NCBI GenBank assembly: GCA_001004105.1
Contig: LCQK01000003.1
Span: 46,805 to 110,804 of the forward strand
Length of the DNA stretch: 64,000 nucleotides
Direction of reading: 5' to 3'
Source: Candidatus Jorgensenbacteria bacterium GW2011_GWB1_50_10
GTDB lineage: Bacteria; Patescibacteriota; Minisyncoccia; UBA6257; GWB1-50-10
Shown: in pieces, positions 1 through 64,000 of the stretch
Layout of the letters: each line of letters begins with the position of its first letter
How positions within the stretch are numbered: the first letter of the stretch is position 1
The notes under the pieces: generated by a model
What the model was told of the DNA's origin: nothing
The model's database searches: none
What the model saw: only the letters and a program-made list of their open reading frames with translations
Translations under genes and position numbers: made by a program

Positions 1-246
1 AAAGAAGGGCACAAAATTTTCGCGGTCGAACAATCGCGGCAATCGGTACCTTATTACAAATACTCCATTTATAGACGACCGTTCATAAATGGAGTTGTGC
101 TGGTTTTGGGAAACGAGGTGAAAGGGCTGCCGCCGTCAATTTTGAAAAAAGCTGACAAGATTCTGGAAATTCCAATGAAAGGTAAGAAGGAGTCGCTGAA
201 TGTCAGCGTGGCGTTTGGGATCGTGGTTTACGGTTTGCAATATTAA
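1..246 (+). CDS. SpoU/TrmH-family RNA 2'-O-methyltransferase, C-terminal fragment (5' end outside window)
   Basis: Frame 1 reads ...VLVLGNEVKGLPPSILKKADKILEIPMKGKKESLNVSVAFGIVVY*, the typical SpoU methylase C-terminal knot motif; stop at 244-246. Confidence 0.7.
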   Translation, partial: KEGHKIFAVEQSRQSVPYYKYSIYRRPFINGVVLVLGNEVKGLPPSILKKADKILEIPMKGKKESLNVSVAFGIVVYGLQY

Positions 247-252
247 AAAGGT

Positions 253-272
253 GCAGCCCCTATTGGGGCTGC
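253..272. terminator. GC hairpin GCAGCCCC-tatt-GGGGCTGC between convergent genes (putative bidirectional terminator)
   Basis: Perfect 8-bp stem seen in sequence between + gene ending 246 and - gene ending 260. Confidence 0.4.
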
Positions 273-697
273 GAGCTGTAGTAGGTGATGGGCAGAGTAT
301 CTGGATCGGGGATGAGTTCCTCGTGGTAGGTGCCGTCTTGGTCTGTGAAAGCGAACACCGGGACTCCGGCGATGAAAAAATCACCCATCGGCGCGAGGTT
401 GGTTTGGACAGCGCTCAAAATCTTCCGCCAGATGTGCTTCCACTGGAAAAGGTCGCCCTTTCTCACGGTTATTTCGTAACGCTTGAGCTCCACTTCGGCG
501 ACCCCATCAATCTCGAAGAGATCTTTGACGAGGTTCCCTACTTCACCATCAAGCGTTTCCAGCGTGTCCCCGTCTTCGCCAACCGAAACCCACGTGACCT
601 TTGGCCCTTCCAGGAGCGGCGTTGATGATTCAACCACCAGTTCGTCCACTTTAATTGAGAGGACGTTCTGCGGCCGATAAATCATCTTGTAGCGCAT
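260..697 (-). CDS. hypothetical protein (145 aa)
   Basis: ORF preceded by GGAGGG 3 nt from ATG; overlapping + strand ORF 200..625 judged artifact; no recognisable domain. Confidence 0.45.
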   Translation of the reverse strand: MRYKMIYRPQNVLSIKVDELVVESSTPLLEGPKVTWVSVGEDGDTLETLDGEVGNLVKDLFEIDGVAEVELKRYEITVRKGDLFQWKHIWRKILSAVQTNLAPMGDFFIAGVPVFAFTDQDGTYHEELIPDPDTLPITYYSSQPQ

Positions 698-813
698 GAT
701 CCCTCCGCCCGTTGATTGTTTGTTTTACTCTAATTGCTCACTCCAGCATACACCTTTTCGTTTATATCTCAAGTCAGGTTGTTTATAATTATTAGTGGTT
801 AGACATTACTGAA

Positions 814-1308
814 ATGTCCGGGTTTTTCATAAAATTCATAGTGGTTGTCTTCGGCGTTATTTTGGCGTCTACTTTATTCGTTGCGCCCTACGTGAACCAG
901 ATATCGGCTGTGAAAAGAAAATCGGAAATCAAGATTAATGACCAGTTAATTGTCGCGGAAGTTGCGAAAACCGAGGGAGAACGAGCTCGAGGCCTTGGCG
1001 GCCGGGAGGATATCGGCGTGAATGAGGGCATGCTTTTTCTTTTTGATAATGTAGGAGTTTACCCCTTTTGGATGAAAGGGATGAAGTTTGCGATAGACAT
1101 TGTTTGGATTAACGGCGACAAAATCGTGGATATTACGGAGAACGTTGCACCGGAGCCGGGAGAGAGCGATGCGGAACTGGCGGTTTATTATCCTTCAGTG
1201 CCGGTGAATAGGGTTTTAGAATTACGGGCCGGCCGGGTGCGCCTTTTGCGGACGGTGGAAGGCGATTTGGTGAAAATCCGGCCGCTCATTCCGGGAATAA
1301 CAAAATAG
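814..1308 (+). CDS. DUF192 (COG1430) family protein
   Basis: N-terminal TM helix then GLGGRE...GMLFLF...FWMKGMKFAIDIVWI, characteristic DUF192 pattern. Confidence 0.7.
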   Translation: MSGFFIKFIVVVFGVILASTLFVAPYVNQISAVKRKSEIKINDQLIVAEVAKTEGERARGLGGREDIGVNEGMLFLFDNVGVYPFWMKGMKFAIDIVWINGDKIVDITENVAPEPGESDAELAVYYPSVPVNRVLELRAGRVRLLRTVEGDLVKIRPLIPGITK

Positions 1309-1329
1309 ATAGTTTATAATAATTGAGAT

Positions 1330-2358
1330 ATGGCGAAAATCGCGATAAACGGGTTTGGGAGAATTGGGAGATTGTTTTTTAGGGCTGCCTTCGGTCAGAA
1401 AGGATTGGATATTGTCGCGATTAACGATTTGGGCGACTGCGAAAATCTCGCATATCTTTTGAAATACGACACGGTCTATGGCCGCTACCCCAAAGAAGTT
1501 AAAAGTCAGAATCTAGAATCTAGAAGTTATCTTACCGTTGACGGTAAGAAAGTCTTGTTTTTGCAGGAGAAAGAGCCGACGCGCCTGCCGTGGAAAGATT
1601 TGAAAGTTGATATTGTGATTGAGTCAACCGGCGTTTTTGAGTCGTACGAAAAAGCCAAAGTTCATATAGAAGCGGGCGCAAAAAGGGTGGTCTTGACGGC
1701 GCCCTCCAAAGACCCGGACGGCACGGAGGGGAAAACGGTTTTGGTCGGCGTAAACGACGATGAGGCAAAAGGCGTGGTTTTGACGTCAAACGGGAGCTGC
1801 ACCACGAACGCCGCTTCACCGGTAATTCAGATAATGTCCGAAAATCCCGGCATCAAGAAAGCGATTTTGAACACAGTGCACGGCTACACGGCGACGCAGA
1901 ATTTGGTGGACGGGCCGACTAAGGGTAAGGATTACCGGCGGGGGCGGGCGGCGGCCCAAAACATTGTTCCTTCCACAACCGGAGCGGCGACGGCAGTCAC
2001 GCGCACCATCCGCGAACTGGAGGGAAAATTTGACGGCATCGCCATGCGGGTGCCGGTCGTAAACGGCTCCATCGCCGACATAACTTTTCTTGCTTCGCGA
2101 AAGACAAGCATTGAAGAAATAAATGATATTTTCCGGAAAGCGGCTAAAAACGCCCGCTGGAAGGGGATTTTGGCGGTTTCCGAAGACCCGATTGTTTCAT
2201 CAGACATCATCAACGAACCCTACGGCGCAGTCGTGGATTTACAGTTTACAAAAGTAATCGACGGCGACTTGGTGAAGGTTCTTTCCTGGTACGACAACGA
2301 AGCCGGCTACGTGGCTACCTTAATTAAGCACGTTTTGAATGTGGCGAGTTTGATTTAA
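1330..2358 (+). CDS. gap: glyceraldehyde-3-phosphate dehydrogenase, type I
   Basis: MAKIAINGFGRIGR NAD-binding start, catalytic SCTTN motif, full length 342 aa; TATAAT 9 nt upstream of ATG. Confidence 0.95.
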   Translation: MAKIAINGFGRIGRLFFRAAFGQKGLDIVAINDLGDCENLAYLLKYDTVYGRYPKEVKSQNLESRSYLTVDGKKVLFLQEKEPTRLPWKDLKVDIVIESTGVFESYEKAKVHIEAGAKRVVLTAPSKDPDGTEGKTVLVGVNDDEAKGVVLTSNGSCTTNAASPVIQIMSENPGIKKAILNTVHGYTATQNLVDGPTKGKDYRRGRAAAQNIVPSTTGAATAVTRTIRELEGKFDGIAMRVPVVNGSIADITFLASRKTSIEEINDIFRKAAKNARWKGILAVSEDPIVSSDIINEPYGAVVDLQFTKVIDGDLVKVLSWYDNEAGYVATLIKHVLNVASLI

Positions 2359-2359
2359 T

Positions 2360-2839
2360 ATGGTTATTTATATCGGTGCGGATCACAGAGGATTTGAATT
2401 AAAAGAAAATCTAAAAAGTTTTTTGAAAGCCAAAGGATATCAGGTGGTGGATTTGGGGGCGGAGAGTTATGACAAGGACGATGACTACCCGGATTTTGCC
2501 TCTGCGGTTGCGCGGAAAGTGAGTTTGGATTATGAGAATGCCCGCGGGATTTTGATTTGCGCCTCCGGCGTGGGCATGGACGTGGTTGCCAATAAATTCC
2601 GCAATGTCCGTTCGGCGCTAGTGCTCTCGCCCGACCAGGCCTTTGATTCCCGAAACGACGACAACGCGAACGTTTTAGCTCTCGCGGCGGAATATTTGAA
2701 ACCCGAGGAAGCGGAGAAGATCGTTACGGTTTGGATTGAAACGCCTTTTGCCGGTGACGAGGAGAGATTCAGAAGGCGGCTGGATAAGATTTCGCGGCTG
2801 GAACTCAAGGTTACGCATCCCGTAGACGACGAGGAGTAG
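2360..2839 (+). CDS. rpiB: ribose-5-phosphate isomerase B (RpiB/LacAB family)
   Basis: MVIYIGADHRGFELKE...ICASGVGM motifs. Confidence 0.9.
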   Translation: MVIYIGADHRGFELKENLKSFLKAKGYQVVDLGAESYDKDDDYPDFASAVARKVSLDYENARGILICASGVGMDVVANKFRNVRSALVLSPDQAFDSRNDDNANVLALAAEYLKPEEAEKIVTVWIETPFAGDEERFRRRLDKISRLELKVTHPVDDEE

Positions 2840-2852
2840 TGATAAGATTAAT

Positions 2853-3494
2853 TTGATGCAAATTATTCCGTCTATCAATGAAACCGATTTTGAAGAGATA
2901 AGACGCAAAATCGGGTTAGCGGCTTCTTTTGCGGAGTGGGTACATTTTGACGTCTCGGACGGAGAATTCACGGATTTTAAAAACTGGAATGAGCCGGAGA
3001 AGCTTCTGGAGTTAAGTGATGAGCTTTCAGGCATAAGATGCGAAGTTCATTTAATGGTCGCAGAACCGCAGGCGGAGGTTGAACGGTGGCTATCTGCTGG
3101 AGCGGCGAGAATAATTGTCCATGCCGAGATGGTGGAGGACGGCTGGCCGATGGTGATAGACAAAATGGATAATTTCGGCGCGGAGCTGGGGATTGCAGTA
3201 AACCCCGAGACGCCGCTCGAGATCTTGAAACCTTATTTGAAAGCTGTACCTTTCATTCAGCTTCTGGCAGTAAAACCCGGGCCCTCCGGTCAGAAGTTTA
3301 ATGAAACAATTTTGAGTAAAATCAGAATCGTTAAAAGAGAAAATCCCGAGACGCGAGTTGAAATTGACGGTGGGATTAATCTTGAAACGGCAAAATTGGC
3401 CAAAAAGGCCGGTGCGGATATTTTAGTTTCCGGCTCCTATATTTGGCAGAGTCCTGAACCTGAAAAAGCTTATGAAGCGCTCAAAGAAATCTAA
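2853..3494 (+). CDS. rpe: ribulose-phosphate 3-epimerase
   Basis: HFDVSDGEF and VHLMV motifs, 213 aa. Confidence 0.9.
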   Translation: MMQIIPSINETDFEEIRRKIGLAASFAEWVHFDVSDGEFTDFKNWNEPEKLLELSDELSGIRCEVHLMVAEPQAEVERWLSAGAARIIVHAEMVEDGWPMVIDKMDNFGAELGIAVNPETPLEILKPYLKAVPFIQLLAVKPGPSGQKFNETILSKIRIVKRENPETRVEIDGGINLETAKLAKKAGADILVSGSYIWQSPEPEKAYEALKEI

Positions 3495-5085
3495 AAAGCA
3501 GCCGAACCTCATATTCATTACCGGCGGGACGGTTTCCGGCATCGGCAAGGGGATTAGCGTTGCCTCTCTCGCCGCCCTTTTAAAAATGCGGGGCTTGGAG
3601 GTTGTGCCGATTAAGATTGACCCGTATTTGAACCGCGATGCGGGGACGATGAATCCTTACCAGCATGGAGAAGTATTTGTGACCGAGGACGGCGCGGAAA
3701 CGGATTTGGATTTAGGTCACTATGAGCGATTTATTAACATTAATCTGGATGGCCGGTCAAACTTCACGACTGGCAGCGTTTACGAACATGTTATCGGCCT
3801 AGAGCGCCACGGCGATTATTTGGGGAAGACCATTCAGATTATTCCTCACGTGACCGACGAGATTAAAAGGCGGATTGTGAGCGTTTTCCATTCAAACGGC
3901 GCCGATGTGGCGGTGGTGGAAATTGGCGGGACGGTGGGCGACATTGAAGCCGAGCCGTTTTTGGAGGCCGCCCGGCAGATGTTTAGAGAACATGGTCCGA
4001 ACCGCGTTATTTTCATTCACGTGGTCAAAGTTGATTACGTTTTTCCTTCCGACGAGGAAAAAACAAAACCGATTCAGCAGTCAGTGGCGCTTCTGCGCCA
4101 GCGCGGCATTCAGCCGGATTTCTTAATTGTCCGTTCTAAGCGGCCGATTGACTTGGAGAATATTGAGAAAATTTCGCTTTTTACCAACGTTCCGCCGAAA
4201 CACGTTATCCCGGCTGTCGACGTGAGCACTATTTACGAAGTGCCGGTAAATTTCAGGCGGAGCGGCTTTGACGAATTAATCTTGAAGAAATTTGGCCGGC
4301 GATTCGGGAAATCAAACTTCGCCGTCTGGCGCCGGGCGGTAAGCAAGATGACGAGAGCGAAGAAAGTCGTACCCATCGCACTGGTGGGCAAGTACATTGA
4401 GCATGACGACGCCTATCTTTCGGTTGAGGAAGCGGTGGCCCACGCCGCCGCCGCCTCCGGAGTGAAAGTAGATTTGCTTCGGATTGATTCCGAAAGTCCG
4501 GTTTTGCTCAAAAAATTAAGAGAGATGAAAGGTATTATCGTGCCCGGCGGGTTTGGTAAAAGAGGAATTGACGGGAAAATCAGAGCGATTAGATTTGCCC
4601 GCGAGAATAATATTCCCTTTTTGGGATTGTGTCTCGGCTTACAGGTCGCGGTCATTGAGTTTGCCCGAAATGTTTGCCATCTTGGCGGCGCAAACAGCAC
4701 GGAGTTCAACCGCCGGACGCCGCATCCAGTCATTGACATAATGCCTGAGCAGAAAAAAGTGAAAGACAAGGGTGGGACGATGCGCTTGGGCACCTATAAA
4801 GCAACGCTCGCGAAGAATTCCCTGGCGCGCCGCCTTTACGGTACCCCACTTATTTTTGAGAGACACCGCCATCGTTATGAGGTGAATCCCAAATATCACA
4901 GTATCTTAAGAAGGCGAGGTCTGGTTTTATCCGGCTTGAATCTGCCGGACAGGCGGCTCGTCGAATTCATTGAGCTTCCAGAAGCAAAATTTTTCATCGC
5001 CACCCAAGCCCACCCGGAATTCAAATCCAGATTTTTGAAGCCGCACCCGCTTTTCCTGGGTCTCGTCAGGGCGTCCTTAATGTGA
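3472..5085 (+). CDS. pyrG: CTP synthase
   Basis: IFITGGTVSGIGKGI..., C-terminal glutamine amidotransferase GLCLGLQ; 537 aa. Confidence 0.95.
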   Translation: MKRSKKSKKQPNLIFITGGTVSGIGKGISVASLAALLKMRGLEVVPIKIDPYLNRDAGTMNPYQHGEVFVTEDGAETDLDLGHYERFININLDGRSNFTTGSVYEHVIGLERHGDYLGKTIQIIPHVTDEIKRRIVSVFHSNGADVAVVEIGGTVGDIEAEPFLEAARQMFREHGPNRVIFIHVVKVDYVFPSDEEKTKPIQQSVALLRQRGIQPDFLIVRSKRPIDLENIEKISLFTNVPPKHVIPAVDVSTIYEVPVNFRRSGFDELILKKFGRRFGKSNFAVWRRAVSKMTRAKKVVPIALVGKYIEHDDAYLSVEEAVAHAAAASGVKVDLLRIDSESPVLLKKLREMKGIIVPGGFGKRGIDGKIRAIRFARENNIPFLGLCLGLQVAVIEFARNVCHLGGANSTEFNRRTPHPVIDIMPEQKKVKDKGGTMRLGTYKATLAKNSLARRLYGTPLIFERHRHRYEVNPKYHSILRRRGLVLSGLNLPDRRLVEFIELPEAKFFIATQAHPEFKSRFLKPHPLFLGLVRASLM

Positions 5086-5105
5086 ATAGTTTATAATGAG
5101 AGATA

Positions 5106-5972
5106 ATGGAGCCTTTACACGAGGGCAAATTAAAGCATTTAGAGGAGAAAGCAAACACAATAAGGGAGAAGGTTATTGAAACGCTCTTGGAGGCCGGTTC
5201 GGGGCACTCGGCCGGGCCCCTGGGGATGGCGGATATCTTCACCGCTCTTTATTTTCATGTTTTGCGGCATGACCCGAAGAAGCCGGATTGGGCCGACAGG
5301 GACAGATTAATACTCTCAAACGGCCACATTTGCCCGGTGCGCTACGTCGCGATGGCCTACGCCGGCTATTTTCCGGTGGAAGAATTGAAGACCCTCCGCA
5401 AATTGAACACGCGGCTGCAGGGCCACCCGCACCGGAGCGCTCTCCCCGGAGTGGAGACAACCTCGGGGCCCTTGGGTTCGGGGATTTCGCAGGCAATTGG
5501 CGTCGCTTTGGCCGCCCGGCTGGACAATAAAAAACACCGGGTCTATTGCATCACCTCCGACGGCGAGCATCAGGAGGGGAACACTTGGGAGGCGATAATG
5601 TTTGCCGGAAAAATGAAGCATCGCTTGAGTAACCTCACCGTTATTTTGGACCGGAATAACATCCAGATTGACGGTTACACTGAGAATGTGATGCCGCTGG
5701 AGCCCCTACGCGATAAATACGAAAAGTTCAGCTGGCACGTGATAGAAATTGACGGCCACAGCATGGTGCAGTTTACGGATGCGGTCGCCGAAGCGAGCGC
5801 GATTTATGAAAAGCCGACGGTGATTATCGCCCACACTATTCCGGGGAAAGGCGTGAGTTTTATGGAGCGCGACTTTACCTGGCACGGCAAGCCGCCGAAC
5901 AAGGAAGAGGCGGAAAAAGCTTTGACCGAGCTCCGCACGTTGGGTCAGAGAATTAAATCAGAACACGAATAA
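5106..5972 (+). CDS. transketolase, N-terminal (TPP-binding) subunit of split transketolase
   Basis: GHSAGPLGMADI...TSGPLGSGISQAIG... motifs; followed by separate C-terminal subunit gene. Confidence 0.9.
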   Translation: MEPLHEGKLKHLEEKANTIREKVIETLLEAGSGHSAGPLGMADIFTALYFHVLRHDPKKPDWADRDRLILSNGHICPVRYVAMAYAGYFPVEELKTLRKLNTRLQGHPHRSALPGVETTSGPLGSGISQAIGVALAARLDNKKHRVYCITSDGEHQEGNTWEAIMFAGKMKHRLSNLTVILDRNNIQIDGYTENVMPLEPLRDKYEKFSWHVIEIDGHSMVQFTDAVAEASAIYEKPTVIIAHTIPGKGVSFMERDFTWHGKPPNKEEAEKALTELRTLGQRIKSEHE

Positions 5973-6964
5973 TGGTAAATCCCGAAGCAAAACTTAATCC
6001 GAAGATTTTCGACAAAGACGTGGAAATGAAACCGACGCGGGACGGGTATGGCGATGGTCTGGTTTTGGCTGCTGACCATAATCCTAACGTGGTCGCGCTC
6101 TGCGCCGATTTGACGGAATCAACGCGAGCGGAGGCCTTTGCGAAGAAATATCCAGATAGGTTTTTTGAATGCGGGGTGGCCGAGCAGAATATGGCAACCA
6201 TTGCCGCGGGCCTTGGCATCTCCGGGAAAATTCCCTTCATTTCTTCTTACGCGACTTTTTCGCCGGGCCGGAACTGGGAGCAGATTCGGACGACGATTGC
6301 CTACAACGACTCCAACGTGAAAATCGCCGGGCATCACGCCGGCGTCTCGGTGGGACCGGACGGCGCGACTCACCAGGCAACGGAAGACATCGCCATCATG
6401 CGCGCGATGCCCAACATGAAAGTTTTCGTGCCATGCGACGCGATTGAGGCAAAAAAACTGGTGGTCGCCTCCGCGAAAATATGGGGGCCGGTGTATATGC
6501 GTTTCGGCCGGGAGAAAAGCGCGGTTATCACGACCGCAAGAACCCCCTTTACGCCTGGCAAGGCGGAAATATTTTGGGAATCAAAAGGAAAAATCCAATG
6601 CGCGATTATCGCCTGCGGGATACTGGTCAAGAACGCACTTCTTGCGGCGAAAGAACTGGAGGAGGAAGGCATAAAAACTATTGTTATCAACAACCACAGC
6701 ATCAAGCCGATTGACGAGCAGAAAATCATTGAAGCGGCGGAAAAAGCCGGGGCAGTCGTCATAGTGGAAGAACATCAGGTCTCAGGCGGTTTGGGCGGGG
6801 CGGTAGCCGAAGTTTTGGCAAAACATGCCCCCACGCCCATTGAATTCGTGGGCATGCAGGACACTTTCGGTGAATCGGGCCCGCCCCATGAACTCATTGA
6901 GAAATACGGGATGGGAGTGAGAGACATAAAAGCGGCAGTTAGGCGTGTCATCAAGAGAAGATGA
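5972..6964 (+). CDS. transketolase, C-terminal (pyrimidine-binding) subunit
   Basis: Homology pattern of transketolase Pyr and C-terminal domains; overlaps upstream subunit stop (ATGA-like junction). Confidence 0.9.
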   Translation: MVNPEAKLNPKIFDKDVEMKPTRDGYGDGLVLAADHNPNVVALCADLTESTRAEAFAKKYPDRFFECGVAEQNMATIAAGLGISGKIPFISSYATFSPGRNWEQIRTTIAYNDSNVKIAGHHAGVSVGPDGATHQATEDIAIMRAMPNMKVFVPCDAIEAKKLVVASAKIWGPVYMRFGREKSAVITTARTPFTPGKAEIFWESKGKIQCAIIACGILVKNALLAAKELEEEGIKTIVINNHSIKPIDEQKIIEAAEKAGAVVIVEEHQVSGGLGGAVAEVLAKHAPTPIEFVGMQDTFGESGPPHELIEKYGMGVRDIKAAVRRVIKRR

Positions 6965-8205
6965 TGAAAAGAACCAATGGCTTCACTCTCATTGAACTTT
7001 TAATCGTCATCGCCATTCTTGCCGTCTTCGCAACGGTGACTGTTTTGGTCATCAACCCCGCCGAGCTCATCAGGGCCCGTCGCGACTCCACCCGGCTCTC
7101 CGACCTTAACACCATCAATAAGACCCTGGGCCTTCTCCAAACCGACCAACCTGGCGCCTCTTTCGGCTCTAGCAACAAGGTTTACGTTTCCATCCCCGAC
7201 ACCTCCGCGACCTGCGTGAACCTCGGCCTGCCCGCCCTCCCTTCCGGCTGGACTTACGGCTGTGTCACAACTGCCAACCTCTACAATGTTAACGGCACGG
7301 GCTGGATTCCTGTGAATCTCATGAGCTTTTCCGCCGGTTCGCCCCTCTCCCGCCTGCCCGTTGACCCCATCAACGCCACCTCAACCGGCAACTACTACAC
7401 CTACGTTACCGGGGGGAGTTGGGAGTTCACCGCTTTCCCGGAATCCTCCAAGTACAAAATGGGCGGCGGGAGCGACAAGACATCAGGTGACGGCGGTCCC
7501 TATCCCGAACTTTTTGAAATCGGTTCCAATTTAGCCCTTCACCCGGTGTCCAGAGACACTTCGCTTAAGGGCTATTGGAATTTTGAAGAGGGAAGCGGAG
7601 CGACGACTTATGACTCTTCGGGCGCCGGTAATGTCGGCACCTGGAACGGTTCAGGCAGTCACTGGGCTTCCGGGCGGGTAGGAACGTATGGGGGGCAATT
7701 CAACGGCACGAATGATTATTTGGATGTTGGAAATACAAGCTCCTTAAATATCACGGGCAATATCACTTTTATGGCTTGGGTTTATCTTACTTCTCTGCCC
7801 GGCACTGGCCAATATCGGGTTATCAATCGGGGCGTTGATGGGGGGTTCGGTATGTATGTAGGCGCTGGCGATCATCCTGATGACATAGAATGCGGTATCC
7901 GAACCTCAAATGGAGGCCGAGCGATATCTTCGGACGGTTACGCTTCAAATATTTTAAATATGTGGACACACTTAGCCTGCGTTTATGACGGGTCGGCCCT
8001 TCGTTTGTATGTGAACGGTTCTCAAATTGGTTCGGCGAGCGCCTCCGGAGAAAACAATGTCGGCGGTTATAATACCAGTGTCCGGATCGGATCGGATTGG
8101 CTACCCGGCAAATTTTTTCCGGGCAGAATTGACACGGTCCGCATTTACGACCGGGGTCTTTCAGCCGATGAAGTACGGGCAATCTATGAATCCGCTAACA
8201 ACTGA
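6961..8205 (+). CDS. type IV pilin-like protein with C-terminal LamG/concanavalin-A-like domain
   Basis: Class III signal and pilin helix MMKRTNGFTLIELLIVIAILAV...INPAELIRARRDSTR; pilin core shared with 20441 and 21047 paralogs (GSPLSRLP.DP, FEIGSNLAL); C-terminal LamG pattern DYLDVGN...ITFMAWVY...VRIYDRGLSADEV. Confidence 0.8.
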   Translation: MMKRTNGFTLIELLIVIAILAVFATVTVLVINPAELIRARRDSTRLSDLNTINKTLGLLQTDQPGASFGSSNKVYVSIPDTSATCVNLGLPALPSGWTYGCVTTANLYNVNGTGWIPVNLMSFSAGSPLSRLPVDPINATSTGNYYTYVTGGSWEFTAFPESSKYKMGGGSDKTSGDGGPYPELFEIGSNLALHPVSRDTSLKGYWNFEEGSGATTYDSSGAGNVGTWNGSGSHWASGRVGTYGGQFNGTNDYLDVGNTSSLNITGNITFMAWVYLTSLPGTGQYRVINRGVDGGFGMYVGAGDHPDDIECGIRTSNGGRAISSDGYASNILNMWTHLACVYDGSALRLYVNGSQIGSASASGENNVGGYNTSVRIGSDWLPGKFFPGRIDTVRIYDRGLSADEVRAIYESANN

Positions 8206-8237
8206 CGCGAATCCCATTTTGTGGTAAAATTAGTTAA

Positions 8238-9245
8238 TTGATGTTTGATGTAATCACCATCGGCACGGCAACACGGGATGTGTTTCTCACAAGCCCGTTT
8301 TTTAAGGTTTTGAAGGACCCGAAGCACTTGAAGCATATCGGTATGCCGATGGGTGAGGCGCAGTGCTTCGCTTTAGGCGCAAAAATTGAGGTGGAGCAAC
8401 CAATTTTAACGGTTGGCGGCGGCGCGGCGAACGCGGCCGTAACTTTCGCAAGACAAGGACTTAAAACCGGAGCGGTTATAGGCGTAGGCACGGACCCTAA
8501 CGGTGAGGCAGCGGTCAGAGAGCTTAAGAACGAAAAAATCAGGGTTTTCCCCGTTTACGACCCCAAGGACATGACCGGTTATTCGGTCATTCTTATCTCG
8601 TCAGGAGGGGAGCGCACCATTCTTCACTCTCGCGGCGCCTCGCGAGGAATAAAAGGCGGAGAATCAGTTTTCAAGAGAGTTAGAACCAAGTGGGTCTACG
8701 TGAGTCCGGGCGGGATACCCATTGCGGCGATGCAAAAGATTGTAATGCATTTCAAGGAAAGAGGGGCGAAAATCGCCATGAATCCCTCAAAGGATTATCT
8801 CGAAGCCGGAGCGGCAAAATTGAAGACGATTTTAAGGATTCTTGATGTTGTGATTGTAAACCGCGAGGAAGCGTCGTATCTGACAGGCGCCGACTATTCT
8901 GACCCGCGGCGGATTTTCAAAAAGTTTTCGGAGATGGTTGACGGCACTGCGGTAATGACCGACGGACCCAAAGGTTCTTACGTTGCCGACGAGGAGTATT
9001 TTTATCGGTCGGGAATATTCAAAGAAAAGAAACTGATTGACCGGACTGGGGCGGGTGACGCCTTTGGCTCGGGATTCGTCGCCGGTCTCATCCAGAAAAA
9101 AGATGTCTGGCGGGCTCTGCGCCTGGCGAACGCCAACGCCACTTCGGTCGTGGAAGCGGTGGGGGCGGAAGAGGGAATTTTGCGCAAAAAAGATTTAAGC
9201 GCCAAGCGCTGGCAATATCTGGACATGGATTTTGAAACACTATAA
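8238..9245 (+). CDS. PfkB-family carbohydrate kinase (ribokinase-like)
   Basis: GG motif near N-terminus and C-terminal GAGDAFGSGFVAGL signature. Confidence 0.85.
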   Translation: MMFDVITIGTATRDVFLTSPFFKVLKDPKHLKHIGMPMGEAQCFALGAKIEVEQPILTVGGGAANAAVTFARQGLKTGAVIGVGTDPNGEAAVRELKNEKIRVFPVYDPKDMTGYSVILISSGGERTILHSRGASRGIKGGESVFKRVRTKWVYVSPGGIPIAAMQKIVMHFKERGAKIAMNPSKDYLEAGAAKLKTILRILDVVIVNREEASYLTGADYSDPRRIFKKFSEMVDGTAVMTDGPKGSYVADEEYFYRSGIFKEKKLIDRTGAGDAFGSGFVAGLIQKKDVWRALRLANANATSVVEAVGAEEGILRKKDLSAKRWQYLDMDFETL

Positions 9246-10513
9246 TGCTAAACGATTCGAAAACAGCGGCGGAAAAAATAGCGAGGATTCTCCGGACCGA
9301 TAAGGATTTCATTGCGAAAATTGAAAGCCGGTTTTCGGCCGTGACCGGCAAGAAAAACGCTTTGGAAAAAATCGTTGAAGAGAATAGAAGCCGCATTAAG
9401 GACCGGCTTTTGACGCTTGGCGCTTCTTCCGAGGCGACGGCTCGTGAAATTTACAACGCCCTGATTTCAAAGATTGAAGCCGATGACAACATCATTTCTC
9501 GGGCGCTCGGCAACCTCGTCTGCTCCAAAAAAGAGGATTGCAACAAGGTTTTGGATATAGCGAGGAAAGTGATGAATTCCCAAAAAGGATTTTTTCTGAA
9601 AATCGACAAAGCACGGGAGTTTTTAATGAACGAGCCGCCAAAAAAAATTCTTTCTTTTTTGGGTTATGACTCGGTTCAAGACATGCTCCAAAAGGAAGAT
9701 TTATTGGAAGTTTATGCGGCCTTGAGGTTCATTGAAGGCAATGAATGGCTGAACAACGTTTTTTTCAAACAGTACGAAACTTTAACGCCGGCTGATTTCG
9801 AAGAGAGAGAAATTACTTTAAAGGCCCTGTCTCCCCGATGGGACCAAGCGGCCCAAACCTTTGTCGCGAAAAAACACCATAACATCAGTCACTTGAAGGA
9901 ATTGGGTTTGGTGTTTGTTATTCCCATTGCACTCGGCATCTCTGGGGAACTTCTGCGGATGTTAAGTTTGGTGCTTCATTACCTTCACGAAATCCCGTTT
10001 TATTCGGAAATGTTCCGGCGGATTGCCGAGACGCCGACCAATTTCTCCTTAAATTTTGTTTCTCTCTTGAGGGGTGATGTTTTTGACGGGCGGGTGCCCG
10101 AAGGCGAGAAATCGCTTTGGCTCGTCGTTCAAAGATACCTTGCCAAGGACGATGAAAACGACTGGCGGCTTTTTTATCCGCACATTAACCCCGAGGCCAT
10201 TCATTGGTACAAAGCTGAAAGAGATTTGGTGGAAATCGGCAACAAATTTAACCACTTCGGAACCGAAGTCGGTTTCTGGCACCATTTGGACTGGGTAGGC
10301 GATTATTTCAAAGACGAGGCCGGCGTGCCAGTCTTGGTGAGTTTCGACTTGGTGGATACGGTAATGTCTTTAGTCAAAGAGAAAGAAATGACAAAATACT
10401 TGTATCATCACCAAGAGGCGCTTTGGAACAAAATTTTCCGGGAATACTTCAGCCACGACGAGTTAGAAAAATACGCTAAGGATCATTTGTTGCAGGGATA
10501 CTTTGAAATTTAA
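9245..10513 (+). CDS. hypothetical protein (422 aa) embedded in glycolysis/PPP gene cluster
   Basis: Long ORF, start overlaps upstream stop, no recognisable motif. Confidence 0.55.
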   Translation: MLNDSKTAAEKIARILRTDKDFIAKIESRFSAVTGKKNALEKIVEENRSRIKDRLLTLGASSEATAREIYNALISKIEADDNIISRALGNLVCSKKEDCNKVLDIARKVMNSQKGFFLKIDKAREFLMNEPPKKILSFLGYDSVQDMLQKEDLLEVYAALRFIEGNEWLNNVFFKQYETLTPADFEEREITLKALSPRWDQAAQTFVAKKHHNISHLKELGLVFVIPIALGISGELLRMLSLVLHYLHEIPFYSEMFRRIAETPTNFSLNFVSLLRGDVFDGRVPEGEKSLWLVVQRYLAKDDENDWRLFYPHINPEAIHWYKAERDLVEIGNKFNHFGTEVGFWHHLDWVGDYFKDEAGVPVLVSFDLVDTVMSLVKEKEMTKYLYHHQEALWNKIFREYFSHDELEKYAKDHLLQGYFEI

Positions 10514-11411
10514 CATGAGAAGTTTACTGGAGATAATCCGGGAAACGGAAAAAGATAAGGTTGCAATAGGCCATTTCAATATTTCCAACCTGGAGCAGTT
10601 AAAGGCGATATCGCATGTCGCGGCGAAACTCAACGTACCGGTCATTATCGGCACATCGGAGGGCGAACGGGACTATATTGGTGTTCATCACGCCGTTGAT
10701 CTCGTCAAAAGTTACAACAAGGAGCACGCAAAAGGAAATTATCGGCTGTTTTTGAACGCCGACCACACCCATACTTTAGAGAACGCGAGGAAAGCGGCTG
10801 AAGTCGGTTATGACGCGATATTATTTGACGGCGGCAAACTGCCCCTTGAAGAAAATATCAGGGCTACGAAAGAAGTCGTAGAAATGGTGAGAAAAATCAA
10901 CAAAAACATCTTAGTTGAAGGTGAGCTGGGCTATATCGGTTCGTCTTCGGAAGTAAGGAAGGAAATTCCGGAAGGGGCGGCGATTAATCCCGGGGATTTG
11001 ACCAGACCGGAGGAAGCAGCGAGGTTCGTTGAAGAAACCGGCGTGGATATGCTTGCGCCGGCGGTGGGGAACATTCACGGCATGTTCGCGAACGCTCCGG
11101 AGCCGCGGCTTGATATAGAACGCATCCGGGAAATCAAGAAAGCGGTTGAAAACCTGCCTGCCGGCAGGCAGGTCCCGCTTGTTTTGCACGGCGCCTCCGG
11201 CAACACCGATGAAGATTTAAGTGTGGCAATCGATGCTGGAATTTCCATAATCCACATTTCCACCGAGCTTCGCGTTGCTTGGCGCAAGGGTTTGGAAGAA
11301 GCTTTGAAGGAGAATCCTGACGAAGTCGCGCCCTACAAGCTGATGCCCGAGGATTTGGCAGAAATGGAGAAAGTGGTGGAGAGAAAATTACGCCTCTTCA
11401 ATAAACTGTAA
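10503..11411 (+). CDS. fba: class II fructose/tagatose-bisphosphate aldolase
   Basis: DHTHT... and LHGASG motifs; carries in-frame palindrome insert (ENLPAGRQ) at 11153-11172. Confidence 0.9.
   Translation: MKFNMRSLLEIIRETEKDKVAIGHFNISNLEQLKAISHVAAKLNVPVIIGTSEGERDYIGVHHAVDLVKSYNKEHAKGNYRLFLNADHTHTLENARKAAEVGYDAILFDGGKLPLEENIRATKEVVEMVRKINKNILVEGELGYIGSSSEVRKEIPEGAAINPGDLTRPEEAARFVEETGVDMLAPAVGNIHGMFANAPEPRLDIERIREIKKAVENLPAGRQVPLVLHGASGNTDEDLSVAIDAGISIIHISTELRVAWRKGLEEALKENPDEVAPYKLMPEDLAEMEKVVERKLRLFNKL
11153..11172. repeat. 20-bp perfect palindrome CCTGCCTGCCGGCAGGCAGG (copy, in-frame in fba; extends to 22 bp with A/T flanks)
   Basis: Exact repeat; encodes LPAGRQ. Confidence 0.9.
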
Positions 11412-11436
11412 GAAGCAAAAGATTAGAAATACGCTT

Positions 11437-11455
11437 ACTATGACATGTCATAGCG
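11437..11455. repeat. 19-bp site ACTATGACATGTCATAGCG (contains 16-bp palindrome CTATGACATGTCATAG), copy 1
   Basis: Identical 19-mer also at 11876-11894; flanks the YerC-like ORF. Confidence 0.7.
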
Positions 11456-11457
11456 CG

Positions 11458-11856
11458 TCAATAATGGTGCATGTAGACTTTTCCGTATTTAGTGCGGCGG
11501 TAGTATCTATAGGGTTTCTTTTTAGAAGGGTGACTGCTGTTGTATACTTTCTTTTTCCGCCCCGTTTTGCCTCGTTCCCGGTAGCTCCGATAACCACTCC
11601 CTTCCAGCGCTTTTTTGATACTGCTTACGGTCTGCGGCGAGAGATGGAGTTCCTCGACAATCTGCACGAATTTTTTCCCTGAATTCATGCGGTCTGCTAC
11701 CGCGGCGCGCATAACAAGATTATGACGTTCGTTGGAGGTGGTAAATAGTTCCAAGAGTTCTCTGGATTCTGATATCTTCTTCCAGCACGCTCTTTCCCAT
11801 TCCTTACGCGAAGAGTACTGGTTGGTTGGCGGCAACGATAATAAATTCCTGGTCAT
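11458..11856 (-). CDS. TrpR/YerC-YecD-like helix-turn-helix DNA-binding protein with basic C-terminal tail
   Basis: ELLELF...N..E...L..R..VA..M.SGKKFVQIVEELHLSPQTVSSIKKAL matches YerC/TrpR-like pattern; ORF bracketed by identical palindromic sites. Confidence 0.4.
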   Translation of the reverse strand: MTRNLLSLPPTNQYSSRKEWERACWKKISESRELLELFTTSNERHNLVMRAAVADRMNSGKKFVQIVEELHLSPQTVSSIKKALEGSGYRSYRERGKTGRKKKVYNSSHPSKKKPYRYYRRTKYGKVYMHHY

Positions 11857-11875
11857 AAGGTAAGTTTAACATATC

Positions 11876-11894
11876 ACTATGACATGTCATAGCG
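11876..11894. repeat. 19-bp site ACTATGACATGTCATAGCG, copy 2 (about 20 nt upstream of YerC-like start codon)
   Basis: Identical to 11437-11455. Confidence 0.7.
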
Positions 11895-11943
11895 TTTTTA
11901 CTGGGTAGTCAGTTGTTTTGTTGCTCTATTCTCGCATATAAAA

Positions 11944-11972
11944 TTGACAAGCTTGTATAAATAGGGTATACT
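11944..11972 (+). promoter_or_regulatory. sigma70-like promoter TTGACA-17nt-TATACT upstream of DGR target gene
   Basis: Consensus -35 hexamer at 11944-11949, -10 at 11967-11972. Confidence 0.5.
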
Positions 11973-12053
11973 TTAGGGCAGTACAATAATGGTGAGTCTG
12001 CGGGTCTGGTAAATGCCGGACTGGGGGACGAACCACAAAAAGAGAGGTACAAG

Positions 12054-12749
12054 ATGGCGAAAAAGACGGATGAACTGGTGCAGTTTGCGGGCCACTTCCA
12101 GTCGCTCGCGACTGCGGTTTCCCGCAACCTCGAAGAGCGCGGCGTAAACGTTGTTGAGGCAATCGCGGAGGCCGCAAAGCCGCAAGGCGCTCGGGCGGTC
12201 GCGAAGATCGTAGACGCGCTCGCCGAACTCGTTGAAAACGGCAAGCGGGTCGTCGGCGCTCTCAATCTCATCGTGGCCGACATCGCCGTGAAGACCGAAC
12301 TCTTCACAAAAAATTCGTTCTTCGGCGAGGGGAGCCCAGTAAAACTCTACATCTGGGATAACTTCCGGAACTGGGTACTCACGGCTATCCTTGAGAATAT
12401 ACCTGCGTTCCAGGGTATGCTCGTGAAGCACCAACTCACGAAGGGGATGTATGACTCGGAGATTCTCTCCGGACTCGGGCATCCCACGCCGTTCTCACCA
12501 ACCGAGTTCGCGGCTGTCATTCGCGACCTCATCTCCAAGCAATCGAGAGGCGAGGAGGGCCTTCTCCTCACGAACGGCTACGCCAACATCTTCTATGTAC
12601 AGTTGCCTGCCGGCGCAGGCGGGGAAGATGCACGCGTGGTCGCGGTGCGCGTGACCTGGAACGCCGGGGACGACGACTGGCACCTGGACGCCTACGGCTT
12701 GGACGACGACGGGTGGGGTGACGGTGTCTGCGTGTTCTCTCGCAGCTGA
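12054..12749 (+). CDS. DGR variable (target) protein with C-terminal VR
   Basis: C-terminal 113 nt (12631-12743) near-identical to TR; ends CVFSRS; paralog at 48342-48932; contains degenerate palindrome insert LPAGAG at 12603-12622. Confidence 0.85.
   Translation: MAKKTDELVQFAGHFQSLATAVSRNLEERGVNVVEAIAEAAKPQGARAVAKIVDALAELVENGKRVVGALNLIVADIAVKTELFTKNSFFGEGSPVKLYIWDNFRNWVLTAILENIPAFQGMLVKHQLTKGMYDSEILSGLGHPTPFSPTEFAAVIRDLISKQSRGEEGLLLTNGYANIFYVQLPAGAGGEDARVVAVRVTWNAGDDDWHLDAYGLDDDGWGDGVCVFSRS
12603..12622. repeat. decayed palindrome-family copy TTGCCTGCCGGCGCAGGCGG inside DGR target 1 (encodes LPAGAG absent from paralog)
   Basis: Target 1 reads VQLPAGAGGEDARVVAV where paralog reads [11 protein letters not shown]. 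Confidence 0.5.
12631..12743 (+). repeat. DGR variable repeat (VR)
   Basis: 113-bp alignment to TR 12998-13110 with 14 mismatches, every one at a TR adenine. Confidence 0.9.
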
Positions 12750-12781
12750 TCTCGGATTTTCGGTCTCTTGGCAATAGTAGT

Positions 12782-12824
12782 GCGCCCCGTTCGAGTTCTT
12801 CGGAACTTGGACGGGGCGTTTTTG
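12782..12824 (+). terminator. GC-rich hairpin plus T-tract immediately downstream of VR (terminator and/or DGR homing-associated hairpin)
   Basis: GCGCCCCGTTCGAGTTC-ttcg-GAACTTGGACGGGGCG followed by TTTTTG. Confidence 0.5.
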
Positions 12825-12997
12825 TTATAATAAAAATGAAATTTTTTGACATCACTGCGGTCAAGGCTTCAGTGGGAAGATTTCAAAAAACAGAAAGGTC
12901 AGCTGGTGTAGGGCGCTAACGGGTGCGAAAGACCCGGCATTAGATGCAACGCTTAGAGGAATCAAAGCGCAGTGGCAAGGGCGGCGCTTTACACGAT

Positions 12998-13110
12998 AAC
13001 GCGTGGTCGCGGTGAACGTGAACTGGAACGCCGAGAACGACGACTGGAACCTGAACGCCAACGGCTTGGACGACGACAGGTGGAATGACGGTAACTGCGT
13101 GTTCTCTCGC
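12998..13110 (+). repeat. DGR template repeat (TR)
   Basis: AAC-codon-rich 113-bp copy of VR; all VR differences map to A in this copy. Confidence 0.9.
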
Positions 13111-13125
13111 CGCTTACCTTTTATA

Positions 13126-13461
13126 TCAGTTCTTTGGGAGCTGTTTTAGCCAACCGCCCAGCATTTTTCCAACTTCGTCAACTTTTCCAGAAAGCGCGGC
13201 GTATTTTTTCGTGTCCAGAGATTTGATTTGCCAGGCAATTTGGAGGAAAAATTTTAGTGAGTCAAGTTTAAAAGAGGAATTCCTGATTTTTGCAAACCGT
13301 TCGGCTGGCGTGAGAGGGGCGGCTGAGAAAATTTCTTCGATAATATCCAAGAAAAGCAAATCTACTTTTACGCCGAGAGTATAGCGCGAGGTTTTGGGAA
13401 AATGAGGCGCGAATTCTTGCCAAAGCGTGTAGGCCGCGATTAGTTTCTGAATAATTGGCAG
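13126..13461 (-). CDS. avd: Avd-like accessory variability determinant (four-helix-bundle, TIGR02436-like); start codon uncertain
   Basis: ...FPKTSRYTLGVKVDLLFLDIIEEI...LKFFLQIAWQIKSLDT...VDEVGKMLGGWLKQ pattern; frame open back to 13482 with no ATG/GTG/TTG (ORF table start is TTG at 13359). Confidence 0.6.
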   Translation of the reverse strand: MPIIQKLIAAYTLWQEFAPHFPKTSRYTLGVKVDLLFLDIIEEIFSAAPLTPAERFAKIRNSSFKLDSLKFFLQIAWQIKSLDTKKYAALSGKVDEVGKMLGGWLKQLPKN

Positions 13462-13498
13462 TTCATTCCGTCGGGGGGGGGTTAGAGGACGGGAATTT

Positions 13499-14482
13499 AT
13501 GAAAATTCAATTGAGCCATAAATTCGAAGATATTATTTCACTGGAAAATCTTTTGGAAGCATGGCGAGAATTTTTGCGCGGCAAGAGAAATAAAAGAGAC
13601 GTTCAGGAATTCTCATCGCGTTTAATGGATAACATTCTATTACTTCACAGCGAACTTCGCAATAAAACCTACAAGCACGGGAAGTACGAAGCCTTTAACA
13701 TCTCCGACCCCAAACCGAGAAACATCCACAAAGCCGCCGTCCGCGACCGCCTACTTCATTACGCTATTTACAGGGTTTTATATCCGTTTTTTGATAAGGT
13801 ATTCATCGCCGATTCTTTTTCCTGCCGTTTGGGAAAAGGGACGCACAGAGCCATCAACCGCTTTAGAACTTTTGCTTATAAAGTGAGTAAAAATAATACC
13901 AAAACCTGCTGGGTTTTAAAGTTGGATATTAGGAAATTCTTCGCGAGTATTGACCATGAAATTTTGATAAAAATTCTTGAGGAATACATACCCGACCAAG
14001 ACATTATCTGGTTGCTGAAGAAAGTGATAGAAAGTTTTTATTCGACCGAACCCGGCAAGGGCCTGCCTTTAGGCAATTTAACCTCCCAGCTTTTAGTAAA
14101 TGTTTACATGAACAAGTTTGACCAATTTGTGAAACACAAGTTCAAGGCCAAGTATTACGTGAGATACGCCGATGATTTTGTGATTGTGTCGAAAAACGGA
14201 ATATGGCTTGAAAGTTTAATTCCGAGAATCAGCGAATTTCTAAACAGAGAATTGAAGTTAAAACTTCACGACGATAAGATATTCATTAAAACTTTAGCTT
14301 CGGGAGTAGATTTCCTTGGCTGGGTTCACTTTCCGGATTACCGAGTTCTGCGAACCACGACCAAAAGAAGAATGTTTAAAAGAATCAAAGAACATCCCGC
14401 GCCGGAAACAATAAATTCTTATTTGGGATTATTAAGGCACGGGAACGCTTATAAATTAAAAAGAAAAATTATTGCTGAATAA
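13499..14482 (+). CDS. DGR reverse transcriptase
   Basis: RT motifs incl. YADDFV; motif 4 LGNLTSQ (I/LGxxxSQ hallmark of DGR RTs); 327 aa without maturase/endonuclease domains. Confidence 0.9.
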
Positions 14483-14498
14483 TTTTTTTTGTGTTTTA

Positions 14499-15242
14499 AT
14501 GGCGTTTATGGAAGCTAGTATTAGCAAGATAATTTTAGAGATTCGGGCGGGCACGGGCGGGGACGAGGCCTCGCTTTTTGCCGGCGATTTGGCGCGGATG
14601 TATCAGAGGTTTGCCGCCCGGCGGGGCTGGAAATTCTCGACGCTCGATGCGAGCGAGTCCGGCGCGCGCGGCTATAAGACGTTCATCGCGGAGATCGGCG
14701 GCCCGGGCGTCTACGAGGCATTGAAGAACGAATCCGGCGTGCACCGGGTGCAGAGAGTGCCGGATACCGAACGGGGCGGCCGGGTGCATACCTCAACCGT
14801 ATCGGTCGCGGTTTTACCCGTAGTGGAAACCAAGGATTTTCAAATTAAAGAAAGCGATTTGGAAGTGACTTTCTCCCGCGCCGGCGGTCCCGGCGGCCAG
14901 AACGTGAACAAAGTGGAAACTGCGGTTCGAATCACCCATAAACCCACCGGCGTTGTCGTAGGTTCCAGGGAAGAACGGAGCCAGCACGCCAATCGCGAGA
15001 AAGCGATGGAGGTCTTGCGGGCCAAGCTTTACGAGGCGCAGAAAGAACAGCAAGTGGGGTCGGTTGCGGAGTTGCGGAGAGGGCAGATCGGCTCGGCCGG
15101 ACGGGCGGAGAAGGTAAGGACATATAATTTTCCGCAGGATAGAATTACAGATCACAGAGTAAGTAAAAAATGGAGTAATATTGAAAAGATATTAGAAGGT
15201 AATCTTGACCCAATCATACAGGCATTTTTGAAAGTCAATTAA
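14499..15242 (+). CDS. prfA: class I peptide chain release factor, RF1-like, lacking N-terminal domain 1
   Basis: [12 protein letters not shown]..., RVQRVPDTE (PxT-type), GGQ motif [28 protein letters not shown]; begins where RF1 domain 2 begins; stop TAA just upstream of the ORF; 3' end is AT-rich and duplicated downstream. Confidence 0.8.
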
Positions 15243-15248
15243 AAAATC

Positions 15249-15268
15249 CCTGCCTGCCGGCAGGCAGG
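15249..15268. repeat. 20-bp perfect palindrome CCTGCCTGCCGGCAGGCAGG (copy, intergenic, 6 nt after prfA stop)
   Basis: Exact 20-mer also at 11153, 17913, 51722, 63521. Confidence 0.9.
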
Positions 15269-15269
15269 C

Positions 15270-15372
15270 GCACCTATAATTTTCCGCAGGACAGGATAAC
15301 CGACCACCGTCAGGGCAAAAAGGTTTCAAATATTCTGAAAGTTCTCGACGGCGATTTGGACAAACTAACCGG
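15270..15372 (+). pseudogene. displaced original 3' end of release factor gene ([35 protein letters not shown])
   Basis: In-frame-translatable GC-rich duplicate of the RF C-terminal coding segment located after the palindrome; homologous to 15127-15242. Confidence 0.6.
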
Positions 15373-16870
15373 CCGTTAAAATTTCTATATCCTTTTGGAA
15401 TTGCTGGGCTTTCACGACCACCGGTTCGCCGTAAGCCCAGCGGTAGTAATACCACCGGCCACCGGCGTAGTATCTTGCCGCGGCGCAGCGTTCGGCAAGG
15501 ACTTGGGCATCGGCGATGTTTCTGTTTTCGCTCACGTAATTCCGGCAAGCGCTGGAATTCAGGGCGTCTTTGAGATACAAGGAAGTCGCAACGAAAGCGT
15601 CGGCGTTTGACCAGGGATTGGAAGGAGTTTGGCCGGTGATTTTCCCAATATAATCCTTGCTTTGGTTATACTCCCAGGAACTGCCGTTTTTCTCCCAACC
15701 GCCGTAGATGGCCCAGGTTGAGGGAATGAATTGGGCCGGGCCCATGGCGCCGCCGTAGGCGCCGTCTCTGTTGGCACAGGAAACCTTCGCCACGGTTGAA
15801 TTCGGGTCAATGCCGAGCTTGGAAAGAATGGCGAGGAAAATCGGAACGTCGCGGGTGGGGTGCATGGCGCCCTGGTAGCTGCAGCGGCCGACGTTTTTCC
15901 CCAGAAGAGATTCTTGCTGAAGAATGGCGAGAAGAAAAGCGGCCCGGACCCCGGTTGCGCCTTCGGCAAGGCGGGCGTATTTATAGGCCTCTTCAAAAGT
16001 GAGTTCGCCGCCTCCCAAAAGACGGAAAATTCTGCTTCTTATTTGAGCGGCAGTGGCTTGGGTTTCTTTCAGGATTTTTTGGTATTCGGATTCTTTGCCT
16101 TTGGTTACGGTCAGAAGCTGATTTTTTTCCGCTTGGGTCGTCGCGACGCTCTTTTTTTGCGATTCCTGATAATTCTTGAGATTTTCCACGTCGGATTTTT
16201 CCGCGGCGAGCTCCTGTTTTTGCTCAAGCAATTCCACCCGAAGGGCGACAACTTCGTTTAAGGCCGTCCGGATGTTGGACTGAACCAGGGTTATGTTGTT
16301 GACGTCACCGAAGAAATCCGAAAGATTGGCATTGGCCAGCAACACCTCGATCAAGCTTTGGGCGTCGGCTTCATAGAGGTCGCGGACGCCTCTCGCAAGG
16401 GCCGTTTTATGGCCGTCAATTCTGTTTTCGGTAACGTTTATGTTCTTTTGAGTGCTCGTTATTTCGTCGTCCAATTTCTGGAGATTCAGGTTGACCGCTT
16501 TAATTTGGAGGTTCAACTGGCTGATTTTGGCGTTCAGGGATTTTATTTCGTTAGTGAGGGTTTTGCCCTGTTTTTGATATTCGGCAACCGTACTTTGATG
16601 TTCAAGGATTTGGCGCTCCAATTCGGCAAGTTCGTTTTCAAGTTTCTCCCGTTCTTCCTGGCTGGTCGCGCCGTTTTCCGTGCCCGTCATCTCGGCTGCC
16701 TGGGTCGGAGTGTTCAGTTTGGTTCCGAGAAGAAGCCCCGAAAAAGCGAGGAGAACCAAAACTCCTCCTACGAATTTGATTGATTTGGTAAGAGGGATCC
16801 GGATAGCGGTCGAATAGGAGAGATTGAGACGTCTTTTACGGCTGGCCTTAATATCGTAGATTTTGCGCAT
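15365..16870 (-). CDS. membrane-anchored coiled-coil protein with C-terminal lytic transglycosylase (MltB/SLT_2-like) domain
   Basis: N-terminal TM, long heptad-like Q/E/K/L region, C-terminal [13 protein letters not shown] motif. Confidence 0.75.
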
Positions 16871-16979
16871 CTACTTAATATAATAACACTGATATATATT
16901 CTGTTTCATCCCGTTAGAGATTGCGCTCGCGCGCAAGCTCGCCCGAAAGGCCTTTGGGGCGGGCTATCTCTAAAAAGGA

Positions 16980-17669
16980 TTATTTTTTCTTCTCTTCTTC
17001 CTTGGGCGGTGTTTCTTTTTTCTCCGGCTCCGCTGCCTGCCTGCCGGTAGGCATGGCTTTCGCTTCGGTTTCGGCCGGAGCGGCCGGTGTTTCGGCTATC
17101 GGAGGCGGCGCAACAACTTCCTCCTTCACTTTTTCGGTTACGGTCGCAATCACGGTTTCCTCCGGCGCGAGAATTTTTACTTCGGAAGGCGCGCGCAGGT
17201 CGCTAACGTGGATGCTGTCGCCCATTTTCTCCAGCTTGCCCAAATCAACCTGAAAGGAGTGGGGGATTTTGTCGGGTAGGGATTTGACTTCAATTTCGTG
17301 CAGCACCCGGACGATCACCAAACCGGCTTTTTCCGCCGGAGCGGTGCCTGTGAATTCCACCGGCACTTTTGTTTCAATCGCCTCATCCATTTTAATTTGA
17401 TGGAAATTCACCGAAAGCGTTTTTCTGGTCAGGGGATGTTCCTGAACCTCGGAAATTAAGATTGGAATTTTTCCGCCCTTCTCGTTTATCAAATAAACGA
17501 CGGTGTGGCTGCCGGCTTTGCGGTAGACTTTAACGAAATCGTTTTCCGAAACGGCAAGGTGCTGGTTTAGAACGCCGCTCCCGAAAAGTTCGGCCGGAAC
17601 CAAACCCGCCCTCCGGAGGGATTTCACTTTTTTCCCCAAAATTTCCCTTGTTTTGACTGCGAGTTCCAT
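16980..17669 (-). CDS. rplY: 50S ribosomal protein L25 (Ctc form) with charged C-terminal tail
   Basis: MELAVKTREILGKKVKSLRRAGLVPAELFG... ; tail contains degenerate palindrome-encoded MPTGRQ. Confidence 0.85.
   Translation of the reverse strand: MELAVKTREILGKKVKSLRRAGLVPAELFGSGVLNQHLAVSENDFVKVYRKAGSHTVVYLINEKGGKIPILISEVQEHPLTRKTLSVNFHQIKMDEAIETKVPVEFTGTAPAEKAGLVIVRVLHEIEVKSLPDKIPHSFQVDLGKLEKMGDSIHVSDLRAPSEVKILAPEETVIATVTEKVKEEVVAPPPIAETPAAPAETEAKAMPTGRQAAEPEKKETPPKEEEKKK
17036..17055. repeat. degenerate copy of 20-bp palindrome (CCTGCCTGCCGGTAGGCATG, 2 mismatches), in-frame in rplY tail
   Basis: Seen in sequence; encodes MPTGRQ on - strand. Confidence 0.6.
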
Positions 17670-17675
17670 TTCTTT

Positions 17676-17900
17676 TTATTTTTTTGTTTTCTTCGTCCCA
17701 GCCTTAGCGCGTCTCGCCCGGAAGCGTTCCACCCGACCGGTTGTGTCAATCAACGTCTTCGCACCGGTGTAGAACGGGTGGCACTTGGAACAAATTTCCA
17801 CCTCGATTTTTTCCATGGTGGCGCCGACCGTAAATTTGTTGCCGCAGGCGCAAGTAACGTGGGCTTTGGGGTAGTATTGCGGGTGGATATCTTTTTTCAT
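17676..17900 (-). CDS. rpmE: 50S ribosomal protein L31
   Basis: [46 protein letters not shown]; start taken at internal ATG (ORF table extends artificially upstream through the palindrome). Confidence 0.9.
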
Positions 17901-17912
17901 AGGTTTTAGCTC

Positions 17913-17932
17913 CCTGCCTGCCGGCAGGCAGG
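17913..17932. repeat. 20-bp perfect palindrome CCTGCCTGCCGGCAGGCAGG (copy, between rpmE start and rRNA promoter)
   Basis: Exact repeat. Confidence 0.9.
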
Positions 17933-17969
17933 TATTATTTATACATATAGTAATAGGACTGGCAAGTGC

Positions 17970-17997
17970 TTGACACCGATACAAAGTTTCCTATAAT
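17970..17997 (+). promoter_or_regulatory. consensus sigma70 promoter TTGACA-16nt-TATAAT, likely rRNA promoter
   Basis: Perfect hexamers about 175 nt upstream of 16S 5' end. Confidence 0.6.
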
Positions 17998-18120
17998 GAA
18001 AGCATTATGTAGCACGGGTTTTTAAAACTTCTGTAATATGAGTTTTAAGACACCCGCGATGGGTGTTTTGTTATCCCCGATACATAACGCAAATTGAAAA
18101 CTCCACCAGTAATTGAAAAC

Positions 18121-18135
18121 TTTTTTAGTTGTCCC
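18121..18135 (+). other. 5' half of 16S processing stem (TTTTTTAGTTGTCCC), complementary to 19783-19797
   Basis: 15-nt perfect complementarity bracketing the 16S gene, as expected for an RNase III processing helix. Confidence 0.55.
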
Positions 18136-18167
18136 AATTTATTTTGAATTTGGAAAGCCAAATTCTT

Positions 18168-19651
<1,484 letters not shown>

Positions 19652-19782
19652 TATTCTCTTCAGAGAGAGTAATAGTCGATTGCAAGATTGCTGACTGCAG
19701 GGTTCGTAATTCAGAATTCTGCAATGAGCAATTAGCAATAAAATTAGAGGTGTTAGTCGTGGAGCCTGAAGTCACGACCTTG

Positions 19783-19797
19783 GGACAACTAAAAAAG
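19783..19797 (+). other. 3' half of 16S processing stem (GGGACAACTAAAAAA)
   Basis: Reverse complement of 18121-18135. Confidence 0.55.
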
Positions 19798-19981
19798 TTT
19801 TTAATGAAAAGAAAGCGAGAATACCCTCGCTACCGTTCGCTCGCCCAGCGAGCTCGCTCACTTGCACTCTCGCCTCGCTCGTCCCGCCAAGCGGGACACC
19901 GTGCCCGCTCGGCTCAAGAGCGGCGCTCGAATATTCTCGCTTTCTTTTGCGTGGGGCAGGAAGGAATAGTATAATAATGTT

Positions 19982-20359
19982 ATGCCCGACCAGAAAACCA
20001 TCCTTTTAGTTGAAGACGAACCGCTTCTTGCGAATCTTCTGAAGCAGCGCCTGGAGAAAGAGGGTTACACAATGCTTTCCGCCGGCGACGGAGAGGAAGC
20101 GCTTTCCGTTCTAAAGGCAAATCATCCGGACCTGATACTTCTTGATATCATTTTGCCAAAAATGTCCGGCTTTGAACTGATGGAAAAATTGAAGGACAAC
20201 CCGGCTTACGGCTCATCGCCCATCGTTATCATTTCCAATTTGGGGCAGGACTCAGATATAGAGAAAGGAAAGATACTCGGCGCTATCGGTTACTTTGTCA
20301 AGGCCAAGCTTTCCATTGAGGATTTAATTAAAAGAATCAAGAGTTTTCTTAACGCCTGA
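19982..20359 (+). CDS. single-domain response regulator receiver protein (CheY-like)
   Basis: LLVEDEPLL...DLILLDIILPKMSGFEL...K; TATAAT 7 nt upstream of ATG. Confidence 0.85.
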   Translation: MPDQKTILLVEDEPLLANLLKQRLEKEGYTMLSAGDGEEALSVLKANHPDLILLDIILPKMSGFELMEKLKDNPAYGSSPIVIISNLGQDSDIEKGKILGAIGYFVKAKLSIEDLIKRIKSFLNA

Positions 20360-20440
20360 TTTATTCAAGTAAACCTAGGTTGCATACCCCCTGTGGATAA
20401 GTGCACTATCCGGGAGGGGTTAATTTGATATACTAAAAGA

Positions 20441-21038
20441 ATGAAAAAAGGTTTTACTCTTATCGAGCTTCTGGTCGTTATCGCCATTTTGGCGGTTCTT
20501 GCGACCGCAGTGGTCTTGGCTATCAACCCGGCCGAGCTCGGCCGAGCTCATTCGGCAGGCGCGGGATTCCACGAGAATCTCGGATTTGGCGGCAATAAAC
20601 AGCGCCATCGCTCTCTATTTGTCGGACATTACTTCTCCCGGCTTGGGTGGTCCGAATGGTGCTTCCTGCACTAACGCTGCCCGTTGCACTTCTGGGACAA
20701 CCGAATTTTTCTCGGCGAGCATTGGGAGCTGCGGGACAAACGCCACGACCACTGTTGACGGCAACGGCTGGGTGTCGGTTGATTTAGCGGACATCTCGAG
20801 CGGTTCGCCGCTCTCCCGTCTGCCCCTTGACCCCAATAATGGCCAAGGAAGCGGCGATTGCGCCGCCGATGGCACGACTATTTGCTTCTACGCCTTCGGC
20901 TGTAATGGCACGAACTACGAAATTAACGCGGTAATGGAGAGCACGAAATTCGCCGATGACGGCGGTGCCGCCGTTGAAGATACGGACGGCGGGGACCAAC
21001 TGGATATCTACGAAGTAGGGAACAATCTAGCCCTATAG
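20441..21038 (+). pseudogene. type IV pilin gene (copy 1) disrupted by a 10-bp tandem duplication (GGCCGAGCTC x2 at 20530-20549)
   Basis: N-frame MKKGFTLIELLVVIAILAVLATAVVLAINPAEL then frameshift; removing one 10-bp unit restores ...INPAELIRQARDSTRISDLAAINSAIALY... continuous with ORF 20499-21038. Confidence 0.7.
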
Positions 21039-21046
21039 CTTCAATG

Positions 21047-21596
21047 AAAAAAGGTTTTACTCTTATCGAGCTTCTGGTCGTTATCGCCATTTTGGCGGTT
21101 CTTGCGACCGCAGTGGTCTTGGCTATCAACCCGGCGCGTTTCTGACATTGCCGCGGTTAATAGTGCGGTTATTCTTTATCTTGCTGATGTTAGAACTCCT
21201 GGCTTAGGCGGTCCTAATGATGCGGCCTGTTCTTCGGCAACGGAACGTTGCACTGCCTCAAGCACAACAGCCAGGAAAACCGGCGGCGGTTCTTGCACCA
21301 CGCATAATACATCAACTATCGTTGACGGCAACGGTTGGGTGTCGGTTGATTTTTTGAATATTTCTTCGGATTCACCGCTATCTCGACTGCCATTCGACCC
21401 GAATAATGGGTCAACTATCTGCGGAACAGGCGTTAATGCTTGCTACTACTCATTTATTTGCAACGGCACAAGTTTTGAGATAAATGGCGCGATGGAGAGT
21501 ACTAAATTTTCTAATACTGGCGGCTCTGACGTGGAGTCCGATGATGGCGGCAATCAGGCAGACCTCTACGAGGTAGGCAACAAGCTGGATATTTAA
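21047..21596 (+). pseudogene. type IV pilin gene (copy 2), same 95-bp 5' end as copy 1, frameshifted by a deletion at the same site (about 21139-21142)
   Basis: First 95 nt identical to 20441-20535; N-frame stops at 21145 (INPARF*), remainder of pilin (RVSDIAAVNS...LGGPN...GSDSPLSRLPFDP...YEVGNKLDI) in +1 frame. Confidence 0.65.
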
Positions 21597-21605
21597 TTTA
21601 AGTTA

Positions 21606-22196
21606 ATGAACTTTGCCGGCGCTTCTTCTTTGGCGGTTTTAGTTGCCGCTTTTATTTTTCAGCTCGTTGTCTATTGGTTTAAGTCCTATAAATCTAATTG
21701 GACTCTTATTGCTTATAGGGTTAACAAGTCGCTCTTTTGGCTTGCCGCCGTTTTTGTTTTTCTTCTCTACCTCTACCTCGTCTATGCTCAATTTATTGCC
21801 TGGCGTGATGGCGGGGAACTGCTAAAACGTTTAGTGCCCCCTTACCAGAGCGTCACCTATGTTTTCGGTTATCATTTCACCCGTTTCGCGCTCTATTATT
21901 TGATTTCATTTGCCGCCTCCGTGTTGTTTTTATCGGCGGTAACTTTTTTAAATAAAAAGTTCAACGAGAAGTTCTTCGAAAAAGAAGAGCCTTATCTCGG
22001 CGCTATCGCCATTTTTCTGCTCGGCAATCCTTTATGGCGATTTGCCTGGATTTATTATTTGATAGCGTTACTTGCCGTTGCTTTTGTCGGGTCATTAGTC
22101 GTGAGTCACGTGTTAAAGAAAAGCGAGCGTTTCTCTTTATATTATTTATGGCTGCCGGTTGCTATTCTTACCTTGTTGCTGGTGAAATTTTTGTGA
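21606..22196 (+). CDS. hypothetical polytopic membrane protein (196 aa) between pilin genes and pilB
   Basis: Multiple hydrophobic helices; no recognisable motif. Confidence 0.55.
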   Translation: MNFAGASSLAVLVAAFIFQLVVYWFKSYKSNWTLIAYRVNKSLFWLAAVFVFLLYLYLVYAQFIAWRDGGELLKRLVPPYQSVTYVFGYHFTRFALYYLISFAASVLFLSAVTFLNKKFNEKFFEKEEPYLGAIAIFLLGNPLWRFAWIYYLIALLAVAFVGSLVVSHVLKKSERFSLYYLWLPVAILTLLLVKFL

Positions 22197-22405
22197 TTGG
22201 CTACCCACGCCCTAATTTTGTAAGTGTTTCCGCGGCAACCCGCTTCGCCCACCGAGGGGTGTGCCTATTCGGCACACGCAGGTTGGTGGAGATTGACTAA
22301 AATTGTGTTAGTTCAAAATTTGGAAAGGTTCTCACGGCAAAATTAGAGCGGGGTACTCAATTTTATGTTAAAATTTAACCAAGGTTAAATTTTAATAAAA
22401 TTGGT

Positions 22406-24124
22406 ATGATAAACCTCCCTCCCGAAAAATTGAAAGATATTTTGGTAAAGCAGGGGCTTATTGACCCCGCTCTTTTTGATAATCTTCAAATTGAATCCCA
22501 GAGAAAAAGGCAAGACCTCGCGGATATTCTCATCTCGCAGGGCTTGGTCAATAAAGATTACCTTTATCTTCTAATCGCCCGGGCGCTTGGCGTGGAACGG
22601 GTTAATCTGGGAGTGATGAAAATAGACGAAAACATCCTTCGTTTGATTCCTGAAGACGCCGCCCGGCGCCGAAATGTGATTGTCTTCGGCCGGGAAGCCG
22701 ACGGCAGATTTCAAGTGGCGATGGATAACCCAACCGATTTAGAAACCATTGATTTTCTCCAGCTTCGTTTGGGCGGGCCCGTGAAACCGTATCTTGCGAC
22801 TGACGAAGATTTAAACCGCGGTTTTTCGCTTTACGAAAAACGCCTCACCCAGGATTTCAAGAAAATAATTGAGGAGAGTGTCAAAGAGTCGCTGCGCTCC
22901 AAAGCCAAGGGCGATTTAAAAGAAGCGGCCTCCGATTTGCCGATCGTCGCCATCGTTGACAATCTGATGGCTTACGCGCTCTCTTCCCGCGCTTCGGACA
23001 TTCACTTTGAGGTTTTAGACGATGGAGTTTTGGTTCGCTATCGGATTGACGGTGTGCTCCACGAGGTTATCAGGATGCCGAAGGAAATCCACGCTGCCAT
23101 TGTCGCCCGCATAAAGATTTTGGCAAGCCTGCGCGTTGACGAGCACTACCGCCCCCAAGACGGCCGCTTCCGCCATAAAATCGGCGACGAATTAGTGGTG
23201 GATGTCCGCGTCTCCATCATCCCAACTTTTTACGGCGAAAAGGTTGAGCTGCGGCTTCTAGCTGCCGCCCAGAAACCCCTATCGCTTTCCGAAATCGGCG
23301 CCTCCGAAGACACGGTAAAGGTTATTCGGGAAGCCATTAAAAAAAGCTACGGAATGGTTTTAATTTGCGGTCCGACTGGTTCCGGTAAAACGACCACGCT
23401 GTACTCCATTATGAACATTTTAAATAAGCCAGACGTGAACATCATTACCGTTGAAGACCCGATTGAGTACGACATGCGCTACGTAAATCAAGTGCAGGTG
23501 AATGTCCAGGCTGGCATTACTTTTGCCTCCGGCCTGCGTTCTCTTTTAAGACAGGACCCGAACATCATTATGGTCGGCGAAATCCGCGACTCGGAAACCG
23601 CCAACATCGGCGTACAGGCGGCCCTGACCGGCCACCTGATGCTTTCTAGTTTGCACACCAATGATGCCCCGACCGCCGTGCCGCGGCTTATGGATATGGG
23701 TATCCCACCGTTTCTCGTGGCCGCAGTTTTGAATGCCGTGAGCTCCCAACGCTTGGCCCGCCGGATTCATTTGGAGTGCATTGAATCATACGCGCCCGAG
23801 GCAAGCGTTCGTGCATCCATCAGCAAAACTCTAGAGGAAATCGGCGCCGACCAGAGCCAAGTCAGAATCCCCAAGATATTTTATCGGGGCCGGGGCTGCG
23901 CCGCCTGTAATCATTCCGGTTATTACGGCCGCATAGGTCTCTTTGAAACTTTAGACGTCACCGAAAACGTGAGGAAAATCATTATTGACAGGAATTTTAG
24001 TTTGGACAATTTGCGGAAGGTCGGTCGCGAAGAGGGGATGACGACGATTTTTGAAGACGGTTTGCGGAAGGTGGAGCGCGGCTTAACAACCATCGAAGAA
24101 TTATTTAGAGTTATAAGAGAGTAA
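22406..24124 (+). CDS. pilB: type IV pilus assembly ATPase PilB (GspE family)
   Basis: N-terminal GspII_E domain, Walker A GPTGSGKTTTLY, Asp box, His box, tetracysteine motif CAAC... Confidence 0.95.
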   Translation: MINLPPEKLKDILVKQGLIDPALFDNLQIESQRKRQDLADILISQGLVNKDYLYLLIARALGVERVNLGVMKIDENILRLIPEDAARRRNVIVFGREADGRFQVAMDNPTDLETIDFLQLRLGGPVKPYLATDEDLNRGFSLYEKRLTQDFKKIIEESVKESLRSKAKGDLKEAASDLPIVAIVDNLMAYALSSRASDIHFEVLDDGVLVRYRIDGVLHEVIRMPKEIHAAIVARIKILASLRVDEHYRPQDGRFRHKIGDELVVDVRVSIIPTFYGEKVELRLLAAAQKPLSLSEIGASEDTVKVIREAIKKSYGMVLICGPTGSGKTTTLYSIMNILNKPDVNIITVEDPIEYDMRYVNQVQVNVQAGITFASGLRSLLRQDPNIIMVGEIRDSETANIGVQAALTGHLMLSSLHTNDAPTAVPRLMDMGIPPFLVAAVLNAVSSQRLARRIHLECIESYAPEASVRASISKTLEEIGADQSQVRIPKIFYRGRGCAACNHSGYYGRIGLFETLDVTENVRKIIIDRNFSLDNLRKVGREEGMTTIFEDGLRKVERGLTTIEELFRVIRE

Positions 24125-24130
24125 AATTTT

Positions 24131-25342
24131 ATGCAATATCATTACATCGCATCGCAGCCGGACGGCAAGGTGTCTGAAGGTGACGTTGACGCCAAGGACG
24201 TTGCCGAAGTCCTGACGTATCTTACCTCGCATGGGCTTCGGCCGGTTTCCGTAAAGCCGATTGCGCAAATTTCCAAAAAGAAAAGGTTGGGTCTTTTTGG
24301 CGGGACCATTAATCTAACCGACCAGATATTCCTCTCAAAATATCTGGCGCTGATGCTCAAAATCGGCACAAGCTTATTGCAAGCTATTAATATCTTGGTT
24401 GAAGATTTTCAGAAATCGTCCGTGCGGGCTTTTTTAGTGGAAATCCGCTCCAACCTTGAAAAGGGCCGACCCTTTCATACAACCTTCGCCAAATATCCGA
24501 AAATCTTCAGCCAGGTCTACATTAATCTGGTGAAAGCCGGCGAGGCCTCCGGCAACCTGGAAAATGTTTTTGAAAACCTGACGGCATCTCTCTCTAAAGA
24601 AAAAATGCTCAAAGACCAGATGCGGAGCGCGCTCGTTTACCCGATTTTGCTTCTTGTTACTTCCGCACTGATTTTGGTGTTTCTCGTCACCTTTGCCCTG
24701 CCGAAAATAGCCGGCGTTTTTTTGGAATCGGGTTTTGAGCCGCCTCTTTTTTCAAGAGTTGTTTTTAGTATCGGCCTTTTCTTCGGCAAGTTCGGGATTC
24801 TTGTGATAGCTGCCGTCTTCGGCGGTGCGATTGCGCTTGTTGCGGCCTACCGTTCCTTGCTTTTGTTCAAAAAATTCGTCACCTCCGTCATAAGTGAAAT
24901 CCCCGTCATTAAAGACATTATCAGAAAAATTGCCCTCCAGCGTTTTGCCGCTACCCTTGCATCGCTCATTAAAGCCGGCGTGCCATTAACCAATGCTCTT
25001 GAAATTACTGCTGATGCCGCTGGCAACATTGAGTTGAAACAGGCGCTTTTGCGGATTTCTCGGGAAGGATTAATGAAAGGGCTTACCGTGGGCGATGCCT
25101 TTAAAAGGGAACCATTTTTCCCGCGAACCGTCGTTAATTTAGTCGCTATTTCCGAAAAAGCCGGTCATATTGAAGAGGTTTTGGAAACGCTTGCTGATTT
25201 CTACACTTCGGAAATTGATAGTTCCTTAAAGACGCTTGTTTCATTCCTCGAGCCCGCTCTTCTTCTTGTTATCGGTTTTATAATTGGCTTGATTGCCCTT
25301 GCTATAATAGTGCCTATTTACCAGCTTACCACCCAATTCTAA
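24131..25342 (+). CDS. pilC: type IV pilus inner-membrane platform protein PilC (GspF family)
   Basis: Two T2SS-F repeats, 403 aa. Confidence 0.9.
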   Translation: MQYHYIASQPDGKVSEGDVDAKDVAEVLTYLTSHGLRPVSVKPIAQISKKKRLGLFGGTINLTDQIFLSKYLALMLKIGTSLLQAINILVEDFQKSSVRAFLVEIRSNLEKGRPFHTTFAKYPKIFSQVYINLVKAGEASGNLENVFENLTASLSKEKMLKDQMRSALVYPILLLVTSALILVFLVTFALPKIAGVFLESGFEPPLFSRVVFSIGLFFGKFGILVIAAVFGGAIALVAAYRSLLLFKKFVTSVISEIPVIKDIIRKIALQRFAATLASLIKAGVPLTNALEITADAAGNIELKQALLRISREGLMKGLTVGDAFKREPFFPRTVVNLVAISEKAGHIEEVLETLADFYTSEIDSSLKTLVSFLEPALLLVIGFIIGLIALAIIVPIYQLTTQF

Positions 25343-26430
25343 TGAGGGGCTTTACTCTTATAGAAGTTTTAATAACGGTCGCAATTATTACAGCCGTTTC
25401 CGCGGCCGGTTATGTCGCGTTTTCCAAGTTCAAAGGTTCGCAAGCCGTTGAGCTCACAATGAACGAAATTACGGCCGTCATAAAGGACGTCCAAAAAAGA
25501 GCAGTGACACAGCAGGACGGCAAGCAATGGGGGCTCCGTTTCACTAATTCAACGTCAACCACGCACAGCTATCAGGTTTGGAGCGGTCCGAGCTATGCTT
25601 CGGGAACGATTAGCAGGACCTATTACCTCGGTCGCGGCACGCTCTTCGGCAACCCCGCCGACGATCTGAATGTAGACGAAATTTTCTCGGCGATAAGCGG
25701 GAAGCTCTTGGAGACAAGAGTCATTTCTTTAATAAATCGAAGAAAAGATGGTGTTGTCGGCGACATAATTCTTACTTCCCGGGGCGCGATTACAACGAGA
25801 AAAGAGAGCGGTCTTGTCGGCTATTGGCATTTTGACGAGAGTACAGCAACAACGACTTATGACGCTTCGGGGTTTGCCAATGCCGGCACGCTCACCAACG
25901 GTCCGGCATGGCAATCGGCGTCTAATTGCAAGGCGGGGACATGTTTGAGTTTTGACGGGACGAATGATTATGTGAATGTGATTGATTCAGCCTCACTCGA
26001 TATCACTGGCGCAATCACTGTTAGCGCTTGGGTATACGCGGATAGTTACCCCTCTACTTATCCAACGGTAGTGGCAAAAGGAAACTCCGCAAGCGCTTGG
26101 GAGCTTGACGTGAAGAATGATGGAACGATCGAATGGGAAGGGTTTATCGGTGGTACTCAAAGGATTTGCAATGGTGGCTCATTTAACCTTAACCAGTGGG
26201 TTTATATTGTAGGCCTATTTGATGGTAGCGACATGAAAATATTCGTTAATGGTTCAGAGGTGAAGTCATGTTCTTTCCCAGGGGTGTTAGGTACAAATAA
26301 TTCTGCCTTGGAAATCGGTTCCAGAACCAATGGAGGCGCCGTTTGGGACGGTTTTATTGATGGAGTCCGTATCTACAACAGCGCCTTGAGCGCCCAGGAA
26401 ATTTTGAATTTATATAATGATTTAAAATAA
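25342..26430 (+). CDS. prepilin-type N-terminal cleavage/methylation protein (minor pilin) with LamG-like domain
   Basis: MRGFTLIEVLITVAII...; LamG pattern GLVGYWHFDEST...LSFDGTNDYVNV...ITVSAWVY...VRIYNSALSAQEI. Confidence 0.8.
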   Translation: MRGFTLIEVLITVAIITAVSAAGYVAFSKFKGSQAVELTMNEITAVIKDVQKRAVTQQDGKQWGLRFTNSTSTTHSYQVWSGPSYASGTISRTYYLGRGTLFGNPADDLNVDEIFSAISGKLLETRVISLINRRKDGVVGDIILTSRGAITTRKESGLVGYWHFDESTATTTYDASGFANAGTLTNGPAWQSASNCKAGTCLSFDGTNDYVNVIDSASLDITGAITVSAWVYADSYPSTYPTVVAKGNSASAWELDVKNDGTIEWEGFIGGTQRICNGGSFNLNQWVYIVGLFDGSDMKIFVNGSEVKSCSFPGVLGTNNSALEIGSRTNGGAVWDGFIDGVRIYNSALSAQEILNLYNDLK

Positions 26431-26434
26431 ATTT

Positions 26435-27700
26435 ATGAGAAGGTTCTGGCGCGATATAAAAGGACAAAGTTTGATTGAAGTTTTAATCGGTTTGGCGATT
26501 GGTGCCGTTTTAATCGGCGCTGCGAGTTTGGGCGTTACTTTCATGCTTCGCTCTAGCGCCGCCAGTCAGAATGTTCAGATTGGAACGGGTCTTGCCCAAG
26601 ATTTGGTGGACAAGGCTCGTTCCGTATCGGCCGCCAAGTGGCAGGATATTTACCACCTCACCAAAGGAACGAGCACATCTTATTTTGTAAATGCTTTTGG
26701 CACGCAGCTTGTTGTTGTAGAAGGTCAGGAAGGCGTTATCAGCAATGAAAATACGAATGGTTTGGTCGGTTACTGGAAGTTTGATGAGGCGACGAGTACG
26801 GCGACTACTACGACCTTCGACGCTTCCGGAAAGTCCAACCACGGCACTCTCACGAGCGGCGTTTCAAGAGCTACCTCAACTTGTAAAGTTAGTTATTGTT
26901 TGGATTTTGATGGAGTGGATGATTATGTTGATTCCGGAAGCGGTTCAAGTTTGGATATTACTCAAAATGTAACACTCGTGTCGTGGGTTAAGTTGGATAC
27001 TTATACCTCGGGCGGCACTAACACTGACAGGGCAAGCATTGTGCAGAAGACGGGGCAATATTATATGACAGTGAATTCAGCAAACGGAACACTCGACGCC
27101 TTCTTTGGTGGGGTCACTGGTAGTCATACGCCTTCAAATTCTACAGTTTCATTGAATCAGTGGATGCACACCGCAATCACTTATGATGGTGCAAATATAA
27201 AATGGTATATAGACGGTGTTTTAGACAAAACATCGGCCGCGACCGGTACCATTACTAGTGATCCCCGAAGCGTTCGTATCGGCGGGGAACCGGCTTTTGG
27301 TCGTTTTCTGAACGGTTCCATTGACGAAGTCCGCGTCTACAACCGCGCTCTTTCCGCCGACGAAATCCAGCGGCTTTGGAATTCCGTGCCTTTCACGCAT
27401 TACTTTAACGTTGGAAACGTAAACCGCGATACGAACGGCAATATTGTTTCCTCCGGCGGAAATGAAGATCCTTCAACCCAAAAAATCACGGTGACTGTGC
27501 AGTGGCCGGGGAGCGGCAGTAATGTCGGTCAGATTCAAATTGTTGATTATTTAACCCGCTGGCAGAACCAAGTGTTTCAGCAAAGCGATTGGCTGGGTGG
27601 TTCTGGCCAAATAGGCCCGATTACCTTACCGAATTCTAAATACGACAGCGCGACGAGCGTTTCCAACCCCGCCGGTTCAATCAGAATTCAAGGACTATAA
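26435..27700 (+). CDS. pseudopilin-like protein with LamG-like domain
   Basis: KGQSLIEVLIGLAIGAVL N-terminus; GLVGYWKFDEAT...LDFDGVDDYVD...VRVYNRALSADEI. Confidence 0.75.
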   Translation: MRRFWRDIKGQSLIEVLIGLAIGAVLIGAASLGVTFMLRSSAASQNVQIGTGLAQDLVDKARSVSAAKWQDIYHLTKGTSTSYFVNAFGTQLVVVEGQEGVISNENTNGLVGYWKFDEATSTATTTTFDASGKSNHGTLTSGVSRATSTCKVSYCLDFDGVDDYVDSGSGSSLDITQNVTLVSWVKLDTYTSGGTNTDRASIVQKTGQYYMTVNSANGTLDAFFGGVTGSHTPSNSTVSLNQWMHTAITYDGANIKWYIDGVLDKTSAATGTITSDPRSVRIGGEPAFGRFLNGSIDEVRVYNRALSADEIQRLWNSVPFTHYFNVGNVNRDTNGNIVSSGGNEDPSTQKITVTVQWPGSGSNVGQIQIVDYLTRWQNQVFQQSDWLGGSGQIGPITLPNSKYDSATSVSNPAGSIRIQGL

Positions 27701-27765
27701 TATTAGAAGGACTATAACATTAGAAGCAGATTCAAGTTTATCCGCTTCTATTAAAAAATTTCAAT

Positions 27766-27799
27766 GCTTCAATTTATCCCATATGGGATAAATTGAAGC
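27766..27799. terminator. 34-bp perfect palindrome GCTTCAATTTATCCCATATGGGATAAATTGAAGC between convergent genes
   Basis: Seen in sequence. Confidence 0.55.
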
Positions 27800-27845
27800 G
27801 GGTCTAAATTTTACTAAACAACCTTAACTTTTCTCCTACCAACCT

Positions 27846-29288
27846 CTACAATGTAACTACAAAACTCCCACTCGGGATATTGGTGATTTCCTGCGGTAAG
27901 ATAAAGCGCAGGTTTTTCTCCTTTTGTTTTTCAGGGAGGTAGGTGTCGGTCAAGAACATTACGGTTTGGGCCGGCGAGCCGATTTTGCGGATGTCGTGGC
28001 CACCGGTGTCTACGACCAGATATTTTGCCGTTGCCGGGGGCAAAGCATTTATCTCTTCGGCAATTTGAACATATTTCGCGTTGAATGCTTCCGCCACGTC
28101 CGCCCGTTTCGCCCAATCAAGGAAGTAAGTTTGGTAGGCGTTTAGAATAAGTAAAATAAGAAAGAGAAAACTGATTGCTTTAAGTAAACGGCTGTTAGTT
28201 TCCGTTTTCAAAAATTCGTAGAGCGAGGCGCCGCCCAAAGCCGCAATTATGAAAACCGGGGGAGCCATAAGAAACGAGCGGAGCGCGTGCGGCAGGCCTT
28301 CGTTTGAAACAACAACGGGAAGAGTGGCAACGATGAGCCAACTGAACAAAATCCAAAAAGCGAAGCGGCCCGGCATTTTTTTGTTGAGGAGACCATAAAG
28401 CAATCCCAGAGCGAAAAGAATTCCAACTGGCCAATAAAGAAGCGGCTCACCCGGAAGGTTGTGCCGCGGGTTCCAGTCGCCCGCAAAATTGAACATGCCG
28501 GCGGTCTTTAGGATATTCAACCCCAAATCTTTTAGCGGAGTAAGGGAATTAAAAATTGAGATTTCACTCGTGCGGCCGAAGAAGTCCTGTGGATGGCTCC
28601 AAAAATAAATTCCGAGCGGCAGAGAAATAAGAACGGCCGCAACAACAAAGATTGAACCGATGCGCAAACTTTTCCGCCAGCCGAATATTTTTCCGCAGAA
28701 AACAAGAATCAAGATGACGAGAAGCGGGGTAGCCCGGTAAGCGATGTAGGAATACATTCCCAAGCTGTAAATAATTCCGGCCAAGGCCGGCAGCCACTTT
28801 GTTTGCCGCCTGAACGACAAGAGGAGAAAATACAATCCCCATGTCAGGAAAAATGGCGCCATGATTGCCCGAAAGCCAACGCGAGAGAAATTTATATGCC
28901 AGAAACTCGTAGCGATTAGAAAAGTAGCGAGTAGCGCGATTCGTTTATCCTCAAATAGCTCTCTCGTTAAAAAATAGATTCCCAAGACGGTTAAGATGCC
29001 GAAAATCGCGCTCGGCAACCTTAATACCCACGGTTCATTCGCACCAAAAATTTTTAAGAACAGCGCTTGAATATTGATGAAAAGCCCTTCCCGGCCGTTG
29101 TTTTCTTCATAGAAAACCTTGAATCCGCCGGCTGGCGGAGCCGCTTGCAGCGCTTGTACCGCGTTATTGCCGTTCATTGCTTCATCGGAGTAAAGGCCAG
29201 GCGGAAGGTTTTTAAAGTCATAAAACCTAAAGAAAGAAGCAATAAGGACAATCAAAAGAATCAGGAAAATTTTTGAACGAGAGTGCAT
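27846..29288 (-). CDS. GT-C fold glycosyltransferase, PMT_2/ArnT-like (family 39/83) membrane protein
   Basis: N-terminal FRFYDFKNLPPGLYSDEAMNG motif typical of ArnT/PMT family, more than 10 TM helices. Confidence 0.8.
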   Translation of the reverse strand: MHSRSKIFLILLIVLIASFFRFYDFKNLPPGLYSDEAMNGNNAVQALQAAPPAGGFKVFYEENNGREGLFINIQALFLKIFGANEPWVLRLPSAIFGILTVLGIYFLTRELFEDKRIALLATFLIATSFWHINFSRVGFRAIMAPFFLTWGLYFLLLSFRRQTKWLPALAGIIYSLGMYSYIAYRATPLLVILILVFCGKIFGWRKSLRIGSIFVVAAVLISLPLGIYFWSHPQDFFGRTSEISIFNSLTPLKDLGLNILKTAGMFNFAGDWNPRHNLPGEPLLYWPVGILFALGLLYGLLNKKMPGRFAFWILFSWLIVATLPVVVSNEGLPHALRSFLMAPPVFIIAALGGASLYEFLKTETNSRLLKAISFLFLILLILNAYQTYFLDWAKRADVAEAFNAKYVQIAEEINALPPATAKYLVVDTGGHDIRKIGSPAQTVMFLTDTYLPEKQKEKNLRFILPQEITNIPSGSFVVTL

Positions 29289-29309
29289 TTGTTTTATAAT
29301 TATATCATT

Positions 29310-29726
29310 ATGGAAACAAAGAACTTTGACGAAAATCTCGAAAAGAGTTTATCACGGCTGGGGAAACAAATAGAGACCGAGAGCCGAGTGCCGGAGGCAA
29401 AAGAGCTCCACGAAAAAGAATTGGTTAAACTTTCCTTGAAATCCATTGCCGAAGAATCAAAAAGCGAACGGTCGACCGAAGAAGAATCCGCTCCGCCGGT
29501 CCGGGAACCCAAAGCCACTCTTCTTCCTTCTTATCTTCAAAATGACGGCGTTCCGGAGAACGTCAAAACCGAAATTGAGGGACTGATAAACCTTGTTTTT
29601 GCGGAAGGCCTGGAAAAAGCGCTCGTTGAGGCGGAGCGGCACGGCCCGTTTGTGGAAGACGCTTTTCACGACGCACTGGTGGACAAACTTCTGCCCGAAC
29701 TGAAAAAGAGGGGAATCTTAAGCTGA
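29310..29726 (+). CDS. hypothetical acidic protein (138 aa)
   Basis: ATG 9 nt after TATAAT; ORF table GTG start at 29283 overlaps divergent gene start. Confidence 0.45.
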   Translation: METKNFDENLEKSLSRLGKQIETESRVPEAKELHEKELVKLSLKSIAEESKSERSTEEESAPPVREPKATLLPSYLQNDGVPENVKTEIEGLINLVFAEGLEKALVEAERHGPFVEDAFHDALVDKLLPELKKRGILS

Positions 29727-29727
29727 A

Positions 29728-32076
29728 ATGTTTTATTTCATTTTAATAGCCGTTTGCGCCGCTCTTTTAATTTGGGGCGGCTGGTTTCTAAGAAAGCGTT
29801 TAAAATTACGCCATCACCTTGATGTTTTGGGGATGAAGCTGTATCTTGTGCGTCTCCCGAAGAGCGGAAAAGAAGGCAAGGACTTGAAACAGGAAATAAA
29901 TTTGTCCGAGCAGCTTTTTACGGCCCTCGCGAGTTTCGGTAAGCCATTTGTTTTTGAAATCGCCGTGCCGTACGTGGGCGAAGAGATTCATTTTTTTGTC
30001 GGCGTTCACCGCTCTTTCAGCGAGGCGTTAGTGCGCCAAATTCAAGCTATTTGGCCCGACGCCGATGTCCGCCCCACCGACGATTACAATATTTTCAATT
30101 ACTCGGGCCGGACCTTGGGCGCGAGCGTGGTTTTGAGCGAGAGATTTGTTTTGCCGGTCCGGACTTATGTCGAAGTCGGCGCTGACACGTTCCTGCCCTT
30201 TTTGGGCGCTTTCTCCAAAATCAGCGAGCTCGGCGAGGGCGGCGCCATTCAGTTCGTGATTCGGCGGGCCGAAAGAAGCCGTTATAAAAAAGAAATAAAT
30301 TCCGCTCTGAAGTTTTTGAAGAAAGGCGGCAGTTTGAGTGAAATTCTCAGTCACCCCCTTTCGCTTTCTTTGGAAGATGTTGGTAAAGTGCTCCACGGCG
30401 AAGAAAAATTAAAAAAAGGAAATTATATTCTCGATGAAGCGAGCATTAAAACGCTTGAAATCAAGCTCGCCAAACAGCTTTTTGAAGTGAATGTCAGGAT
30501 TTTTGCTTCGGGACCGAGCAATTTCAAGGCAGAGGAGATTTTCGGGGGACTCGCCGCCGGCTTTTCTCAATTTGGAGCGCTCCAACGTAATTCTTTTAAA
30601 GTCGTTCAGCCGAAAAACATCAAAGGTCTGGTTCACGAGTTTTCTTTCCGCGAATTTAATTCTAACGAAGCAATGGTTCTTACAAGCGAAGAATTGGCAA
30701 GTATTTTTCATTTCCCGACGGCTTTTACTGAAACGCCGAAAATCAAGGAATTGAAAGCTCGGGAGGCGACGCCGCCGGCGAACCTTCCCAAAAACGGCGT
30801 GATGTTGGGCCTTGCTTCTTTTCGGGGCGGGAGCGAGGAGGTAAAAATCACCGACGACGATCGGCGGCGCCATCTTTACCTTATCGGCCAGACCGGCACC
30901 GGCAAATCCAATTTGCTTCTTAATATGGTCTCCGACGACCTGCGGAACGGGAAGGGACTCGCTGTTTTGGACCCCCACGGCGATTTGGTGGAGGAAATTT
31001 TAGGGCTTATGCCGAGCGGAAGAATGAAGGATGTCGTCGTTTTTGACCCGGGCGACATTGAGCGGCCTCTGGGTTTAAACATGATTGAATACAATTTCAG
31101 CCGGCCGGAGGAGAAGACGTTTATCGTGAATGAAATGCAGAATATTTTCAACAAGCTTTTTACGGCTGAAACAATGGGACCGATGTTCGAGCAGTATATG
31201 CGCAACGCCCTGTTGCTTTTGATGGAGGATATGCAGAGCGACCCGGCGACCTTAATGGAAATTTCACGGGTTTTCACCGACTCCCTTTTTCGGAAAACAA
31301 AACTCACTCGGACCAAAAATCCGGCGGTCTATGATTTTTGGGAAAAGGAAGCAGTTAAAGCCGGCGGCGAGGCGGCACTCGCCAATATGACTCCCTACAT
31401 CACTTCCAAGTTCAATAATTTTACGGCGAACGATTTTATGCGCCCCATCATCGGCCAGGTTAAATCGGCTTTTAACTTCAGAGAATTGATGGACGACGGC
31501 AAGATCTTGCTCGTCAATTTGTCCAAAGGCAGAATCGGCGACATCAACGCCAATCTCTTGGGTATGATTATTACCGGCAAGATTTTGATGGCCGCGCTCT
31601 CAAGGGTGGACGTCCCCGAAGACAAAAGAAAAGATTTTTATCTCTACATCGACGAGTTCCAGAATTTCACGACCGATTCCATTGCCGTGATTTTGTCGGA
31701 AGCGCGGAAATACCGGCTGAACCTCGTGATTGCCCACCAGTTTATCGGCCAGCTTACCGAGAAAATAAGGGATGCGGTTTTTGGCAACGTCGGGTCGCTC
31801 GTTGCTTTCCGGGTCGGGGCGCAGGATGCCGAATTTCTAACGAAGCAGTTTGCGCCCGTCTTCAGCGAGCAGGACCTTTTGAACATTGATAATTTCAACG
31901 CCTACGTTAAACTTCTTATAAATGGGGAGACCTCAAAACCCTTTAATATCAAAACCGTGCCGGCGCCGAAGGGGGAAAGAAACCTAGCAGAGCGCATTAA
32001 AGAAAATTCCAGAAATTTTTACGGTCGGGGGCGCGCCGAGGTGGAAGAAGAAATATACAAGCGATTGAGAACTTAA
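29728..32076 (+). CDS. VirD4/TraG/TraD-like coupling-protein ATPase (fused form: N-terminal membrane/DUF region plus C-terminal TraG-D_C-like ATPase)
   Basis: Walker A GQTGTGKSN, Walker B FYLYIDEFQNF, IAHQFIGQL / VGSLVAFRVG motifs; N-region homologous to 60165-61556 and C-region to 62106-63587. Confidence 0.8.
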   Translation: MFYFILIAVCAALLIWGGWFLRKRLKLRHHLDVLGMKLYLVRLPKSGKEGKDLKQEINLSEQLFTALASFGKPFVFEIAVPYVGEEIHFFVGVHRSFSEALVRQIQAIWPDADVRPTDDYNIFNYSGRTLGASVVLSERFVLPVRTYVEVGADTFLPFLGAFSKISELGEGGAIQFVIRRAERSRYKKEINSALKFLKKGGSLSEILSHPLSLSLEDVGKVLHGEEKLKKGNYILDEASIKTLEIKLAKQLFEVNVRIFASGPSNFKAEEIFGGLAAGFSQFGALQRNSFKVVQPKNIKGLVHEFSFREFNSNEAMVLTSEELASIFHFPTAFTETPKIKELKAREATPPANLPKNGVMLGLASFRGGSEEVKITDDDRRRHLYLIGQTGTGKSNLLLNMVSDDLRNGKGLAVLDPHGDLVEEILGLMPSGRMKDVVVFDPGDIERPLGLNMIEYNFSRPEEKTFIVNEMQNIFNKLFTAETMGPMFEQYMRNALLLLMEDMQSDPATLMEISRVFTDSLFRKTKLTRTKNPAVYDFWEKEAVKAGGEAALANMTPYITSKFNNFTANDFMRPIIGQVKSAFNFRELMDDGKILLVNLSKGRIGDINANLLGMIITGKILMAALSRVDVPEDKRKDFYLYIDEFQNFTTDSIAVILSEARKYRLNLVIAHQFIGQLTEKIRDAVFGNVGSLVAFRVGAQDAEFLTKQFAPVFSEQDLLNIDNFNAYVKLLINGETSKPFNIKTVPAPKGERNLAERIKENSRNFYGRGRAEVEEEIYKRLRT

Positions 32077-32078
32077 AA

Positions 32079-32681
32079 ATGAAGAGAAAGGACCTATATT
32101 TAGCGGCTGGCATCGGTTTTATCTTCGGTGTTTTGCTGCTTTTGCCCCTGAAAAACATCGGGTTTGCCGTCACGCCGAAGCTGATTTTTCTTTCGGTTTT
32201 CGGATTTGCGGTTTTTGCTCCCTTCGCACTCTTCGTTCTTTACGTTGCAAGCCGTTTTATTCCGGCTCTTTACCAATTCGGCAAATTTGCGGCCGTAGGC
32301 GCCTTAAACACCGTGATTGATTTGGGGGCTCTGAATTTTTTGATAATCTTGACCGGCATTTCAACGGGCATTTATTATAGTTCTTTCAAGGCCATCTCGT
32401 TTCTTGCGGCAGTCGGAAACAGTTATTTCTGGAACAAGTTCTGGACTTTTGGAAGCGCGAGACCAGCTTCGGCCAAGGAATTCAGCCGCTTTATTTTTTT
32501 CACCTTCATTGGGCTGATCATCAACGTCGGAGTAGCAACCCTTATTGTTGACATTGCCAGTCCGGTTTTCGGCGCACCCGCCAAACTAATGGCCAATGTC
32601 GGCGCAGTGGTCGCGACCGTTGTTTCGCTTCTCTGGAATTACTTCGCCTATAAGAGGTTTGTTTTTAAATCAACGCCATGA
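32079..32681 (+). CDS. GtrA-family membrane protein
   Basis: FAAVGALNTVIDLGALNFLI signature, 4 TM. Confidence 0.8.
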   Translation: MKRKDLYLAAGIGFIFGVLLLLPLKNIGFAVTPKLIFLSVFGFAVFAPFALFVLYVASRFIPALYQFGKFAAVGALNTVIDLGALNFLIILTGISTGIYYSSFKAISFLAAVGNSYFWNKFWTFGSARPASAKEFSRFIFFTFIGLIINVGVATLIVDIASPVFGAPAKLMANVGAVVATVVSLLWNYFAYKRFVFKSTP

Positions 32682-33406
32682 AGCCATTTCTTTCGGTTAT
32701 AATTCCGGCTTACAATGAGGAAAAAAGGCTTCCCGCCACGTTGATTGACGTTGATAGATATTTAAGAAGCGCAGACTTCTCCTGCGAAATTATTGTGGTT
32801 GACGACGGTTCTAAAGACGGCACAGCGGAAATTGTTAAAAAATTTGAAGATTCTATTGGAAACCTGCGCCTGATTAAAAACGAAGAAAATCACGGCAAGG
32901 GACACGCGGTGAAACAGGGAATGCTCGCGGCCGAAGGCGAATATCGGCTTTTTATGGATGCCGATAATTCCACTTCGGTAGACCAATTCCAAAAAATTCT
33001 ACCTTTCCTAAAAGAAGGGTACGAGGTTATTATCGGTTCCCGTGATATTAAAGGAGCAGAGCTTGTGCCGCCGCAGCCTCTTTACAAAAGAGCATTGGGT
33101 AATATCGGTAATTTAGTTATTCAAATTCTTCTTCTTTGGGGGATTTGGGATACGCAGTGCGGTTTTAAATGTTTTAGCGGTAAAGCCACCCAAAGGATTT
33201 TTAGTTTAGTCACGATTGAGCGGTGGGGGTTTGACGTTGAGGCTTTGGCGCTGGGGAAGAAAATGGGTTATAAAATAAAAGAAGTGCCAGTGAGGTGGGT
33301 TAACAATCCTTATTCACAAGTAAAATTAAGCGGATATCTCACGTCTCTTTGGGATGTTTTCAAAATAAGGTTTCGGCTTTGGAAAGGGGATTATAAATAT
33401 GAGTAA
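32678..33406 (+). CDS. family 2 glycosyltransferase (Dpm1/GtrB-like polyprenyl-phosphate sugar synthase)
   Basis: SVIIPAYNEE...VVDDGSKDGT...DAD motifs. Confidence 0.9.
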   Translation: MKPFLSVIIPAYNEEKRLPATLIDVDRYLRSADFSCEIIVVDDGSKDGTAEIVKKFEDSIGNLRLIKNEENHGKGHAVKQGMLAAEGEYRLFMDADNSTSVDQFQKILPFLKEGYEVIIGSRDIKGAELVPPQPLYKRALGNIGNLVIQILLLWGIWDTQCGFKCFSGKATQRIFSLVTIERWGFDVEALALGKKMGYKIKEVPVRWVNNPYSQVKLSGYLTSLWDVFKIRFRLWKGDYKYE

Positions 33407-34397
33407 TAACTATTCAGAACTTAGGCAAGATTTGGTCTCCGGCGACTGGATTTTGGTTGCGCCAAAGCGGGGCGCGAAACCCCACACTTTTTTAAGAAAG
33501 AAAGCGCGCTCGCCGGCCCCGCTCAAGAATTGCCCCTTCGAAAACATTCTAAAGACACACAAACCAATTTTTGTTTATAACGGCGGCGGGAAAAATGATA
33601 GTTGGGAAGTTGTGATCGTTGAAAATAAATATCCGGCGGTGGTTCATAAGAACGTTTGCGCCAAAAGTTTTCGTCACGGCATTTATTCCCTGGTCGGCGG
33701 CGTTGGCCACCATAACCTTATTGTTACGCGGGACCATAACCGTAACTTTGCGGCCCTAACGTCTTTGGAAGCCAATCAAGTGTTCCAAGTTTTCCGCGAC
33801 CGCTATTTAATGCTTCTTAACGATTCTTGTCTTGCTTATATCTTAATTTTTCATAATTGGGGGCCGGATGCCGGCGCCACCATTTATCATCCCCATTACC
33901 AGCTTATTGCCGTCCCTGTAGTGCCGCCCGACGTTCGGCATTCTCTTACCGGTTCTTCAAATTACTTTAAAAAATACAAGCACTGCGTTCATTGCGATAT
34001 GATTAAAGCCGAAAAAAAAGAAGGGAAGAGGATTGTTTATGAAAACCGAGGAGCCGTTATTATTGCTCCTTTTGTTTCTCGCGAGCCTTTTGAGCTCCGG
34101 ATTTTCCCCAAAAAACATTCACCCTATTTCGAAAATATTCTTGATACCGAATTGGAAGACGTTGTCTCCGCTCTTCAGCTCGCTTTGAAAAGAATTGAGA
34201 AAAAATTAGGCAATTCCGATTACAACTTTTTCATCCATACGGCGCCCGTCAAGGAAAAGGAGAAATACCGCCATTACCATTGGCATATCGAAGTTATCCC
34301 CAAAACGAACATTTCCGCAGGTTTCGAGCTCGGCACCGGCATCGAGATAAACGTCGTTGATCCGGACGCGGCCGCAAGAATCTTGAGGACAAGATAA
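33399..34397 (+). CDS. galT: galactose-1-phosphate uridylyltransferase family (HIT-like) protein
   Basis: N-terminal Cys motif, HPHYQ histidine triad-like active site; 332 aa. Confidence 0.7.
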   Translation: MSNNYSELRQDLVSGDWILVAPKRGAKPHTFLRKKARSPAPLKNCPFENILKTHKPIFVYNGGGKNDSWEVVIVENKYPAVVHKNVCAKSFRHGIYSLVGGVGHHNLIVTRDHNRNFAALTSLEANQVFQVFRDRYLMLLNDSCLAYILIFHNWGPDAGATIYHPHYQLIAVPVVPPDVRHSLTGSSNYFKKYKHCVHCDMIKAEKKEGKRIVYENRGAVIIAPFVSREPFELRIFPKKHSPYFENILDTELEDVVSALQLALKRIEKKLGNSDYNFFIHTAPVKEKEKYRHYHWHIEVIPKTNISAGFELGTGIEINVVDPDAAARILRTR

Positions 34398-34404
34398 ATC
34401 CAGA

Positions 34405-34860
34405 ATGAACGAGATTCTTACCACGATTCTTGTCGCCGCCTCGCCTATTTTTGAAATCCGGGGAGCAATACCTCTTGCGATTTTTGGGTTTAATATGCCG
34501 CCGTTTGAGGCCTACGTCTTGGGAATAATAGGGAATTTTTTGCCGGTTTTGCCGCTCCTTTTCTTTTGGAATTTCCTTTACGAAAAACTTGTGCACCGGC
34601 TCTACCAGCTTAACCGTTTTTTCAACTGGCTTTTTGAGAGAACGAGAGCCAAGCACGCCGACCATTTTGCCCTTTGGCAGGACGTCGCTCTTTTGGTTTT
34701 TGTGGCCATTCCTCTGCCCATGACCGGGGCCTGGAGCGGGACGGTTGCGGCTTTTGTTTTCGGGGTGCCGATAAAGCAGGCGGCGCTCATGATTTGCCTT
34801 GGCAATATGATATCGGGCTTGATTGTTTTATTATTATCCAAGGGCGTTTCGCTCATATGA
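34405..34860 (+). CDS. small membrane protein, Sm_multidrug_ex (COG2426)-like
   Basis: ASPIFEIRGAIPLAIFGFNMPPFEAYVLGIIGNFLPV pattern. Confidence 0.55.
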   Translation: MNEILTTILVAASPIFEIRGAIPLAIFGFNMPPFEAYVLGIIGNFLPVLPLLFFWNFLYEKLVHRLYQLNRFFNWLFERTRAKHADHFALWQDVALLVFVAIPLPMTGAWSGTVAAFVFGVPIKQAALMICLGNMISGLIVLLLSKGVSLI

Positions 34861-35585
34861 GTAAACTCATCATTGCCAACTGGAAAATGAATCCGTCCAC
34901 TGTGTCGCAAGCAGTGAAGCTCGCACGCGCGGAGGATAAGAAAGGCGTGGTTATCGCGCCGCCGTTTCCTTTCCTTCCGTTGGTTTCAAAAGTTTTAAGG
35001 AAAGCAAAATTGGGGGCACAGGACGCTTTTTGGGTGCCGAAAGGCGCCTATACCGGCGAGGTTTCCATCCATCAACTTAAAACTTTGCGCGTTAAATACG
35101 TGATAATCGGCCACTCCGAGCGCAGGGGGCTTGGCGAAACGGATTGGTTGATCAATAAGAAAATCAGAGCCGCTCTTGCCGAAGACCTCACGGTTATTTT
35201 GTGCGTCGGCGAACCGTGGAGGGTTCGACGCAAAGGACTTGCCGCCGCAAAAAGATTTGTAAAACAGCAACTTCAAAAAGATTTAAAGGGAACTGATAAG
35301 CTAACGAAGTTGAAAGCTGAAAGCTTAATTACTGCTTACGAGCCCGTCTGGGCCATCGGCACCGGCCATGCCGACAGGCCCGAAGGTGCAGTTGAAATGA
35401 TTAAATTCATTAAAAAAAATCTACAATCTAAAACCTATAACCTAAAATCTAGAGTACTGTACGGCGGGTCGGTTACCGGGAGGAACGCAGCCGGGTTTTT
35501 GAAACAAAAAGAAATTGGTGGCGCTCTGGTCGGCGGGGCGAGTTTGAAACCATCCGAATTTAAGAGAATCATCCGGAGTTTATAG
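34857..35585 (+). CDS. tpiA: triosephosphate isomerase
   Basis: MSKLIIANWKMN..., IIGHSERR, AYEPVWAIGTG motifs; start at internal ATG overlapping upstream stop. Confidence 0.9.
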   Translation: MSKLIIANWKMNPSTVSQAVKLARAEDKKGVVIAPPFPFLPLVSKVLRKAKLGAQDAFWVPKGAYTGEVSIHQLKTLRVKYVIIGHSERRGLGETDWLINKKIRAALAEDLTVILCVGEPWRVRRKGLAAAKRFVKQQLQKDLKGTDKLTKLKAESLITAYEPVWAIGTGHADRPEGAVEMIKFIKKNLQSKTYNLKSRVLYGGSVTGRNAAGFLKQKEIGGALVGGASLKPSEFKRIIRSL

Positions 35586-35590
35586 TTTTT

Positions 35591-36664
35591 ATGGTTAGTT
35601 CCTGGCGAAAATTTGACTGGCTTCTTTTTTCCGCGCTTCTTGCGATTGCTCTTGCGAGCTTGGTTTCGCTTTTGAGTTCCAATGCAATCCTTTTTTACAA
35701 ACAGCTTGTTTGGTACATAATCGCGTTCTGTCTCATTCTTTTCTCCATCCGTATCGACTGGCGCGGCCTTATCAAAGAGTCTTATTTCCGCTACGGGATT
35801 TACTGGTTCGCCGTCGCTCTTCTTCTTATAGTTGACTTATCGGGGAAAACCATAAGAGGCGTAACAAGCTGGCTCCAATTCGGTGATTTTCAATTTGAAC
35901 CGGCCGAACTCGCCAAACTTGGGCTGATTCTGCTCCTTGCCGGATTTTTTTCCAGGCGCCACATCGCCGCTTGGGTCGGCAAAAACATCGCCCTCTCTTT
36001 TTTCTACGCCTTAATCCCGACGGTCCTCGTCGCCGTTCAACCCGACCTCGGTTCGGCGCTCGTCGTTTTCGGAATTTGGATCGGTTTTTTGCTTCTTTCC
36101 GGAATAAATAAAAAAAGATTAGCCGTGGGTTTCTTGGTAGCTATCCTCTTTGCCGGCCTGCTTTGGGGTTTCTTTCTTAAGCCCTATCAAAAAGACCGGC
36201 TTCTCGGGTTCGTCAATCCCGAACGCGACCCGCTGGGCGTAAACTACAACGTTATCCAGTCGAAAATCGCCATCGGTTCAGCAGGATTCTGGGGCAAAGG
36301 TTTTGGCGCGGGCACGCAAGTCCAGTTCGGTTTTCTTCCCGAGGCGGAGACCGATTTTATTTTCGCCGCCTTCGTTGAGGAATGGGGGATCGTGAGCGGG
36401 CTCATTATTATTCTCGCTTTTCTCCTCGTAGTTTCCCGGATTGTAAAAATCGGCATTGAGGCGAAGAACAACGACTACAAATTCATTACTTTGGGGACGG
36501 CGCTTGTTCTCGCTATTCATTTTCTCCTTAATATCGGCTCAAACTTGGGTTTTTTGCCCGTGACGGGCATTAATTTCCCGTTTTTAAGCTACGGCGGTTC
36601 CAATATCTTGACAGTCGCGATTCTCGTAAGTATAGTAGAAAGAATCAAGCTTGAATCCTCATGA
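35591..36664 (+). CDS. FtsW/RodA/SpoVE (SEDS) family peptidoglycan polymerase
   Basis: SEDS topology and conserved loops. Confidence 0.9.
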   Translation: MVSSWRKFDWLLFSALLAIALASLVSLLSSNAILFYKQLVWYIIAFCLILFSIRIDWRGLIKESYFRYGIYWFAVALLLIVDLSGKTIRGVTSWLQFGDFQFEPAELAKLGLILLLAGFFSRRHIAAWVGKNIALSFFYALIPTVLVAVQPDLGSALVVFGIWIGFLLLSGINKKRLAVGFLVAILFAGLLWGFFLKPYQKDRLLGFVNPERDPLGVNYNVIQSKIAIGSAGFWGKGFGAGTQVQFGFLPEAETDFIFAAFVEEWGIVSGLIIILAFLLVVSRIVKIGIEAKNNDYKFITLGTALVLAIHFLLNIGSNLGFLPVTGINFPFLSYGGSNILTVAILVSIVERIKLESS

Positions 36665-37698
36665 TTAACGAAAGAGGCCTTTTAAATTTGCGTTTCCTTA
36701 TTGCTTTAGGAGGCGTTTTATTTTTAATACTTGCGACCGCTTATTTTTTCTACGGTTTGGAACCGAATCTCGCCTCCGGCGAGTCGAGAAATGACAGTCC
36801 CTCCGCCGCCGCCTCGGTTTTCAAAATTTCCAAAGGCGAAGGTCTGAAAGAAATCGGCGCCCATCTCTCGCAAGGCGACTTCATTAAATCCATCACGATT
36901 TTCAAACTTTATTCGTTATTCTCCGGCAACGCCCAGAAATTTAAGCCGGGCATCTACGAAATAAATTCCGGGATGAGCGTTCCGGAAATAGTGAAGGTAT
37001 TGACCGCCGGCGGAGAGAATGAAGTGACAATTGTTATTCCCGAGGGCACCGCTTTGAAAGACATCGATTCCGTCCTCGCCGCCTCCGGCATCATAGAGAA
37101 AGGTTCTTTGGTGAAATATTCATTTGCCGCGCTCCGGCCGGATTATCCGTTCTTAAACGACGTGAGTTCGCTCGAGGGTTTTCTCTTTCCTGATACTTAT
37201 CGTTTTGAAGTCTCTTCGCAAACCGAAACGGTTGTGAAAACAATGCTTGATAATTTCAAAGTCAAAGTTTGGGAGGGCTTGAGTTCCAAAAACAATTGGT
37301 ATGATACGCTTATTCTCGCTTCCTTTCTGGAGCGGGAAGTGATTGATTTCGCTGACCGGCAGATTGTGGCCGGAATCCTATTGAAAAGACTCAAACTCGG
37401 CATGCCCTTGCAAGTTGATGCCACTATAAGCTATCTTAAATGTAATGGTGAACTCAAGGGGTGCCGAGGGGCCCTCATCACTAAAAAGGATCTGAGTTTG
37501 CCTTCGCCATACAACACTTATCAGAGGTTAGGTTGGACGCCAACCCCCATTTCTAATCCGGGGGAGGTCTCCATTTCTGCGGCTTTGAATCCCGTTTCCA
37601 GTTCTTATTTGTATTATCTTTCCGCCAAAGGAACTCAGGAAACGATTTTTGCGAAGACGCTCGAGGAACACAACCGCAACCGGGCTAAATATCTATAG
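36661..37698 (+). CDS. mltG: endolytic murein transglycosylase MltG (YceG family)
   Basis: N-terminal TM, YceG domain pattern ...VTIVIPEG...FLEREV... Confidence 0.85.
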   Translation: MINERGLLNLRFLIALGGVLFLILATAYFFYGLEPNLASGESRNDSPSAAASVFKISKGEGLKEIGAHLSQGDFIKSITIFKLYSLFSGNAQKFKPGIYEINSGMSVPEIVKVLTAGGENEVTIVIPEGTALKDIDSVLAASGIIEKGSLVKYSFAALRPDYPFLNDVSSLEGFLFPDTYRFEVSSQTETVVKTMLDNFKVKVWEGLSSKNNWYDTLILASFLEREVIDFADRQIVAGILLKRLKLGMPLQVDATISYLKCNGELKGCRGALITKKDLSLPSPYNTYQRLGWTPTPISNPGEVSISAALNPVSSSYLYYLSAKGTQETIFAKTLEEHNRNRAKYL

Positions 37699-37772
37699 AC
37701 CTCAAAGTGCTACATCCCGTTTAACCGAGAGAAGCCTTTCGCGTTTCAATCGTCTTAAAATAAAAGGGCATT

Positions 37773-40700
37773 ATGTCAAAAGTAAAAGTTTTTTCATATT
37801 ACAAGGGACCCAAGTTCACAGGACCGAATCTCATAGAATTTCAGCTCAATTCCTTCAATTGGTTTCTGAAGACGGGCCTGAAGGAGCTTTTTGATGAGAT
37901 TTCGCCGATTAAGGACCACACTGGGAACGAGTTGGAACTTCATTTTTTGGATTACAAGTTCGACCCGCCCAAATACACCGAAGAGCAATCCAAATACAAA
38001 GACCTGACCTATGAGGCCGCTCTTCGGGTCAATTTAAAGCTCGTTGACAAGACCGTGAAGCAGAGCCGGACCCAGGAAGTTTATCTCGGCGACTTTCCGA
38101 TAATGACCGAGCGCGGCACCTTCATTATCAACGGCGTGGAGCGGGTGGTCATCGCCCAGCTCATCCGTTCGGCCGGTGTCTATTTTACCGCGTCCGTTTT
38201 CCGGGGGCGGAAGCTTTTCGGCGCCAAAGTGATTCCCAACCGCGGCAGTTGGATAGAATTAGAAACTGATGCAAGCGGCCTTATCGGCGTGAAAATTGAC
38301 CGCAAGAGGCGGGTGCCCGTAACCTCGCTCCTCCGGATTTTCGGTCTGCAGTCGAATGATGCAATTTTGAAGAAATTTGCCAACGTTGATACCGGCAAAA
38401 TCAAATTCATTGAAGCAACTTTAAAACAGGATGATGCCAAAACCGTTGATGAGGCCTATATTGAAATTTACAAGCGCCTTCGGCCGGGGGATTTGGCGAC
38501 CGCCGACAACGCCCGGTCCTTGATTGAACCAATGTTCCAGCGTTTCGACCGCTACGATCTGGGCGCCGTCGGCCGCTTCAAATTCAATCAGCGATTGGAA
38601 ATAACCAAAAAGAAAAACGGCCTTTTGGATTTGGAAGATGTCGCTCAGCTAGTCAAAGAAGCAATCAGATTGAACAATGATTTACTTGCCGAGCCGGACG
38701 AAATCGACCATCTGGGGAACCGCCGGGTAAGAGCGGTCGGGGAACTGATGCAGTCGCGCCTCCGCGTCGGCTTCGCGAGAATGCGCCGCGGCGTCCAGGA
38801 CCGGATGTCCACTCTGGAACGGAAAGGACTCCAGCCCGCCCAGCTCGTAAACTACAAAGTACTGACCGCCGTTATCCGCGATTTTTTCACTTCTTCCCAG
38901 CTTTCGCAATTCATGGACCAAGTGAACCCTTTAGCTGAATTGGAACACAAGCGGCGGCTATCCGCCATGGGTCCCGGGGGTCTCACGCGTGAGCGAGCCG
39001 GCTTTGAGGTCCGCGACGTGAACCCATCCTATTATGGGCGGATTTGTCCCATTCAGACGCCGGAAGGCGCGAACATCGGTCTCGTCAACTACTTGGCCAA
39101 TTACGCCCGTTTGAATGACTTTGGGTTTTTGGAAGCACCTTATTTTGCTGTCTTGAGGGGCAAGGTTACTTCTAAAGTCGTTTGGTTGGATGCGATCGAG
39201 GAGCAGAAGCACATTATCGGCCAGGCTGACACCAAAACCGACGAGGACGGCCGCATTGCGAAGGAAAGGGTGGCCGCGAGAATCAAAGGCAAGCCGGGGC
39301 AGTGCAAGCGGGAAGAGTTGGAATTCATGGACGTTTCGCCCAACCAGTTCGTGAGCATCGCCACATCTCTCATTCCTTTTCTGGAACATGATGACGCGAA
39401 CCGGGCGCTCATGGGCTCCAACATGCAGCGCCAGGCCGTTCCTTCTATTAAACCGCAGGCGCCCTTGGTCGGCACCGGCGTTGAAGAAAAAGCAGCTTAC
39501 GATTCCCGGCAGGTTTTAATTTCCGACCACGACGGCGTGGTCGCGGCCGTCGACGGCAAGGAAATCGTGATTAAAACCGATGGCGGCGAAAAGGTTTACA
39601 ACATCATCAAATTCCGCCGGTCCAATCAGTCCACTTGTCTTTCCCAACAGCCGGTGGTTCGGGTGGGCGACAAAGTGAAGAGTGGAACGCTTCTCGCCGA
39701 CGGTCCCGCGACCGAAGGGGGAGTGCTTGCCCTGGGCCAGAATCTTTTGGTCGCTTTTATGCCCTGGCACGGCGGCAATTACGAGGATGCCATCATTTTA
39801 TCGGAGCGCGTCCAACAGGAGGATTTATTCACCTCCATTCACATTGAAACGTTCGTTTGTTCCGTCCGCGACACCAAACTGGGTCCCGAGATGACGACGC
39901 CGGACATTCCAAACGTAGCCGAAGACAAATTAAGGAACCTGGACGAAGAGGGCATTGTCCGCATCGGTGCCGAAGTGCGGGCGAACGACATTTTGGTCGG
40001 AAAGATTTCTCCCAAAGGCGAATCGGAACTCACCTCCGAAGAGCGGCTCCTGCGGGCCATCTTCGGCGAGAAGGCGCGGGACGTTAAAGATTCATCTCTC
40101 ACTATTCCCCACGGCAAGCAAGGTCGTGTGATTGGCGTGAAAATCTTCTCGCGCGACAAAGGTGACAAACTCGAACCGGGTATCATTAAAAAAATCCAGA
40201 TTGAGATCGCCCAACTACGCAAAATCCGGGCCGGCGACAAGCTGACTGGCCGGCACGGCAACAAAGGCGTTATTTCCCAAATCAGGGCCGTTGAAGACAT
40301 GCCCCATCTTGAGGACGGCACGCCGGTGGACGTCATTTTGAATCCCCTGGGTGTTGTCTCCCGAATGAACCTCGGCCAGGTTCTGGAAACGCATCTCGGC
40401 TTTGCCGCCAAAAAACTTGGCTACCGCGCCGTGGTGCCGCCCTTTGTTGGCGCCTCCGAAGAAGAAATTAAATCGGAAATGGAAAGCGCGGGTATTCCTA
40501 AGACGGGGAAGATTAAGGTTTACGACGGTTTGACCGGCGAGCCCTTCCGAGAACCGGTGATGGTGGGTTATGTCTACATAATGAAACTCAACCACTTAGT
40601 TGAGGACAAAATCCACATGCGCTCCACCGGTCCTTATTCTTTGATTACCCAGCAACCTTTGGGTGGCAAGGCCCAGCTCGGCGGCCAGCGCTTCGGCGAA

Positions 40701-40952
40701 ATGGAGGTTTGGGCCCTTGAGGGCTACGGGGCCGCTCATACCCTTCAGGAGATGCTTACTATAAAATCCGACGATGTTCTCGGCCGATCAGCGGCCTTTG
40801 AATCTATTATTCGCGGCCAGGATATTAGAAAGCCGAATATTCCCGCTTCTTTCAACGTGCTCGTTTCGGAATTGAAGGCTCTGGGTTTGGGCGTTGATAC
40901 CGTGGGCGGCGAAGACGGCGAGAAAGACAATAAAGAAGAACATGACGAATAG
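37773..40952 (+). CDS. rpoB: DNA-directed RNA polymerase subunit beta (compact 1059-aa form)
   Basis: Conserved blocks ...GNRRVRAVGEL..., MGSNMQRQAVP, ...GGQRFGEMEVWALEGYGAA... Confidence 0.97.
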   Translation: MSKVKVFSYYKGPKFTGPNLIEFQLNSFNWFLKTGLKELFDEISPIKDHTGNELELHFLDYKFDPPKYTEEQSKYKDLTYEAALRVNLKLVDKTVKQSRTQEVYLGDFPIMTERGTFIINGVERVVIAQLIRSAGVYFTASVFRGRKLFGAKVIPNRGSWIELETDASGLIGVKIDRKRRVPVTSLLRIFGLQSNDAILKKFANVDTGKIKFIEATLKQDDAKTVDEAYIEIYKRLRPGDLATADNARSLIEPMFQRFDRYDLGAVGRFKFNQRLEITKKKNGLLDLEDVAQLVKEAIRLNNDLLAEPDEIDHLGNRRVRAVGELMQSRLRVGFARMRRGVQDRMSTLERKGLQPAQLVNYKVLTAVIRDFFTSSQLSQFMDQVNPLAELEHKRRLSAMGPGGLTRERAGFEVRDVNPSYYGRICPIQTPEGANIGLVNYLANYARLNDFGFLEAPYFAVLRGKVTSKVVWLDAIEEQKHIIGQADTKTDEDGRIAKERVAARIKGKPGQCKREELEFMDVSPNQFVSIATSLIPFLEHDDANRALMGSNMQRQAVPSIKPQAPLVGTGVEEKAAYDSRQVLISDHDGVVAAVDGKEIVIKTDGGEKVYNIIKFRRSNQSTCLSQQPVVRVGDKVKSGTLLADGPATEGGVLALGQNLLVAFMPWHGGNYEDAIILSERVQQEDLFTSIHIETFVCSVRDTKLGPEMTTPDIPNVAEDKLRNLDEEGIVRIGAEVRANDILVGKISPKGESELTSEERLLRAIFGEKARDVKDSSLTIPHGKQGRVIGVKIFSRDKGDKLEPGIIKKIQIEIAQLRKIRAGDKLTGRHGNKGVISQIRAVEDMPHLEDGTPVDVILNPLGVVSRMNLGQVLETHLGFAAKKLGYRAVVPPFVGASEEEIKSEMESAGIPKTGKIKVYDGLTGEPFREPVMVGYVYIMKLNHLVEDKIHMRSTGPYSLITQQPLGGKAQLGGQRFGEMEVWALEGYGAAHTLQEMLTIKSDDVLGRSAAFESIIRGQDIRKPNIPASFNVLVSELKALGLGVDTVGGEDGEKDNKEEHDE

Positions 40953-43900
40953 AAATTCCGACGTTAAATCAATATCCATCAGAATGGCTTCGCCTGGGGA
41001 AATTCTACAGTGGTCTCACGGTGAAGTTATTAAGCCCGAAACGTTGAATTACCGCACCCAGCGGCCGGAGAAGGACGGGCTTTTTTCCGAACGGATTTTC
41101 GGTCCGACCCGAGATTACGAGTGCTACTGCGGCAAATACAAGAAAATCCGGTACAAGGGCGTGGTCTGCGAGAAATGCGGCGTAGAAGTGACGCGGGCCC
41201 AGGTCCGACGCGAAAGGATGGGACACATCAATCTCGCCACCCCCATCGTTCATATCTGGTTTTTGAAAACCGTGCCGAGTCGCTTGAGCTTGCTTTTGGA
41301 CATCTCCGTGCCGAAGCTGGAGAAAGTCATCTATTACGCCGCTTTTGTCGTGACTTCAGTGAATGAAGAAGCGAAATCTCAAACTCTCCTTAAGCTGAAG
41401 CAAGAATTCAAATCCCTGAAGAAAGAAAAGAAAAGCGCCGAAGACAACCTAGAAGAAGCGAAGGAACGGCAGGAGGAAATCCTCTCCGTTTTGAAGCCGG
41501 GTTTGATTCTTACGGAAGCCGAGTACTACGCCCTTTCGCGGGTTTTCGGCGACGTTTTTGAAGCCGACCGCGGCGCGGGAGCCGTGAGGAAAATTCTTGA
41601 AGGCATAGATTTGAACATTCTCGTGAAGGATTTAAATAAAGAACTTGAAACTTTAAAAGATGTCACGCGCCGCCGCCGCGTCTTGCAGCGTTTGCGGCTT
41701 ATCAGGTCGCTGCAAAAATCAGGGCTACGGCCCGAGTGGATGGTTTTGACCGTGCTCCCGGTTCTCCCGCCGGAATTGCGGCCGATGGTCGCCTTGGACG
41801 GCGGGCGTTACGCCACCGCCGACTTGAACGATCTCTATCGCCGCGTCATCAACCGCAACAACCGGCTCAAAAAACTCGTTGATTTGAAAGCGCCGGAGGT
41901 CATTGTCGTGAACGAAAAGAGAATGCTTCAGGAAGCAGTTGACGCTTTAATTGATAATTCTTCGAGTTTGGGCACTCAGATTCTTTCCACCCGTCGCCGC
42001 CCGCTCCGGTCGCTCGCCGACCTTTTGAAAGGCAAGCAAGGCCGGTTCCGCCAGAACCTGCTCGGCAAACGGGTTGATTACTCGGGCCGCTCGGTCATCG
42101 TCGTCGGCCCCGAATTGAAATTGAACGAATGCGGCCTGCCGAAAAATCTCGCTCTTGAGCTTTTCCGGCCGTTTGTCATCAACAAAATCATTGAACGGGG
42201 CCACGCTTACAACATCAAGCAGGCCAACCGCTTAATTGAACAGGGAACTTCCGACGTCTGGGCTATTTTGGAAGAAGTGATGGCGAACAAGAGGATTCTT
42301 TTAAACCGCGCACCCACTCTCCACCGTCTCGGCATTCAGGCCTTCAAACCGCTCCTTATTGAAGACCTCGCCATTCGGATTCCGCCGCTCGTCTGTTCGG
42401 CCTTCAACGCCGACTTCGACGGCGACCAAATGGCCGTTCACTTGCCGCTCACCGTTGAGGCGCAGTACGAAGCCAAATATTTAATGGACGCCGCCAAGAA
42501 CTTATTGAAACCGGCCAACGGCGAGCCGATTGTGACGCCTACCCAAGATGTGGTTTTGGGAATTTATTACCTGACGAGAGGGAAGAAGGACGCGAAAGGT
42601 GAAGGCAAAATATTTTCTGATTTCACGGAAGCGATGCTTGCTTATGAGGCCGGTCTTTTGGATCTGAACGCCGAGATTAGAGTAAGGCATGATGGCAAAA
42701 TAATCGCGACGACTTACGGCCGGCTGATTTTTAACAGTATCCTGCCGGAGGGATTTGGCTTTGTGAACGACCATCTCACCAAATCCAAGCTGGCAAAGTT
42801 GGTGAGCCGCATTATTGATAAATATGGAATTGAATCCTCCCACGAGTATCTGGACAGAATCAAAAACCTCGGTTTTCTTTACGCCACTATTTCCTCAATC
42901 AGTTTCAGCATTGACGACACGATAATTCCGAAAGAAAAAGAGGAAATTCTTGCGAAGGGCAACGATGAGGTGGCCGCGATTGAAGCGCAGTACCACGAAG
43001 GGCTTTTAACCGAAAAAGAGCGCCAGCGCAACATTATTGGTGTCTGGACTCGCGTTTCGGGACAGGTGAGCGACTTAGTTGCCAAAGAACTGTCGCCGTC
43101 AAATCCGCTCTATTCCATCATCAACTCCGGTGCCCGCGGCACCTGGGCTCAACTGCACCAGGTGATGGGCATGAAGGGACTTCTCACGAACCCGAAGAAC
43201 GAAACCATCGAATTGCCCGTCAAATCCTCCTTTAAGGAAGGCCATAAGGTCCTGGAGTATTTTATTTCCACCCACGGCGCCCGCAAGGGTTCGACCGACA
43301 CCGCCCTAAAGACCGCCTCCGCCGGCTACTTGACGCGCCGGCTCGTTGACGTGGCCCAAGACGTAATCGTGAAAGAAAAAGACTGCAAAACGGAGAAGGG
43401 TATAGAGCTTATAAGAAAGGAAGGCGACGCCTATGGCTATGACTTCGGCGACCGGGTTTATTCCCGAACCACCCTGGAAGACGTGAAAATCGGCCGGAGG
43501 GCCGTGGTAAAAGCCGGCGAAGTTATAAGCCGCGCCGCCTCCGAAGAAATTCAGACCTCCGACATCGCTTCTGTCAAAGTGCGTTCGCCCATCACCTGCA
43601 ATTCGCTCTACGGGATTTGTTCCGCCTGTTACGGTTGGGATTTGGCTACGGAAAAACCCGTTCTAATCGGCGAAGCGGTTGGCATTGTGGCGGCGCAGTC
43701 CATCGGTGAGCCGGGCACCCAGCTTACCATGCGAACTTTCCACATCGGAGGAGTCGCGGGCGTGGACATCACCGCCGGCCTCCCTCGGGTGGAGGAGGTT
43801 TTTGAGGCAAGGCCGCCGAAAGGCAAAGCCGTGCTTGCCAAGGACGGCGGCACGGTTGTGGGCATTGAAGAACAAGGTCTCACTAAAGTCATCAAAATTA

Positions 43901-44592
43901 AGGAAACCGTTCCCAAGAGCAAAACTAAGAAAAACGCCTTTGTTGAGTATCTAGTGCCGGCGGGTGTAACCCTTAACGTCAAAGAAAGCGACGTTGTCAA
44001 AAAAGGCGATTTGCTTTCCGAAGGCCATCTTGATTTGAAAGAACTTCTGGAGTACCGCGATATTGAAGCGGTGAAGCATTATATCATCAACGAAGTTCAA
44101 AAAATTTACGTCCCCGAAGGCACCTCCATCAACGACAAGCACGTGGAAATTATCGTCCGGCAGATGCTCTCCAGGGTGCTCGTCAAAGACTCGGGTGACA
44201 CGAACTTTATGGCGGGGGACATTCTTGAAAAATCAAAATTCCGGGAAGTCAATCTGGGAATGAAACGTGAGGGCAAGAATCCGGCCAAAGCATTGCAGCT
44301 TATTTTGGGCATCACCCGTGTGGCACTCACCACCGAAAGCTTCCTTTCCTCAGCTTCGTTTCAGGAGACAAGCCGGGTGCTGGTGGGCGCTTCCGTGGAA
44401 GGCAAGGTTGACACCTTGCGCGGCCTTAAGGAGAACGTCATTATCGGCAAGCTCATTCCGGTCGGCAGCGGTTACCGCGGCATTCCTGAGGGCGAAATTG
44501 CACGCCTTAAGGAAATCTTTTACCCAGCCGTTGCCCCGCCGGAAGAAGAAATGCCGCCCACGCCCTCAATTGACGTTCCGGAAAACGCCTGA
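40942..44592 (+). CDS. rpoC: DNA-directed RNA polymerase subunit beta'
   Basis: Zn-finger CYCGKYKKIRYKGVVCEKCGVEV, NADFDGDQMAVH catalytic motif; start at ATG 40942 overlapping rpoB stop. Confidence 0.97.
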   Translation: MTNRNSDVKSISIRMASPGEILQWSHGEVIKPETLNYRTQRPEKDGLFSERIFGPTRDYECYCGKYKKIRYKGVVCEKCGVEVTRAQVRRERMGHINLATPIVHIWFLKTVPSRLSLLLDISVPKLEKVIYYAAFVVTSVNEEAKSQTLLKLKQEFKSLKKEKKSAEDNLEEAKERQEEILSVLKPGLILTEAEYYALSRVFGDVFEADRGAGAVRKILEGIDLNILVKDLNKELETLKDVTRRRRVLQRLRLIRSLQKSGLRPEWMVLTVLPVLPPELRPMVALDGGRYATADLNDLYRRVINRNNRLKKLVDLKAPEVIVVNEKRMLQEAVDALIDNSSSLGTQILSTRRRPLRSLADLLKGKQGRFRQNLLGKRVDYSGRSVIVVGPELKLNECGLPKNLALELFRPFVINKIIERGHAYNIKQANRLIEQGTSDVWAILEEVMANKRILLNRAPTLHRLGIQAFKPLLIEDLAIRIPPLVCSAFNADFDGDQMAVHLPLTVEAQYEAKYLMDAAKNLLKPANGEPIVTPTQDVVLGIYYLTRGKKDAKGEGKIFSDFTEAMLAYEAGLLDLNAEIRVRHDGKIIATTYGRLIFNSILPEGFGFVNDHLTKSKLAKLVSRIIDKYGIESSHEYLDRIKNLGFLYATISSISFSIDDTIIPKEKEEILAKGNDEVAAIEAQYHEGLLTEKERQRNIIGVWTRVSGQVSDLVAKELSPSNPLYSIINSGARGTWAQLHQVMGMKGLLTNPKNETIELPVKSSFKEGHKVLEYFISTHGARKGSTDTALKTASAGYLTRRLVDVAQDVIVKEKDCKTEKGIELIRKEGDAYGYDFGDRVYSRTTLEDVKIGRRAVVKAGEVISRAASEEIQTSDIASVKVRSPITCNSLYGICSACYGWDLATEKPVLIGEAVGIVAAQSIGEPGTQLTMRTFHIGGVAGVDITAGLPRVEEVFEARPPKGKAVLAKDGGTVVGIEEQGLTKVIKIKETVPKSKTKKNAFVEYLVPAGVTLNVKESDVVKKGDLLSEGHLDLKELLEYRDIEAVKHYIINEVQKIYVPEGTSINDKHVEIIVRQMLSRVLVKDSGDTNFMAGDILEKSKFREVNLGMKREGKNPAKALQLILGITRVALTTESFLSSASFQETSRVLVGASVEGKVDTLRGLKENVIIGKLIPVGSGYRGIPEGEIARLKEIFYPAVAPPEEEMPPTPSIDVPENA

Positions 44593-44604
44593 TAAAGTGG
44601 CAAT

Positions 44605-45000
44605 ATGTATGAATTAACCGCCGTTACCAAAGAAGAAAATTTTGCGCCCCTGAAGGAGGTTCTCGCAAGAAGCGGTGTAAAGATATTAAGCGAAGAAGCG
44701 CCGAAAAAAATTCACATGTTTTACCCTGTGAAAAAAGAAAGGTACGGCTTTTTAGGTGTCTTTAAATTTGAAAGCGCTCCCGAGGCGCTAGGGCGACTCT
44801 CGGCCGATTTGAATCTAAAAGGGGAAGTTCTCCGTTTTGTTATTGTCAAACCAAAAAAGGTGAAAATTAGGGAAAACGAGAGCCCGACTAGATCTACCGC
44901 CCCCCGCGATTTTTTAAAGGCTCCGATTGTGAAAAAGCCGGCTGAGGCCGCCTTGACCAACGAAGAGCTTGAGAAAAAGATAGAGGAAATTCTAAAATAA
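44605..45000 (+). CDS. rpsF: 30S ribosomal protein S6
   Basis: MYELTAV... S6 fold pattern, in rpsF-ssb-rpsR synteny. Confidence 0.85.
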   Translation: MYELTAVTKEENFAPLKEVLARSGVKILSEEAPKKIHMFYPVKKERYGFLGVFKFESAPEALGRLSADLNLKGEVLRFVIVKPKKVKIRENESPTRSTAPRDFLKAPIVKKPAEAALTNEELEKKIEEILK

Positions 45001-45005
45001 AAACA

Positions 45006-45470
45006 ATGAACTTAAACAGAGTCATTTTAATCGGACGGCTCACGGGAGATCCGCAGCTCCGAACCACGCCAGCCGGCCAGCCGGTTACAACTATTTCGCT
45101 TGCAACGAACAGGGTTTGGACCAATAAAGCGGGCGAGAAGCAGCAGGATGTCCAGTTTCACAATGTCGTTATCTGGGGCAGGCAAGCGGAAGTCGTCAAT
45201 CAATTCCTGAAGAAAGGAAGTTTGGCAATGGTGGAAGGGCGGCTCCAAACCCGCACTTGGCAGGACAACCAAGGGCAGAACCGGCGGACGACGGAAATCG
45301 TCTGCGAGCGGATTCAATTCGGCCCGCGGGCGGGCGGTTCGCCTGCGCCGGCGGGAGAGGGCACCGATGCCGCTCCCGCGTTTGGAGGAACCGACAGCGA
45401 AGTTAAAGAAACGCTCCCGGAAATAAACATTGATGGCGACGAGATAAAACCGGAAGACATCCCTTTTTAA
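45006..45470 (+). CDS. ssb: single-stranded DNA-binding protein
   Basis: OB-fold N-terminus MNLNRVILIGRLTGDPQLR..., acidic tip ...DIPF. Confidence 0.9.
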   Translation: MNLNRVILIGRLTGDPQLRTTPAGQPVTTISLATNRVWTNKAGEKQQDVQFHNVVIWGRQAEVVNQFLKKGSLAMVEGRLQTRTWQDNQGQNRRTTEIVCERIQFGPRAGGSPAPAGEGTDAAPAFGGTDSEVKETLPEINIDGDEIKPEDIPF

Positions 45471-45473
45471 AAT

Positions 45474-45674
45474 ATGCGCCAGTGCAATTTTTGCTCTCAA
45501 AATGTAAAAGCGATAGATTTTAAGGATGTCGCCGTTCTGCGCCGCTATATTTCGGGTCAGGCGAAAATCATTGACCCTCGCCACACCGGCGTCTGCGCCA
45601 AACACCAGCGCCAGCTCGCGAGGGCCGTGAAACGCGCCCGTGTCATGGCTCTTCTGCCTTTTGTCCGCCGTTGA
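45474..45674 (+). CDS. rpsR: 30S ribosomal protein S18
   Basis: Conserved S18 core, 66 aa. Confidence 0.85.
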   Translation: MRQCNFCSQNVKAIDFKDVAVLRRYISGQAKIIDPRHTGVCAKHQRQLARAVKRARVMALLPFVRR

Positions 45675-46192
45675 AGATGGACAGGGCTCTTTTTGAATTT
45701 TTCCATTCGCTTGCTAACCGGGCCGCGTTCTTGGACGGCCTCATTGGCTTTCTGGCGGTTTATTTTGTCTATTTTTTAGTTGCCGGGCTTTTGTTTTTTT
45801 TGTACAAAATGAAAGCTGCACCGAGGCACAAGGTTTTTGCGTTTCTTACGCTTTCTTTAGGTGCCGTTCTTTCCCGGGGAATTTTCACCGAAATCATCAG
45901 GTTCTTCTACGACCGGCCAAGGCCCTTTGAGGTTTTGAACATCACCCCGCTTTTTCTTGACGAAAACCCCGCTTTCCCTTCGGGACACACCGCCCTTTTA
46001 TTCGCTCTTTCGTTCGCTCTTCTTCATTTCAATAAAAAACTGGGTTATTGGTTTTTGGGATTTTCCTTACTTGTTGGCATCTCAAGAATCATTGCCGGCG
46101 TCCATTGGCCGAGCGATATTTTGAGCGGCATAGTCGTCGCTTTTATCTCGGTTTGGATCGTCCGCCTCCTTTTGAAGAAATACGAGATTTAG
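45671..46192 (+). CDS. PAP2-family phosphatase (undecaprenyl-diphosphatase-like)
   Basis: PSGHT and GVHWPSDIL(S)G PAP2 motifs. Confidence 0.8.
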   Translation: MKMDRALFEFFHSLANRAAFLDGLIGFLAVYFVYFLVAGLLFFLYKMKAAPRHKVFAFLTLSLGAVLSRGIFTEIIRFFYDRPRPFEVLNITPLFLDENPAFPSGHTALLFALSFALLHFNKKLGYWFLGFSLLVGISRIIAGVHWPSDILSGIVVAFISVWIVRLLLKKYEI

Positions 46193-46251
46193 TTTAAAGT
46201 TACCTTTGTTATACCCCTATGCACCTTAAGCACGGGGGTCTTATCGCGTTT

Positions 46252-48228
46252 ATGGGTCAATTTCAAATCACAAAAACATTTCAGCCGGACGGTGACCAAC
46301 CAAAAGCGATAAAGGCGCTTGTTGAAGGGCTAAATTATGGTTACGGAAACCAGACGCTTTTGGGCGTGACCGGTTCGGGCAAAACCTTTACGGTTGCAAA
46401 TGTCATCGAAAAAATCGGCAAGCCCACACTCTACATTGCTCACAACAAGACCCTGGCGGCCCAGCTCTGCAATGAGCTCCGGGAGTTTTTTCCGGGAAAT
46501 TCTGTCCATTATTTCGTCTCCTACTACGACTACTATCAGCCGGAGGCCTACATGCCCATAACTGACACTTATATCGGCAAGGAAGCGATGATTAACGACG
46601 AGATAGACAAGTTGCGCCACGCGGCGACAACTGCGCTTTTGACGCGCAATGACGTGATTGTGGTCGCGTCCGTCTCCTGCATTTACGGCCTTGGCGCGCC
46701 CGAGGTTTACGCCGAGAATATCTTCCATTTCAAAGCCGGCGACAAAGTGGACCGTTCCAAATTCGTGCGCAAGCTCGTGGAATTGCAGTTTAAGCGGACG
46801 AGCGCCGACCTGAAACGCGGCACTTTCCGGTTGCGGGGCGACAATTGGGAAATCATGCCGCCGGATCGGGAAGTGATTTACAATCTGGAATTGGAGAAAG
46901 GAAAAATAAAAACCATTTACGAAATTGACCCGGTAAAAGGTTTTCAAAAGGAAAAAACACCCACCCTTTCTGAAATTTACATTGCCCCCGCTAGACATTT
47001 CATCACACCTTTACCGGAGCGCGAGCGGGCGATTAAAGCGATTGAAGCGGAACTTGCAGAGCGGCTGAAATATTTTGAAAGGGAGGGAAAACTGCTTGAG
47101 GCCGAGCGGCTGGAACGCCGGACAAGAGGGGACTTAGCCATGATTCGGGAAATCGGCTACTGCAACGGCATTGAGAATTATTCGCGCCATCTCTCCGGCC
47201 GCCGAGCTGGTGAGCCGCCGGAGACGCTGCTTGATTATTTTCCAAAGGACTTCTTGACCGTGATTGACGAATCGCATGTTACTGTGCCTCAACTTCACGG
47301 TATGTACGAGGGTGATGCCTCGCGGAAGAAAACGCTCATTGAATTCGGTTTCCGGCTGCCTTCCGCCGCCGACAATCGGCCGCTTATGTTTCCGGAATTC
47401 GAAAGCAAAGTGGGGCAGGTAATTTACACTTCGGCGACCCCGGGCCCGTACGAGAGGAGAAAAAGCAATCAGATCGTAGAGCAAATCATCCGGCCGACCG
47501 GTTTGGTTGACCCGGAAATAGTTATTCGACCGGCTCGAGGCCAGGTTGACGATTTGATTCCGAGAATTAAAGAAAGAGTAGACGTGAAAGAGCGCGTTTT
47601 AGTGACCACGCTTACCAAGCGAATGGCCGAAGATTTAAGTTCTTATTTGGAAGAGCAGGGCATTAAAGTGACGTATCTCCACAGCGACGTTAAAACTTTG
47701 GATAGAATCAGGATTTTGACGAATTTGAGAAGAGGTAATTTCGACGTTCTGGTCGGCGTGAATCTGCTCCGCGAAGGACTGGACCTGCCGGAAGTTTCGC
47801 TTGTCGCGATTTTGGACGCGGATAAGGAGGGGTTTCTGCGTTCGGAAACCTCGCTTATCCAGACCATTGGCCGGGCCTCCCGCAATGTCAGTGGCCAAGT
47901 TTTGATTTATGCCGATAACATTACCGGTTCGGTAAAGCGCGCCGTGGATGAAACTGAACGCCGCCGCAAAATCCAGATTGAATATAACTTGCGTCACGGC
48001 ATCACGCCGAAAACAATCGTGAAGAAAATCACCGACATCGTGCCGGTCGAGGAAATCCTGAATTTGGAAATGAAACCCTTGCCGCGCTCTAAAGCGGAAA
48101 TTAAGAAAATAATCGCCGGAAAAGAAAAAGAAATGAGAGAAGCAGCAAGTAGACTTGATTTTGAACTCGCGGCAGTTTTAAGAGATGAAATTAAAGCTTT
48201 ATCTAAGAAGGCGGGGAAGCAGTTTTGA
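46252..48228 (+). CDS. uvrB: excinuclease ABC subunit B
   Basis: GDQP.AI..L start, helicase motifs [13 protein letters not shown]-terminal UVR domain [13 protein letters not shown]. Confidence 0.95.
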
Positions 48229-48341
48229 GAAGTTGACAAGATTAGATTTTTGTGCTAAAGCTTAAACTAGCACGAACTGGCAACCTAAAGCCCCAACGAA
48301 TGTTGAGGGTGAGAGGAAACCATAACAAGGAGAGGCAAAGA

Positions 48342-48932
48342 ATGATGAAGGGAACGAACGGACTCGAGTGGCTTGCGGACCGCTGGCAGTCGGTTGCGAC
48401 TGCAGTTCCCCGCCGCTTTGAGAATCGTGGAGTTAGCGGCGGGGAGGTAATTGCCGCCGTAACCAAGCCCCAGACCAGGAGTATTGTGGTCCAGACCGAG
48501 CCCTTTGCTAAGGACTCGTTCTTTGGGGAGAGCGGTCCCGCGGAGCTCTGCATTTGGGACAACTTCCGAACCCAGGTGCTATCAGCAGTTTCCGAGACCG
48601 TGCCCGCGTTTCGAGGCACGCTCACGAGAACTGAGCTTGAGGAGCACATGGGGGACTCCGAGATTTTCGCCAACGGGACATCCCGGCCGCTCCTCTCGCC
48701 GGACGATTTTGTTGCGGTCGTCCGTGACCTCATCTCCCGCCAGCCGAGAGGTGAGAGGGGAATCCTTCTCACAAACGGGGATGCCAACATCTTCCATGTG
48801 CAGCCGGAGGATGGACCTGTGGTTGCGGTGCGTGGGCGCTGGCGCGTTGGTCTCGGCGGTTGGAGCCTGCGCGCGTATGGCCGGGACGACGTCAGATGGC
48901 TCAAAGGCCACTGCGTGTTCTCCCGCGGCTGA
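48342..48932 (+). CDS. DGR variable-protein paralog (second, diverged target) inserted between uvrB and uvrA
   Basis: Homologous along its length to 12054-12749 (e.g. [36 protein letters not shown]...); ends CVFSRG; start taken at ATG 48342 after AAGGAGAGG. Confidence 0.75.
48819..48926 (+). repeat. diverged VR-like repeat (about 68% identity to TR 13003-13110)
   Basis: 19 of 36 mismatches vs TR at TR adenines; TR AAC codons correspond to CGC/CGT/CTC/AGC/TAT/CAC; 3' GC-clamp CTGCGTGTTCTC conserved. Confidence 0.6.
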
Positions 48933-48966
48933 CCCATCTACCGCAGTTCTCGCAAAGTAGCACAGA

Positions 48967-49008
48967 CAGGCCGCAAGAGGTTTCCTCTTGCGGCCTGTTC
49001 CTGTTTTT
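48967..49008 (+). terminator. 14-bp perfect-stem hairpin CAGGCCGCAAGAGG-ttt-CCTCTTGCGGCCTG plus T-tract downstream of VR2
   Basis: Seen in sequence. Confidence 0.6.
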
Positions 49009-49062
49009 ACTAAACTTGAGATACTACCCCTATATGAACCAAAAAGAGGGGCAGTTTCTGTT

Positions 49063-51588
49063 ATGCAGGACAAAATTGTTATAAAAGGAGCAAGAGAGCA
49101 TAATCTCAAGAACGTCAATCTGGAAATTCCTCGCGACAAAATGGTGGTTTTTACCGGGCTTTCCGGGTCGGGGAAATCCTCGCTGGCTTTTGACACGATT
49201 TTTGCCGAGGGCCAGCGCCGCTACATTGAATCGCTCTCGGCCTATGCCCGGCAGTTTTTAGGTCGTTTGGACAAGCCTGATGTTGACGAAATTGACGGAT
49301 TATCGCCCGCGATTTCCATTGACCAGAAAAGCCATTCTCACAACCCGCGCTCCACGGTCGCGACCGTCACGGAAATTTACGATTATCTCCGCGTTCTTTT
49401 CGCCCGCGTGGGCATTCCCCATTGTCCGAAGTGCGGCCGGGAAATCAAAAAAATGACGAACGAGGAAATTGTGGATACCGTGCTCCGGATTTATCAAAAC
49501 AAAAAATCCGACAAAAACCTCGTGGTTTTGGCGCCGGCTGTCCGCGGCCGGAAAGGGGAATATTATCAGCTCCTTTACGATTTCTTAAACGCCGGTTTTC
49601 GAGAAGCACGCATTGACGGTAAGATTCATAACTTGCGGGAAAGAATTGAGCTTAGCCGTTACAAACAGCACACAATAGAGCTCGTGGTGGATAGATTGCC
49701 TGACGGTTTGGATATGCGCGAGAAGGACAATCGCTTGCGTTTGGCCGAAGCGGTGGAGTCGGCCTTGAAATACGGCAACGATGTTGTAACCGTGATTGCC
49801 GATGAAGAAGAAACTTCGCTCTCCGCCAAATTCACTTGTCCCAACGACAGTTACTCTTTTCCGGAAATAGAGCCGCGACTTTTTTCCTTCAACAGCCCCT
49901 ACGGCGCCTGCGAGGTCTGCCACGGTTTAGGGACGGAGAGCATTTGGTCGGAAAAACCCTGTCCCAAATGTTTAGGCAAGCGTCTGCGAGACGAAGCGTT
50001 AAGTGTTCTCATTGCTGATAAAAGCATTGCCTCGGTTGTGGCAAATTCTATAAGCAACGCCCGTAAATTCTGCGATGAAGTGGAAGGAAAAATTGACGAG
50101 AATTTCAAGGAGGTGGTTTCAGCGCCACTGCGCGAAATCAAAAACCGGCTGAAATTCATGATTGATGTCGGTTTGGAATATCTCACGCTTGAACGGCGAG
50201 CCGGGACGCTCTCGGGCGGCGAAGCTCAGCGTATCCGCCTCGCCTCCCAAATCGGTTCGCGTCTCACCGGCACGCTCTACATATTGGACGAACCGACTAT
50301 CGGTCTTCACCAGCGCGACAACGCGAAACTCATCGCTACTCTCCAAGATTTGCGGGATTTAGGGAACACCGTCCTCGTTGTGGAGCACGACGAGGAAACC
50401 ATCCGCCAGTCGGATTATCTCGTGGACATCGGGCCGGGCGCCGGCGTCCACGGCGGTAAAATCGTGGCCCAAGGGTCGATTCCCGAAATTCTCTCCGACA
50501 AAAAATCCAAGTCGCTCACCATCGATTACCTGAACGGCAGGGAATTCATTCCCGTGCCGGAGAAAAGACGGCCGGTGACGCGGAAGGGCGACTTTTTGGT
50601 GATAAAGGGCGCAAGCGCGAATAATCTGAAAGACATTGACGTGCAAATTCCCTTGCACCGGTTTGTGGCCGTAACCGGTGTTTCCGGCTCAGGAAAAAGT
50701 TCCTTGGTTTATGATGTCATCTACAAAGCGCTCGCCAATGCCTGGAACGGCGCAAATTATAAAGTCGGCGCGCATAAAGGCATGACCGGTTTGGAAAATT
50801 TGAACCGTGTGATTAATATTGACCAGTCGCCGATAGGTCGTACCCCGCGTTCCAATCCAGCCACTTATGTCGGCGCTTGGACTTTTATCCGCGAGCTTTT
50901 TGCCGCAACCGAAGACGCCCGCGTCCGCGGCTACAAGCCGGGACGCTTCAGTTTCAATGTCCGCGGCGGGCGGTGCGAAAACTGTGAAGGCCACGGCACG
51001 ATTGCGATTGAAATGCACTTTTTGCCGACCGTTTACGTCACTTGCGACGTCTGCAAAGGCAAGCGTTTTGATCGCGAGACTCTGGAAGTTGAATATAAAC
51101 ATAAGAACATTTATGACATCTTAAAGATGACCGTGGAGGAAACAGTGGAGTTTTTCCGCGATATTCCCTGGCTTTACGACCGGCTGAAAATTCTGGAAGA
51201 AGTGGGTTTGGGCTATTTAACGCTGGGGCAGTCGGCGACGACTTTGTCTGGCGGCGAGGCCCAGCGGATAAAACTCACGGCCGAACTCGGCAAGCGCGAC
51301 ACTAGGAAAACGATTTATCTTCTTGATGAACCGACGACCGGTCTTCATTTTGCCGACGTTCAGAATCTTTTGAAAGTTTTGGACCGGTTGGTCGCGCGCG
51401 GCAATACTGTTGTTGTGATTGAACATAACTTGGATGTCATCAAGACCGCTGACTGGGTGATTGACTTGGGGCCCGAAGGCGGCGAAAAGGGCGGGGAGAT
51501 GATTGTCGCCGCGCCACCCGAAGGCGTCATGAAAAAAGCCGGTAGTTTTACGGGCGCTTACCTCAAGAAAGCCCTCGCTAAAAAATGA
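49063..51588 (+). CDS. uvrA: excinuclease ABC subunit A
   Basis: [17 protein letters not shown] start; two ABC modules, zinc fingers; 842 aa. Confidence 0.95.
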
Positions 51589-52814
51589 AAAAACTTCACG
51601 CCAAAATGCCAGATTCGCCGGGCGTCTACTTAATGAAAAACGCTCGCGGCCGGATTCTTTATATCGGCAAGGCGGCAAATTTAAAAAGGCGGGTTTCCAG
51701 TTATTTTTTGCGTCCCGCACGCCTGCCTGCCGGCAGGCAGGATTCGCGAATTGAAAAAATGGTGAGCGAGGTGCGCAAGATTGATTACAAAAAAACCGAC
51801 ACTGCTTTGGAAGCACTAATTTTGGAGGCGACTCTTATTAAAAAACACGAACCGCCCTATAACGTCAGAGAAAAAGACGACAAGAGCTTCCTTTACGTGG
51901 AAATAACGAAAGATAAATTCCCGCGAGTGCTTTTGGTGCGCGGCCGTGCCTACCGGCAGGCAGGCAAAAGCCGGGCGGGAGGGGATAGATTTGGACCGTT
52001 TACTTCTGCTTCAAGTGCGCGGGAGGCGCTCCGCATCATCCGCAAAATTTTTCCGTTCAGCGTCCATCCGGCGGATAAAATCGGCAAATTCAAGAAACCC
52101 TGTTTTGACTACGAAATTGGTCTTTGTCCGGGTACTTGCGCCGGTCTTATAGATAAGACCGATTATCTGAAGAACGTCAGAAACATCAAACTGCTTTTCC
52201 AAGGCAAGAAAGCGGCCATATTGAGGACGCTAAAACGGGAAATGGAAGCGGCGAGCAAGCGGCTGGACTTCGAAAAAGCCGCCAAATTACGGGGCCGGAT
52301 TTTCGCGCTGGAGCACGTGCAGGACGTGGCGCTCATCAAGAGCGAGGAAGACAGCGGTACGGAAAACAAGGCAAGAATTGAAGGATACGACATTTCCGAT
52401 ATTTCCGGGACATCGGCCGTGGGAGCGATGGTTGTTTTTCGCGGCGGCAGACCGGCACCGAATGAATACCGGAAGTTCAAAATCGGCACGGTTTTTAAAC
52501 CGAACGATACTGCAATGTTGAAAGAAGTGATTGGCCGGCGTTTGAACCATCGGGAATGGCCGCTGCCCGATTTATTCCTGATTGACGGCGGCAAGCCGCA
52601 GGTGAACGCCGCAAAAAAGATTCTCAGAGATTCCGGTTTCGTGATTCCGGTCGTGGGCATCGCCAAGGGCGCGAAACGAAAGAAAAACGAATTCATTGGT
52701 TCTATACCCTACAACCTATCACCTATAACCTTGATTAAGGTTCGCAACGAAGCCCACCGTTTCGCCCAAAGTTACCACAAAAGGTTAAGGAAAATAATCT
52801 CACTAGGTTTGTAA
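51585..52814 (+). CDS. uvrC: excinuclease ABC subunit C-like (short form: GIY-YIG, UvrBC-interacting and RNaseH-like domains, no C-terminal HhH)
   Basis: GVYLMKN..GRILYIGKAANLKRRVSSYF GIY-YIG; ...EAHRFA...; palindrome-encoded RLPAGRQD insert inside GIY-YIG region. Confidence 0.8.
   Translation: MKKLHAKMPDSPGVYLMKNARGRILYIGKAANLKRRVSSYFLRPARLPAGRQDSRIEKMVSEVRKIDYKKTDTALEALILEATLIKKHEPPYNVREKDDKSFLYVEITKDKFPRVLLVRGRAYRQAGKSRAGGDRFGPFTSASSAREALRIIRKIFPFSVHPADKIGKFKKPCFDYEIGLCPGTCAGLIDKTDYLKNVRNIKLLFQGKKAAILRTLKREMEAASKRLDFEKAAKLRGRIFALEHVQDVALIKSEEDSGTENKARIEGYDISDISGTSAVGAMVVFRGGRPAPNEYRKFKIGTVFKPNDTAMLKEVIGRRLNHREWPLPDLFLIDGGKPQVNAAKKILRDSGFVIPVVGIAKGAKRKKNEFIGSIPYNLSPITLIKVRNEAHRFAQSYHKRLRKIISLGL
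51722..51741. repeat. 20-bp perfect palindrome CCTGCCTGCCGGCAGGCAGG (copy, in-frame in uvrC)
   Basis: Exact repeat; encodes LPAGRQ. Confidence 0.9.
51945..51964. repeat. degenerate palindrome copy CGTGCCTACCGGCAGGCAGG (2 mismatches) inside uvrC
   Basis: Seen in sequence. Confidence 0.5.
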
Positions 52815-52842
52815 AGGATTGAATTTATTGCTTGAATTTAAC

Positions 52843-52878
52843 GCCTCAAAATATCAGTATATGCTGAGATTTTGAGGC
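52843..52878. repeat. 36-bp near-palindromic hairpin GCCTCAAAATATCAGTATATGCTGAGATTTTGAGGC upstream of PaaX-like gene
   Basis: Paralogous hairpin with compensatory changes at 53418-53457. Confidence 0.6.
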
Positions 52879-52899
52879 AAGCTCTGTTATAATAAACTT

Positions 52900-53412
52900 G
52901 TGGCCAAGACATCAAGAGATGCAAGAAGACATATAAGGGCAATAAGTGAGTTTTTTGCTGCCGGGAAAGCTGTAACCGAAGCCGCAGTTAATGATTTTAT
53001 CGGCACCTACAAAAAGAGGAAATTCTTAAAGCAAAGTTTGCGCCGGCTAATTGAAAAGGGTTTGGTTGAAAAGAAAAATAACAAGTTTGTTCCGACTCTC
53101 GCTGGTATCAGGTTTTTTCGTTCAAACATTGAGAGATCGTTGAAACCAAAAAATTGGGATGGTAAGTGGTACCTTTTAAGTTTTGACGTTCCGGTTAAAC
53201 TGAACGTAAAGAGAGACTATTTAAGAAGGGTGCTTAAAAGTTATGATTTTTATCCGCTCCAAAAGAGCGTTTGGGTGGGCCCGAATAAATTCGGCGACGA
53301 CCTTTGGGAATTTGTCGTTCAAAAGGAACTTAATAAATATTGCCGGGTTATGGTGGTGAGCGTTTTAGAAGGGGATGAGGATTTAAAAAAGTATTTCAAA
53401 ATCGGGTTTTAA
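52900..53412 (+). CDS. PaaX-family-like protein (winged-helix N-terminus plus Cas2-like-fold C-terminal domain)
   Basis: WDGKWYLLSFDVP...RDYLRRVLKSYDFYPLQKSVWVGP resembles PaaX_C; GTG start 7 nt after TATAAT. Confidence 0.5.
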   Translation: MAKTSRDARRHIRAISEFFAAGKAVTEAAVNDFIGTYKKRKFLKQSLRRLIEKGLVEKKNNKFVPTLAGIRFFRSNIERSLKPKNWDGKWYLLSFDVPVKLNVKRDYLRRVLKSYDFYPLQKSVWVGPNKFGDDLWEFVVQKELNKYCRVMVVSVLEGDEDLKKYFKIGF

Positions 53413-53417
53413 TTTGT

Positions 53418-53457
53418 GTGCCTCAAAAACTCAGTATATGCTGAGTTTTTGAGGCAC
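53418..53457. repeat. 40-bp perfect-stem hairpin GTGCCTCAAAAACTCAGTATA/TGCTGAGTTTTTGAGGCAC downstream of PaaX-like gene
   Basis: Homologous to 52843-52878 with covarying stem positions. Confidence 0.6.
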
Positions 53458-53503
53458 AAACATGGTTAATTTGTTTAAATATTCAGTGGTATAATATTTA
53501 GTA

Positions 53504-55267
53504 ATGTCAGAAACGAGAATTTGCCAGAATTGCAAGCAACAATTCACGATTGAGCCGGACGATTTCGCGTTTTATAAAAAGATAAGCGTCCCGCCACCGA
53601 CGTGGTGCCCGGAGTGCAGGTTAGTGAGAAGGTTAATTGTTCGTAATGAACGGAGTTTGTATAGAAGAATCTGTGATCTTTGTGGAAAAGAGAAAATAAT
53701 GATGTTTTATCCTCAAAGTCCTTTCAAGGTATATTGCTACGAATGTTGGTTTGGCGATAACTGGAATCCAATGGGGTATGGGAAAGAATATGACTTTTCA
53801 CAGCCCTTTTTCGAACAGTTTAGTGATTTGCTCCATGTGGTACCGAGGCCGGGGATTCTAAAACAAGGATTCGCTATTGAGAGTGAATACACCAACCGAG
53901 TCAGCGAAATTAGAAATTGTTATCTTATTTTTGGCTCAACAGCTAGCGAAAACTGTTTTTACGGTTCGTGGGTAAATGATTCTAAAGAATGCGTTGACTG
54001 TTACAACCTCGGCAAATGCGAAAGATGTTATGACTGCACCGATTGTGTCGGTTGCTATAACCTTCAGTACTCTCGTGACTGCCATAGTTGCAGTAATTCT
54101 TATTTTCTTTTGAATTGCCGCAACTGCGAGAGTTGCTTTGGTTGCACGAATCTCCGCAATAAAAGCTACTGTGTTTTTAATAAACAATACGGCAAGGAGG
54201 AATATCAAAAACTACTCGAGGAACACAATTTGAAAAGCTCAGCCGCTATCAAAAGACTCCAGTCCCGGTTCATTTCGGAGCGTTCCAAGCATATTGTGCC
54301 GTCAATAATCCAACATCACAGTACGGATGTAAGCGGTAACTGGATTGAAGAATCCAAGAATGTTCATTACAGCTTCAACTGCCGAAATGTCGAGGATGGT
54401 AAGTACGTACTGGCGGCAGTAATTGCAAAAGATGTAATGGATTATGCTCATTTCGGACGCGGCGTTGAACGTATTTATGATTCAATCAACATTGGCCGCC
54501 AAGCCTCATCCGTCTTTTTTAGCAATGAAAGCTGGGACCAATCTTCAAATTTGCAGTATTGCATGAATTGCCGAGGTTCACAGAACCTTTTCGGGTGCAT
54601 CGGAGTTCGTAACAAAAGTTACTGTATCTTGAACAGGGAATATACCAAAGAAGAATACGAGAAGCTGGTTCCCCGCATTATTGAGCACATGAATACTATG
54701 CCCTACGCCGACAAGAAAGATAGGGTATACAAGTACGGCGAATTTTTCCCGCCGGAAATAACGCCATTCGCTTATAACGAGTCCCTCTCCCAAGAATTTT
54801 TTCCTCTAACAAAAGAAAGAGCGTCAGAACTCGGGTACCGCTGGAAAGATGAAGAGAATCGGAGCTACAAGATAACTGTAAAAAATAACGAAATTCCTGA
54901 TACTATTCGACTTGTTTCCGACGCGATACTCGATGATGTCATTGGCTGCGAACATGGTGGAAAATGCAACGAACAGTGCACGACGGCTTTTAAAATTGTT
55001 CCTCAAGAGCTTAATTTTTATAGACAATTTAATATTCCCCTTCCAAATCTTTGTCCCAACTGCCGTCATTATCAGAGATTAAAACAAAGAAATCCCCTAA
55101 AGCTTTGGCACAGAAAATGTATGTGTGATTACCAGGTTTATAAAAATACGGTGAAGCACGTTCATCATCCGGAAGGAAAGTGCCCGAACGAATTTAAAAC
55201 GTCCTACGCCCCCGAGAGGCCGGAAATCGTCTACTGCGAGCAGTGTTATAATTTCGAGGTAGTATGA
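53504..55267 (+). CDS. cysteine-rich repeat protein (587 aa, many CxxC motifs, Zn-ribbon-like N- and C-terminal modules)
   Basis: N-term CQNCKQQFTIEPDDFAFYKKISVPPPTWCPECR; central CVDCYNLGKCERCYDCTDCVGCYNL...CRNCESCFGCTNLRNKSYC; internal duplication (NKSYCVFNKQYGKEEYQKL / NKSYCILNREYTKEEYEKL); C-term ...LCPNCRHYQRL; TATAAT 12 nt upstream. Confidence 0.6.
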   Translation: MSETRICQNCKQQFTIEPDDFAFYKKISVPPPTWCPECRLVRRLIVRNERSLYRRICDLCGKEKIMMFYPQSPFKVYCYECWFGDNWNPMGYGKEYDFSQPFFEQFSDLLHVVPRPGILKQGFAIESEYTNRVSEIRNCYLIFGSTASENCFYGSWVNDSKECVDCYNLGKCERCYDCTDCVGCYNLQYSRDCHSCSNSYFLLNCRNCESCFGCTNLRNKSYCVFNKQYGKEEYQKLLEEHNLKSSAAIKRLQSRFISERSKHIVPSIIQHHSTDVSGNWIEESKNVHYSFNCRNVEDGKYVLAAVIAKDVMDYAHFGRGVERIYDSINIGRQASSVFFSNESWDQSSNLQYCMNCRGSQNLFGCIGVRNKSYCILNREYTKEEYEKLVPRIIEHMNTMPYADKKDRVYKYGEFFPPEITPFAYNESLSQEFFPLTKERASELGYRWKDEENRSYKITVKNNEIPDTIRLVSDAILDDVIGCEHGGKCNEQCTTAFKIVPQELNFYRQFNIPLPNLCPNCRHYQRLKQRNPLKLWHRKCMCDYQVYKNTVKHVHHPEGKCPNEFKTSYAPERPEIVYCEQCYNFEVV

Positions 55268-56895
55268 TTGCAGAAGAACTTAAAAAAATCGCGGGAGAAA
55301 TAGCGAACGACGCCGAAACACTTGAAAAATACAGCCGGGATGCGAGTTTATTTGAGATTAAGCCGGAGGTAGTTGTTTTTCCGAAGGACGCGGAAGACGT
55401 TAAAAAACTTGTTGCTTTCGTAGGTAAAAACAAGAAAAAGAACAAAAATTTATCGCTCACGCCGAGGGCGGGCGGGAGCGATATGACGGGCGGACCCCTC
55501 ACCGAATCAATTGTCGTTGATTTCAAGCATTTCGACCGTATCAAGGCGATAGGAGACGATTACGCCGTTGCCGAACCCGGCGTTTTTTACCGTGATTTCG
55601 AAAGGGAAACACTAAAGAAAAATTTGATTTTGCCGACCTATCCGGCCTCGCGTGAGATGTGCGCTCTGGGCGGAATGGTCGCGAACAACGCCGCTGGCGA
55701 GAAAACCTTAAAATACGGCAAAACCATTGACTATGTGGAAGAAATCAAAACCGTCCTTGCCGACGGCAAAGAATATCTGATTAAGCCGCTCAATCAGAAA
55801 GAATTGGCTAAGAAGATTAAAGGAAAGGGTTTTGAGAATAAAGTCTACCGTGAGATTTTCCGGTTAATCAAAAGAAATTACGAAATAATCCGGAAAGCAA
55901 AGCCAAGCGTTTCCAAAAATTCAGCAGGGTTAAATCTTTGGGATGTCTGGGACGGCAAAACTTTTGACCTCGTCAAACTTTTCGTCGGTTCCCAGGGGAC
56001 GCTCGGGCTTATTACGGAAGCGAAGCTGCGGCTCGTGCCGGCCGGGAAGTACTCGGGTTTGCTCGTAATTTTCATGAAAGACATGGCGGCTTTACCGGAA
56101 GTCATAAACAAAACTTTGAAATTGAAGCCGGCAAGTTTTGAATCCTTTGACGACCACACCTTCGGACTTGCCCTAAAATTCTTCACCGGCTTTTTGAAAG
56201 TGATGGGCGTGAACATCGTCTCGCTCGGTTTGCAATTTCTGCCCGAATTTTTCCACGTTCTCATAAACGGCATGCCAAAAATGGTTCTTCTTGCCGAATT
56301 TGAAGAAGAAAGCCAGGAAGAAGTGAACCGTAAAATAAGAGAATTAAAGCGTGCCTTGAAACCGTTCGAACTTTCCACCAAAAGCGCACCCACCGCTGAA
56401 TCGTCGAAGAAATACTGGGTGATGCGGCGGGAAAGCTTCAATCTTCTCCGGCACAAGGTGAAAGGGCTGAAAACCGCTCCTTTCATAGACGACGTCATTG
56501 TTCGGCCGGAGCATCTGCCGGAATTCCTGCCCAAACTTTACGAAATTCTGGACCGCTACAAGTTTTTATATACCGTGGCCGGCCACGTCGGCGACGGAAA
56601 TTTCCACATTATTCCGCTTATGGATTTTAACGACCAAAAACAGGTTGACTTGATTCCCAAAGCGGCCGATGAGGTTTATGATTTGGTTTTGCGATACGGC
56701 GGCTCCATCACCGCCGAGCACAATGATGGTTTGATTCGGGGCGCTTATCTTAAAAAGATGTATGGCTCGAAAATCTTCGCTCTTTTCCGGAAAGTCAAAA
56801 AAATATTCGACCCGCAGGATATTTTCAATCCCGGCAAAAAATCCGAGGCGGCAAACCTCAAAACACTTCTTTACAAAAACTTGAGAAAACAATAG
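55264..56895 (+). CDS. FAD-linked oxidase (GlcD/D-lactate dehydrogenase family)
   Basis: FAD-binding PCMH-type domain pattern ...PRAGGSDMTGG... and C-terminal FAD-oxidase_C. Confidence 0.85.
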   Translation: MIAEELKKIAGEIANDAETLEKYSRDASLFEIKPEVVVFPKDAEDVKKLVAFVGKNKKKNKNLSLTPRAGGSDMTGGPLTESIVVDFKHFDRIKAIGDDYAVAEPGVFYRDFERETLKKNLILPTYPASREMCALGGMVANNAAGEKTLKYGKTIDYVEEIKTVLADGKEYLIKPLNQKELAKKIKGKGFENKVYREIFRLIKRNYEIIRKAKPSVSKNSAGLNLWDVWDGKTFDLVKLFVGSQGTLGLITEAKLRLVPAGKYSGLLVIFMKDMAALPEVINKTLKLKPASFESFDDHTFGLALKFFTGFLKVMGVNIVSLGLQFLPEFFHVLINGMPKMVLLAEFEEESQEEVNRKIRELKRALKPFELSTKSAPTAESSKKYWVMRRESFNLLRHKVKGLKTAPFIDDVIVRPEHLPEFLPKLYEILDRYKFLYTVAGHVGDGNFHIIPLMDFNDQKQVDLIPKAADEVYDLVLRYGGSITAEHNDGLIRGAYLKKMYGSKIFALFRKVKKIFDPQDIFNPGKKSEAANLKTLLYKNLRKQ

Positions 56896-56909
56896 ACTGG
56901 TTTTCAATC

Positions 56910-58193
56910 ATGCATAACCGAAAGCGGCTCGTTATTTTCTTGATTGTCTTGGTTCTGATTTCGGCGCTTGCCGCCTTTTTTGCTTACGAGCCGCTCTTCC
57001 AAAGGTGGAGCGGTTTTCGGCCGTGGCGGCTGGGATTGGACTTGGCCGGCGGCACTTATCTCGTTTACGAGGTTGACTTGAGCGGCGTGGCGCAGAGTGA
57101 CCGCGATTCAGTGGTGAAAGGTTTGCGCGACGTGATTGAGCGGCGAGTCAATCTTTTCGGCGTCTCCGAACCAAAGGTTTATTTGGAAACCAGCGGCGGC
57201 ATCAATCGCCTTGTTGTGGAGCTGGCCGGCATTAAGGATGTGAGCGCCGCCATCGCCCAAATTGGGGAAACGCCTTTCCTAGATTTCCGTGAGGTAATTG
57301 AAGGCCAAGAAGTGGTAGACGGCGAGGCGACGACAACCGCGAATATTGTCCCGACTGAACTTACTGGCCGCTACGTCAAGGGCGCCCAGCTCGGTTTTGA
57401 TTCGGTGAGCGGTCAGCCCCAGATTTATCTTCAGTTCACCGACGAGGGCGCCAAAATCTTTGAAGAAGTGACCGGCCGCAACGTCGGCAAGCCGCTCTGC
57501 ATATTCTTGGACAATCAAATCCGGAGCTTTGAAGAGGACTGCCCGATCGTGCAGGCGAAGATTTCCGGCGGCAACGCCCAAATTACCGGCCGGTTTACGA
57601 CCGCCGAGGCGCGGCAGATCGTTGAAAGATTCAACGCCGGAGCCTTGCCCGCGCCCATCAAGCTCATCAATCAGCAAACAATAAGCGCCGACTTCGGCAA
57701 GGATTCCCTCACTAAGGCGGTTTTTGCCGGCGCCATCGGCACCGCCGTCGTCATTCTTTTCATGCTTATTTATTACCGCCGCCTTGGGATTTTCGCCGCC
57801 GCCGCGCTTCTCATGTATGTTGCTCTCACGCTCGGCGTTTTTAAAATCATTCCCGTTACCATGACTTTGGCGGGCATTGCCGGTTTCATTCTTTCCATCG
57901 GCATGGCCGTTGACGCGAACATTCTTGTTTTCGAGCGGACCAAGGAAGAAATCAAAAAGGGTCTTTCCAAAACCGCGGCGATTGAAGAAGGTTTCCGCCG
58001 AGCCTGGACTTCCATCCGCGATTCCAATGTGAGCACGATGATCACTTCGGCCGTGCTCTATTATTTCACTTCCAGTTTCGTGAAAGGATTCGCCCTCGCC
58101 CTATTCCTCGGCGTCGTCGTTTCCATGTTTTCCGCGATCACGATAACGAGGGTGCTGCTCCGGGTTTTCACCAAGGACATTCCAAAAACATGA
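56910..58193 (+). CDS. secD: protein translocase subunit SecD
   Basis: LGLDLAGGTYLVYEVD start of periplasmic domain; 6 TM C-terminal. Confidence 0.9.
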   Translation: MHNRKRLVIFLIVLVLISALAAFFAYEPLFQRWSGFRPWRLGLDLAGGTYLVYEVDLSGVAQSDRDSVVKGLRDVIERRVNLFGVSEPKVYLETSGGINRLVVELAGIKDVSAAIAQIGETPFLDFREVIEGQEVVDGEATTTANIVPTELTGRYVKGAQLGFDSVSGQPQIYLQFTDEGAKIFEEVTGRNVGKPLCIFLDNQIRSFEEDCPIVQAKISGGNAQITGRFTTAEARQIVERFNAGALPAPIKLINQQTISADFGKDSLTKAVFAGAIGTAVVILFMLIYYRRLGIFAAAALLMYVALTLGVFKIIPVTMTLAGIAGFILSIGMAVDANILVFERTKEEIKKGLSKTAAIEEGFRRAWTSIRDSNVSTMITSAVLYYFTSSFVKGFALALFLGVVVSMFSAITITRVLLRVFTKDIPKT

Positions 58194-59074
58194 TTGACGT
58201 CATCAAACATAAAAATATATACCTCGGTGTTTCTTTGGCGCTCGTCGTTTTGAGCTGGGCTTTGGTCGGTTTCCTAGGTTTGAAGCCGGGCATTGATTTG
58301 GTTGGCGGCACGGTCTGGCAGATTGACGCGCCGGAGGCGGATTTGGATGAAGTGCGGTCGGTTTTGAACGAAAATGGAGCGGCGGATTTTCAGATCAAGA
58401 TTGCGGGCGACGGCAGCTTCATTATCCGGTTGAAGGATTTGAGCGAAGAAAATCACCAAGGTTACTTGAGAGCGCTCCAGGATGAATTTCCCGCCGTAAC
58501 CGAGATGAATTTCTCGAGCATCGGCCCGACCATCGGCTCGGAACTCCGCCGAAGCTCCATTTGGGCGATTATTCTGGTTTTAATCGGCATCTCGCTCTAC
58601 GTCGCTTTCGCTTTCCGGAAAGTTTCCGAACCGGTCAAATCCTGGAAATACGGTTTGATTACTCTCCTTACGCTCCTTCATGACGTGAGCATTCCGGCCG
58701 GCCTTTTGGCCGTTTTGGGTGAGTGGAAAGGAATTGAGATAGACACCAATTTCATTGTCGCCCTTCTCGTGGTAATGGGCTTTTCCGTCCACGACACGAT
58801 AGTCGTTTTCGACCGGGTTCGGGAAAATCTTCAGCTTTTCCGCGGGCGCAACACGCCATTGGGTGAAATTGTGAACCGAAGCGTCAATGAAACCATAGCC
58901 CGCTCAATCAACACGTCGCTCACGCTGGTCCTTGTTCTTTTGGCGCTCATGGTTTTCGGTCCCGCCCCGCTTTTCTATTTTGTTCTTACGATTCTCTTCG
59001 GCACCGTCGTCGGCACCTATTCCTCCATTTTCGTCGCTAGCCCTATGCTGTACCTTTGGCAGAAAAAGAGGTGA
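58190..59074 (+). CDS. secF: protein translocase subunit SecF
   Basis: GIDLVGGTVWQIDA..., SecF TM core. Confidence 0.9.
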   Translation: MIDVIKHKNIYLGVSLALVVLSWALVGFLGLKPGIDLVGGTVWQIDAPEADLDEVRSVLNENGAADFQIKIAGDGSFIIRLKDLSEENHQGYLRALQDEFPAVTEMNFSSIGPTIGSELRRSSIWAIILVLIGISLYVAFAFRKVSEPVKSWKYGLITLLTLLHDVSIPAGLLAVLGEWKGIEIDTNFIVALLVVMGFSVHDTIVVFDRVRENLQLFRGRNTPLGEIVNRSVNETIARSINTSLTLVLVLLALMVFGPAPLFYFVLTILFGTVVGTYSSIFVASPMLYLWQKKR

Positions 59075-59138
59075 GTGGGTGGGGATTGACGCCCTTTCCC
59101 AAAAGTGCTAAAGTTTAGATTAATAATTTGTTACCAAT

Positions 59139-60158
59139 ATGGTTGATTTAGACAAATTCATTGCCAAAGTTACAGCCGATTTCAGCCCCAAACACCGCCG
59201 GGTAATTGAGGGCCGTTTTGGCCTGAAGTCCGGCAACCGGGCCACCCTGCAGAAAATAGGCGACGAGCTTCACATCACCCGCGAGCGGGTGAGGCAAATA
59301 GAAAGCCAGGCGGTGGGTAAACTTAAAACCAGGGTTGCGGCGGAGGCCGACAGCATCATTGCCGCATCACGGACATATTTAGCCGGAGCGGGTGGCATAA
59401 TGCGGGACGACAAATTCATCCGCGACCTGACCCACGTTTTGGAAACCGCCGATAAAAACACGAAATATCCGGAAGCCAAAATCAGGTTCGTTCTTTTGGT
59501 TGCCGGCGTTCCCAATTTCCAGGCCGCCGACGATTTCATGCACGGCTTTTGGTATACCGACGAAAAAGCCCGGGACGGTTTTTTGGGTTTCGTTAAAAGA
59601 GTCAAGAAGACCCTTGAAACGAGCCGCCGGGACGAAGTTTTGGAGAAAAAAGTTTATCTTGCCGAGTGTAAGGATTGCGCCACGGCTCATTTTTTGAACG
59701 TGCCGCGCATTTTTGGCGTGAATGTCTTCGGCGATTTTGGTTTGCGGGAATGGCCCGAGATTGAACCAAAAACCGTCCGCGACAAGGCCTATTTGGTTTT
59801 GAAAAAGGAGGGAAAGCCGCTGCATTTTTCCGATATCGCCAAATTCATTACCCGCGCTGGTCTTTCCAAAAGAACGGCTCACGTTCAGACCGTTCACAAC
59901 GAACTCATTAAAGACAACCGGTTCGTTTTGGTCGGCCGTGGCATTTACGCTCTCACCGAGCACGGCTTTGAGCCGGGCACTGTTCGGGAAGTAATCGGCA
60001 AGCTTTTGAAAAAGAAAGGACCGCTCTCTTCCACCGAAGTGGTGCGGCTTGTGAACCAACAGAGAATTTTGAAAGAAAACACCATCCTTTTGGGTTTGCA
60101 GAATAAGCGCCACTTCAAGCGTTTGACCGACGGACGTTATCATATAAGAGAAGCGTAA
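59139..60158 (+). CDS. DNA-binding protein with sigma-70 region-4-like HTH and C-terminal HARE-HTH-like domain
   Basis: ATLQKIGDELHITRERVRQIESQAVGKL (sigma r4 signature); C-terminal KAYLVLKKEGKPLHFSDIAKFI... Confidence 0.55.
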   Translation: MVDLDKFIAKVTADFSPKHRRVIEGRFGLKSGNRATLQKIGDELHITRERVRQIESQAVGKLKTRVAAEADSIIAASRTYLAGAGGIMRDDKFIRDLTHVLETADKNTKYPEAKIRFVLLVAGVPNFQAADDFMHGFWYTDEKARDGFLGFVKRVKKTLETSRRDEVLEKKVYLAECKDCATAHFLNVPRIFGVNVFGDFGLREWPEIEPKTVRDKAYLVLKKEGKPLHFSDIAKFITRAGLSKRTAHVQTVHNELIKDNRFVLVGRGIYALTEHGFEPGTVREVIGKLLKKKGPLSSTEVVRLVNQQRILKENTILLGLQNKRHFKRLTDGRYHIREA

Positions 60159-60164
60159 AAGCGC

Positions 60165-61556
60165 ATGCTTAAAAATCTCTTCGGCCACATCCTCGACGTT
60201 ATTGAAGAACTTTTCAAGCAGGAGGAGGTTTGGGTTTTTTTGTTTCTGATACTGCTCGGCGGGGCTTTAATTCTGTTTTTGCCCATAAAATACATCATCT
60301 GGGCGCTTTTGCCTTTTATAATTTTTGTGATTATTTTCTCACTCACCCGCTCGCTCTGGCTTTTCTGGCGGCAAGAAATGTACAAGCAAAAACATTTTAA
60401 GTGCGTGCTTTTAGAGCTCCGAATCCCGCGGCAGATTAAGAAAACGCCGGAGGCGATGGAACAGGTTTTGGCGGCGATGCATTCGCTACGGAACACGGCC
60501 AATAATCTTGGAGAAAAATATTGGGACGGTGAAATAACGCGTTGGTTCTCTCTAGAAGTTGTAAGTTTTGGCGGCGAAGTTCACTTCTATATCCGGGTTT
60601 ATGAAAAACAAAGAAACCTGCTTGAAGCCGCCCTTTTCTCTTATTATTCGGATATTGAAGTGGTGGAAGTGGAAGATTATGTTAATACATTTCCGCGGGA
60701 TTTACCCGAGGTGTACCGGCGGGATATGGACCTGTGGGGCAGCGAGATGGTCTTGAGGAAAGAAGACCTTTTCCCCATCAAAACTTACCCTTCTTTTGAA
60801 GCGGAGCTGGAAGAAAGACAGAACGACCCGATGTCCACCTTTTTGGAGGTTTTAGGCAAAGTTAAGCCCAGTGAAGTTGTCGGCATCCAAATTTTAATTG
60901 CCCCGGGTCTGGATGACTGGGATAAAAAATGGGAACCCCTTGTAAATAAATTAAAAGAACCAAAAACCAAAAAAGAGGAGAAGAAAGGCGCCGAGGGGCA
61001 AATGGAAAGTTTTGCGCGGTTTATTGCCCGGTCGCCGGTGGAAACCGACGTCTTGAAAGCCGTTGAAGAGAACCTTTCTAAGCCCGCTTTTAATACTTTA
61101 GTTCGTTTTATCTATCTCTCGCCCAAAAATATTTTTTATGACAGTTTTGCCCGCCGCGGCTTATCTGGCGCTTTCAATCAATACTCAACCCTCCATCTGA
61201 ACGGTTTTGTGCAAAATTACAAAATGAGTACGAGAACGCTTATTTGGCACTGGCCTCACCTTTTTCCCAGGTGGCGCAATGAATATAGAAAACAGCGACT
61301 CCTCTTCACATATCTCCGAAGAGAAGTGCCGCCCGAGACCTGGATGGGCCGGTTCATGACATCATATCCGTTAAACTTTAATTTTACCTCCCATCGTTTT
61401 CATCTGAACATAGAGGGAGCGGCTACTGTTTTTCATCCGCCGAGCTTAATCGTTCTTACCGAGCCGCATATCAGGCACTTGGAGAGCCGCCGCATGGGTC
61501 CGCCGTCCGGTTTGCCGATTTTCGGCGAAGACGAGGAGGTGGAAAAATACAAGTAG
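60165..61556 (+). CDS. membrane protein homologous to the N-terminal half of the fused coupling-protein (29728-32076); split form
   Basis: 2 N-terminal TM helices; LLELRIPRQIKKTPEAMEQVLAAMHSL...EVVSFGGEVHFYIRVYE aligns with LVRLPKSGKEG...EIAVPYVGEEIHFFVGVHRS. Confidence 0.65.
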   Translation: MLKNLFGHILDVIEELFKQEEVWVFLFLILLGGALILFLPIKYIIWALLPFIIFVIIFSLTRSLWLFWRQEMYKQKHFKCVLLELRIPRQIKKTPEAMEQVLAAMHSLRNTANNLGEKYWDGEITRWFSLEVVSFGGEVHFYIRVYEKQRNLLEAALFSYYSDIEVVEVEDYVNTFPRDLPEVYRRDMDLWGSEMVLRKEDLFPIKTYPSFEAELEERQNDPMSTFLEVLGKVKPSEVVGIQILIAPGLDDWDKKWEPLVNKLKEPKTKKEEKKGAEGQMESFARFIARSPVETDVLKAVEENLSKPAFNTLVRFIYLSPKNIFYDSFARRGLSGAFNQYSTLHLNGFVQNYKMSTRTLIWHWPHLFPRWRNEYRKQRLLFTYLRREVPPETWMGRFMTSYPLNFNFTSHRFHLNIEGAATVFHPPSLIVLTEPHIRHLESRRMGPPSGLPIFGEDEEVEKYK

Positions 61557-62081
61557 ATGAATTTACTGCAGTCAATCATCAATGCCGTTTCCGATTTTCC
61601 CTGGGTGCGCACTTTTTGGAGCGTCCGTTTCATTTTCATTGTTTTGAACATAATTCTCGCCGTTCTTTTCGTTTACGTTTTCATCCGGGCCCTGAAATAC
61701 CGGCCGAAGTTTTACTTCGATTCGGAAGCACTCGCCAAAAGAAAGAAAATCATAAGAGAAGGCGCGAAGTGGGGAGATAAGTGGAAATATCTTTTGGAAA
61801 AAGCCCGAGCGCATCCGCCGCAGTCGCTCTTTATGGGCGTGGTTGAAGCCGACGGTTTGGTGGATAGCGTTTTGAAAAAAATAGGCGTGCCTGGGGAACA
61901 CATGGCCGACCGCCTGGAGCGGCTTGCCGGCCGGAACTTGAAGACCATTGAGCGCCTCTGGAGAGCGCATAAAGTCCGCAATGACCTGGCTCACACGCCG
62001 GGCTTCACGCTTGATTCACACGACGCTGAGGAGATTTTGGGGGATTACGAAGCATTCCTAAAAGAAATAGGAGCGATATAG
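61557..62081 (+). CDS. hypothetical membrane-anchored protein (174 aa) between split coupling-protein halves
   Basis: ATG overlaps upstream stop (TAGATG); one TM helix. Confidence 0.5.
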   Translation: MNLLQSIINAVSDFPWVRTFWSVRFIFIVLNIILAVLFVYVFIRALKYRPKFYFDSEALAKRKKIIREGAKWGDKWKYLLEKARAHPPQSLFMGVVEADGLVDSVLKKIGVPGEHMADRLERLAGRNLKTIERLWRAHKVRNDLAHTPGFTLDSHDAEEILGDYEAFLKEIGAI

Positions 62082-62105
62082 TTTGAAAATTGAAAATTTT
62101 TTGAC

Positions 62106-63587
62106 ATGCCTAAGCCTGGAAAAATACAAATAATCCGTTATGCGCCGCCGCCGCCGGACCTGCCGGTCTACGGCCGCATTGACCCGAAAGACGTTTCTTT
62201 CATCGGCCGGACCAATTACGTGGCGGCCCTGGAAGAGAAAAAATTCATCTTCGGTATCAAGCGCCACGACCGGAGGCGGCACCTTTACGTCATCGGCAAA
62301 AGCGGTGTCGGCAAGTCCAAGGCGCTGGAGCTTTTAATCCGGCAGGATATTGCTTTCGGGCACGGCCTTTGCCTCATTGACCCGCACGGCGACGTGATTG
62401 AGGCGACTTTGGATTTTGTGCCGCAAAGCCGCGTGGAGGACGTGGTGATTATTGACCCGTCGGATTCGGAGCATCCAGTTTCTTTTAATCCTCTTCAGAA
62501 TGTTGACCCGTTTTTCAAACATCAGCTGACTCAAGGGCTGATTGAGGTGATGGAGAAGCAGTTCGGCGCAAACTGGACGCCGCGCCTGGAGCATGTTTTC
62601 CGTTTCACTTGCCTTGCTCTTTTGGATTATCCTCACGGCACGATGCGGGGGATGATTTCCATGCTCACCGACCGCAATTACCGGCAAAAAGTCATTGAAT
62701 ACATCGGCGACGATATGGTCAAGCGTTTCTGGGCCATTGAATTCGCCGACTGGTCGGAGAAATTCGACACCGACGCTATCATCCCGCTCGTGAACAAGCT
62801 CGGCCAGTTCCTTTCCGACCCGATGCTCCGGAATATCTTCGGCCAGAAAGAAAATAAGATTGATTTGGAAGAACTGATGAACAAAAAGAAAATTATTTTG
62901 ATTAACCTTTCTAAGGGCCGGCTCGGCGAGGAAAATTCCAGTTTTTTCGGCTCCATGTTCATCACCAAAATCAAACAGGCGGGCATGGCCCGGGCTAAGA
63001 TACCCGAGTCGGCGCGGCACGATTTTTATCTTTATGTTGACGAGTTTCAGAACGTTGTGACTGAAACTTTCGAAAATTTGCTGACCGAAGCGAGAAAATA
63101 CGGTCTTTGCATGACTATTGCCCATCAGTACCTAGGTCAGCTTCTGCCGAAAGTGAAAGCCGCAGTTTTGGGCAATGTCGGCAGCCTGATTGTTTTCCGG
63201 GTTGGCGGTGAGGACGCGGAGACGCTGGAGCCAGAAATGGCGCCACTTTTCAAAAACAAAGACATGATTAACCTCGGCATGCAGGAGTTTTACATCAAAA
63301 TGATAATCGACGGCGAGTCCTACGACCCGTTCTCGGCGGAAACCTTGAAAATATTGCCCTCACCCCACGGTTCGCTCAAAAAGGAAATCATCGAGGCCTC
63401 GCGCCGGAAATATTCCATTCCCGCCGATGCCGCCAAAAAACTCATTGAAGAAGAAGAGTCAACGATTATCAGGAGCGCCCAGGAAAAAGCCATTATTACC
63501 GGCGGCAAGGATAAAAAAGACCTGCCTGCCGGCAGGCAGGAAAGTGAAGAAAGCGACGCCGCCAAAATGGAAGAGCCACTCATATAG
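62106..63587 (+). CDS. VirD4/TraG-like coupling-protein ATPase domain protein (split form C-terminal half)
   Basis: Walker A GKSGVGKSK, Walker B FYLYVDEFQNV, IAHQYLGQL, VGSLIVFRVG; C-terminal tail with palindrome-encoded DLPAGRQE. Confidence 0.8.
   Translation: MPKPGKIQIIRYAPPPPDLPVYGRIDPKDVSFIGRTNYVAALEEKKFIFGIKRHDRRRHLYVIGKSGVGKSKALELLIRQDIAFGHGLCLIDPHGDVIEATLDFVPQSRVEDVVIIDPSDSEHPVSFNPLQNVDPFFKHQLTQGLIEVMEKQFGANWTPRLEHVFRFTCLALLDYPHGTMRGMISMLTDRNYRQKVIEYIGDDMVKRFWAIEFADWSEKFDTDAIIPLVNKLGQFLSDPMLRNIFGQKENKIDLEELMNKKKIILINLSKGRLGEENSSFFGSMFITKIKQAGMARAKIPESARHDFYLYVDEFQNVVTETFENLLTEARKYGLCMTIAHQYLGQLLPKVKAAVLGNVGSLIVFRVGGEDAETLEPEMAPLFKNKDMINLGMQEFYIKMIIDGESYDPFSAETLKILPSPHGSLKKEIIEASRRKYSIPADAAKKLIEEEESTIIRSAQEKAIITGGKDKKDLPAGRQESEESDAAKMEEPLI
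63521..63540. repeat. 20-bp perfect palindrome CCTGCCTGCCGGCAGGCAGG (copy, in-frame in C-terminal tail of coupling-protein ATPase)
   Basis: Exact repeat; encodes LPAGRQ. Confidence 0.9.
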
Positions 63588-63630
63588 GGCTATAATAATT
63601 GAATAAAGGTCGCACAATTTAAGCCGTAAA

Positions 63631-63936
63631 ATGGTTTTAATTTACACTACCTGCAAAGACGTGGAACAGGCGAAAAAGCTGGGGCAAACGCTCGTGGAAA
63701 AGAAACTCGCCGCCTGCGTCAATGTTTGGCCCTTGAATACCATGTACTTCTGGGAGGGGAAGCTTACTGATGACACCGAGGCGGCACTTCTCATAAAGAC
63801 GAACGAGCCGAAGATTGCCGAGGTTGAGAGTTTCATTTTGAAGAATCACTCTTATTCCACCCCTTTTGTCGGGTCGGTTCTTGTTCACCGTTTGAATCGC
63901 GAATACAAAGAATGGATGGGAACGGTGCTGGCTTAA
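63631..63936 (+). CDS. cutA: divalent-cation tolerance protein CutA
   Basis: CutA1 pattern ...AACVNV.P..S.Y.WEGK...E..L..KT... Confidence 0.8.
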   Translation: MVLIYTTCKDVEQAKKLGQTLVEKKLAACVNVWPLNTMYFWEGKLTDDTEAALLIKTNEPKIAEVESFILKNHSYSTPFVGSVLVHRLNREYKEWMGTVLA

Positions 63937-64000
63937 GAAGCTGTCAAAACTGTAAGCAAGAATTCCGAATTGAGCCGGAAGATTTCGATTTTTATGAAAA
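63934..64000 (+). CDS. 5' fragment of a second cysteine-rich repeat protein (paralog of 53504-55267), continues beyond window
   Basis: Reads (R)SCQNCKQEFRIEPEDFDFYEK, matching N-terminus CQNCKQQFTIEPDDFAFYKK. Confidence 0.45.

Follow-up and report, generated by a model that had tools for sequence, protein, structure and literature searches.

Our analysis suggests that a 20-bp perfect palindrome, CCTGCCTGCCGGCAGGCAGG (hereafter PAL), is probably the cognate palindrome of a tRNA-associated mini-nuclease cassette, in a partnership like that of REP and RAYT, and that its copies in the DNA studied here are solo, non-autonomous insertions. PAL is an insertion whose unit is 20 nt, which arrives without target duplication and for which orthologues are polymorphic. 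It is identical across phyla and tightly coupled to a nuclease cassette and its tRNA architecture.

Results

PAL copies in the window

The window, i.e. the whole stretch of DNA analysed, comprises 64,000 nt of Candidatus Jorgensenbacteria bacterium GW2011_GWB1_50_10 (LCQK01000003.1:46805-110804). Exact PAL is present five times where 0 copies are expected, at the very positions originally predicted (11153, 15249, 17913, 51722 and 63521), and the suspected enrichment is borne out by 100 dinucleotide-preserving shuffles of the window, none of which contained a copy. Three degenerate copies were also correctly located, two with two mismatches each (17036 and 51945) and one more decayed (12603). 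The features are as follows.

11153-11172, no strand: exact PAL in fba (10503-11411, plus strand), reading ENLPAGRQV
12603-12622, in a gene on the plus strand (12054-12749): decayed PAL-like stretch TTGCCTGCCGGCGCAGGCGG in a DGR target protein, reading LPAGAGG; putative copy
15249-15268, no strand: exact PAL after the release-factor gene, 6 nt past the stop of 14472-15242 (plus strand)
15269-15379, plus strand: displaced second release-factor C-terminus directly 3' of PAL, a repeat of the in-gene tail
17036-17055, CATGCCTACCGGCAGGCAGG on the minus strand: two-mismatch PAL in the L25/Ctc C-terminal tail, reading MPTGRQ
17913-17932, no strand: exact PAL between rpmE and 16S, 12 nt upstream of the rpmE ATG (rpmE on the minus strand)
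51722-51741, no strand: exact PAL in uvrC (51585-52814, plus strand), reading ARLPAGRQ
51945-51964, no strand: two-mismatch PAL at a second uvrC site, a 7-aa insert reading (G)RAYRQA or RAYRQAG
63521-63540, no strand: exact PAL in the C-terminal tail of a VirD4/TraG-like coupling ATPase (62106-63587, plus strand), reading DLPAGRQE

Nested cores of PAL, from the 10-mer up to the 20-mer, are confined to the five exact copies in the window, and the unit is therefore the whole 20-mer. An 18-nt core as the inserted unit, as first proposed, is not supported by our data; what is inserted is 20 nt, accompanied by a separate +1 base. The stretch at 12603 retains the core TGCCTGCCGGC with a 2-nt insertion and a 1-nt loss and is missing from the DGR paralogue at 48252-48932, which agrees with the predicted difference between the two DGR targets. 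Its assignment to PAL is by similarity and is the weakest of the eight. The two-mismatch variant of 17036 also occurs as a 21-nt tandem array in the viral locus L157.

Insertions in protein genes

PAL is missing from the closest fba and uvrC orthologues, yet present as the exact 20-mer, at an identical nucleotide position and within diverged flanks, in scattered distant ones; this confirms that the motif was inserted. Recent interspecies gene conversion was rejected as the cause of this patchy distribution, because sequence differences begin no more than about 5 nt from PAL.

Compared with solved aldolases in the PDB, the fba product has 7 additional residues. Its closest orthologues (P0002-P0007, 74-80% identity) lack the insert, and seven scattered orthologues have it. 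The insert NLPAGRQ equals PAL plus one extra A. In the five fba loci examined as DNA, the 20-mer shows no change while the flanks have diverged (73% identity across 589 nt between the window and L121). Four lineages restored the frame by lengthening an A-run by one A, and L162 by GA; these differing bases point to independent hits at one site. Modelling places the insert in a loop (217-225) between a helix (205-216) and a strand (226-228; AlphaFold model, mean pLDDT 95).

In uvrC, a 20-nt insert at CACG^AT together with a +1 G four nt upstream changes H into ARLPAGRQ. The insert is absent from 118 of the 120 orthologues listed, and the same 20 + 1 structure is found in L159; a +1 G common to two proteins only 61% identical is hard to square with independent insertion. 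At the second uvrC site (51945), where the Cys codon of the reading frame has mutated to Tyr, P0122 has GHAYRQA and the other listed orthologues are without an insert.

A 20-nt unit shifts the frame, so that genic copies persist only with a nearby compensating +1 base. The inserts in fba, uvrC, GatB and FtsK comprise 20 + 1 nt and no other foreign sequence. LPAGRQ is read in verified genes for fba (five lineages), uvrC (two), FtsK, GatB and a PMT-family glycosyltransferase, and it is, as predicted, the only frame free of Cys. Long ORFs in the two Cys-containing frames are mostly spurious: eight of ten have no Pfam domain, and the domains of the remaining two do not include PAL. The claim that genic copies always share one frame thus stands for exact copies in verified genes but not for the decayed copy at 51945, which reads RAYRQAG in another frame; nor do decayed copies read LPAGRQ, the one at 17036 giving MPTGRQ. 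Wherever this could be checked, exact genic PALs sit in a loop or a tail.

The release-factor site

The copy at 15249 does lie 6 nt beyond the release-factor stop, and PAL is missing at this site in the syntenic loci L121 and L123. The in-gene tail resembles orthologues and the C-terminus following PAL (15269-15379) is more divergent; this displaced end is probably the relic of a cassette-type insertion. The window holds only solo PALs plus this single probable cassette relic.

Spread across phyla and viruses

The exact 20-mer was found at no fewer than 120 genome loci (at least 120, in more than 10 phyla), among them Patescibacteria, Bacteroidota (cultured isolates too), Omnitrophota, Planctomycetota, Verrucomicrobia, Elusimicrobia, Nitrospirota-type bacteria and Bdellovibrionales, and in 35 viral contig stretches. 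Cultured carriers include Winogradskyella echinorum and Flagellimonas yonaguniensis, and a further source is a complete-chromosome assembly. Outside the 20-mer no conserved DNA was detected across the flanks, orthologous or duplicate loci excepted.

More than 90% of the copies retrieved by 20-mer search are solo. They lie in intergenic DNA, in coding sequence and in tRNA genes, including otherwise intact tRNAs (L085, L148), and PAL is nested within PAL in L018 and L042. PAL sites have as a rule no fixed target-site duplication; 7-nt direct repeats occur at 13 of 168 sites (0.4 expected), and a nearby duplicate of a flank is kept at 13 of 172. Insertion into DNA hairpins was considered and rejected: 60-nt windows around the sites fold like controls (mean z -0.06, Mann-Whitney p = 0.66), with z below -2 in a 12% tail. 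As RNA, PAL itself forms a hairpin of -13.9 kcal/mol.

The GIY-YIG nuclease cassette

All-against-all clustering of ORFs from 155 loci identified GIY-YIG as the commonest protein family beside PAL. No RAYT or other transposase recurs among the largest clusters listed, which include GIY-YIG, phage and housekeeping families. The nuclease matches Pfam GIY-YIG (PF01541, E = 5e-17), has invariant Y, Y, G, R, H and E positions, and finds its nearest solved relatives in UPF0213 proteins and the SLX1 nuclease domain; I-TevI is included in the fold match. With 77-91 aa it consists of the catalytic core, and a separate DNA-binding domain is absent. NCBIfam has no named family for it.

For a reciprocal test, 80 metagenome loci were retrieved by the protein (an SLX1/UPF0213-like GIY-YIG of ~80 aa) alone. 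Within 110 nt upstream of the gene, exact PAL is present in 37 and a near variant in 23 of the 80; in six more PAL lies solely downstream. PAL or a near variant hence occupies a constrained place in 66/80 cassettes, while the other 150 kb hold two exact copies. The spacing to the nuclease start codon is 11-54 nt, and in the mirror architecture PAL lies just downstream of the gene. Fourteen of the 80 cassettes are without PAL, some of them with unrelated AT-rich hairpins in that place, 7-21 nt upstream of the ATG.

In the typical layout the nuclease gene lies immediately beside an intact tRNA, with a duplicated, displaced tRNA fragment on its other side, and this fragment contains PAL as a clean 20-nt insert. 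An intact co-directional tRNA follows the nuclease gene in nearly all of 60 loci scanned. Alignment of fragment and intact copy reveals a 20-nt insert with neither duplication nor loss at 20 of 23 exact-PAL loci (in the remaining three the left flank has no exact match), and clean inserts are likewise found in the tRNA fragments of L037 and L106. The distance from PAL to the end of the duplicated segment is 6-18 nt (mean 12.7). Of 31 non-redundant cassettes, 28 have A directly 5' of PAL when read along the sense strand of the gene. Every clade of the nuclease tree includes PAL, with clade-specific variants. The cassette of L060 lies in hsdS, a protein-coding gene, and here too a clean 20-nt PAL precedes it. 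Other hairpins have accumulated in the displaced tRNA fragments of L183, L216 and L219.

A co-occurring nuclease or methyltransferase recognising GCCGGC had been suggested as something to look for; a GIY-YIG gene is coupled to PAL elsewhere, but not in the 64-kb window. Neither the window nor seven related loci retrieved via fba and uvrC orthologues contain a family member. Among viral contigs a single one has the cassette, compared with the 35 stretches that have PAL, and cultured phages gave distant GIY-YIG matches only. The cultured Agriterribacter humi carries the cassette.

Discussion

Proposed mechanism

The GIY-YIG nuclease would recognise PAL, either as duplex or as an extruded hairpin or cruciform. 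The breaks it makes could drive homing of the cassette and, by analogy with what is proposed for RAYT acting on REPs, might also seed solo PALs in trans. GIY-YIG enzymes cut DNA and do not join it, and insertion of PAL would consequently depend on host repair. A simple model in which PAL protects the cleavage site is weakened: around the PAL site the intact cassette tRNA has the same sequence as the displaced fragment, and the model thus fails to explain immunity.

More tentatively, and with somewhat less than an even chance of being correct, PAL and the ~80-aa SLX1/UPF0213-type GIY-YIG protein may form a two-part selfish system unrecognised before and present across many bacterial phyla. At its centre would be a minimal nuclease, specific for either structure or sequence, whose recognition site is the unvarying 20-bp PAL. 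It would home into genes for tRNAs and, in some cases, for proteins, each time restoring an intact target, and would seed solo PALs genome-wide, frame-restored inserts in essential proteins among them. If so, GIY-YIG enzymes would have their own equivalent of REP/RAYT, and no smaller mobile unit of nuclease plus site would be known.

Alternative explanations

Two alternatives deserve consideration, each of them unlikely. PAL could be an independent hairpin parasite that uses other, possibly host, machinery and piles up in the neutral tRNA fragment beside a break-prone nuclease gene. Such a parasite would account for the solo share of over 90% among copies from the 20-mer search, for a window with PAL and without the nuclease gene, for phage PALs that mostly lack a cassette, and for the other hairpins gathered in the same fragments (L183, L216, L219). 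It is at odds with the constrained place of PAL or a near variant in 66/80 cassettes against two copies in the other 150 kb, with the narrow 6-18 nt spacing to the duplication end, with the strong polarity (A at -1 in 28/31 cassettes), and with clade-specific variants inherited with the gene.

In the second scenario PAL would act solely in cis within the cassette, be it as a 5'-UTR hairpin for nuclease expression or as a disabler of the displaced tRNA fragment, with solo copies as relics of decayed cassettes or by-products of repair. The position 11-54 nt before the ATG, the stable RNA hairpin (-13.9 kcal/mol), the other hairpins 7-21 nt before the ATG in PAL-less cassettes, the resemblance of the release-factor site to a cassette relic with a displaced gene end, and the flank duplicates near 13/172 sites would all fit. 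By contrast, fba, uvrC, GatB and FtsK hold 20 + 1 nt only, the frame-restoring bases differ among the lineages hit at one and the same fba site, PAL resides inside the otherwise intact tRNAs of L085 and L148, and PAL is nested in PAL (L018, L042).

Selection of PAL by the host as a functional motif, be it a conserved peptide, a binding site for a protein, a DNA-uptake signal or a terminator, is very improbable and largely refuted: over-representation, very strong conservation of the nucleotide sequence and a window rich in type IV pilus genes, as for a competent organism, would suit it, but the closest orthologues lack PAL, coding, non-coding and tRNA sequence are affected alike, the sequence is identical in unrelated phyla and phages, a T-run follows none of the five window copies on inspection of their flanks, and PAL is coupled to a nuclease gene. 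That PAL arose as an artefact of assembly, adapters or amplification can practically be dismissed. Most carriers are indeed metagenome-assembled genomes, yet PAL is found in cultured isolates and a complete-chromosome assembly, in data from many laboratories and assemblers, with in-frame retention through compensating bases, and in decayed copies.

Significance

Small "GIY-YIG nuclease family proteins" are very common but uncharacterised products of genes beside tRNA genes in Patescibacteria, Bacteroidota and further phyla; the preferred reading, PAL as cognate palindrome of the mini-nuclease cassette, would provide them with both a function and a partner in DNA. The same reading would explain why conserved proteins of uncultured bacteria have odd inserts of 6-7 residues. 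For a 20-bp sequence to be identical across phyla, either it spread horizontally in recent times or its recognition is strongly constrained. Because cultured carriers exist, the relation between enzyme and site is directly testable, and a compact nuclease with a defined 20-bp site could serve as a tool. In annotation, PAL flags pseudo-tRNA fragments, displaced gene ends and spurious ORFs.

Comparison with known systems

In the literature we found no prior description of the PAL sequence, of the LPAGRQ insert, or of a pairing of GIY-YIG with tRNA, hairpin or Patescibacteria; the main text of a REP survey (PMC3733652) is without the PAL sequence, and the 2026 Minerva preprint leaves GIY-YIG unmentioned.

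REP/RAYT is similar in that its palindromes are short, GC-rich, dispersed and mostly solo, and that a few of them flank a gene whose small nuclease-type product has been proposed as the enzyme acting on REPs. As with PAL, occasional REPs lie inside genes (PMC3733652). The differences are equally clear. The partner of REPs is a Y1 HUH (IS200/IS605-type) transposase, that of PAL a GIY-YIG protein (UPF0213/SLX1-like); REPs are species-specific and imperfect, whereas PAL is a perfect 20-mer identical across phyla; PAL has no general GTAG/CGTC tag, with GTAG in few copies (e.g. L144); and the PAL cassette, unlike REP/RAYT, is tied to tRNA genes and duplicates its target.

T4 SegB is encoded by a free-standing GIY-YIG homing endonuclease gene in a tRNA cluster, and fungal mitochondrial GIY-YIG endonuclease genes arrive with a replacement end for the invaded gene, whose original end is displaced. 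The PAL cassette resembles such free-standing genes in being lodged in or beside a conserved gene with one target intact and a fragment displaced, in the tRNA neighbourhood shared with SegB, and in the catalytic domain with conserved Tyr, Tyr, Gly, Arg, His and Glu. In contrast to those endonucleases, its enzyme has only ~80 aa and no I-TevI-type DNA-binding domain, and the cassette is accompanied (66/80 loci) by a constant 20-bp palindrome that also spreads alone.

Rickettsia palindromic elements are in-frame palindromic inserts tolerated in essential genes (PMC3733652, background section). PAL inserts are likewise tolerated in frame in conserved proteins (fba, uvrC, GatB, FtsK); PAL differs in its 20-bp length, its need of a +1 base, its occurrence in many phyla and its candidate enzyme. 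The Rickettsia elements are about 100-150 bp long and, to our knowledge, have been described only in Rickettsia.

Yeast mitochondrial GC clusters and the double-hairpin elements of Allomyces mitochondria are very short GC-rich mobile palindromes in AT-richer genomes, and like PAL they are sometimes found inside genes and near mobile endonuclease genes. Unlike PAL they belong to organelles, form longer or double hairpins, and have sequences peculiar to their lineage. For a bacterial cross-phylum counterpart of these elements we found no description. From DNA uptake sequences PAL is set apart by its cross-phylum identity and its coupling to a mobile nuclease gene. With MITEs it shares shortness and a non-autonomous nature, and the 20-bp palindrome can be written as two abutting 10-bp inverted repeats; unlike MITEs, PAL is without target-site duplication at most sites, lies far below MITE size and is associated with a nuclease instead of a transposase.

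Copies in the window and their reading frames

The palindrome under study, PAL, is the 20-mer CCTGCCTGCCGGCAGGCAGG, read as LPAGRQ in its Cys-free frame. The original prediction placed five exact and three degenerate copies in the window. All five exact positions were borne out, with no exact copy in 100 dinucleotide-preserving shuffles of the window; of the degenerate copies, those at 17036 and 51945 have two mismatches and the one at 12603 is decayed further. PAL sub-cores of 10 to 20 nt are confined to the five exact copies, so the unit is the entire 20-mer.

PAL copies in the window (start, type, location and reading)
11153, exact, class-II aldolase gene (fba), reads ENLPAGRQV
15249, exact, non-coding, release-factor stop 6 nt before
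17036, variant, L25/Ctc tail, reads MPTGRQ
17913, exact, non-coding, rpmE start 12 nt downstream
51722, exact, uvrC, reads ARLPAGRQ
51945, variant, uvrC, frame differing from LPAGRQ, reads RAYRQAG
63521, exact, C-terminal tail of a VirD4/TraG-like ATPase, reads DLPAGRQE

A single reading frame had been claimed for all genic copies. This is true of exact copies in verified genes, both in the window (fba, uvrC and the ATPase) and in other genomes, where the long ORFs across exact PAL in the LPAGRQ frame include real genes such as FtsK, GatB, a PMT-family glycosyltransferase and a transposase tail; it is not true of the variant at 51945. Among ORFs in the two Cys-containing frames, 8/10 have no Pfam domain and the other two carry PAL outside their domains. 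Where PAL is translated in the PACRQAG frame, the form found is the recurrent variant C(A/G)TGCCTACCGGCAGGCAGG, in which Tyr replaces Cys, and His or Arg replaces Pro.

PAL is a 20-bp insertion

The predicted insertions in fba and uvrC were both confirmed by comparison with orthologues. The window fba protein is seven residues longer than solved aldolases. The insert is absent from the six closest orthologues (74-80% identity) and present as (N/D)LPAGR(Q/R) at the same position in seven scattered ones (62-72% identity); in a neighbour-joining tree the nearest neighbour of each of these seven lacks the insert. At the DNA level five carrier lineages share the exact 20-mer between freely variable flanking codons, and the window gene is 73% identical to that of comparison locus L121 across 589 nt. 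The empty site is AAA|ATT (L122), and filled sites hold, besides PAL, a single added base (an A within an A-run in four lineages, but GA in L162). Because this frame-restoring change varies between lineages, the alignments argue that this nucleotide was hit more than once. Placement of the insert in a loop was checked for fba and holds: in the AlphaFold model (mean pLDDT 95) it occupies residues 217-225, between helix 205-216 and strand 226-228, which from TIM-barrel topology would be the barrel face opposite the active site.

In uvrC the consensus RP-H-DSR corresponds to CCC G CAC G [PAL] AT TCG in the window, i.e. a 20-nt insert after CACG plus an additional G four bases upstream, with the H of the consensus replaced. 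The same arrangement is found in L159 (just 61% protein identity) and is absent from the other 118 among the orthologues listed. The additional G common to the two is hard to reconcile with independent events.

The length of the unit is also given by tRNA genes. In 20/23 exact-PAL loci a PAL-bearing tRNA fragment differs from the adjoining intact tRNA by exactly 20 nt, without duplication or loss (the left flank has no exact match in the other three), and the same clean difference is seen in L037 and L106. The inserted unit is thus 20 nt and not the 18-nt core of the original prediction, the one-base gains in fba and uvrC being separate from the insert.

Distribution and flanking sequence

With each GTDB species represented by one genome, exact PAL was found in at least 120 loci; by our arithmetic, chance would give a random 20-mer roughly one occurrence or fewer in 596 Gb. 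Carriers comprise many Patescibacteria classes, Bacteroidota, Omnitrophota, Planctomycetota, Verrucomicrobia, Elusimicrobia, Ignavibacteria, Thermodesulfovibrionales, Bdellovibrionales and MAGs labelled proteobacteria. Cultured Bacteroidota are among them (Winogradskyella echinorum, Flagellimonas yonaguniensis, Longitalea luteola, Flavivirga sp., Aquiflexum lacus, Agriterribacter humi and Aestuariivivens sediminis). IMG/VR contains 35 PAL-bearing stretches, and one 29-kb viral contig carries at least six copies.

Orthologous or duplicate loci excepted, the flanks share no sequence. Across 168 distinct sites an A precedes PAL in 42% of arms, 25% of sites have A...T flanks, and no general target duplication was found. 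Direct repeats of 7 nt (at most one mismatch) flank PAL at 13 sites vs 0.4 expected, which could point to another mode of insertion or to recurrent events at a single place; such sites (e.g. L082 346, L101 1815, L045 773, L142 3391) often lie within tandem heptamer arrays. Overall, the target sites were not found to be hairpin-prone. Nested copies were seen at L018 1070 and L042 467, where an exact PAL is inserted into a second one, at its midpoint or directly beside it. The viral contig IMGVR_UViG_3300025106_000007 (L157) has about eight PAL-like copies within 4 kb; at 3916-4142 the PAL variant CATGCCTACCGGCAGGCAGG plus C makes up a 21-nt unit, of which ten or more tandem copies run up to the contig end (also where the fetched stretch stops). 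The N-terminus of a minus-strand ORF can be read from this array as (LPAGRHG)n.

Association with a GIY-YIG nuclease gene

In PAL-ascertained loci the palindrome repeatedly lies within tRNA genes or fragments (D-arm, anticodon stem, variable loop or T-arm), often with a small ORF and the same tRNA in intact form as neighbours. ORF clustering over 155 loci placed a small GIY-YIG protein joint first by number of loci with a member, and PAL is immediately upstream of six or seven of about ten such ORFs. For a reciprocal test, six GIY-YIG proteins were aligned to derive a peptide motif, by which 80 metagenome loci were chosen blind to PAL.

PAL at 80 nuclease loci
Exact PAL at most 110 nt upstream of the ORF, 37
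Variant (edit distance at most 3) at most 110 nt upstream, 23
PAL or variant solely just downstream, 6
No PAL, 14

The rest of these loci (150 kb) contains just two exact copies. Every clade of the nuclease tree (proteins about 42-60% identical to the first aligned sequence) has PAL, with clade-specific variants.

The nuclease has 77-91 aa, a Pfam GIY-YIG match (E = 5e-17) and invariant Y, Y, G, R, H and E positions. No NCBIfam family fits it, and public records merely name it "GIY-YIG nuclease family protein". Among solved structures it is nearest to the UPF0213 proteins BH0048 and EF2693 and to the nuclease domain of SLX1, which is a structure-specific endonuclease. The nuclease could be modelled with confidence (pLDDT 89), and the model matches 1zg2, SLX1 (TM 0.6-0.7) and the I-TevI catalytic domain.

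In nearly all of 60 loci scanned, an intact same-strand tRNA (Leu, Arg, Lys, Asn, Gly or Gln) begins 0-20 nt past the ORF. The ORF is preceded by a partial second copy of that tRNA, covering position 1 to about 21-44 and extending as far as the anticodon stem-loop. PAL sits in this copy at position 9-32, 11-54 nt ahead of the nuclease ATG and 6-18 nt (mean 12.7) from the end of the duplicated segment. The preceding sense-strand base is A in 28/31 non-redundant cassettes. Mirror cassettes (tRNA, ORF, then a 3' tRNA fragment with PAL; L197, L206, L195) and tandem ones (L203, L230, L233) also occur, and in cultured Agriterribacter humi (L085) PAL lies in a full-length tRNA downstream of the ORF. 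In-frame TGA codons in the nuclease ORF of the L233 tandem cassettes (60-560) suggest a host with an alternative genetic code. At L060 (3861-4180) a cassette splits the central conserved region of hsdS (type I restriction specificity), PAL being a clean, frame-breaking 20-nt insert about 40 nt upstream of the nuclease.

A nearby flank duplicate is kept at 13/172 PAL sites in PAL-ascertained loci (about 8%) vs 0.6% of control positions. The window release-factor site is one of these: PAL at 15249 is directly followed by a second copy of the last 36 codons. The in-gene tail resembles the orthologues in L121 and L123, and the extra fragment is the more divergent of the two; both of those loci have neither PAL nor fragment.

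Interpretation and comparison with known elements

PAL is thus a 20-bp insertion whose presence varies among orthologues, whose sequence is the same in different phyla and which is physically linked to a nuclease cassette. We propose that PAL is the recognition target of the nuclease, perhaps in the form of an extruded hairpin in view of the enzyme's kinship to SLX1; breaks made by the nuclease would drive cassette spread and solo PAL insertion alike. Neither the 64-kb window nor the related loci retrieved encode a member of this nuclease family, so action in trans on the window copies would be an assumption.

Such a relation would parallel that of REPs and RAYT transposases, yet PAL has neither the GTAG tag nor the Y1 transposase that define that system. 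It differs from MITEs in size and in having no target duplication. The likeness to Rickettsia RPEs drawn in the original prediction stands for in-frame insertion in fba and uvrC and fails for size and host. PAL therefore lacks defining features of each established family considered. The cassette resembles free-standing GIY-YIG homing endonuclease genes in its catalytic domain and in a target kept intact by duplication, but its protein has no DNA-binding domain. We rate PAL among nuclease-associated palindromic repeats. No prior description of its sequence, peptide or gene context was found in the literature searched, the coverage of which is incomplete, and earlier work is possible.

Other inserts, palindromes and window features

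Other short GC-rich inserts occupy the same loop positions of fba (window 11150-11175; L123 10001-10909) and uvrC (window 51700-51970) in other CPR lineages: RQAQGKP or QQVQGKS in fba (CTTCGACAAGCTCAGGGTAAACCGG in L123 DNA), and RLRQGYGGQA and SSFAKASADRS among those in uvrC. PAL therefore seems to be one of several mini-insert families sharing hot spots.

Further GC-rich perfect palindromes near PAL are TCCGCCAGCTGGCGGA, GGGACAGGTCGCGACCTGTCCC and TCCCGATAGCTATCGGGA (among L011, L015, L016, L032, L040, L112 1890-2300, L052, L062, L183 and L219); variants of TCCGCCAGCTGGCGGA occur inside displaced tRNA fragments, and GGGACAGGTCGCGACCTGTCCC forms an array with a period of about 44 nt.

The window fba and uvrC proteins are 100% identical to records from a Candidatus Jorgensenbacteria genome in the GW2011 groundwater set. 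In the window no tRNA genes were found, and the 16S gene (18166-19651) is unlinked, with no 23S gene after it; a 26-nt inverted repeat (18112-18137 / 19780-19805, 96% complementary) brackets it. The release factor (14472-15242) has no N-terminal domain (its Pfam PCRF match begins at profile position 96), and the orthologues in L121, L123 and L160 are just as short (242-246 aa). A diversity-generating retroelement (12054-14482; reverse transcriptase 13499-14482, target genes 12054-12749 and 48252-48932) separates fba from the release-factor gene, the two being adjacent in syntenic L121 and L123. Two copies of the 16-nt palindrome CTATGACATGTCATAG (11438-11453, 11877-11892) lie just beside the ends of two minus-strand ORFs adjoining the retroelement, and a 34-nt perfect palindrome is located at 27766-27799.

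Follow-up and report, generated by a model that had tools for sequence, protein, structure and literature searches.

How does a gene that is presumably essential for translation come to carry an ending unlike the rest of itself, with a second ending for the same protein lying just beyond its stop codon? The question is raised by prfA, the gene for peptide chain release factor 1 (RF1), in a 64-kb stretch of DNA (hereafter the window, meaning the whole stretch that was analyzed). The product of prfA ends in ...KVN. After the prfA stop codon (TAA, 15240-15242), the sequence continues with the hexanucleotide AAAATC and a 20-nt perfect palindrome (15249-15268), beyond which a second RF1 ending extends up to its own TAA at 15377-15379. 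The palindrome thus sits six nucleotides past the stop, exactly as an earlier description made from the letters only (the sequence-only reading) had it. That description took the arrangement for an integrating element that had supplied the gene with a substitute terminus, in the way that such elements do at tRNA genes.

The release factor gene and its neighbors

The prfA open reading frame runs from 14472 or 14499 to 15242 and encodes 247 amino acids when counted from 14499. In a protein search, its product was 100% identical to the "peptide chain release factor 1" of Candidatus Jorgensenbacteria bacterium GW2011_GWA1_48_13, and the next-best match was 85% identical in the body of the protein. 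Pfam profiles recovered the C-terminal half of PCRF (148 bits, profile positions 100-194) and a complete RF-1 domain (132 bits), and the NCBIfam prfA models scored 349-361 bits compared to 236 bits for prfB, indicating that the protein is an RF1 and not an RF2. Both the GGQ motif and the RF1-type P-x-T recognition tripeptide (as PDT) are present in the translation. N-terminal domain 1 is absent from the protein, and the prfA scores fall under the equivalog cut-offs. Since the same short form of 240-250 amino acids is shared by >100 homologues (Jorgensen-, Brenner- and Paceibacteria and other Patescibacteria), the missing domain appears to be a trait of the clade and not damage. On the same grounds, and because the 5' end of the gene is homologous to that of the related contig L004, we rejected the idea that prfA had been cut by the retroelement upstream of it.

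Two Logan contigs, L004 and L005, which encode protein P0051, represent the closest relative. The body of prfA (14499-15110, plus strand), which ends with the glutamate codon GAG at 15108-15110, was nearest to these two contigs, with 77% DNA identity over 587 nt, and other loci reached ≤72.5% (blastn). The Pfam, NCBIfam, blastn and GC3 results together mark this segment as the probable native body of a short-form RF1 gene.

The host is a tiny groundwater bacterium with a compact genome. Downstream of prfA, a convergent gene for a coiled-coil, lytic-transglycosylase-like protein was identified on the minus strand (15365-16870) from its open reading frame, its Pfam matches and synteny, and the gene order prfA, SLT, L25, with the latter two genes pointing toward prfA, is conserved in relatives. 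Upstream, an aldolase gene directly adjoins prfA in four relatives (L004, L005, L006 and L008); therefore, the ~3.1 kb just in front of prfA in the window (11412-14498, plus strand) is an insertion in this genome. Synteny, TR/VR alignment and Pfam resolved this insertion into an HTH gene with a flanking 19-nt repeat, and a diversity-generating retroelement (DGR), with a reverse transcriptase and bAvd detected by Pfam, and the true TR/VR pair nearby shows adenine-specific differences. Nothing in this analysis ties the upstream insertion to the replacement of the prfA tail.

A second RF1 ending interrupted by a palindrome

A self-comparison of the region confirmed that the 3' end of prfA is duplicated as a direct repeat (15120-15155 and 15272-15307, 83% identical). 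The repeat has a 17-nt identical core, TATAATTTTCCGCAGGA, which encodes the invariant YNFPQD and is located on the plus strand at 15123-15139 in the first copy and at 15275-15291 in the second. At the protein level, the ending of the present gene (hereafter the tail) and the displaced ending (the remnant; 15269-15379, plus strand) match at 67.5% over 40 amino acids (E = 2e-13). The remnant translates as an RF1 ending (CGC ACC TAT AAT...), as had been proposed, but its frame differs from that of the upstream gene, from which it is offset by 152 nt. Two further details of the original description needed correction: the duplication begins not at 15127 but further upstream, at the lysine codon at 15111, and the palindrome, instead of lying between the two copies, interrupts the second one between its isoleucine and arginine codons. 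The ~45 nt over which the copies had been called homologous are indeed homologous, but this simply reflects the invariant RF1 motif; 109 unrelated metagenome stretches have the exact string AAAATCCGCACCTATAATTTTCCG in their RF1 genes.

Fourteen contigs from three independent assemblies or sources show this arrangement without a single base of difference, and the longest identical stretch common to the two copies is just 17 nt; an assembly artefact was rejected on these grounds. The prfA locus is the only one of its kind in the window, where an all-against-all comparison of every six-frame segment found no other tail duplicated behind its gene, and there was likewise no tail duplication in the 80 genome loci examined.

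At the junction, L004 reads GAG AAA ATC CGC ACC TAT AAT TTT CCG without interruption, and the family consensus in this place is ...(S/A)EKIRTYNFP.... In the window, the palindrome is flanked by AAAATC (Lys-Ile) on its left and CGCACC (Arg-Thr) on its right, codons that are contiguous in L004. Since these flanks are the Lys-Ile and Arg-Thr codons of EKIRTYNFP, the palindrome lies inside the old gene copy, and the hexanucleotide (15243-15248, plus strand) is best read, from the L004 junction and a metagenome scan, as residual native sequence. The point at which the present gene leaves the old copy, after the GAG codon that closes the body, is exactly the point from which the old copy continues, and deleting 15111-15242 together with 15249-15268 restores an uninterrupted gene, whose junction, GAG AAA ATC CGC ACC TAT AAT, fits both L004 and the consensus (intact ancestral junction sequence, GAGAAAATCCGCACC). 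The metagenome contigs were scanned with the pattern AAAATC-N(0-20)-CGCACCTATAATTTTCCG, which recovered 109 stretches; no gap was present in any of the 80 listed, which were RF1 sequences of many phyla, and the uninterrupted string is therefore ordinary RF1 sequence in many organisms. The frame of the old ending also stays open back through the palindrome. In the A-run at 15241-15246, six A's precede TC and one A can be assigned to either side, so that the two inserted pieces, counted here as 132 and 20 nt, could equally be split into 131 + 21 nt. These data indicate that two insertions, 6 nt apart, interrupt a reconstructable ancestral prfA, one being a copy of a resident repeat and the other a foreign RF1 segment joined in register.

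Provenance of the two endings

The sequence-only reading had held that the codons at the 3' end of prfA are unusually AT-rich, that this end is a replacement, and that the downstream copy is the ancestral terminus, and all three claims are supported by the comparisons that follow. GC3 is 0.25 in the last 40 codons of prfA compared to 0.71 in the rest of the gene, and 0.54 in the downstream remnant. The difference between tail and body (-0.46) is the most extreme drop among 52 genes (mean -0.015, sd 0.11), ~4 sd off, and the choice of Arg, Thr and Gly codons changes exactly at 15111. When 175 RF1 3' ends were compared, the best match of the tail (15111-15242, plus strand; 132 nt, comprising 43 codons and TAA) was L007 with 74%, ahead of further genomes with 37-41% GC, which reached 70-72%, and the first four codons of the tail, AAG GTA AGG ACA, are of the donor type (L007 reads AAG ATA AGG ACT). 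Identity of the tail to L004 is just 60%, and to the remnant 60.8% (50% in the variable part of the tail-remnant alignment); in sliding windows, the tail drops to 51-64% against L004. It also has the canonical family ending ...DPI(I/V)xAF, which is absent from the remnant. Composition, codon choice, identities and the form of the ending thus argue for a foreign (xenologous) tail that came from an AT-richer lineage and is not a local duplicate.

With 74% as the best match among the 175 ends, no donor of the tail was found, and when the tail by itself or the old-frame ORF was used as a protein query, only short ORFs were returned, with no donor or intermediate allele among them. The short-ORF matches that were looked up included one partial ORF at a contig end and one orphan RF1 end beside an ApbA-like gene (L198); in the others, an RF1 gene was broken up into small ORFs, and three of these genes lay on contigs whose gene calls were heavily fragmented.

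Tested against the same RF C-termini, the remnant aligned, and its best match was L004/L005 at 87%, with the next best at 72%. By blastn, the remnant was 85.6% identical to these contigs over 104 nt, and the reconstruction across the junction gave a gapless alignment to them (86.6% over 119 nt). Sliding windows placed the reconstructed gene nearest to L004 from one end to the other. Because the body and the remnant share their nearest relative (77% and 87%, respectively) and the tail does not, the downstream copy appears to be the vertically inherited terminus and the AT-rich one to have come from another lineage. The remnant and P0051 also have in common the rare short ending ...DKL(T/I)G. 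In addition, the last 15 nt of the remnant overlap the last four codons and the stop of the convergent gene, whose C-terminus has the same length in a relative; such an overlap with a convergent gene of conserved length is what is expected for native DNA.

A local origin of the tail, either by tandem duplication and divergence or by conversion through the adjacent DGR reverse transcriptase or the RF2 paralogue, is hardly credible. In its favor, the copies are adjacent and in the same orientation, 17 nt separate the end of the DGR reverse transcriptase gene from the start of prfA downstream of it, and conversions between prfA and prfB have been reported (PMC4530459). The divergence of the copies, however, is that of different genera, and the tail has residues that were never present in the old ending. 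Tandem duplication was rejected on this divergence and on the DPIIxAF extension that the remnant lacks. Mutagenesis by the DGR or copying of the tail by its reverse transcriptase was rejected because the differences between tail and remnant involve all bases and are not limited to adenines, as DGR mutagenesis would require, and conversion by RF2 was rejected because the tail is RF1-type and not RF2-type.

The palindrome as a dispersed repeat

The palindrome CCTGCCTGCCGGCAGGCAGG (15249-15268, unstranded) is present in the window in 5 exact and 2 near copies, as against 0 expected from shuffled sequence. In the aldolase gene, L005 and L006-L008 read AVKIPLVLHG where the window reads AVENLPAGRQVPLVLHG, so that the site is empty in these relatives, and solved aldolases show the same 7-residue gap at the palindrome site. 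UvrC has a 7-aa insertion at its palindrome copy compared to solved homologues, and target 1 of the DGR has a 7-aa insertion, LPAGAGG, at a decayed palindrome-like copy, with nothing at this place in the paralogous target 2. Because the aldolase site is empty in relatives and both UvrC and DGR target 1 carry 7-aa insertions, the palindrome probably inserts on its own, as a resident dispersed repeat family that enters coding sequences independently. Copy count and flanks identify the palindrome in the old prfA ending as a copy of this repeat.

All coding copies are read in one frame, giving LPAGRQ, MPTGRQ or VPTGRQ; the frame of the RF1 remnant would give CLPAGR. The reconstructed aldolase and RF1 targets both include the heptanucleotide AAAATCC. 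In relatives, the RF loci have no copy of the palindrome, and none lies near an RF1 end in ~190 loci. Within RF1, the insertion amounts to a net +20 nt and hence a frameshift, or to +21 nt if an A of the adjacent run is counted with the old copy, in which case seven extra residues would be added (NPCLPAGR replacing Ile).

Evidence bearing on an integrating element

The view of the locus as an integrating element that supplies a terminus, as at tRNA genes, was not sustained. In its most explicit form, an integrase-type element comparable to e14 in icd would have carried the substitute 3' end in its attP site, crossed over in the shared core, and later been almost wholly deleted. The layout, in which a gene with a substitute tail is followed by the displaced tail and both tails contain the identical 17-nt core, does resemble that of icd, e14 and icdC, and a mobile island adjoins prfA on its other side. 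However, there is no integrase or recombinase gene in or beside the insert, where the neighboring ORFs and Pfam matches are the reverse transcriptase, RF1 and the transglycosylase-like protein, and there is no element body, since in the 152-nt insert only AAAATC and the 20-nt palindrome (26 nt) lie between the substitute stop and the second copy. The position of the exchange also disagrees with this view. An att-type crossover takes place within the identical core, so that native sequence would be expected 5' of the core in attL. At prfA, donor-type sequence already begins with the 12 nt ahead of the shared 17-nt core of copy 1, and the corresponding codons of copy 2 are of the native type (AAA ATC ... 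CGC ACC, as in L004); the exchange point is thus located outside the core. Furthermore, the RF genes on viral contigs were at most 52% identical and included no tail-only fragment, so a phage origin of the tail was rejected and no viral counterpart of the RF1 tail speaks for such an element, which we regard as very improbable.

In E. coli, DNA inserted with e14 supplies the 3' end of icd, and the original C-terminal fragment stays downstream as the icdC pseudogene; recombination between the copies can regenerate a hybrid gene (PMC13626634). The prfA locus is like this system in that the 3' end of the gene comes from inserted DNA and the original ending is kept downstream. It is unlike it in that e14 spans 15 kb, encodes its own integrase and is associated with two almost identical icd ends, whereas the prfA insert measures 152 nt and has no recombinase, the two prfA endings agree at 61%, and the point of exchange falls outside the shared core.

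Probable linkage of the foreign tail to the palindrome

Most likely, the foreign tail was acquired by recombination, and this was linked to the insertion of the palindrome. We treat the palindrome and the patch as linked because, at 7 copies per 64 kb, the chance of finding a palindrome within 6 nt of an unrelated junction is ~0.1-0.6%. The two junctions of the patch differ: the left one is in register at the lysine codon, and the right one shows at most the microhomology of the A-run.

The explanation that we favor, while holding it at somewhat less than an even chance, is that the palindrome damaged the gene and a foreign tail then rescued it by recombination, or that both happened in one repair event. 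A copy of the palindrome would have landed between the Ile and Arg codons, damaging the stretch just before the invariant RTYNFP motif, and DNA from an AT-richer relative would have recombined in afterwards or in the course of the same repair. The incoming RF1 piece of 132 (or 131) nt would have been joined in homologous register after the Glu codon, bringing 43 codons and a stop. Its left junction would have been guided by homology, and its right junction, in the A-run beside the hairpin-forming palindrome, would have been illegitimate or mediated by microhomology; homology-facilitated illegitimate recombination and a template switch at a stalled fork are candidate routes. Translation would now stop ahead of the damaged stretch, leaving the native tail as dead DNA, and an integrase-type element would play no part. 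Several points weigh against this account. A +20 insertion in a presumably essential gene would need immediate rescue, and the +21 version hangs on the ambiguous A-run; the left junction shows little extended identity between donor and recipient that could have served as an anchor; and neither the protein searches nor the 80 listed loci of the metagenome scan contained an intermediate allele with the palindrome only or the patch only.

AAAATC could also be the A-rich spacer that preceded a terminator hairpin in the donor, in which case the patch and the palindrome would have arrived together. Under such a one-step import, a donor fragment consisting of the RF1 tail, its stop, an A-rich spacer and the palindrome as terminator hairpin would have been inserted at the homologous Lys codon; the fragment would have ended at the palindrome, replacing 4-6 nt of recipient sequence, and the gene would never have been broken. 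One event would suffice, and the gene would not have passed through a non-functional stage. The palindrome stem is followed on the minus strand by GATTTTTT, a T-run, which looks like a terminator and fits the pattern expected for the convergent gene; hairpin terminators occupy this spacer in relatives, and palindromes being prone to breakage, a fragment end at this place would be plausible. On the other hand, the import needs a donor with the same 20-mer right after the prfA stop, and none was found in the ~190 RF loci; the exact match of AAAATC and CGCACC to the Lys-Ile-Arg-Thr codons of L004 would be a coincidence; and the palindrome family is resident in this genome. We consider the one-step import a serious but unlikely alternative.

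Two unrelated events, in which the foreign tail came first and the palindrome later landed by chance in the dead remnant, where it did no harm, are less probable still. Non-functional DNA is scarce in this compact genome and is where surviving insertions collect, a net gain of 20 nt needs no compensation in dead DNA, and, as the target AAAATCC is like that of the aldolase gene, site preference alone could have positioned the palindrome. This account has to accept the low chance of proximity given above, and it leaves unexplained why a clean insertion in register lies at exactly this point.

Returning to the favored sequence of palindrome damage and foreign rescue, a broader version of it would make the palindrome an active miniature mobile repeat of these ultra-small bacteria that invades even essential genes and whose hairpin, or the break at it, promotes the capture of gene fragments from other lineages; this is speculative and, in our estimate, rather improbable. 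If it were true, the RF1 locus would be the first case in which an essential gene was caught after such an insertion and a bypass repair with foreign DNA, and the repeat would be a portable recombination hotspot for exchange between lineages.

Comparison with other gene-end replacements

In homology-facilitated illegitimate recombination, short linear foreign DNA is incorporated through one homologous and one illegitimate junction (PMC3240628). The in-register left junction and non-homologous right junction proposed for prfA would fit this process, as seen in natural transformation; but hardly any identity that could have acted as an anchor is detectable to the left of the junction, and the recipient has lost almost none of its DNA. 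The integrative conjugative elements of the SXT/R391 family, which are ~100 kb long and use a tyrosine recombinase, insert into prfC (the RF3 gene) and supply a replacement 5' end. As in prfA, a release factor gene receives the insertion, the inserted DNA supplies a gene end, and the gene stays functional; but the prfC case concerns the 5' end and a recombinase-bearing element, and the prfA case the 3' end and 152 nt. In the mitochondrial atp6 gene of Allomyces macrogynus, a foreign C-terminal segment is fused in frame, the native C-terminus is kept downstream, and the insert carries a free-standing endonuclease gene. The foreign in-frame C-terminus and the retained native end are shared with prfA; the endonuclease gene that explains the mobility of the atp6 insert has no equivalent in the prfA insert.

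The outcome at prfA, a replaced gene end with the old end retained, is of a known kind; here, no recombinase was involved, and a miniature palindromic repeat lies alongside. The locus is best read as an evolutionary repair scar and not as a new kind of mobile element, and it reveals no new molecular machine. It is a clear natural case in which a grafted foreign ending keeps an essential translation gene working, with native body, foreign graft, native ending and inserted repeat all still legible within 270 bases, and it illustrates that the exchange of short segments among Candidate Phyla Radiation lineages extends to the interior of core genes. For annotators, it is a caution that a displaced gene end beside a repeat need not mean an integrase-type element.

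The repeat family, a resident 20-base palindrome that inserts repeatedly into coding sequence in this genome, may merit more attention than the single RF1 locus. Rickettsia palindromic elements and REP-type repeats are dispersed palindromes that also occur in frame inside protein genes, those of Rickettsia being ~100-150 nt long. The repeat at the prfA locus is like them in its in-frame gene copies, with 7-aa insertions reading LPAGRQ, and differs in that it is only 20-21 nt long and without conserved flanks. Full-text literature searches for the palindrome sequence or for LPAGRQ gave no match. The exact 20-mer was found in 35 stretches of viral contigs of very varied GC, one of them being the long variable arm of a tRNA-Met, and some of these occurrences may be convergent hairpins rather than the same repeat.

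Copies of the palindrome within and outside the window

Members of the 20-nt palindrome family were found at window positions 11153, 17036, 17913, 51722, 51945 and 63521, and the coding sequences that host the family are the aldolase, L25, UvrC (twice) and TraG/VirD4-like genes. Copies lying within genes add seven residues, with one reading frame used throughout (LPAGRQ, MPTGRQ, VPTGRQ). One intergenic copy is located between rpmE and the promoter region of the 16S rRNA gene. The 16S rRNA gene itself (18166-19651) is a full-length bacterial gene without large insertions, matching positions 1-1533 of the Rfam SSU model with 1421 bits. On the minus strand, the copy at 15249-15268 together with 15241-15248 reads as the palindrome followed by GATTTTTT, which fits the pattern of an intrinsic terminator and stands 97 nt past the stop of the convergent gene (15365-16870, minus strand). 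The palindrome at this site may now act as the terminator of the convergent gene.

Outside the window, the exact palindrome was found in 35 viral-contig stretches from IMG/VR (L200-L234; 38-68% GC), several of these contigs carrying more than one copy. In L224 (2239-2330) a tRNA-Met is predicted, with the palindrome as its long variable arm; in L231 the palindrome lies within an apparent tRNA D-loop. A copy with one mismatch was located in frame within prmC of another contig (L169, 9710).

Short-form RF1 and an orphan RF1 end

A large group of Patescibacteria has as its standard RF1 a protein of 240-250 aa that lacks N-terminal domain 1; the window gene (14499-15242) and its homologues P0002-P0120 are of this kind. 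A text search of the literature found no paper describing this standard form. Separately, an orphan RF1 3' end comprising the last 55 or so codons was observed in the 1.3-kb contig L198 (749-916; the sequence includes DPIIQAFAKTGKK), where it directly follows and overlaps an ApbA-like gene and the RF1 body is absent from the contig. This orphan end arose by rearrangement or else belongs to a chimeric contig.

The retroelement upstream of prfA and its second target

Directly upstream of prfA lies a complete diversity-generating retroelement (DGR; 12054-14482), consisting of a variable repeat (VR; about 12635-12750), a template repeat (TR; about 13003-13115), a short bAvd-like accessory ORF of 77 aa (13126-13359, on the opposite, minus strand) and a reverse transcriptase (13499-14482). 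Where the TR and VR differ, the TR base is always an adenine. The first target also contains a decayed palindrome copy, at about 12600-12623, which reads LPAGAGG. In relatives, the entire 11412-14498 block is missing from between the aldolase gene and prfA.

A paralogue of the target was observed between uvrB and uvrA (48252-48932; likely start ATG at about 48343); it is 46.6% identical to the first target and has its own VR-like end, alignable to the TR. This paralogue is a second target of the prfA-adjacent retroelement, at a remote site. The 3' end of uvrB (48079-48228), which directly adjoins the inserted second target, has a GC3 of 0.28 in its last 40 codons versus 0.59 in the remaining gene, the second-largest such drop in the window. 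No displaced remnant of the uvrB end was seen; the tail may represent a further case of an imported gene end, or the drop may be simply compositional.

A helix-turn-helix gene (Trp-repressor-like, 132 aa; ORF 11458-11856, minus strand) has an identical 19-nt copy of ACTATGACATGTCATAGCG, itself palindromic, on either side, at 11437-11455 and 11876-11894. The AT-rich relative L007 carries a 57%-identical homologue of this gene near L25. Together with its flanking repeats, the gene looks like a small mobile unit.

Follow-up and report, generated by a model that had tools for sequence, protein, structure and literature searches.

Based on profile searches, structural comparison and direct reading of the sequence we confirmed that positions 14499 to 15242 of the window, the whole 64-kb stretch of DNA analysed here, encode a class I release factor of the RF1 type without domain 1 (Table 1). 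This short RF1 is very probably a housekeeping prfA ortholog, a factor of about 245 aa built from domains 2 to 4, whose domain 1 was lost during evolution in a Paceibacteria-type branch. The original prediction for this gene was correct in all its factual statements.

As predicted, the open reading frame begins at domain 2 of RF1; the profile and PDB matches start there and leave domain 1 uncovered. The Pfam PCRF profile was matched only over positions 100–194 of 194 (E 2.9e-43), that is in its C-terminal half with domains 2 and 4, and the RF-1 domain (domain 3, with the GGQ motif) was matched in full length (profile positions 3–116, E 1.2e-38). The NCBIfam prfA models gave 349–361 bits, with the match starting at profile position 105/113. 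The PDB sequence matches started at residue 85 of the 342-aa RF1 of T. maritima and at residue 112 of the 360-aa RF1 of E. coli, and the alignment of the short RF1 with the solved RF1 structures ran from end to end. An AlphaFold2 model (mean pLDDT 75) had the RF1 fold and was best superposed by Foldseek on ribosome-bound RF1 (TM 0.79, ~238 columns), with 46–49% identity to the ribosome-bound E. coli and T. thermophilus proteins in the structural alignment; identity to E. coli RF1 in the tblastn alignment was about 49%. The identical sequence is found in a database entry titled 'Peptide chain release factor 1 [Candidatus Jorgensenbacteria bacterium GW2011_GWA1_48_13]'. The N-terminal domain 1, a three-helix bundle of ~105–110 aa, was missing, and a domain-1 HMM that we built from 66 N-termini found no match in the protein. 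The mechanical ORF for the gene opens at TTG 14472 and the start of the protein lies about 10 residues ahead of the RAGTGGDEA motif. The protein had been described as about 110 residues short, with a TAA just upstream that leaves no room for domain 1, and this TAA was found in frame as described.

Table 1. Positions in the window of the short RF1 gene, its motifs, the neighbouring DGR and the flanking features.
Feature	Position	Strand	Basis or remark
Trp-repressor-like HTH gene	11458..11856	-	conserved left neighbour of the RF gene in Jorgensenbacteria
DGR cassette in the HTH-prfA spacer (approximate limits)	11960..14470	+	absent from syntenic L001 and L002
DGR target gene, 231 aa, no Pfam hit	12054-12749	+	C-terminal VR
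VR	12632-12743		
TR	12999-13110		~250 nt downstream of the target gene
bAvd gene	13126-13359	-	overlapping the region just after TR
RT (RVT_1 reverse transcriptase)	13499-14482	+	
In-frame TAA closing the RF reading frame	14457..14459	+	14 codons upstream of the start; direct sequence reading
Native RF upstream sequence, 28 nt	14471..14498	+	common to DGR-free L001; right edge of the DGR insertion
Short RF1 (prfA ortholog), 247 aa, domains 2-4 only	14499..15242	+	Pfam, NCBIfam and PDB matches, AF2 model
Alternative start ATG of short RF1 (244 aa)	14508	+	second in-frame ATG
PxT codon-recognition tripeptide P88-D89-T90 (PDT)	14760..14768	+	direct sequence reading
GGQ peptidyl-tRNA hydrolysis motif, residues 132-134	14892..14900	+	direct sequence reading
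20-nt perfect palindrome CCTGCCTGCCGGCAGGCAGG just after the RF stop	15249..15268	.	terminator-like for the convergent minus-strand operon
Relic second copy of the RF 3' end, last ~36 codons, out of frame	15269..15379	+	
Conserved right-hand neighbours of the RF gene	15365..17900	-	
Coiled-coil/SLT-like gene	15365-16870	-	
L25	16980-17669	-	
L31	17676-17900	-	

The elements that read the codon and hydrolyse peptidyl-tRNA were all present and invariant across the clade in an alignment of the best 120 database homologs, which are 71–83% identical to the window protein. The recognition loop is of the PxT type and not the SPF of RF2, and the prfA models scored 349–361 bits against 236 for prfB. 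PxT was found in 120/120 of these homologs, with P and T invariant and x being E, V, T, A, D, S, N or I, and the GGQ motif was found in as many. P88, T90, E91, H97, T98, G20, G21 and E23 were likewise invariant. The retention of a PxT-type loop and of GGQ, as originally claimed, was evident from direct reading. With canonical RF1 (prfA; TIGR00019 / NF001859) the short RF1 shares domains 2, 3 and 4, the PxT loop, the GG-E helix tip, the H-T recognition residues, the GGQ motif, the switch-loop region and the rpmE-prfA neighbourhood; the difference is the absence of the entire domain 1 (~105–110 residues). The scores stayed below the NCBIfam equivalog cut-offs (361 against 400 bits for NF001859 and 349 against 423 for TIGR00019), a shortfall that the missing domain would explain and that is expected for a truncation. 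As a point of annotation, the short forms are named only 'PCRF domain-containing protein' because they fall below these cut-offs.

The models of the other release factor classes all remained under their own cut-offs. For RF2, the SPF motif was absent and the prfB score lay below its cut-off of 370 as well as below the prfA scores. The ArfB model reached 57 bits (cut-off 100) and matched residues 111–146 only. ArfB, ICT1 and C12orf65 share the GGQ domain with the short RF1; they are proteins of ~140 aa without codon-recognition domains, ArfB consisting of the GGQ domain and a basic C-terminal tail, whereas the short RF1 has 247 aa with full domains 2 and 4. PrfH (RFH; TIGR03072), like the short RF1, is a natural class I release factor homolog without domain 1; its recognition motif is a different one, and an rtcB-like gene invariably lies upstream as its partner (PMC1586002). 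In contrast, the short RF1 keeps PxT, scored 83 bits with the PrfH model (cut-off 166.65) and has no co-oriented rtcB-like partner upstream; the upstream gene is the DGR RT or the HTH gene, the downstream gene is SLT-like, and no RtcB was found among the called genes of L001–L006, which belong to a sample of species-representative genomes (L-numbered loci). The opinion that the architecture is neither that of ArfB nor that of PrfH therefore holds, as both models are under cut-off, PxT is intact and domains 2–4 are present.

The gene also occupies the orthologous position in the rpmE/prfA neighbourhood. In the Jorgensenbacteria relative L001 (GCA_030648515.1) the order is, as in the window apart from the DGR, PfkB, aldolase, Trp-repressor-like HTH (minus strand), RF, SLT-like, L25 and L31 (the last three on the minus strand), and the set of aldolase, L25, SLT-like, L31 and RF1 also surrounds an RF1 with a domain 1 of ~80 aa in L039, L086 and L087. 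Many unrelated phyla have L31 immediately upstream of prfA, an arrangement also seen in the short-form loci L009, L010 and L012; in L010 and L012 the spacer from L31 to the conserved core of the RF is only ~110–130 nt. The conserved aldolase/L25/L31/prfA neighbourhood thus indicates a prfA ortholog and not a PrfH- or ArfB-like paralog. As a separate observation, the L25/SLT-like/L31 block is inverted with respect to prfA in Jorgensenbacteria-type loci (10515–17900 of the window, L001, L002 and L008), and in other Paceibacteria (L039, L086, L087) aldolase, L25, SLT, L31 and RF1 are all on one strand.

An accessory paralog, acting for example in ribosome rescue like PrfH while a canonical full-length RF1 is encoded elsewhere, would be in line with the known natural domain-1-less relatives, PrfH and ArfB, being rescue factors, and with the view of the genome being a 64-kb window. 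We consider it unlikely, because the protein is 54–58% identical to the RF1 of unrelated phyla, a level typical of orthologs, because no variation is seen in PxT, the GG-E helix tip, H97/T98 or GGQ, and because the rpmE/prfA neighbourhood is in relatives the home of the only RF1. The PrfH and ArfB models, far under their cut-offs, and the lack of an rtcB-like partner among the called neighbours argue in the same direction.

The housekeeping reading agrees with the distribution of the short form. The best 120 homologs came from Jorgensenbacteria, Brennerbacteria, Paceibacterota or other Paceibacteria-type genomes and entries of the 'Patescibacteria group', and all were 240–291 aa long, with no match to the domain-1 HMM (0/120). 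In 114 of them 7–20 residues precede the E(I/V)RAG motif. The homologs in the alignment begin 4–8 residues before the conserved N-terminal block, except for a few longer calls, whose extensions are unrelated and not domain 1. On the DNA, an upstream in-frame stop leaves no room for domain 1 in L001, L002 and L008–L013 (55–80% identical), with the exception of L010, where the frame is open for 74 codons upstream and the end of L31 is found ~110 nt before the RF match instead.

Longer forms were found around this group. Proteins of 315–329 aa with a domain 1 of ~80 aa, detected by the domain-1 HMM at E values of 5e-11 to 4e-13, occur in the Paceibacteria-type loci L018 (Kaiserbacteria), L036, L039, L086 and L087, and an N-terminus of ~110 residues was found in the sampled loci of Gracilibacteria, Peregrinibacteria, Andersenbacteria and all other phyla. 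A representative library at 50% identity contained few short clusters (P0122, 232 aa; P0124, 242 aa), and its other proteins had the usual 350–365 aa and matched from residue 105–118. In a rough NJ tree of the shared core the short forms and those with a ~80-aa domain 1 formed one clade, apart from the other Patescibacteria. The domain-1-keeping forms were nested among the short forms, which means either more than one loss or that the rough tree is wrong. Judged from these sequences, the truncation is a lineage feature of this Paceibacteria-type branch of the Patescibacteria, and the alignment with the RF1 of relatives, put forward at the outset as a check, came out for a lineage-wide truncation, since the best 120 homologs and the DGR-free L001 are all short.

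Some single cases were treated separately. An apparently short RF1 in L026, an alphaproteobacterial MAG, was set aside because it is nested inside the Alphaproteobacteria and was taken as a local frameshift or an assembly problem. P0121 and P0123 (477 and 481 aa), considered as fused release factors, are full-length RF1 with internal duplications and were taken as assembly artefacts. Two short-form RF1 proteins differ in the same region of domain 2, in which P0127 (332 aa) has a low-complexity insertion of ~85 aa and P0122 a deletion, suggesting that this surface of domain 2 is plastic in the clade. A chimeric origin of the window gene, considered for its mosaic of AT-rich ends and a GC-rich core, was dropped, as L001 and L002 share the profile. 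Similarly, a consensus scan gave no support to a leaderless start at ATG 14508 from a conserved promoter of the extended -10 type, because the hexamers had no A at position 2.

Additionally, we searched for a domain 1 encoded separately from the gene. The HMM found no orphan domain 1 in the six-frame translation of the 64-kb window or within ~8–10 kb on either side of eight short-form genes, and tblastn with E. coli RF1 found no displaced fragment in the window. As a control, the same HMM detected domain 1 in nine other Patescibacteria loci (5e-11 to 2e-30). With the controls working, the null result indicates that a displaced or split-off domain 1 is not nearby, and the orphan domain-1 fragment, for which a search of the genome had been suggested, was not found upstream of the DGR or elsewhere in the window by either method. 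In canonical release factors domain 1 is a mobile module with a loose attachment (PMC1586002), so that function in trans is conceivable for a domain 1 made elsewhere as a separate polypeptide that associates with the short factor. Such a split gene has, in our judgement, an even smaller chance of being correct than a paralog, as the HMM that drew a blank in the window and around the eight short-form genes readily finds the divergent domain 1 of other Patescibacteria. A very divergent orphan could escape the HMM, given the poor conservation of domain 1.

The element adjoining the RF gene is a true DGR. Over 112 nt, VR and TR show 13 differences, each of them at a TR adenine; the match to bAvd is limited to profile positions 38–106. 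The layout is unusual, with the target gene and its VR followed by TR, the bAvd gene on the opposite strand and then RT. Positions 48493–48932 of the window show 64.6% DNA identity to the body of the target gene and represent a paralog; there was no second match to TR within the window, and hence this stretch is apparently not a second VR. The statement that the RF gene starts right after the DGR RT was accurate, the RT ORF ending at 14482.

In blastn, positions 14471–15191 of the window aligned to positions 7964–8684 of L001, and to the left of the DGR the homology to L001 spans the HTH gene and its upstream palindrome. L001 has no DGR, and its RF is 242 aa as called and 245 aa from the first ATG, which is immediately preceded by a TAA. 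The RF of L002, another relative, also has 242 aa; the upstream genes differ there and the DGR is absent. As homology to L001 resumes at 14471, the DGR is an insertion of ~2.5 kb into a spacer of ~150 nt that left the RF gene and its leader intact. The comparison shows it to be a later insertion and not the cause of the truncation, and its adjacency to the RF gene has no functional meaning. Of the two explanations offered originally, the domain-1-less lineage factor was retained, and a DGR that split the gene and displaced its 5' part was abandoned in view of the short gene of L001 and the 120/120 short homologs.

That a DGR insertion into the 5' part of a full-length prfA produced a lesion specific to this genome is extremely improbable. 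It is true that only 16 nt separate the end of the RT ORF from the start of the RF and that the stop closing the RF frame, a TAA, falls within the RT gene; however, the equally short gene of the DGR-free L001 has a TAA adjoining its ATG, L002 and the best 120 homologs are short too, no domain-1 coding fragment lies across the DGR or anywhere in the 64-kb window, and the native 28-nt upstream sequence is still joined to the RF gene. An artefact, with the true start further upstream or a contig chimeric at the RT/RF junction, has a negligible chance even though a few homologs are called with longer N-termini (up to 291 aa), as these carry unrelated, non-domain-1 extensions, the frame of the window gene is closed 14 codons upstream, upstream stops also close it in short-form loci (L010 having its 74 open codons), and the sequence is 100% identical in independent NCBI, JGI and ENA assemblies.

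A housekeeping RF1 without domain 1 has its nearest precedents in E. coli RF1/RF2 shortened in the laboratory and in Thermotoga-type RF1, whose domain 1 is naturally short. According to the passages of PMC1586002 that summarise Mora et al. 2003, domain 1 is dispensable for recognising the codon and releasing the peptide and is needed for the action on RF3, and N-terminally truncated RF1 is functional in vivo. The engineered E. coli RF1/RF2 covered in these passages consist of domains 2–4 only, as does the short RF1, and kept codon-specific release and function in vivo, while their action on RF3 was lost. These are laboratory deletions, whereas the short RF1 occurs in nature, is conserved and seems to be the sole RF1 at this locus throughout the clade. 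The nearest evolutionary neighbour is the RF1 with a short domain 1 (342 aa in T. maritima, 315–329 aa in Paceibacteria); the ~80-aa forms in L018, L036, L039, L086 and L087 group with the short forms, with which they also have synteny in common. This type keeps a recognisable domain 1, whereas the window protein has none. Our full-text searches brought up no account of a housekeeping RF1 without domain 1 in Patescibacteria/CPR, which is an absence of evidence only, and the parts consulted of a review on release factor evolution (PMC6514570) make no mention of the form.

We infer that the short RF1 is active, specific for UAA/UAG and independent of RF3. It would bind to the A site, read UAA or UAG with the PxT loop and the tip of helix alpha-5, and place GGQ in the peptidyl-transferase centre as canonical RF1 does. 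Afterwards it would dissociate from the ribosome with no help from RF3, as communication with RF3 and the L11 stalk runs through domain 1. Among the domains of release factors this one shows the lowest conservation. The natural reading is that the small-genome bacteria with a short RF1 have dispensed with RF3-assisted recycling and with the domain serving it; prfC is non-essential and missing from small genomes (PMC1586002).

With E. coli RF2 as the query, tblastn found no SPF-type RF2 in the window, nor among 87 RF1 loci and 120 palindrome loci. UGA ends 17 of the 51 long ORFs in the window, including genes of 1216 aa and 669 aa that we took as rpoC and EF-G by size and gene order, and in several cases the next gene follows at once after the UGA. 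Since UGA is a common stop, RF2 activity must exist, and a separate RF2 is expected elsewhere in the genome. It is possible, though short of probable, that the whole short-RF1 clade practises a minimal termination without the axis of domain 1, RF3 and L11 stalk, in which RF2 would be truncated alike, prfC would be absent and the recycling of class I factors would be spontaneous. A similarly truncated RF2 would then have lost the usual N-terminal site of frameshift autoregulation. If true, the clade would offer a natural test of the purpose of domain 1 and RF3.

So far, domain 1 has been regarded as non-essential from engineered deletions and from the accessory factor PrfH. Here, it appears to have been deleted from the housekeeping RF1 of a large and widespread bacterial clade, with close relatives retaining a shorter version, and the natural series of ~110 aa, ~80 aa and none can be used to study the contributions of domain 1, RF3 and the L11 stalk to termination. 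The short RF1 is in keeping with a translation apparatus that is generally trimmed down in Patescibacteria. We regard it as a natural experiment rather than a new mechanism, as biochemistry had already shown that such a factor can work.

Further observations were made at the 3' end of the RF gene. The relic copy of this end is parted from the live stop by the palindrome only and overlaps the end of the convergent gene by ~15 nt. Its first 40 nt differ from the live copy mostly synonymously, and conserved residues are lost further on; no such copy is present in L001 or L002. The relic may mark a past replacement of the RF gene, or of its end, by a diverged allele. The 18-nt core of CCTGCCTGCCGGCAGGCAGG occurs seven times in the window (11154, 15250, 17037, 17914, 51723, 51946 and 63522), with none expected by chance. 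In several cases the copy is part of the reading frame of a conserved gene, where it is translated as LPAGRQ, and the copy in the aldolase is a clean 7-aa insertion as compared to the orthologs of L001 and L002. The palindrome was also present in at least 120 metagenome contigs (median GC 43%) with flanks that are not conserved, and 47/127 of the sites were inside stop-free stretches of at least 150 aa; these contigs are of other organisms and none matches the window. CCTGCCTGCCGGCAGGCAGG looks like a tiny, ORF-neutral palindromic insertion sequence. Another palindrome, ACTATGACATGTCATAGCG, flanks the Trp-repressor-like HTH gene with identical copies at 11437–11455 and 11876–11894. In L001, GGTATGACATGTCATACC lies in a 19-bp hairpin upstream of the HTH ortholog and overlaps a strong promoter-like site, and the ACTATGACATGTCATAGCG/GGTATGACATGTCATACC palindrome is probably the operator of the HTH protein.

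Follow-up and report, generated by a model that had tools for sequence, protein, structure and literature searches.

Tandem paralogs of the type IV major pilin are known from the pilus operons of Patescibacteria/CPR bacteria, PilA1 and PilA2 of Saccharibacteria being one example. In the pilE/pilS system of Neisseria, the silent pilS cassettes have neither a promoter nor the 5' constant region and serve as donors of variable 3' segments. As regards genome records themselves, local assembly errors located at short repeats of metagenomes assembled from short reads have been described by Chen et al. (2020, Genome Res, PMC7111523), and a duplicated overlap at a join is one of the error classes in that description.

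In the 64-kb stretch of DNA analyzed here (hereafter, the window), two tandem pilin genes share an identical 5' end, and both are thrown out of frame at the corresponding place. The original prediction had reported this arrangement, and the observation holds overall with small numerical corrections. Its interpretation is another matter: the part concerning gene conversion stands, whereas pilE/pilS-like variation and ON/OFF switching do not. Very probably, both frameshifts are local assembly errors of this one record and the two pilin genes are in truth intact.

The two genes are part of a type IV pilus operon in a groundwater Parcubacteria/Paceibacterota (Candidatus Jorgensenbacteria-like) bacterium. 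The order of the genes is CheY-like regulator, pilin 1, pilin 2, a 196-aa membrane protein, PilB, PilC and two LamG pilin-like genes (Table 1), so that the proteins carrying PF00437/PF05157 and PF00482 are encoded 0.8-3.7 kb downstream of the pilins. The CheY-like regulator was indeed found upstream of the pilins, as had been pointed out. No prepilin peptidase (PilD, Peptidase_A24) was seen among the scanned ORFs, and a promoter/terminator consensus scan around the pilin genes gave sites no commoner than in shuffled sequences.

Table 1. Features of the pilus locus, with positions counted from the first letter of the window.
Feature	Position	Strand	Remarks
CheY-like single-domain response regulator	19982..20359	+	first gene of the cluster; PF00072, 88 bits; identical protein on 17 contigs
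Identical 5' tract, copy 1	20440..20532	+	base before the ATG, codons 1-30 and two bases of codon 31
Pilin gene 1	20441..21038	+	in the window, a 77-aa ORF and a +1-frame ORF, split by the duplication
Pilin gene 1, form in the other assemblies			588 nt, 195 aa; KKU16017.1; PF07963 N_methyl, 34.3 bits
10-bp tandem duplication (GGCCGAGCTC twice)	20530..20549	+	spans gene position 93; this record only
Identical 5' tract, copy 2	21043..21135	+	100% match to copy 1
Pilin gene 2	21044..21596	+	in the window, a 33-aa ORF and a +1-frame ORF
Pilin gene 2, form in the other assemblies			585 nt, 194 aa; KKU16016.1
Junction of the 32-nt loss (TGAGCTCATAAGACAAGGAAGGGATTCAACGC absent)	21134..21137	+	starts at gene position 93; this record only
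196-aa predicted multi-pass membrane protein	21606..22196	+	no Pfam match; directly 3' of the pilins in every assembly of the population
PilB/GspE-type assembly ATPase	22406..24124	+	PF00437, 392 bits; PF05157
PilC/GspF-type platform protein	24131..25342	+	PF00482, 174 bits
Two pilin-like proteins, 362 aa and 421 aa	25342..27700	+	N-methylation motif and LamG (Laminin_G_3)

Some other elements of the region deserve mention. A complete bacterial 16S rRNA gene lies at 18166-19651, 330 nt upstream of the CheY gene, and a perfect 17-nt inverted repeat (19807-19823 / 19932-19948) is placed between it and the pilus operon; no 23S rRNA, 5S rRNA or tRNA genes were found in the 64 kb. Far from the operon, at 6961-8205, there is a third LamG pilin-like gene that encodes 414 aa with N_methyl and Laminin_G_3 domains; it is intact, as had been stated, and it is surrounded by central-carbon genes, namely transketolase halves on its upstream side and a PfkB kinase on its downstream side.

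The tract common to both pilin genes comprises 93 nt that are 100% identical between the copies, that is, 92 nt counted from each ATG, and none of 100 shuffles matched this. The length had been given as 95 nt and the start of the second copy as 21047; the shared tract and the tandem pilin were both recovered, with the former slightly shorter and with the ATG of pilin 2 three nucleotides earlier, 5 nt past the stop codon of pilin 1. When the intact forms of the two genes are compared, a single difference is present in the first 100 nt, and this first difference is located at gene position 93 (C in copy 1, T in copy 2). Past the tract, blocks of 20 codons are roughly 37-72% identical in nucleotides, so the reported drop is real and the single figure of about 60% is better replaced by this range. 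Both encoded proteins begin as type IV prepilins, with the prepilin-peptidase motif G|F-T-L-I-E, Glu at +5 and a hydrophobic alpha-1 helix (MKKG|FTLIELLVVIAILAVLATAVVLA), and both intact proteins score 34.3 bits against PF07963, for which the cut-off is 21.2.

As for the lesions, the 10-bp duplication in copy 1 was present just where it had been described, and apart from this GGCCGAGCTC GGCCGAGCTC the 64 kb contains no exact tandem duplication whose unit reaches 9 nt. Deleting one unit restores the pilin frame, giving an ORF of 588 nt whose 195-aa product is the intact protein of other assemblies. Copy 2, said to lack about 30 nt at the corresponding site and to be out of frame, is in fact short of exactly 32 nt, with a placement that is ambiguous by 2 nt (GC on either side). 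In both copies the sequence 3' of the lesion lies in the +1 frame, and both lesions begin no more than 3 nt from gene position 93, the first base that discriminates between the paralogs. The junction sequences of the record are CCCGGCCGAGCTCGGCCGAGCTCATTCGG and CAACCCGGCGCGTTTCTGAC; both junctions were absent from 241 million JGI metagenome records. Likewise, a product lookup with the translations of the truncated ORFs (77 aa and 33 aa) and of the two +1-frame ORFs gave no match on record. In relatives at 46-59% identity, the stretch that is disrupted in the window, INPAEL(L/I)(K/R)Q.RD..R(I/V)SD, is in frame in all cases.

Other assemblies of the same locus were retrieved through the exact products of two flanking genes, the CheY-like gene and the gene of the 196-aa membrane protein, and this lookup returned 19 loci on 17 contigs. 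The contigs come from ENA MEGAHIT assemblies (k141/k127), JGI metagenomes, Logan (SRR1658343, SRR1658462), ANAN16 scaffolds and two GenBank genomes, GCA_001002095.1 (Parcubacteria group bacterium GW2011_GWC1_45_9) and GCA_001003525.1 (Candidatus Jorgensenbacteria), and all the compared contigs have a common origin in the Rifle groundwater project PRJNA268031. Two of them (L001 and L012), aligned with positions 13982-28196 of the window (~14.2 kb), showed zero substitutions, and the two indels were the sole differences. None of the contigs covering the two lesion sites has a substitution relative to the window, and judged by their sequence, the compared contigs are of the same genotype as the window. 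GGCCGAGCTC occurs once in each of the 11 distinct contigs that cover the copy-1 site, and the 12 distinct contigs covering the copy-2 site all carry the extra 32 nt TGAGCTCATAAGACAAGGAAGGGATTCAACGC. Gene calls on the sister contigs gave both pilins in intact form, at 195 aa and 194 aa, with the N_methyl motif in both; KKU16017.1, the 195-aa protein, is recorded from 9 contigs and KKU16016.1, of 194 aa, from 7. Both pilin genes are 100% identical across these 11-12 contigs, which derive from several runs and several assemblers.

The two lesions are thus private to one record and sited where a repeat ends, and for this reason we regard the frameshifts as artefacts. They are missing from independent assemblies of the same genotype, and their location coincides with a repeat boundary, which is also a branch point of the assembly graph. 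A repeat of ~100 nt within the locus would not be unambiguously traversable by short-read assembly graphs, and its end at gene position 93 would be the branch point at which the graph leaves the repeat. The two errors of the record at this point may have been made by the assembler, the scaffolder or a gap-closer: in copy 1, two pieces overlapping by 10 bp would have been joined with the overlap retained from both, generating the duplication, and in copy 2, 32 nt would have been dropped at the join. We infer the exact assembler step behind each lesion from the form of the lesion, and neither junction would be expected to have support in the reads, an expectation for which the independent assemblies are the evidence base. 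It had been anticipated that reads uniformly supporting intact frames would reveal an assembly or consensus error; the evidence does point to such an error, although it does so through independent assemblies and not through read pile-ups. The other suggestion made in this respect, population heterogeneity collapsed by the assembler, finds no echo in the independent assemblies, which are free of any heterogeneity.

An alternative to be considered is that the lesions are real and strain-specific, so that both major pilins were inactivated in a sub-population or sample and persist as pseudogenes or as a minor haplotype. Duplication by slippage and deletion at microhomology are known products of replication slippage, and the sequence context is suitable, with the 2-nt GC microhomology at the deletion and palindromic GGCC/GAGCTC sequences at the duplication; it is therefore plausible, against the artefact reading, that a 10-bp duplication and a 32-nt deletion flanked by GC arose by replication slippage in vivo. 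However, the window has zero substitutions over 14 kb with respect to the intact genotype, so that both inactivating indels, independent of each other, could have arisen only extremely recently. Moreover, both indels sit at the edge of the repeat, they are unseen in the 11-12 other contigs and in the JGI metagenomes, and sibling assemblies carry different private indels at the same repeat. We consider this alternative unlikely. It is also conceivable in principle that a biological hotspot exists where a gene-conversion tract ends, and the lesions might then be real minority alleles produced by template switching at that edge, that is, heritable non-piliated (OFF) variants of which one haplotype was captured; this version we consider very unlikely.

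The behavior of the sibling records at the same repeat is relevant here. In GCA_001003525.1, the sequence immediately to the left of each pilin ATG is incomplete: 141 nt are missing at copy 1 and 46 nt at copy 2. The 141-nt deletion, private to that genome and placed at the left edge of the repeat, accounts for the protein KKU94110.1 (L011 4542-5501, LCPI01000003.1), a 319-aa "Two-component response regulator" in which the CheY-like gene and pilin 1 are fused; the second deletion, of 46 nt, takes away the end of pilin 1. Two ANAN16 scaffolds (L003/L013 and L014) contain 100 N between adjacent bases inside the copy-1 tract, and other contigs start or stop in or beside the repeat (L005, L007, L009, L010 and L016-L019). 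GCA_001002095.1 (L015, LCLN01000039.1) lacks two stretches, of 76 nt and 140 nt, corresponding to positions 22608-22683 and 26211-26350 of the window; the first loss splits pilB into 86 aa and 467 aa, and the second shortens a LamG pilin-like gene to 301 aa. No other assembly has either deletion, and both are probably local assembly errors too. Taken together, three sibling genome records depart from the consensus of the other assemblies through indels, six in all and 10-141 nt long, without a single substitution, a pattern that points to assembly error and not to divergence.

The proposal that this site is a recombination or slippage hotspot, serving as a pilin ON/OFF contingency locus or for pilE/pilS-like antigenic variation, was attractive since the lesions occupy homologous positions of two paralogs and both shift to +1, and the identical 5' tract shows that the copies have exchanged sequence. 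For slippage-based switching, it should be noted that the ON allele has one 10-nt unit and no repeat tract, that neither lesion is seen in other assemblies, and that the unit number and the variable region are constant among assemblies from several runs and samples. With regard to antigenic variation, each gene is complete and has an ATG of its own, and neither is a promoterless, 5'-truncated cassette; the 11-12 assemblies are invariant. Only two copies of the 5' tract are present in the 64-kb window, without a third one, and the last 32 nt of the constant tract gave 0 matches in a scan of the genome-contig collection. No G4 motif (G3+N1-7 x4) was found on either strand of 19650-21700. None of the marks of a pilE/pilS system (truncated silent cassettes in the window, variation of the variable region, a G4 initiator) was observed, nor were those of phase variation, a multi-unit tract and a polymorphic number of units, since all the other assemblies have one unit. 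We regard programmed switching, in either form, as extremely improbable.

A further possibility is that both pilins are expressed by programmed +1 ribosomal frameshifting, an idea suggested by the fact that both copies need the same +1 shift. Nevertheless, the same genotype is in frame in every other assembly, the relatives are all in frame, and copy 2, even after the shift, would still be short of ~10 residues of the conserved alpha-1 helix. In view of the in-frame alleles of the same genotype elsewhere, this explanation was rejected, and its probability is close to nil. Returning to the artefact reading, the frameshifts are almost certainly neither pseudogenes nor a switch, and not a real biological feature.

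Another source of variation that might be invoked is a diversity-generating retroelement (DGR) located at 12054-14482, 7 kb upstream. DGRs are known in CPR bacteria, and they produce substitutions at A sites, not indels. In the present case, the variable repeat (12632-12743) forms the 3' end of an ORF at 12054-12749 (231 aa, no Pfam match), the template repeat is at 12999-13110 and the reverse transcriptase at 13499-14482 (PF00078, 327 aa); in the 112-nt homologous core of the repeats, 13 of the 13 mismatches fall at template adenines. The DGR was rejected as the cause of pilin variation: its variable repeat belongs to the ORF at 12054-12749, and the indels are not of the DGR type.

What is biological here is the identity of the 5' tracts. 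Within a genome, they share 99-100% of their nucleotides, as opposed to 63-74% between genomes, even though the encoded peptide is conserved; the C-terminal parts show 61-63% aa identity within a genome and 51-61% between genomes. On diverged paralogs, this is the signature of gene conversion that had been recognized at the outset. The 5' tract would thus evolve in concert, most likely by intergenic gene conversion, as far as can be read from sequence comparison. Two tandem pilin copies are also present in the relatives L020, L021, L023, L025 and L028, and the 5' tracts of the paralogs are identical at the nucleotide level in the window and in L020, a trait that L023, L025 and L028 do not share. 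L020, the closest genome in the species collection (59% identity), carries at 872-2147 (JBAYKY010000019.1, Candidatus Paceibacterota) a tandem pair of pilin paralogs that agree in their first 113 nt and in 3 nt upstream, and past this shared tract its paralogs are 47-85% identical. The shared tract of L020 indicates that 5'-tract homogenization recurs in the lineage.

Some practical consequences can be drawn. A short repeat of 92 nt repeatedly breaks short-read assemblies at the pilin locus, and it would be a mistake to list the frameshifted pilins of this record among pseudogenes or to read them as phase variation. In the same way, the CheY-pilin chimera KKU94110.1 is not trustworthy as annotated.

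When the locus is set beside the described systems, it resembles the errors of Chen et al. (PMC7111523) in that the lesions of the window lie at a repeat boundary and are private to one record, and in that, among the siblings, the repeat is a site of spurious N gaps, private deletions and broken contigs; it differs in that the case of the window has been judged from assemblies and not from read-level proof. The likeness to simple-sequence-repeat contingency loci is that the tandem duplication of the window throws a gene out of frame, although the intact allele has one unit and hence no tract that could slip. With the pilE/pilS system of Neisseria, the locus has in common several pilin-coding sequences and signs of non-reciprocal sequence exchange; in contrast, here it is the 5' end that is homogenized, the two genes are complete and 5 nt apart, there is no G4 element, and the variable part is constant between assemblies. 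From the pilin pairs of Patescibacteria/CPR bacteria, the locus differs in nothing notable: the G|FTLIE motif, the hydrophobic helix and the adjacent PilB and PilC are all present here. The real biology of the locus would then be ordinary for type IV pili, with two intact tandem paralogs whose first 92 nt evolve in concert.

Follow-up and report, generated by a model that had tools for sequence, protein, structure and literature searches.

Non-adjacent, or remote, targets have been documented for DGRs, and at least two DGRs are present in about 10% of the genomes that bear any (Wu et al. 2018, PMC5758913). In that survey, the Treponema DGR that includes TvpA appears with seven non-adjacent targets, and remote targets are recognised by differences from the template repeat (TR) that are restricted to A-to-N changes. 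The C-type-lectin and FGE-like DGR variable proteins Mtd, TvpA (2Y3C) and TaqVP are among the closest known systems to the locus considered here. We have analysed a window of 64 kb, the whole stretch of 64,000 nucleotides taken from Candidatus Jorgensenbacteria bacterium GW2011_GWB1_50_10, which contains a complete DGR cassette and, between uvrB and uvrA, a paralog of the target of that cassette. On balance, we regard this paralog as probably an orphaned ('solo') former target of a CPR-type DGR, which is no longer diversified and whose variable region (VR) has become frozen.

The cassette at positions 11944–14482 provides the reference. Its bona fide target (target 1; 12054–12749, plus strand) contains a variable region, VR1, at 12636–12743, and is flanked by a plus-strand promoter TTGACA-17-TATACT (11944–11972), recovered in a promoter scan with 11 of 12 matches, and by a terminator hairpin on the same strand (12782–12819). 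These elements are followed by the TR (13003–13110, plus strand), where homology to VR1 begins at 12999, by an Avd-like accessory gene on the minus strand (13126–13497; Pfam bAvd, 1.8e-10) and by the DGR reverse transcriptase (RT) gene on the plus strand (13499–14482; RVT_1, 9.7e-27). TR and VR1 show 13 mismatches, all of them at TR adenines and none at the 82 non-adenines, and since they differ at adenines alone the local DGR has acted recently. The Avd-like gene is open for 123 codons and shows no ATG, GTG or TTG near its start; the start region reads ATAAAT in the window where a relative with a decayed cassette (L010) carries ATGAAC, and a G8 homopolymer lies at about 13473–13480, just downstream of the start position within the gene. 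The window also contains a 16S rRNA gene (18166–19651).

A previous reading made from the letters alone (the sequence-only reading) had described the gene at 48342–48932 as homologous to target 1 from end to end, with the same CVFSR ending, and this description is borne out. The gene is an intact plus-strand ORF of 196 aa, preceded by a ribosome-binding site AAGGAG (48327–48332, plus strand) that is directly readable 9 nt 5' of the ATG, and its product aligns with target 1 over the full length at 46% amino acid identity (BLASTP, E 3e-61), with a single gap of 29 aa in the N-terminal part of the paralog. Both proteins terminate in ...CVFSR plus one residue, followed by TGA. The E value and the retention of 29 of the 34 family-conserved columns place the paralog in the CPR family of small variable proteins defined by the homologs of 12054–12749. 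It is identical to KKW14877.1 of Candidatus Jorgensenbacteria bacterium GW2011_GWB1_50_10, and near-identical copies are present in other MAGs from the Rifle aquifer as well as in raw assemblies. The near-invariant Tyr147 is replaced by Asp, altering the family motif LLTNGYANIFY, and the AF2 model shows a core spanning residues 45–196 with pLDDT >90. Because 29 of 34 conserved columns have been kept, the paralog is a diverging yet still foldable protein and no obvious wreck.

Neither Pfam nor NCBIfam returned a family match for the paralog or its family, and no significant match to its fold or family was found with Foldseek against the PDB or with an HMM search of PDB sequences. In a phmmer search of 1.84 billion cluster representatives, the family comprised 639 representatives at E <= 1e-3, of which 99 reached E <= 1e-10; the top match of this search, the 7571-aa protein P0165 with 107 stretches, was rejected as a repetitive artefact. 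Another protein, P0180 (926 aa), contains five tandem copies of the family domain, each with a VFS-type C-terminal motif, and looks related to the small variable proteins, in a multi-domain form. P0029, found on ENA contigs of <=1.4 kb, carries a near-identical version of residues 1–65 of target 1 and of its translated 5' leader, fused to an unrelated C-terminal domain. To judge from this fusion, the N-terminal helical part may be a module that can be separated from the rest; some of it is missing from the paralog at 48342.

The VR-like segment of the paralog, VR2 (48819–48926, plus strand), occupies the 3'-terminal part of the ORF and ends 6 nt before the stop codon. Its 3' boundary, …TCCCGCGGCTGACC / GGCTGACC, follows the family VR pattern (TGA) and not the TR pattern (TTA), and a hairpin is located downstream. 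According to the sequence-only reading, VR2 was about 68% identical to the TR, with 19 mismatches at adenines and 17 at other sites, and had diverged too far to be templated by the local TR. Our recount against TR 13003–13110 gave the same 36 mismatches in 108 nt (67% identity), affecting 19 of the 26 TR adenines and 17 of the 82 non-adenines, an enrichment at adenines with a Fisher p of 2e-6; displacing the alignment frame by 4 nt yielded 37 mismatches (19 + 18). The NNC-type pattern reported at former AAC codons was likewise recovered, the codons at TR AAC/AAT sites being CGT, CGC, CGC, CTC, AGC, CGC, TAT, CTC and CAC.

The meaning of these counts was assessed by means of TR/VR pairs of the same family taken from other organisms. 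Genuine pairs (those of the window, L002 and L007, and the VR of L001 against the TR of L002) have no mismatch at non-adenines, against 17 in VR2, and the local TR therefore cannot be the template of VR2, as the sequence-only reading had judged. Foreign VRs compared with the window TR mismatch at 12–20 of the 82 non-adenines and 15–23 of the 26 adenines, and VR2 falls in the middle of both ranges; the family TRs are mutually 77–84% identical, and 22 adenines are invariant in the four TRs. Since foreign VRs mismatch the window TR equally, VR2 is tied no more closely to the local TR than they are. The adenine bias is real, but it is not specific evidence of such a tie, and reflects conservation at the level of the family instead of a relationship with the local TR. 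Moreover, the non-A mismatches of VR2 are distributed over its entire length, the last of them 14 nt from the 3' end, so that partial conversion has not taken place either. By the A-to-N-only rule of DGR surveys (Wu et al. 2018, PMC5758913), the paralog would not be counted as a target of the visible DGR (12999–14482), with 17 of 82 non-adenines altered in VR2 and 0 of 82 in VR1.

Three independent signs nevertheless point to VR2 having once been diversified by adenine mutagenesis. The eight canonical AAY codons, which are AAY in every family TR, all read NNY in VR2 (CGT CGC CGC AGC CGC TAT CTC CAC), compared with a terminal pyrimidine in 15 of the 28 other VR2 codons (p = 0.03). Adenines make up 9.3% of VR2 and 19.7% of the scaffold of the same gene, a drop like that of the active VR1 (12.0% against 22.5%). 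Finally, non-A positions appear conserved at the nucleotide level, as third-codon-position identity to target 1 falls from 0.68 in the VR to 0.45 in the scaffold (p = 0.017), which argues for nucleotide-level templating by a family-type TR and not for protein-level selection alone. These observations bear directly on the alternative that the paralog was never a DGR target and resembles a mutated TR simply through family homology at freely varying surface positions. That any foreign family member gives the same A-biased pattern against the local TR is compatible with such an origin, and family members for which neither RT nor TR turned up in the flanking sequence read account for much of the small set of contexts inspected. 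Against such an origin stand the third-position pyrimidine kept at eight of eight canonical AAY codons, a VR with half the adenine content of its own scaffold, as in active VR1, and the higher identity of the VR at synonymous positions, and we consider it very unlikely that the paralog was never diversified. As to what happened after diversification, VR2 deviates from family-invariant non-A TR positions at 15–20% of sites and active VRs at 9–11%, a modest difference based on small numbers. The use of these deviations as a drift clock was rejected, its naive version being circular and a leave-one-out version showing a weak excess.

The position of the paralog within the uvr gene string had been noted as unexpected, and the spacing of uvrB and uvrA in relatives shows that it results from a lineage-specific insertion. 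In the window, uvrB (46219–48228, plus strand; identified from the Pfam families of the called gene and from homologs) and uvrA (49063–51588, plus strand; true start at ATG 49063, from which the N-terminus aligns with the UvrA of L005) are separated by 834 nt (48229–49062, plus strand), and in relatives the two genes overlap or abut. In L005, the closest relative found (UvrB 92% identical), uvrA starts 11 nt before the end of uvrB; the same 11-nt overlap occurs in Jorgensenbacteria GWA1_49_17 (L014; UvrB 82%), and the spacing is 1 nt in L007 (UvrB 76%). In L006 (UvrB 88%), uvrB is followed by a minus-strand PaaX-like gene, with neither uvrA nor the paralog adjacent. The inserted module consists of a promoter-like site, a 5' UTR, the gene, a terminator and a new uvrA leader, and it begins 4 nt after the uvrB stop codon, at a −35 box TTGACA (48233). 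As a consequence of the insertion the ancestral uvrB-uvrA overlap has been removed and a strong terminator hairpin now stands directly 5' of uvrA, and no convincing promoter was seen in the 64 nt that precede the uvrA ATG (49000–49062).

The GC content of the insert is 0.62 and that of the window 0.49, and since target 1 is similarly GC-rich (0.60) this composition reflects the family and not a foreign origin. Third-position identity between the scaffolds of paralog and target 1 is 0.45, lower than the 0.66 observed between uvrB and its counterpart in the insert-free L005, so that the split between the paralogs is older than the insertion and a gene that had already diverged moved in, either from another part of the genome or from an organism related to it. 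A search for target-site duplications or inverted repeats at the insert borders gave short repeats at chance level alone, and no integrase, transposase or other mobility gene is present in the 834-nt insert. Viral relatives of the paralog were found neither in IMG/VR nor among BFVD folds. Transport as cargo of a mobile element or prophage was consequently rejected, given the lack of convincing flanking repeats, of a mobility gene and of IMG/VR relatives, as was a viral origin of the paralog on account of the IMG/VR and BFVD searches. The same junction carries a different insertion in Jorgensenbacteria GW2011_GWA1_48_11 (L015, 7001–9106), composed of a pair of genes on the minus strand (122 and 308 aa), neither with a Pfam match, and the uvrB-uvrA junction seems to be prone to insertion.

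The expression signals of the module are those of the family, in a partly weakened form. According to an alignment of upstream flanks, all family members carry TTGACA-N17-TAnAnT about 100 nt upstream. At the equivalent position of the paralog (48233–48261, plus strand), an intact −35 box (TTGACA, 48233–48238) and a 17-nt spacer precede a degenerate −10 box, TAAAGC (48256–48261), in which the final T has been lost, and the promoter scan that detected the target 1 promoter with 11 of 12 matches missed this one. Downstream of the gene, a terminator-like hairpin (48966–48998, plus strand) with a perfect 15-bp stem, a 3-nt loop and a T-rich tail folds at −36.2 kcal/mol (z = −7.2), and its distance from the stop codon equals that in target 1. 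A search for structured RNAs gave no Rfam match in the 5' UTR of the paralog or in the sequence on either side. In canonical cassettes the terminator is immediately followed by a conserved element, TTTTTGTTATAATAAAAATGAAATTTTTTGACATC...GGCTTC...GTTTCAA, which leads into the TR; this post-terminator element is absent downstream of VR2 and of the other solo members.

The scaffold of the paralog has evolved faster than that of target 1. When a tree is built from the non-VR core, the two proteins pair with each other and the branch of the paralog is about 1.6x longer; relative-rate counts on the scaffold assign 28–37 unique substitutions to the paralog and 8–15 to target 1, an excess of 2.5–3.5x with p = 2e-4 to 6e-3 for every outgroup save P0002, the protein of L010. 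Together with the replacement of Tyr147 by Asp, the loss of 29 aa and the degenerate −10 box, this fast scaffold indicates that the constraint on the paralog has been relaxed or has changed.

Variation among near-identical strains was analysed in four loci (L003, L004, L017 and L018), of which L003 and L004 span 20.6 kb. Over these 20.6 kb of otherwise identical DNA, differences are confined to the 5' end of the paralog (48335–48410, plus strand). They comprise an in-frame deletion of 45 bp (48335–48379) that removes both ATGs in GCA_001003525.1 and a G>T SNP at 48385 (TGG>TTG, W15L), together with a run of Ns at about 48376–48410 in GCA_001003655.1 that corresponds to an assembly gap. Position 10036 of L003, as well as L017 and L018, belong with this polymorphism. 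As deletion and SNP in combination place a TTG 6 nt after the ribosome-binding site, a protein shorter by 14 residues might still be made. VR2 is identical at the protein level in five database entries and at the DNA level in the four strain loci. This invariance was rejected as evidence of inactivity: the strains are near-clonal, with 1 SNP in 20 kb, and the active target 1 protein is just as constant, being identical on 10 contigs, which renders an invariant VR2 uninformative. The pattern of a variable 5' end and a constant VR2 is the reverse of the one expected from an active VR, and is weak evidence.

These strain data touch upon the possibility that the paralog is a decaying pseudogene, that is, the same orphan in a state no longer functional and not yet interrupted. 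The 45-bp deletion has deprived one strain of both ATG start codons, the sole strain-level differences in 20 kb fall within the paralog, and the degenerate −10 box, the Tyr147 replacement and the accelerated substitution would all be in keeping with decay. Against this, no strain shows an interruption of the 196-codon ORF, the deletion preserves the reading frame and with the SNP places a TTG 6 nt from the ribosome-binding site, and a confidently predicted core retains 29 of the 34 conserved columns. A pseudogene therefore appears a highly improbable explanation, and an orphaned gene encoding an intact protein remains the reading that we prefer.

Nine contexts of family members were inspected besides that of the paralog. 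In four of them (the window, L002, L007/8 and L009) the TR adjoins the target in a cassette, and in one (L010, protein P0002) the cassette has decayed, with the TR and most of avd deleted and the RT truncated after 34 aa, leaving the spacer and 54 aa of Avd. In three others (L011, L012/13 and L016), neither RT nor TR was found within flanks of 4–6 kb, and the context of L001 was uninformative. P0008 and target 1 rank first in core identity to the paralog (0.42), P0002 being second-closest (0.41), and the ...CVFSRG* ending is common to the paralog, P0002 and P0026. Cassettes of this family are located at genome rearrangement breakpoints. In L007 (7919–15810), a relative from Hainich, the interval between the FAD-oxidase gene and secD, which follows uvrABC at a distance of a few kb, contains a full cassette, tgt and two other genes; the FAD-oxidase gene and secD are adjacent in the window (55264–58200). 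L009 joins the FAD-oxidase gene to the cassette and continues with RF-1, SLT and L25, as at the DGR locus of the window. Positions 1–3600 of L009 are 100% identical to L007 (8883–12480) to just past the target terminator, and about 78% identical from there on (TR, avd and RT); the VR of L009 correspondingly shows 0 non-A mismatches with the TR of L007 and 12 with its own neighbouring TR. L009 is either a chimeric contig joined at the post-terminator element or the product of real recombination between two cassettes.

The contexts described above are relevant to the possibility that the paralog is an active remote target, diversified in trans by a second TR (TR2) located elsewhere in the genome, with or without an RT of its own. 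An intact ORF with its ribosome-binding site, an A-depleted VR with the NNY signature, a VR-type 3' end and a strong hairpin are what a live target would present, remote targets and genomes with several DGRs are documented (Wu et al. 2018, PMC5758913), and diversification in trans could also explain the three other members with no RT or TR in their read flanks. When VR2 was slid along both strands of the 64-kb window no second TR was encountered, the next best match after the TR being VR1 with 28 non-A mismatches; most of the genome lies outside this window. The collections genome_contigs and metagenome_contigs were also scanned with TGGNNNNNNGGNNNCTGCGTGTTCTCYCGC, a pattern built for VR1, TR, VR2 and any TR2, which detected one foreign locus in each and none of the three sites of the window, these collections not including the present genome. 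Besides the failure to find TR2 within 64 kb, the accelerated scaffold branch, the loss of a near-invariant Tyr and the absence of the post-terminator element conserved in cassettes count against activity in trans. In addition, if a second cassette existed with a target of its own beside it, another family member from these MAGs would probably have come to light, and among the billions of proteins searched none is assigned to them beyond target 1 and the paralog. We consider an active remote target unlikely, if by no means far-fetched.

Our preferred reading, the orphaned former target, would involve the following course of events. The paralog would have been diversified at one time by a family TR other than the one at 13003–13110. 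Later it would have been placed between uvrB and uvrA as a promoter-to-terminator module devoid of TR, avd and RT, and from then on its variable region would have stayed frozen in one state. The protein, which is intact, would probably be expressed from its own weakened promoter or through read-through from uvrB, and it might act as a binding protein of fixed specificity, diversification presumably having stopped. Precedents for such a history are provided by the decayed cassette of L010 and by L011, L012/13 and L016, where RT and TR are missing from the read flanks. Among the options left by the sequence-only reading, an old target that drifted and a target fixed after diversification are accordingly the ones favoured. 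Counting against an orphan are the intact ORF, the ribosome-binding site, the hairpin and the 29 of 34 retained columns, which fit a live target equally, as well as a TR search that covers the 64-kb window and a drift signal that is weak.

Solo copies such as the paralog may be more than debris. They might constitute a second tier of the DGR system, formed by duplicates that have escaped from the TR by divergence and relocation, so that a useful binding specificity would be archived unchanged as the cassette-linked copy keeps exploring. The three members with no RT or TR in their read flanks and the intact ORF of the paralog are compatible with this proposal, which we nonetheless consider quite unlikely. 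In a more general sense, the paralog, these three members and the decayed cassette taken together suggest that CPR variable-protein genes often outlive or leave their retroelement. Since DGR surveys require A-only differences from the TR, paralogs such as 48342–48932 would be invisible to them. These data bear on how often DGR-generated specificities become fixed, and on the estimates of DGR activity and target numbers obtained from metagenomes. Taken as a single locus, in a small uncharacterised family of an uncultivated lineage, this is a modest and fairly ordinary result.

In comparison with the known systems, the locus combines features of several of them. Like the documented remote DGR targets, it is a paralog of a cassette-adjacent variable protein that lies tens of kb from the RT and bears its VR at the 3' end of the ORF, but unlike them it shows 17 non-A mismatches to the only visible TR. 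The canonical CPR cassette is found in the window (11944–14482) and, in Hainich groundwater, in L002, L007 and L009. Features that the locus has in common with it are the protein family, the promoter architecture, a leader of about 100 nt, a C-terminal ...CVFSR VR, a TGA-containing 3' end and the terminator hairpin; the locus differs in having neither TR, avd and RT nor the post-terminator element and the 29-aa N-terminal segment, and in its faster branch. The decayed cassette of L010 is a wreck that has remained in place, whereas the paralog has moved, or has arrived, without any cassette remnant. In both cases, a variable-protein gene with the ...CVFSRG* ending has outlasted a usable TR and RT.
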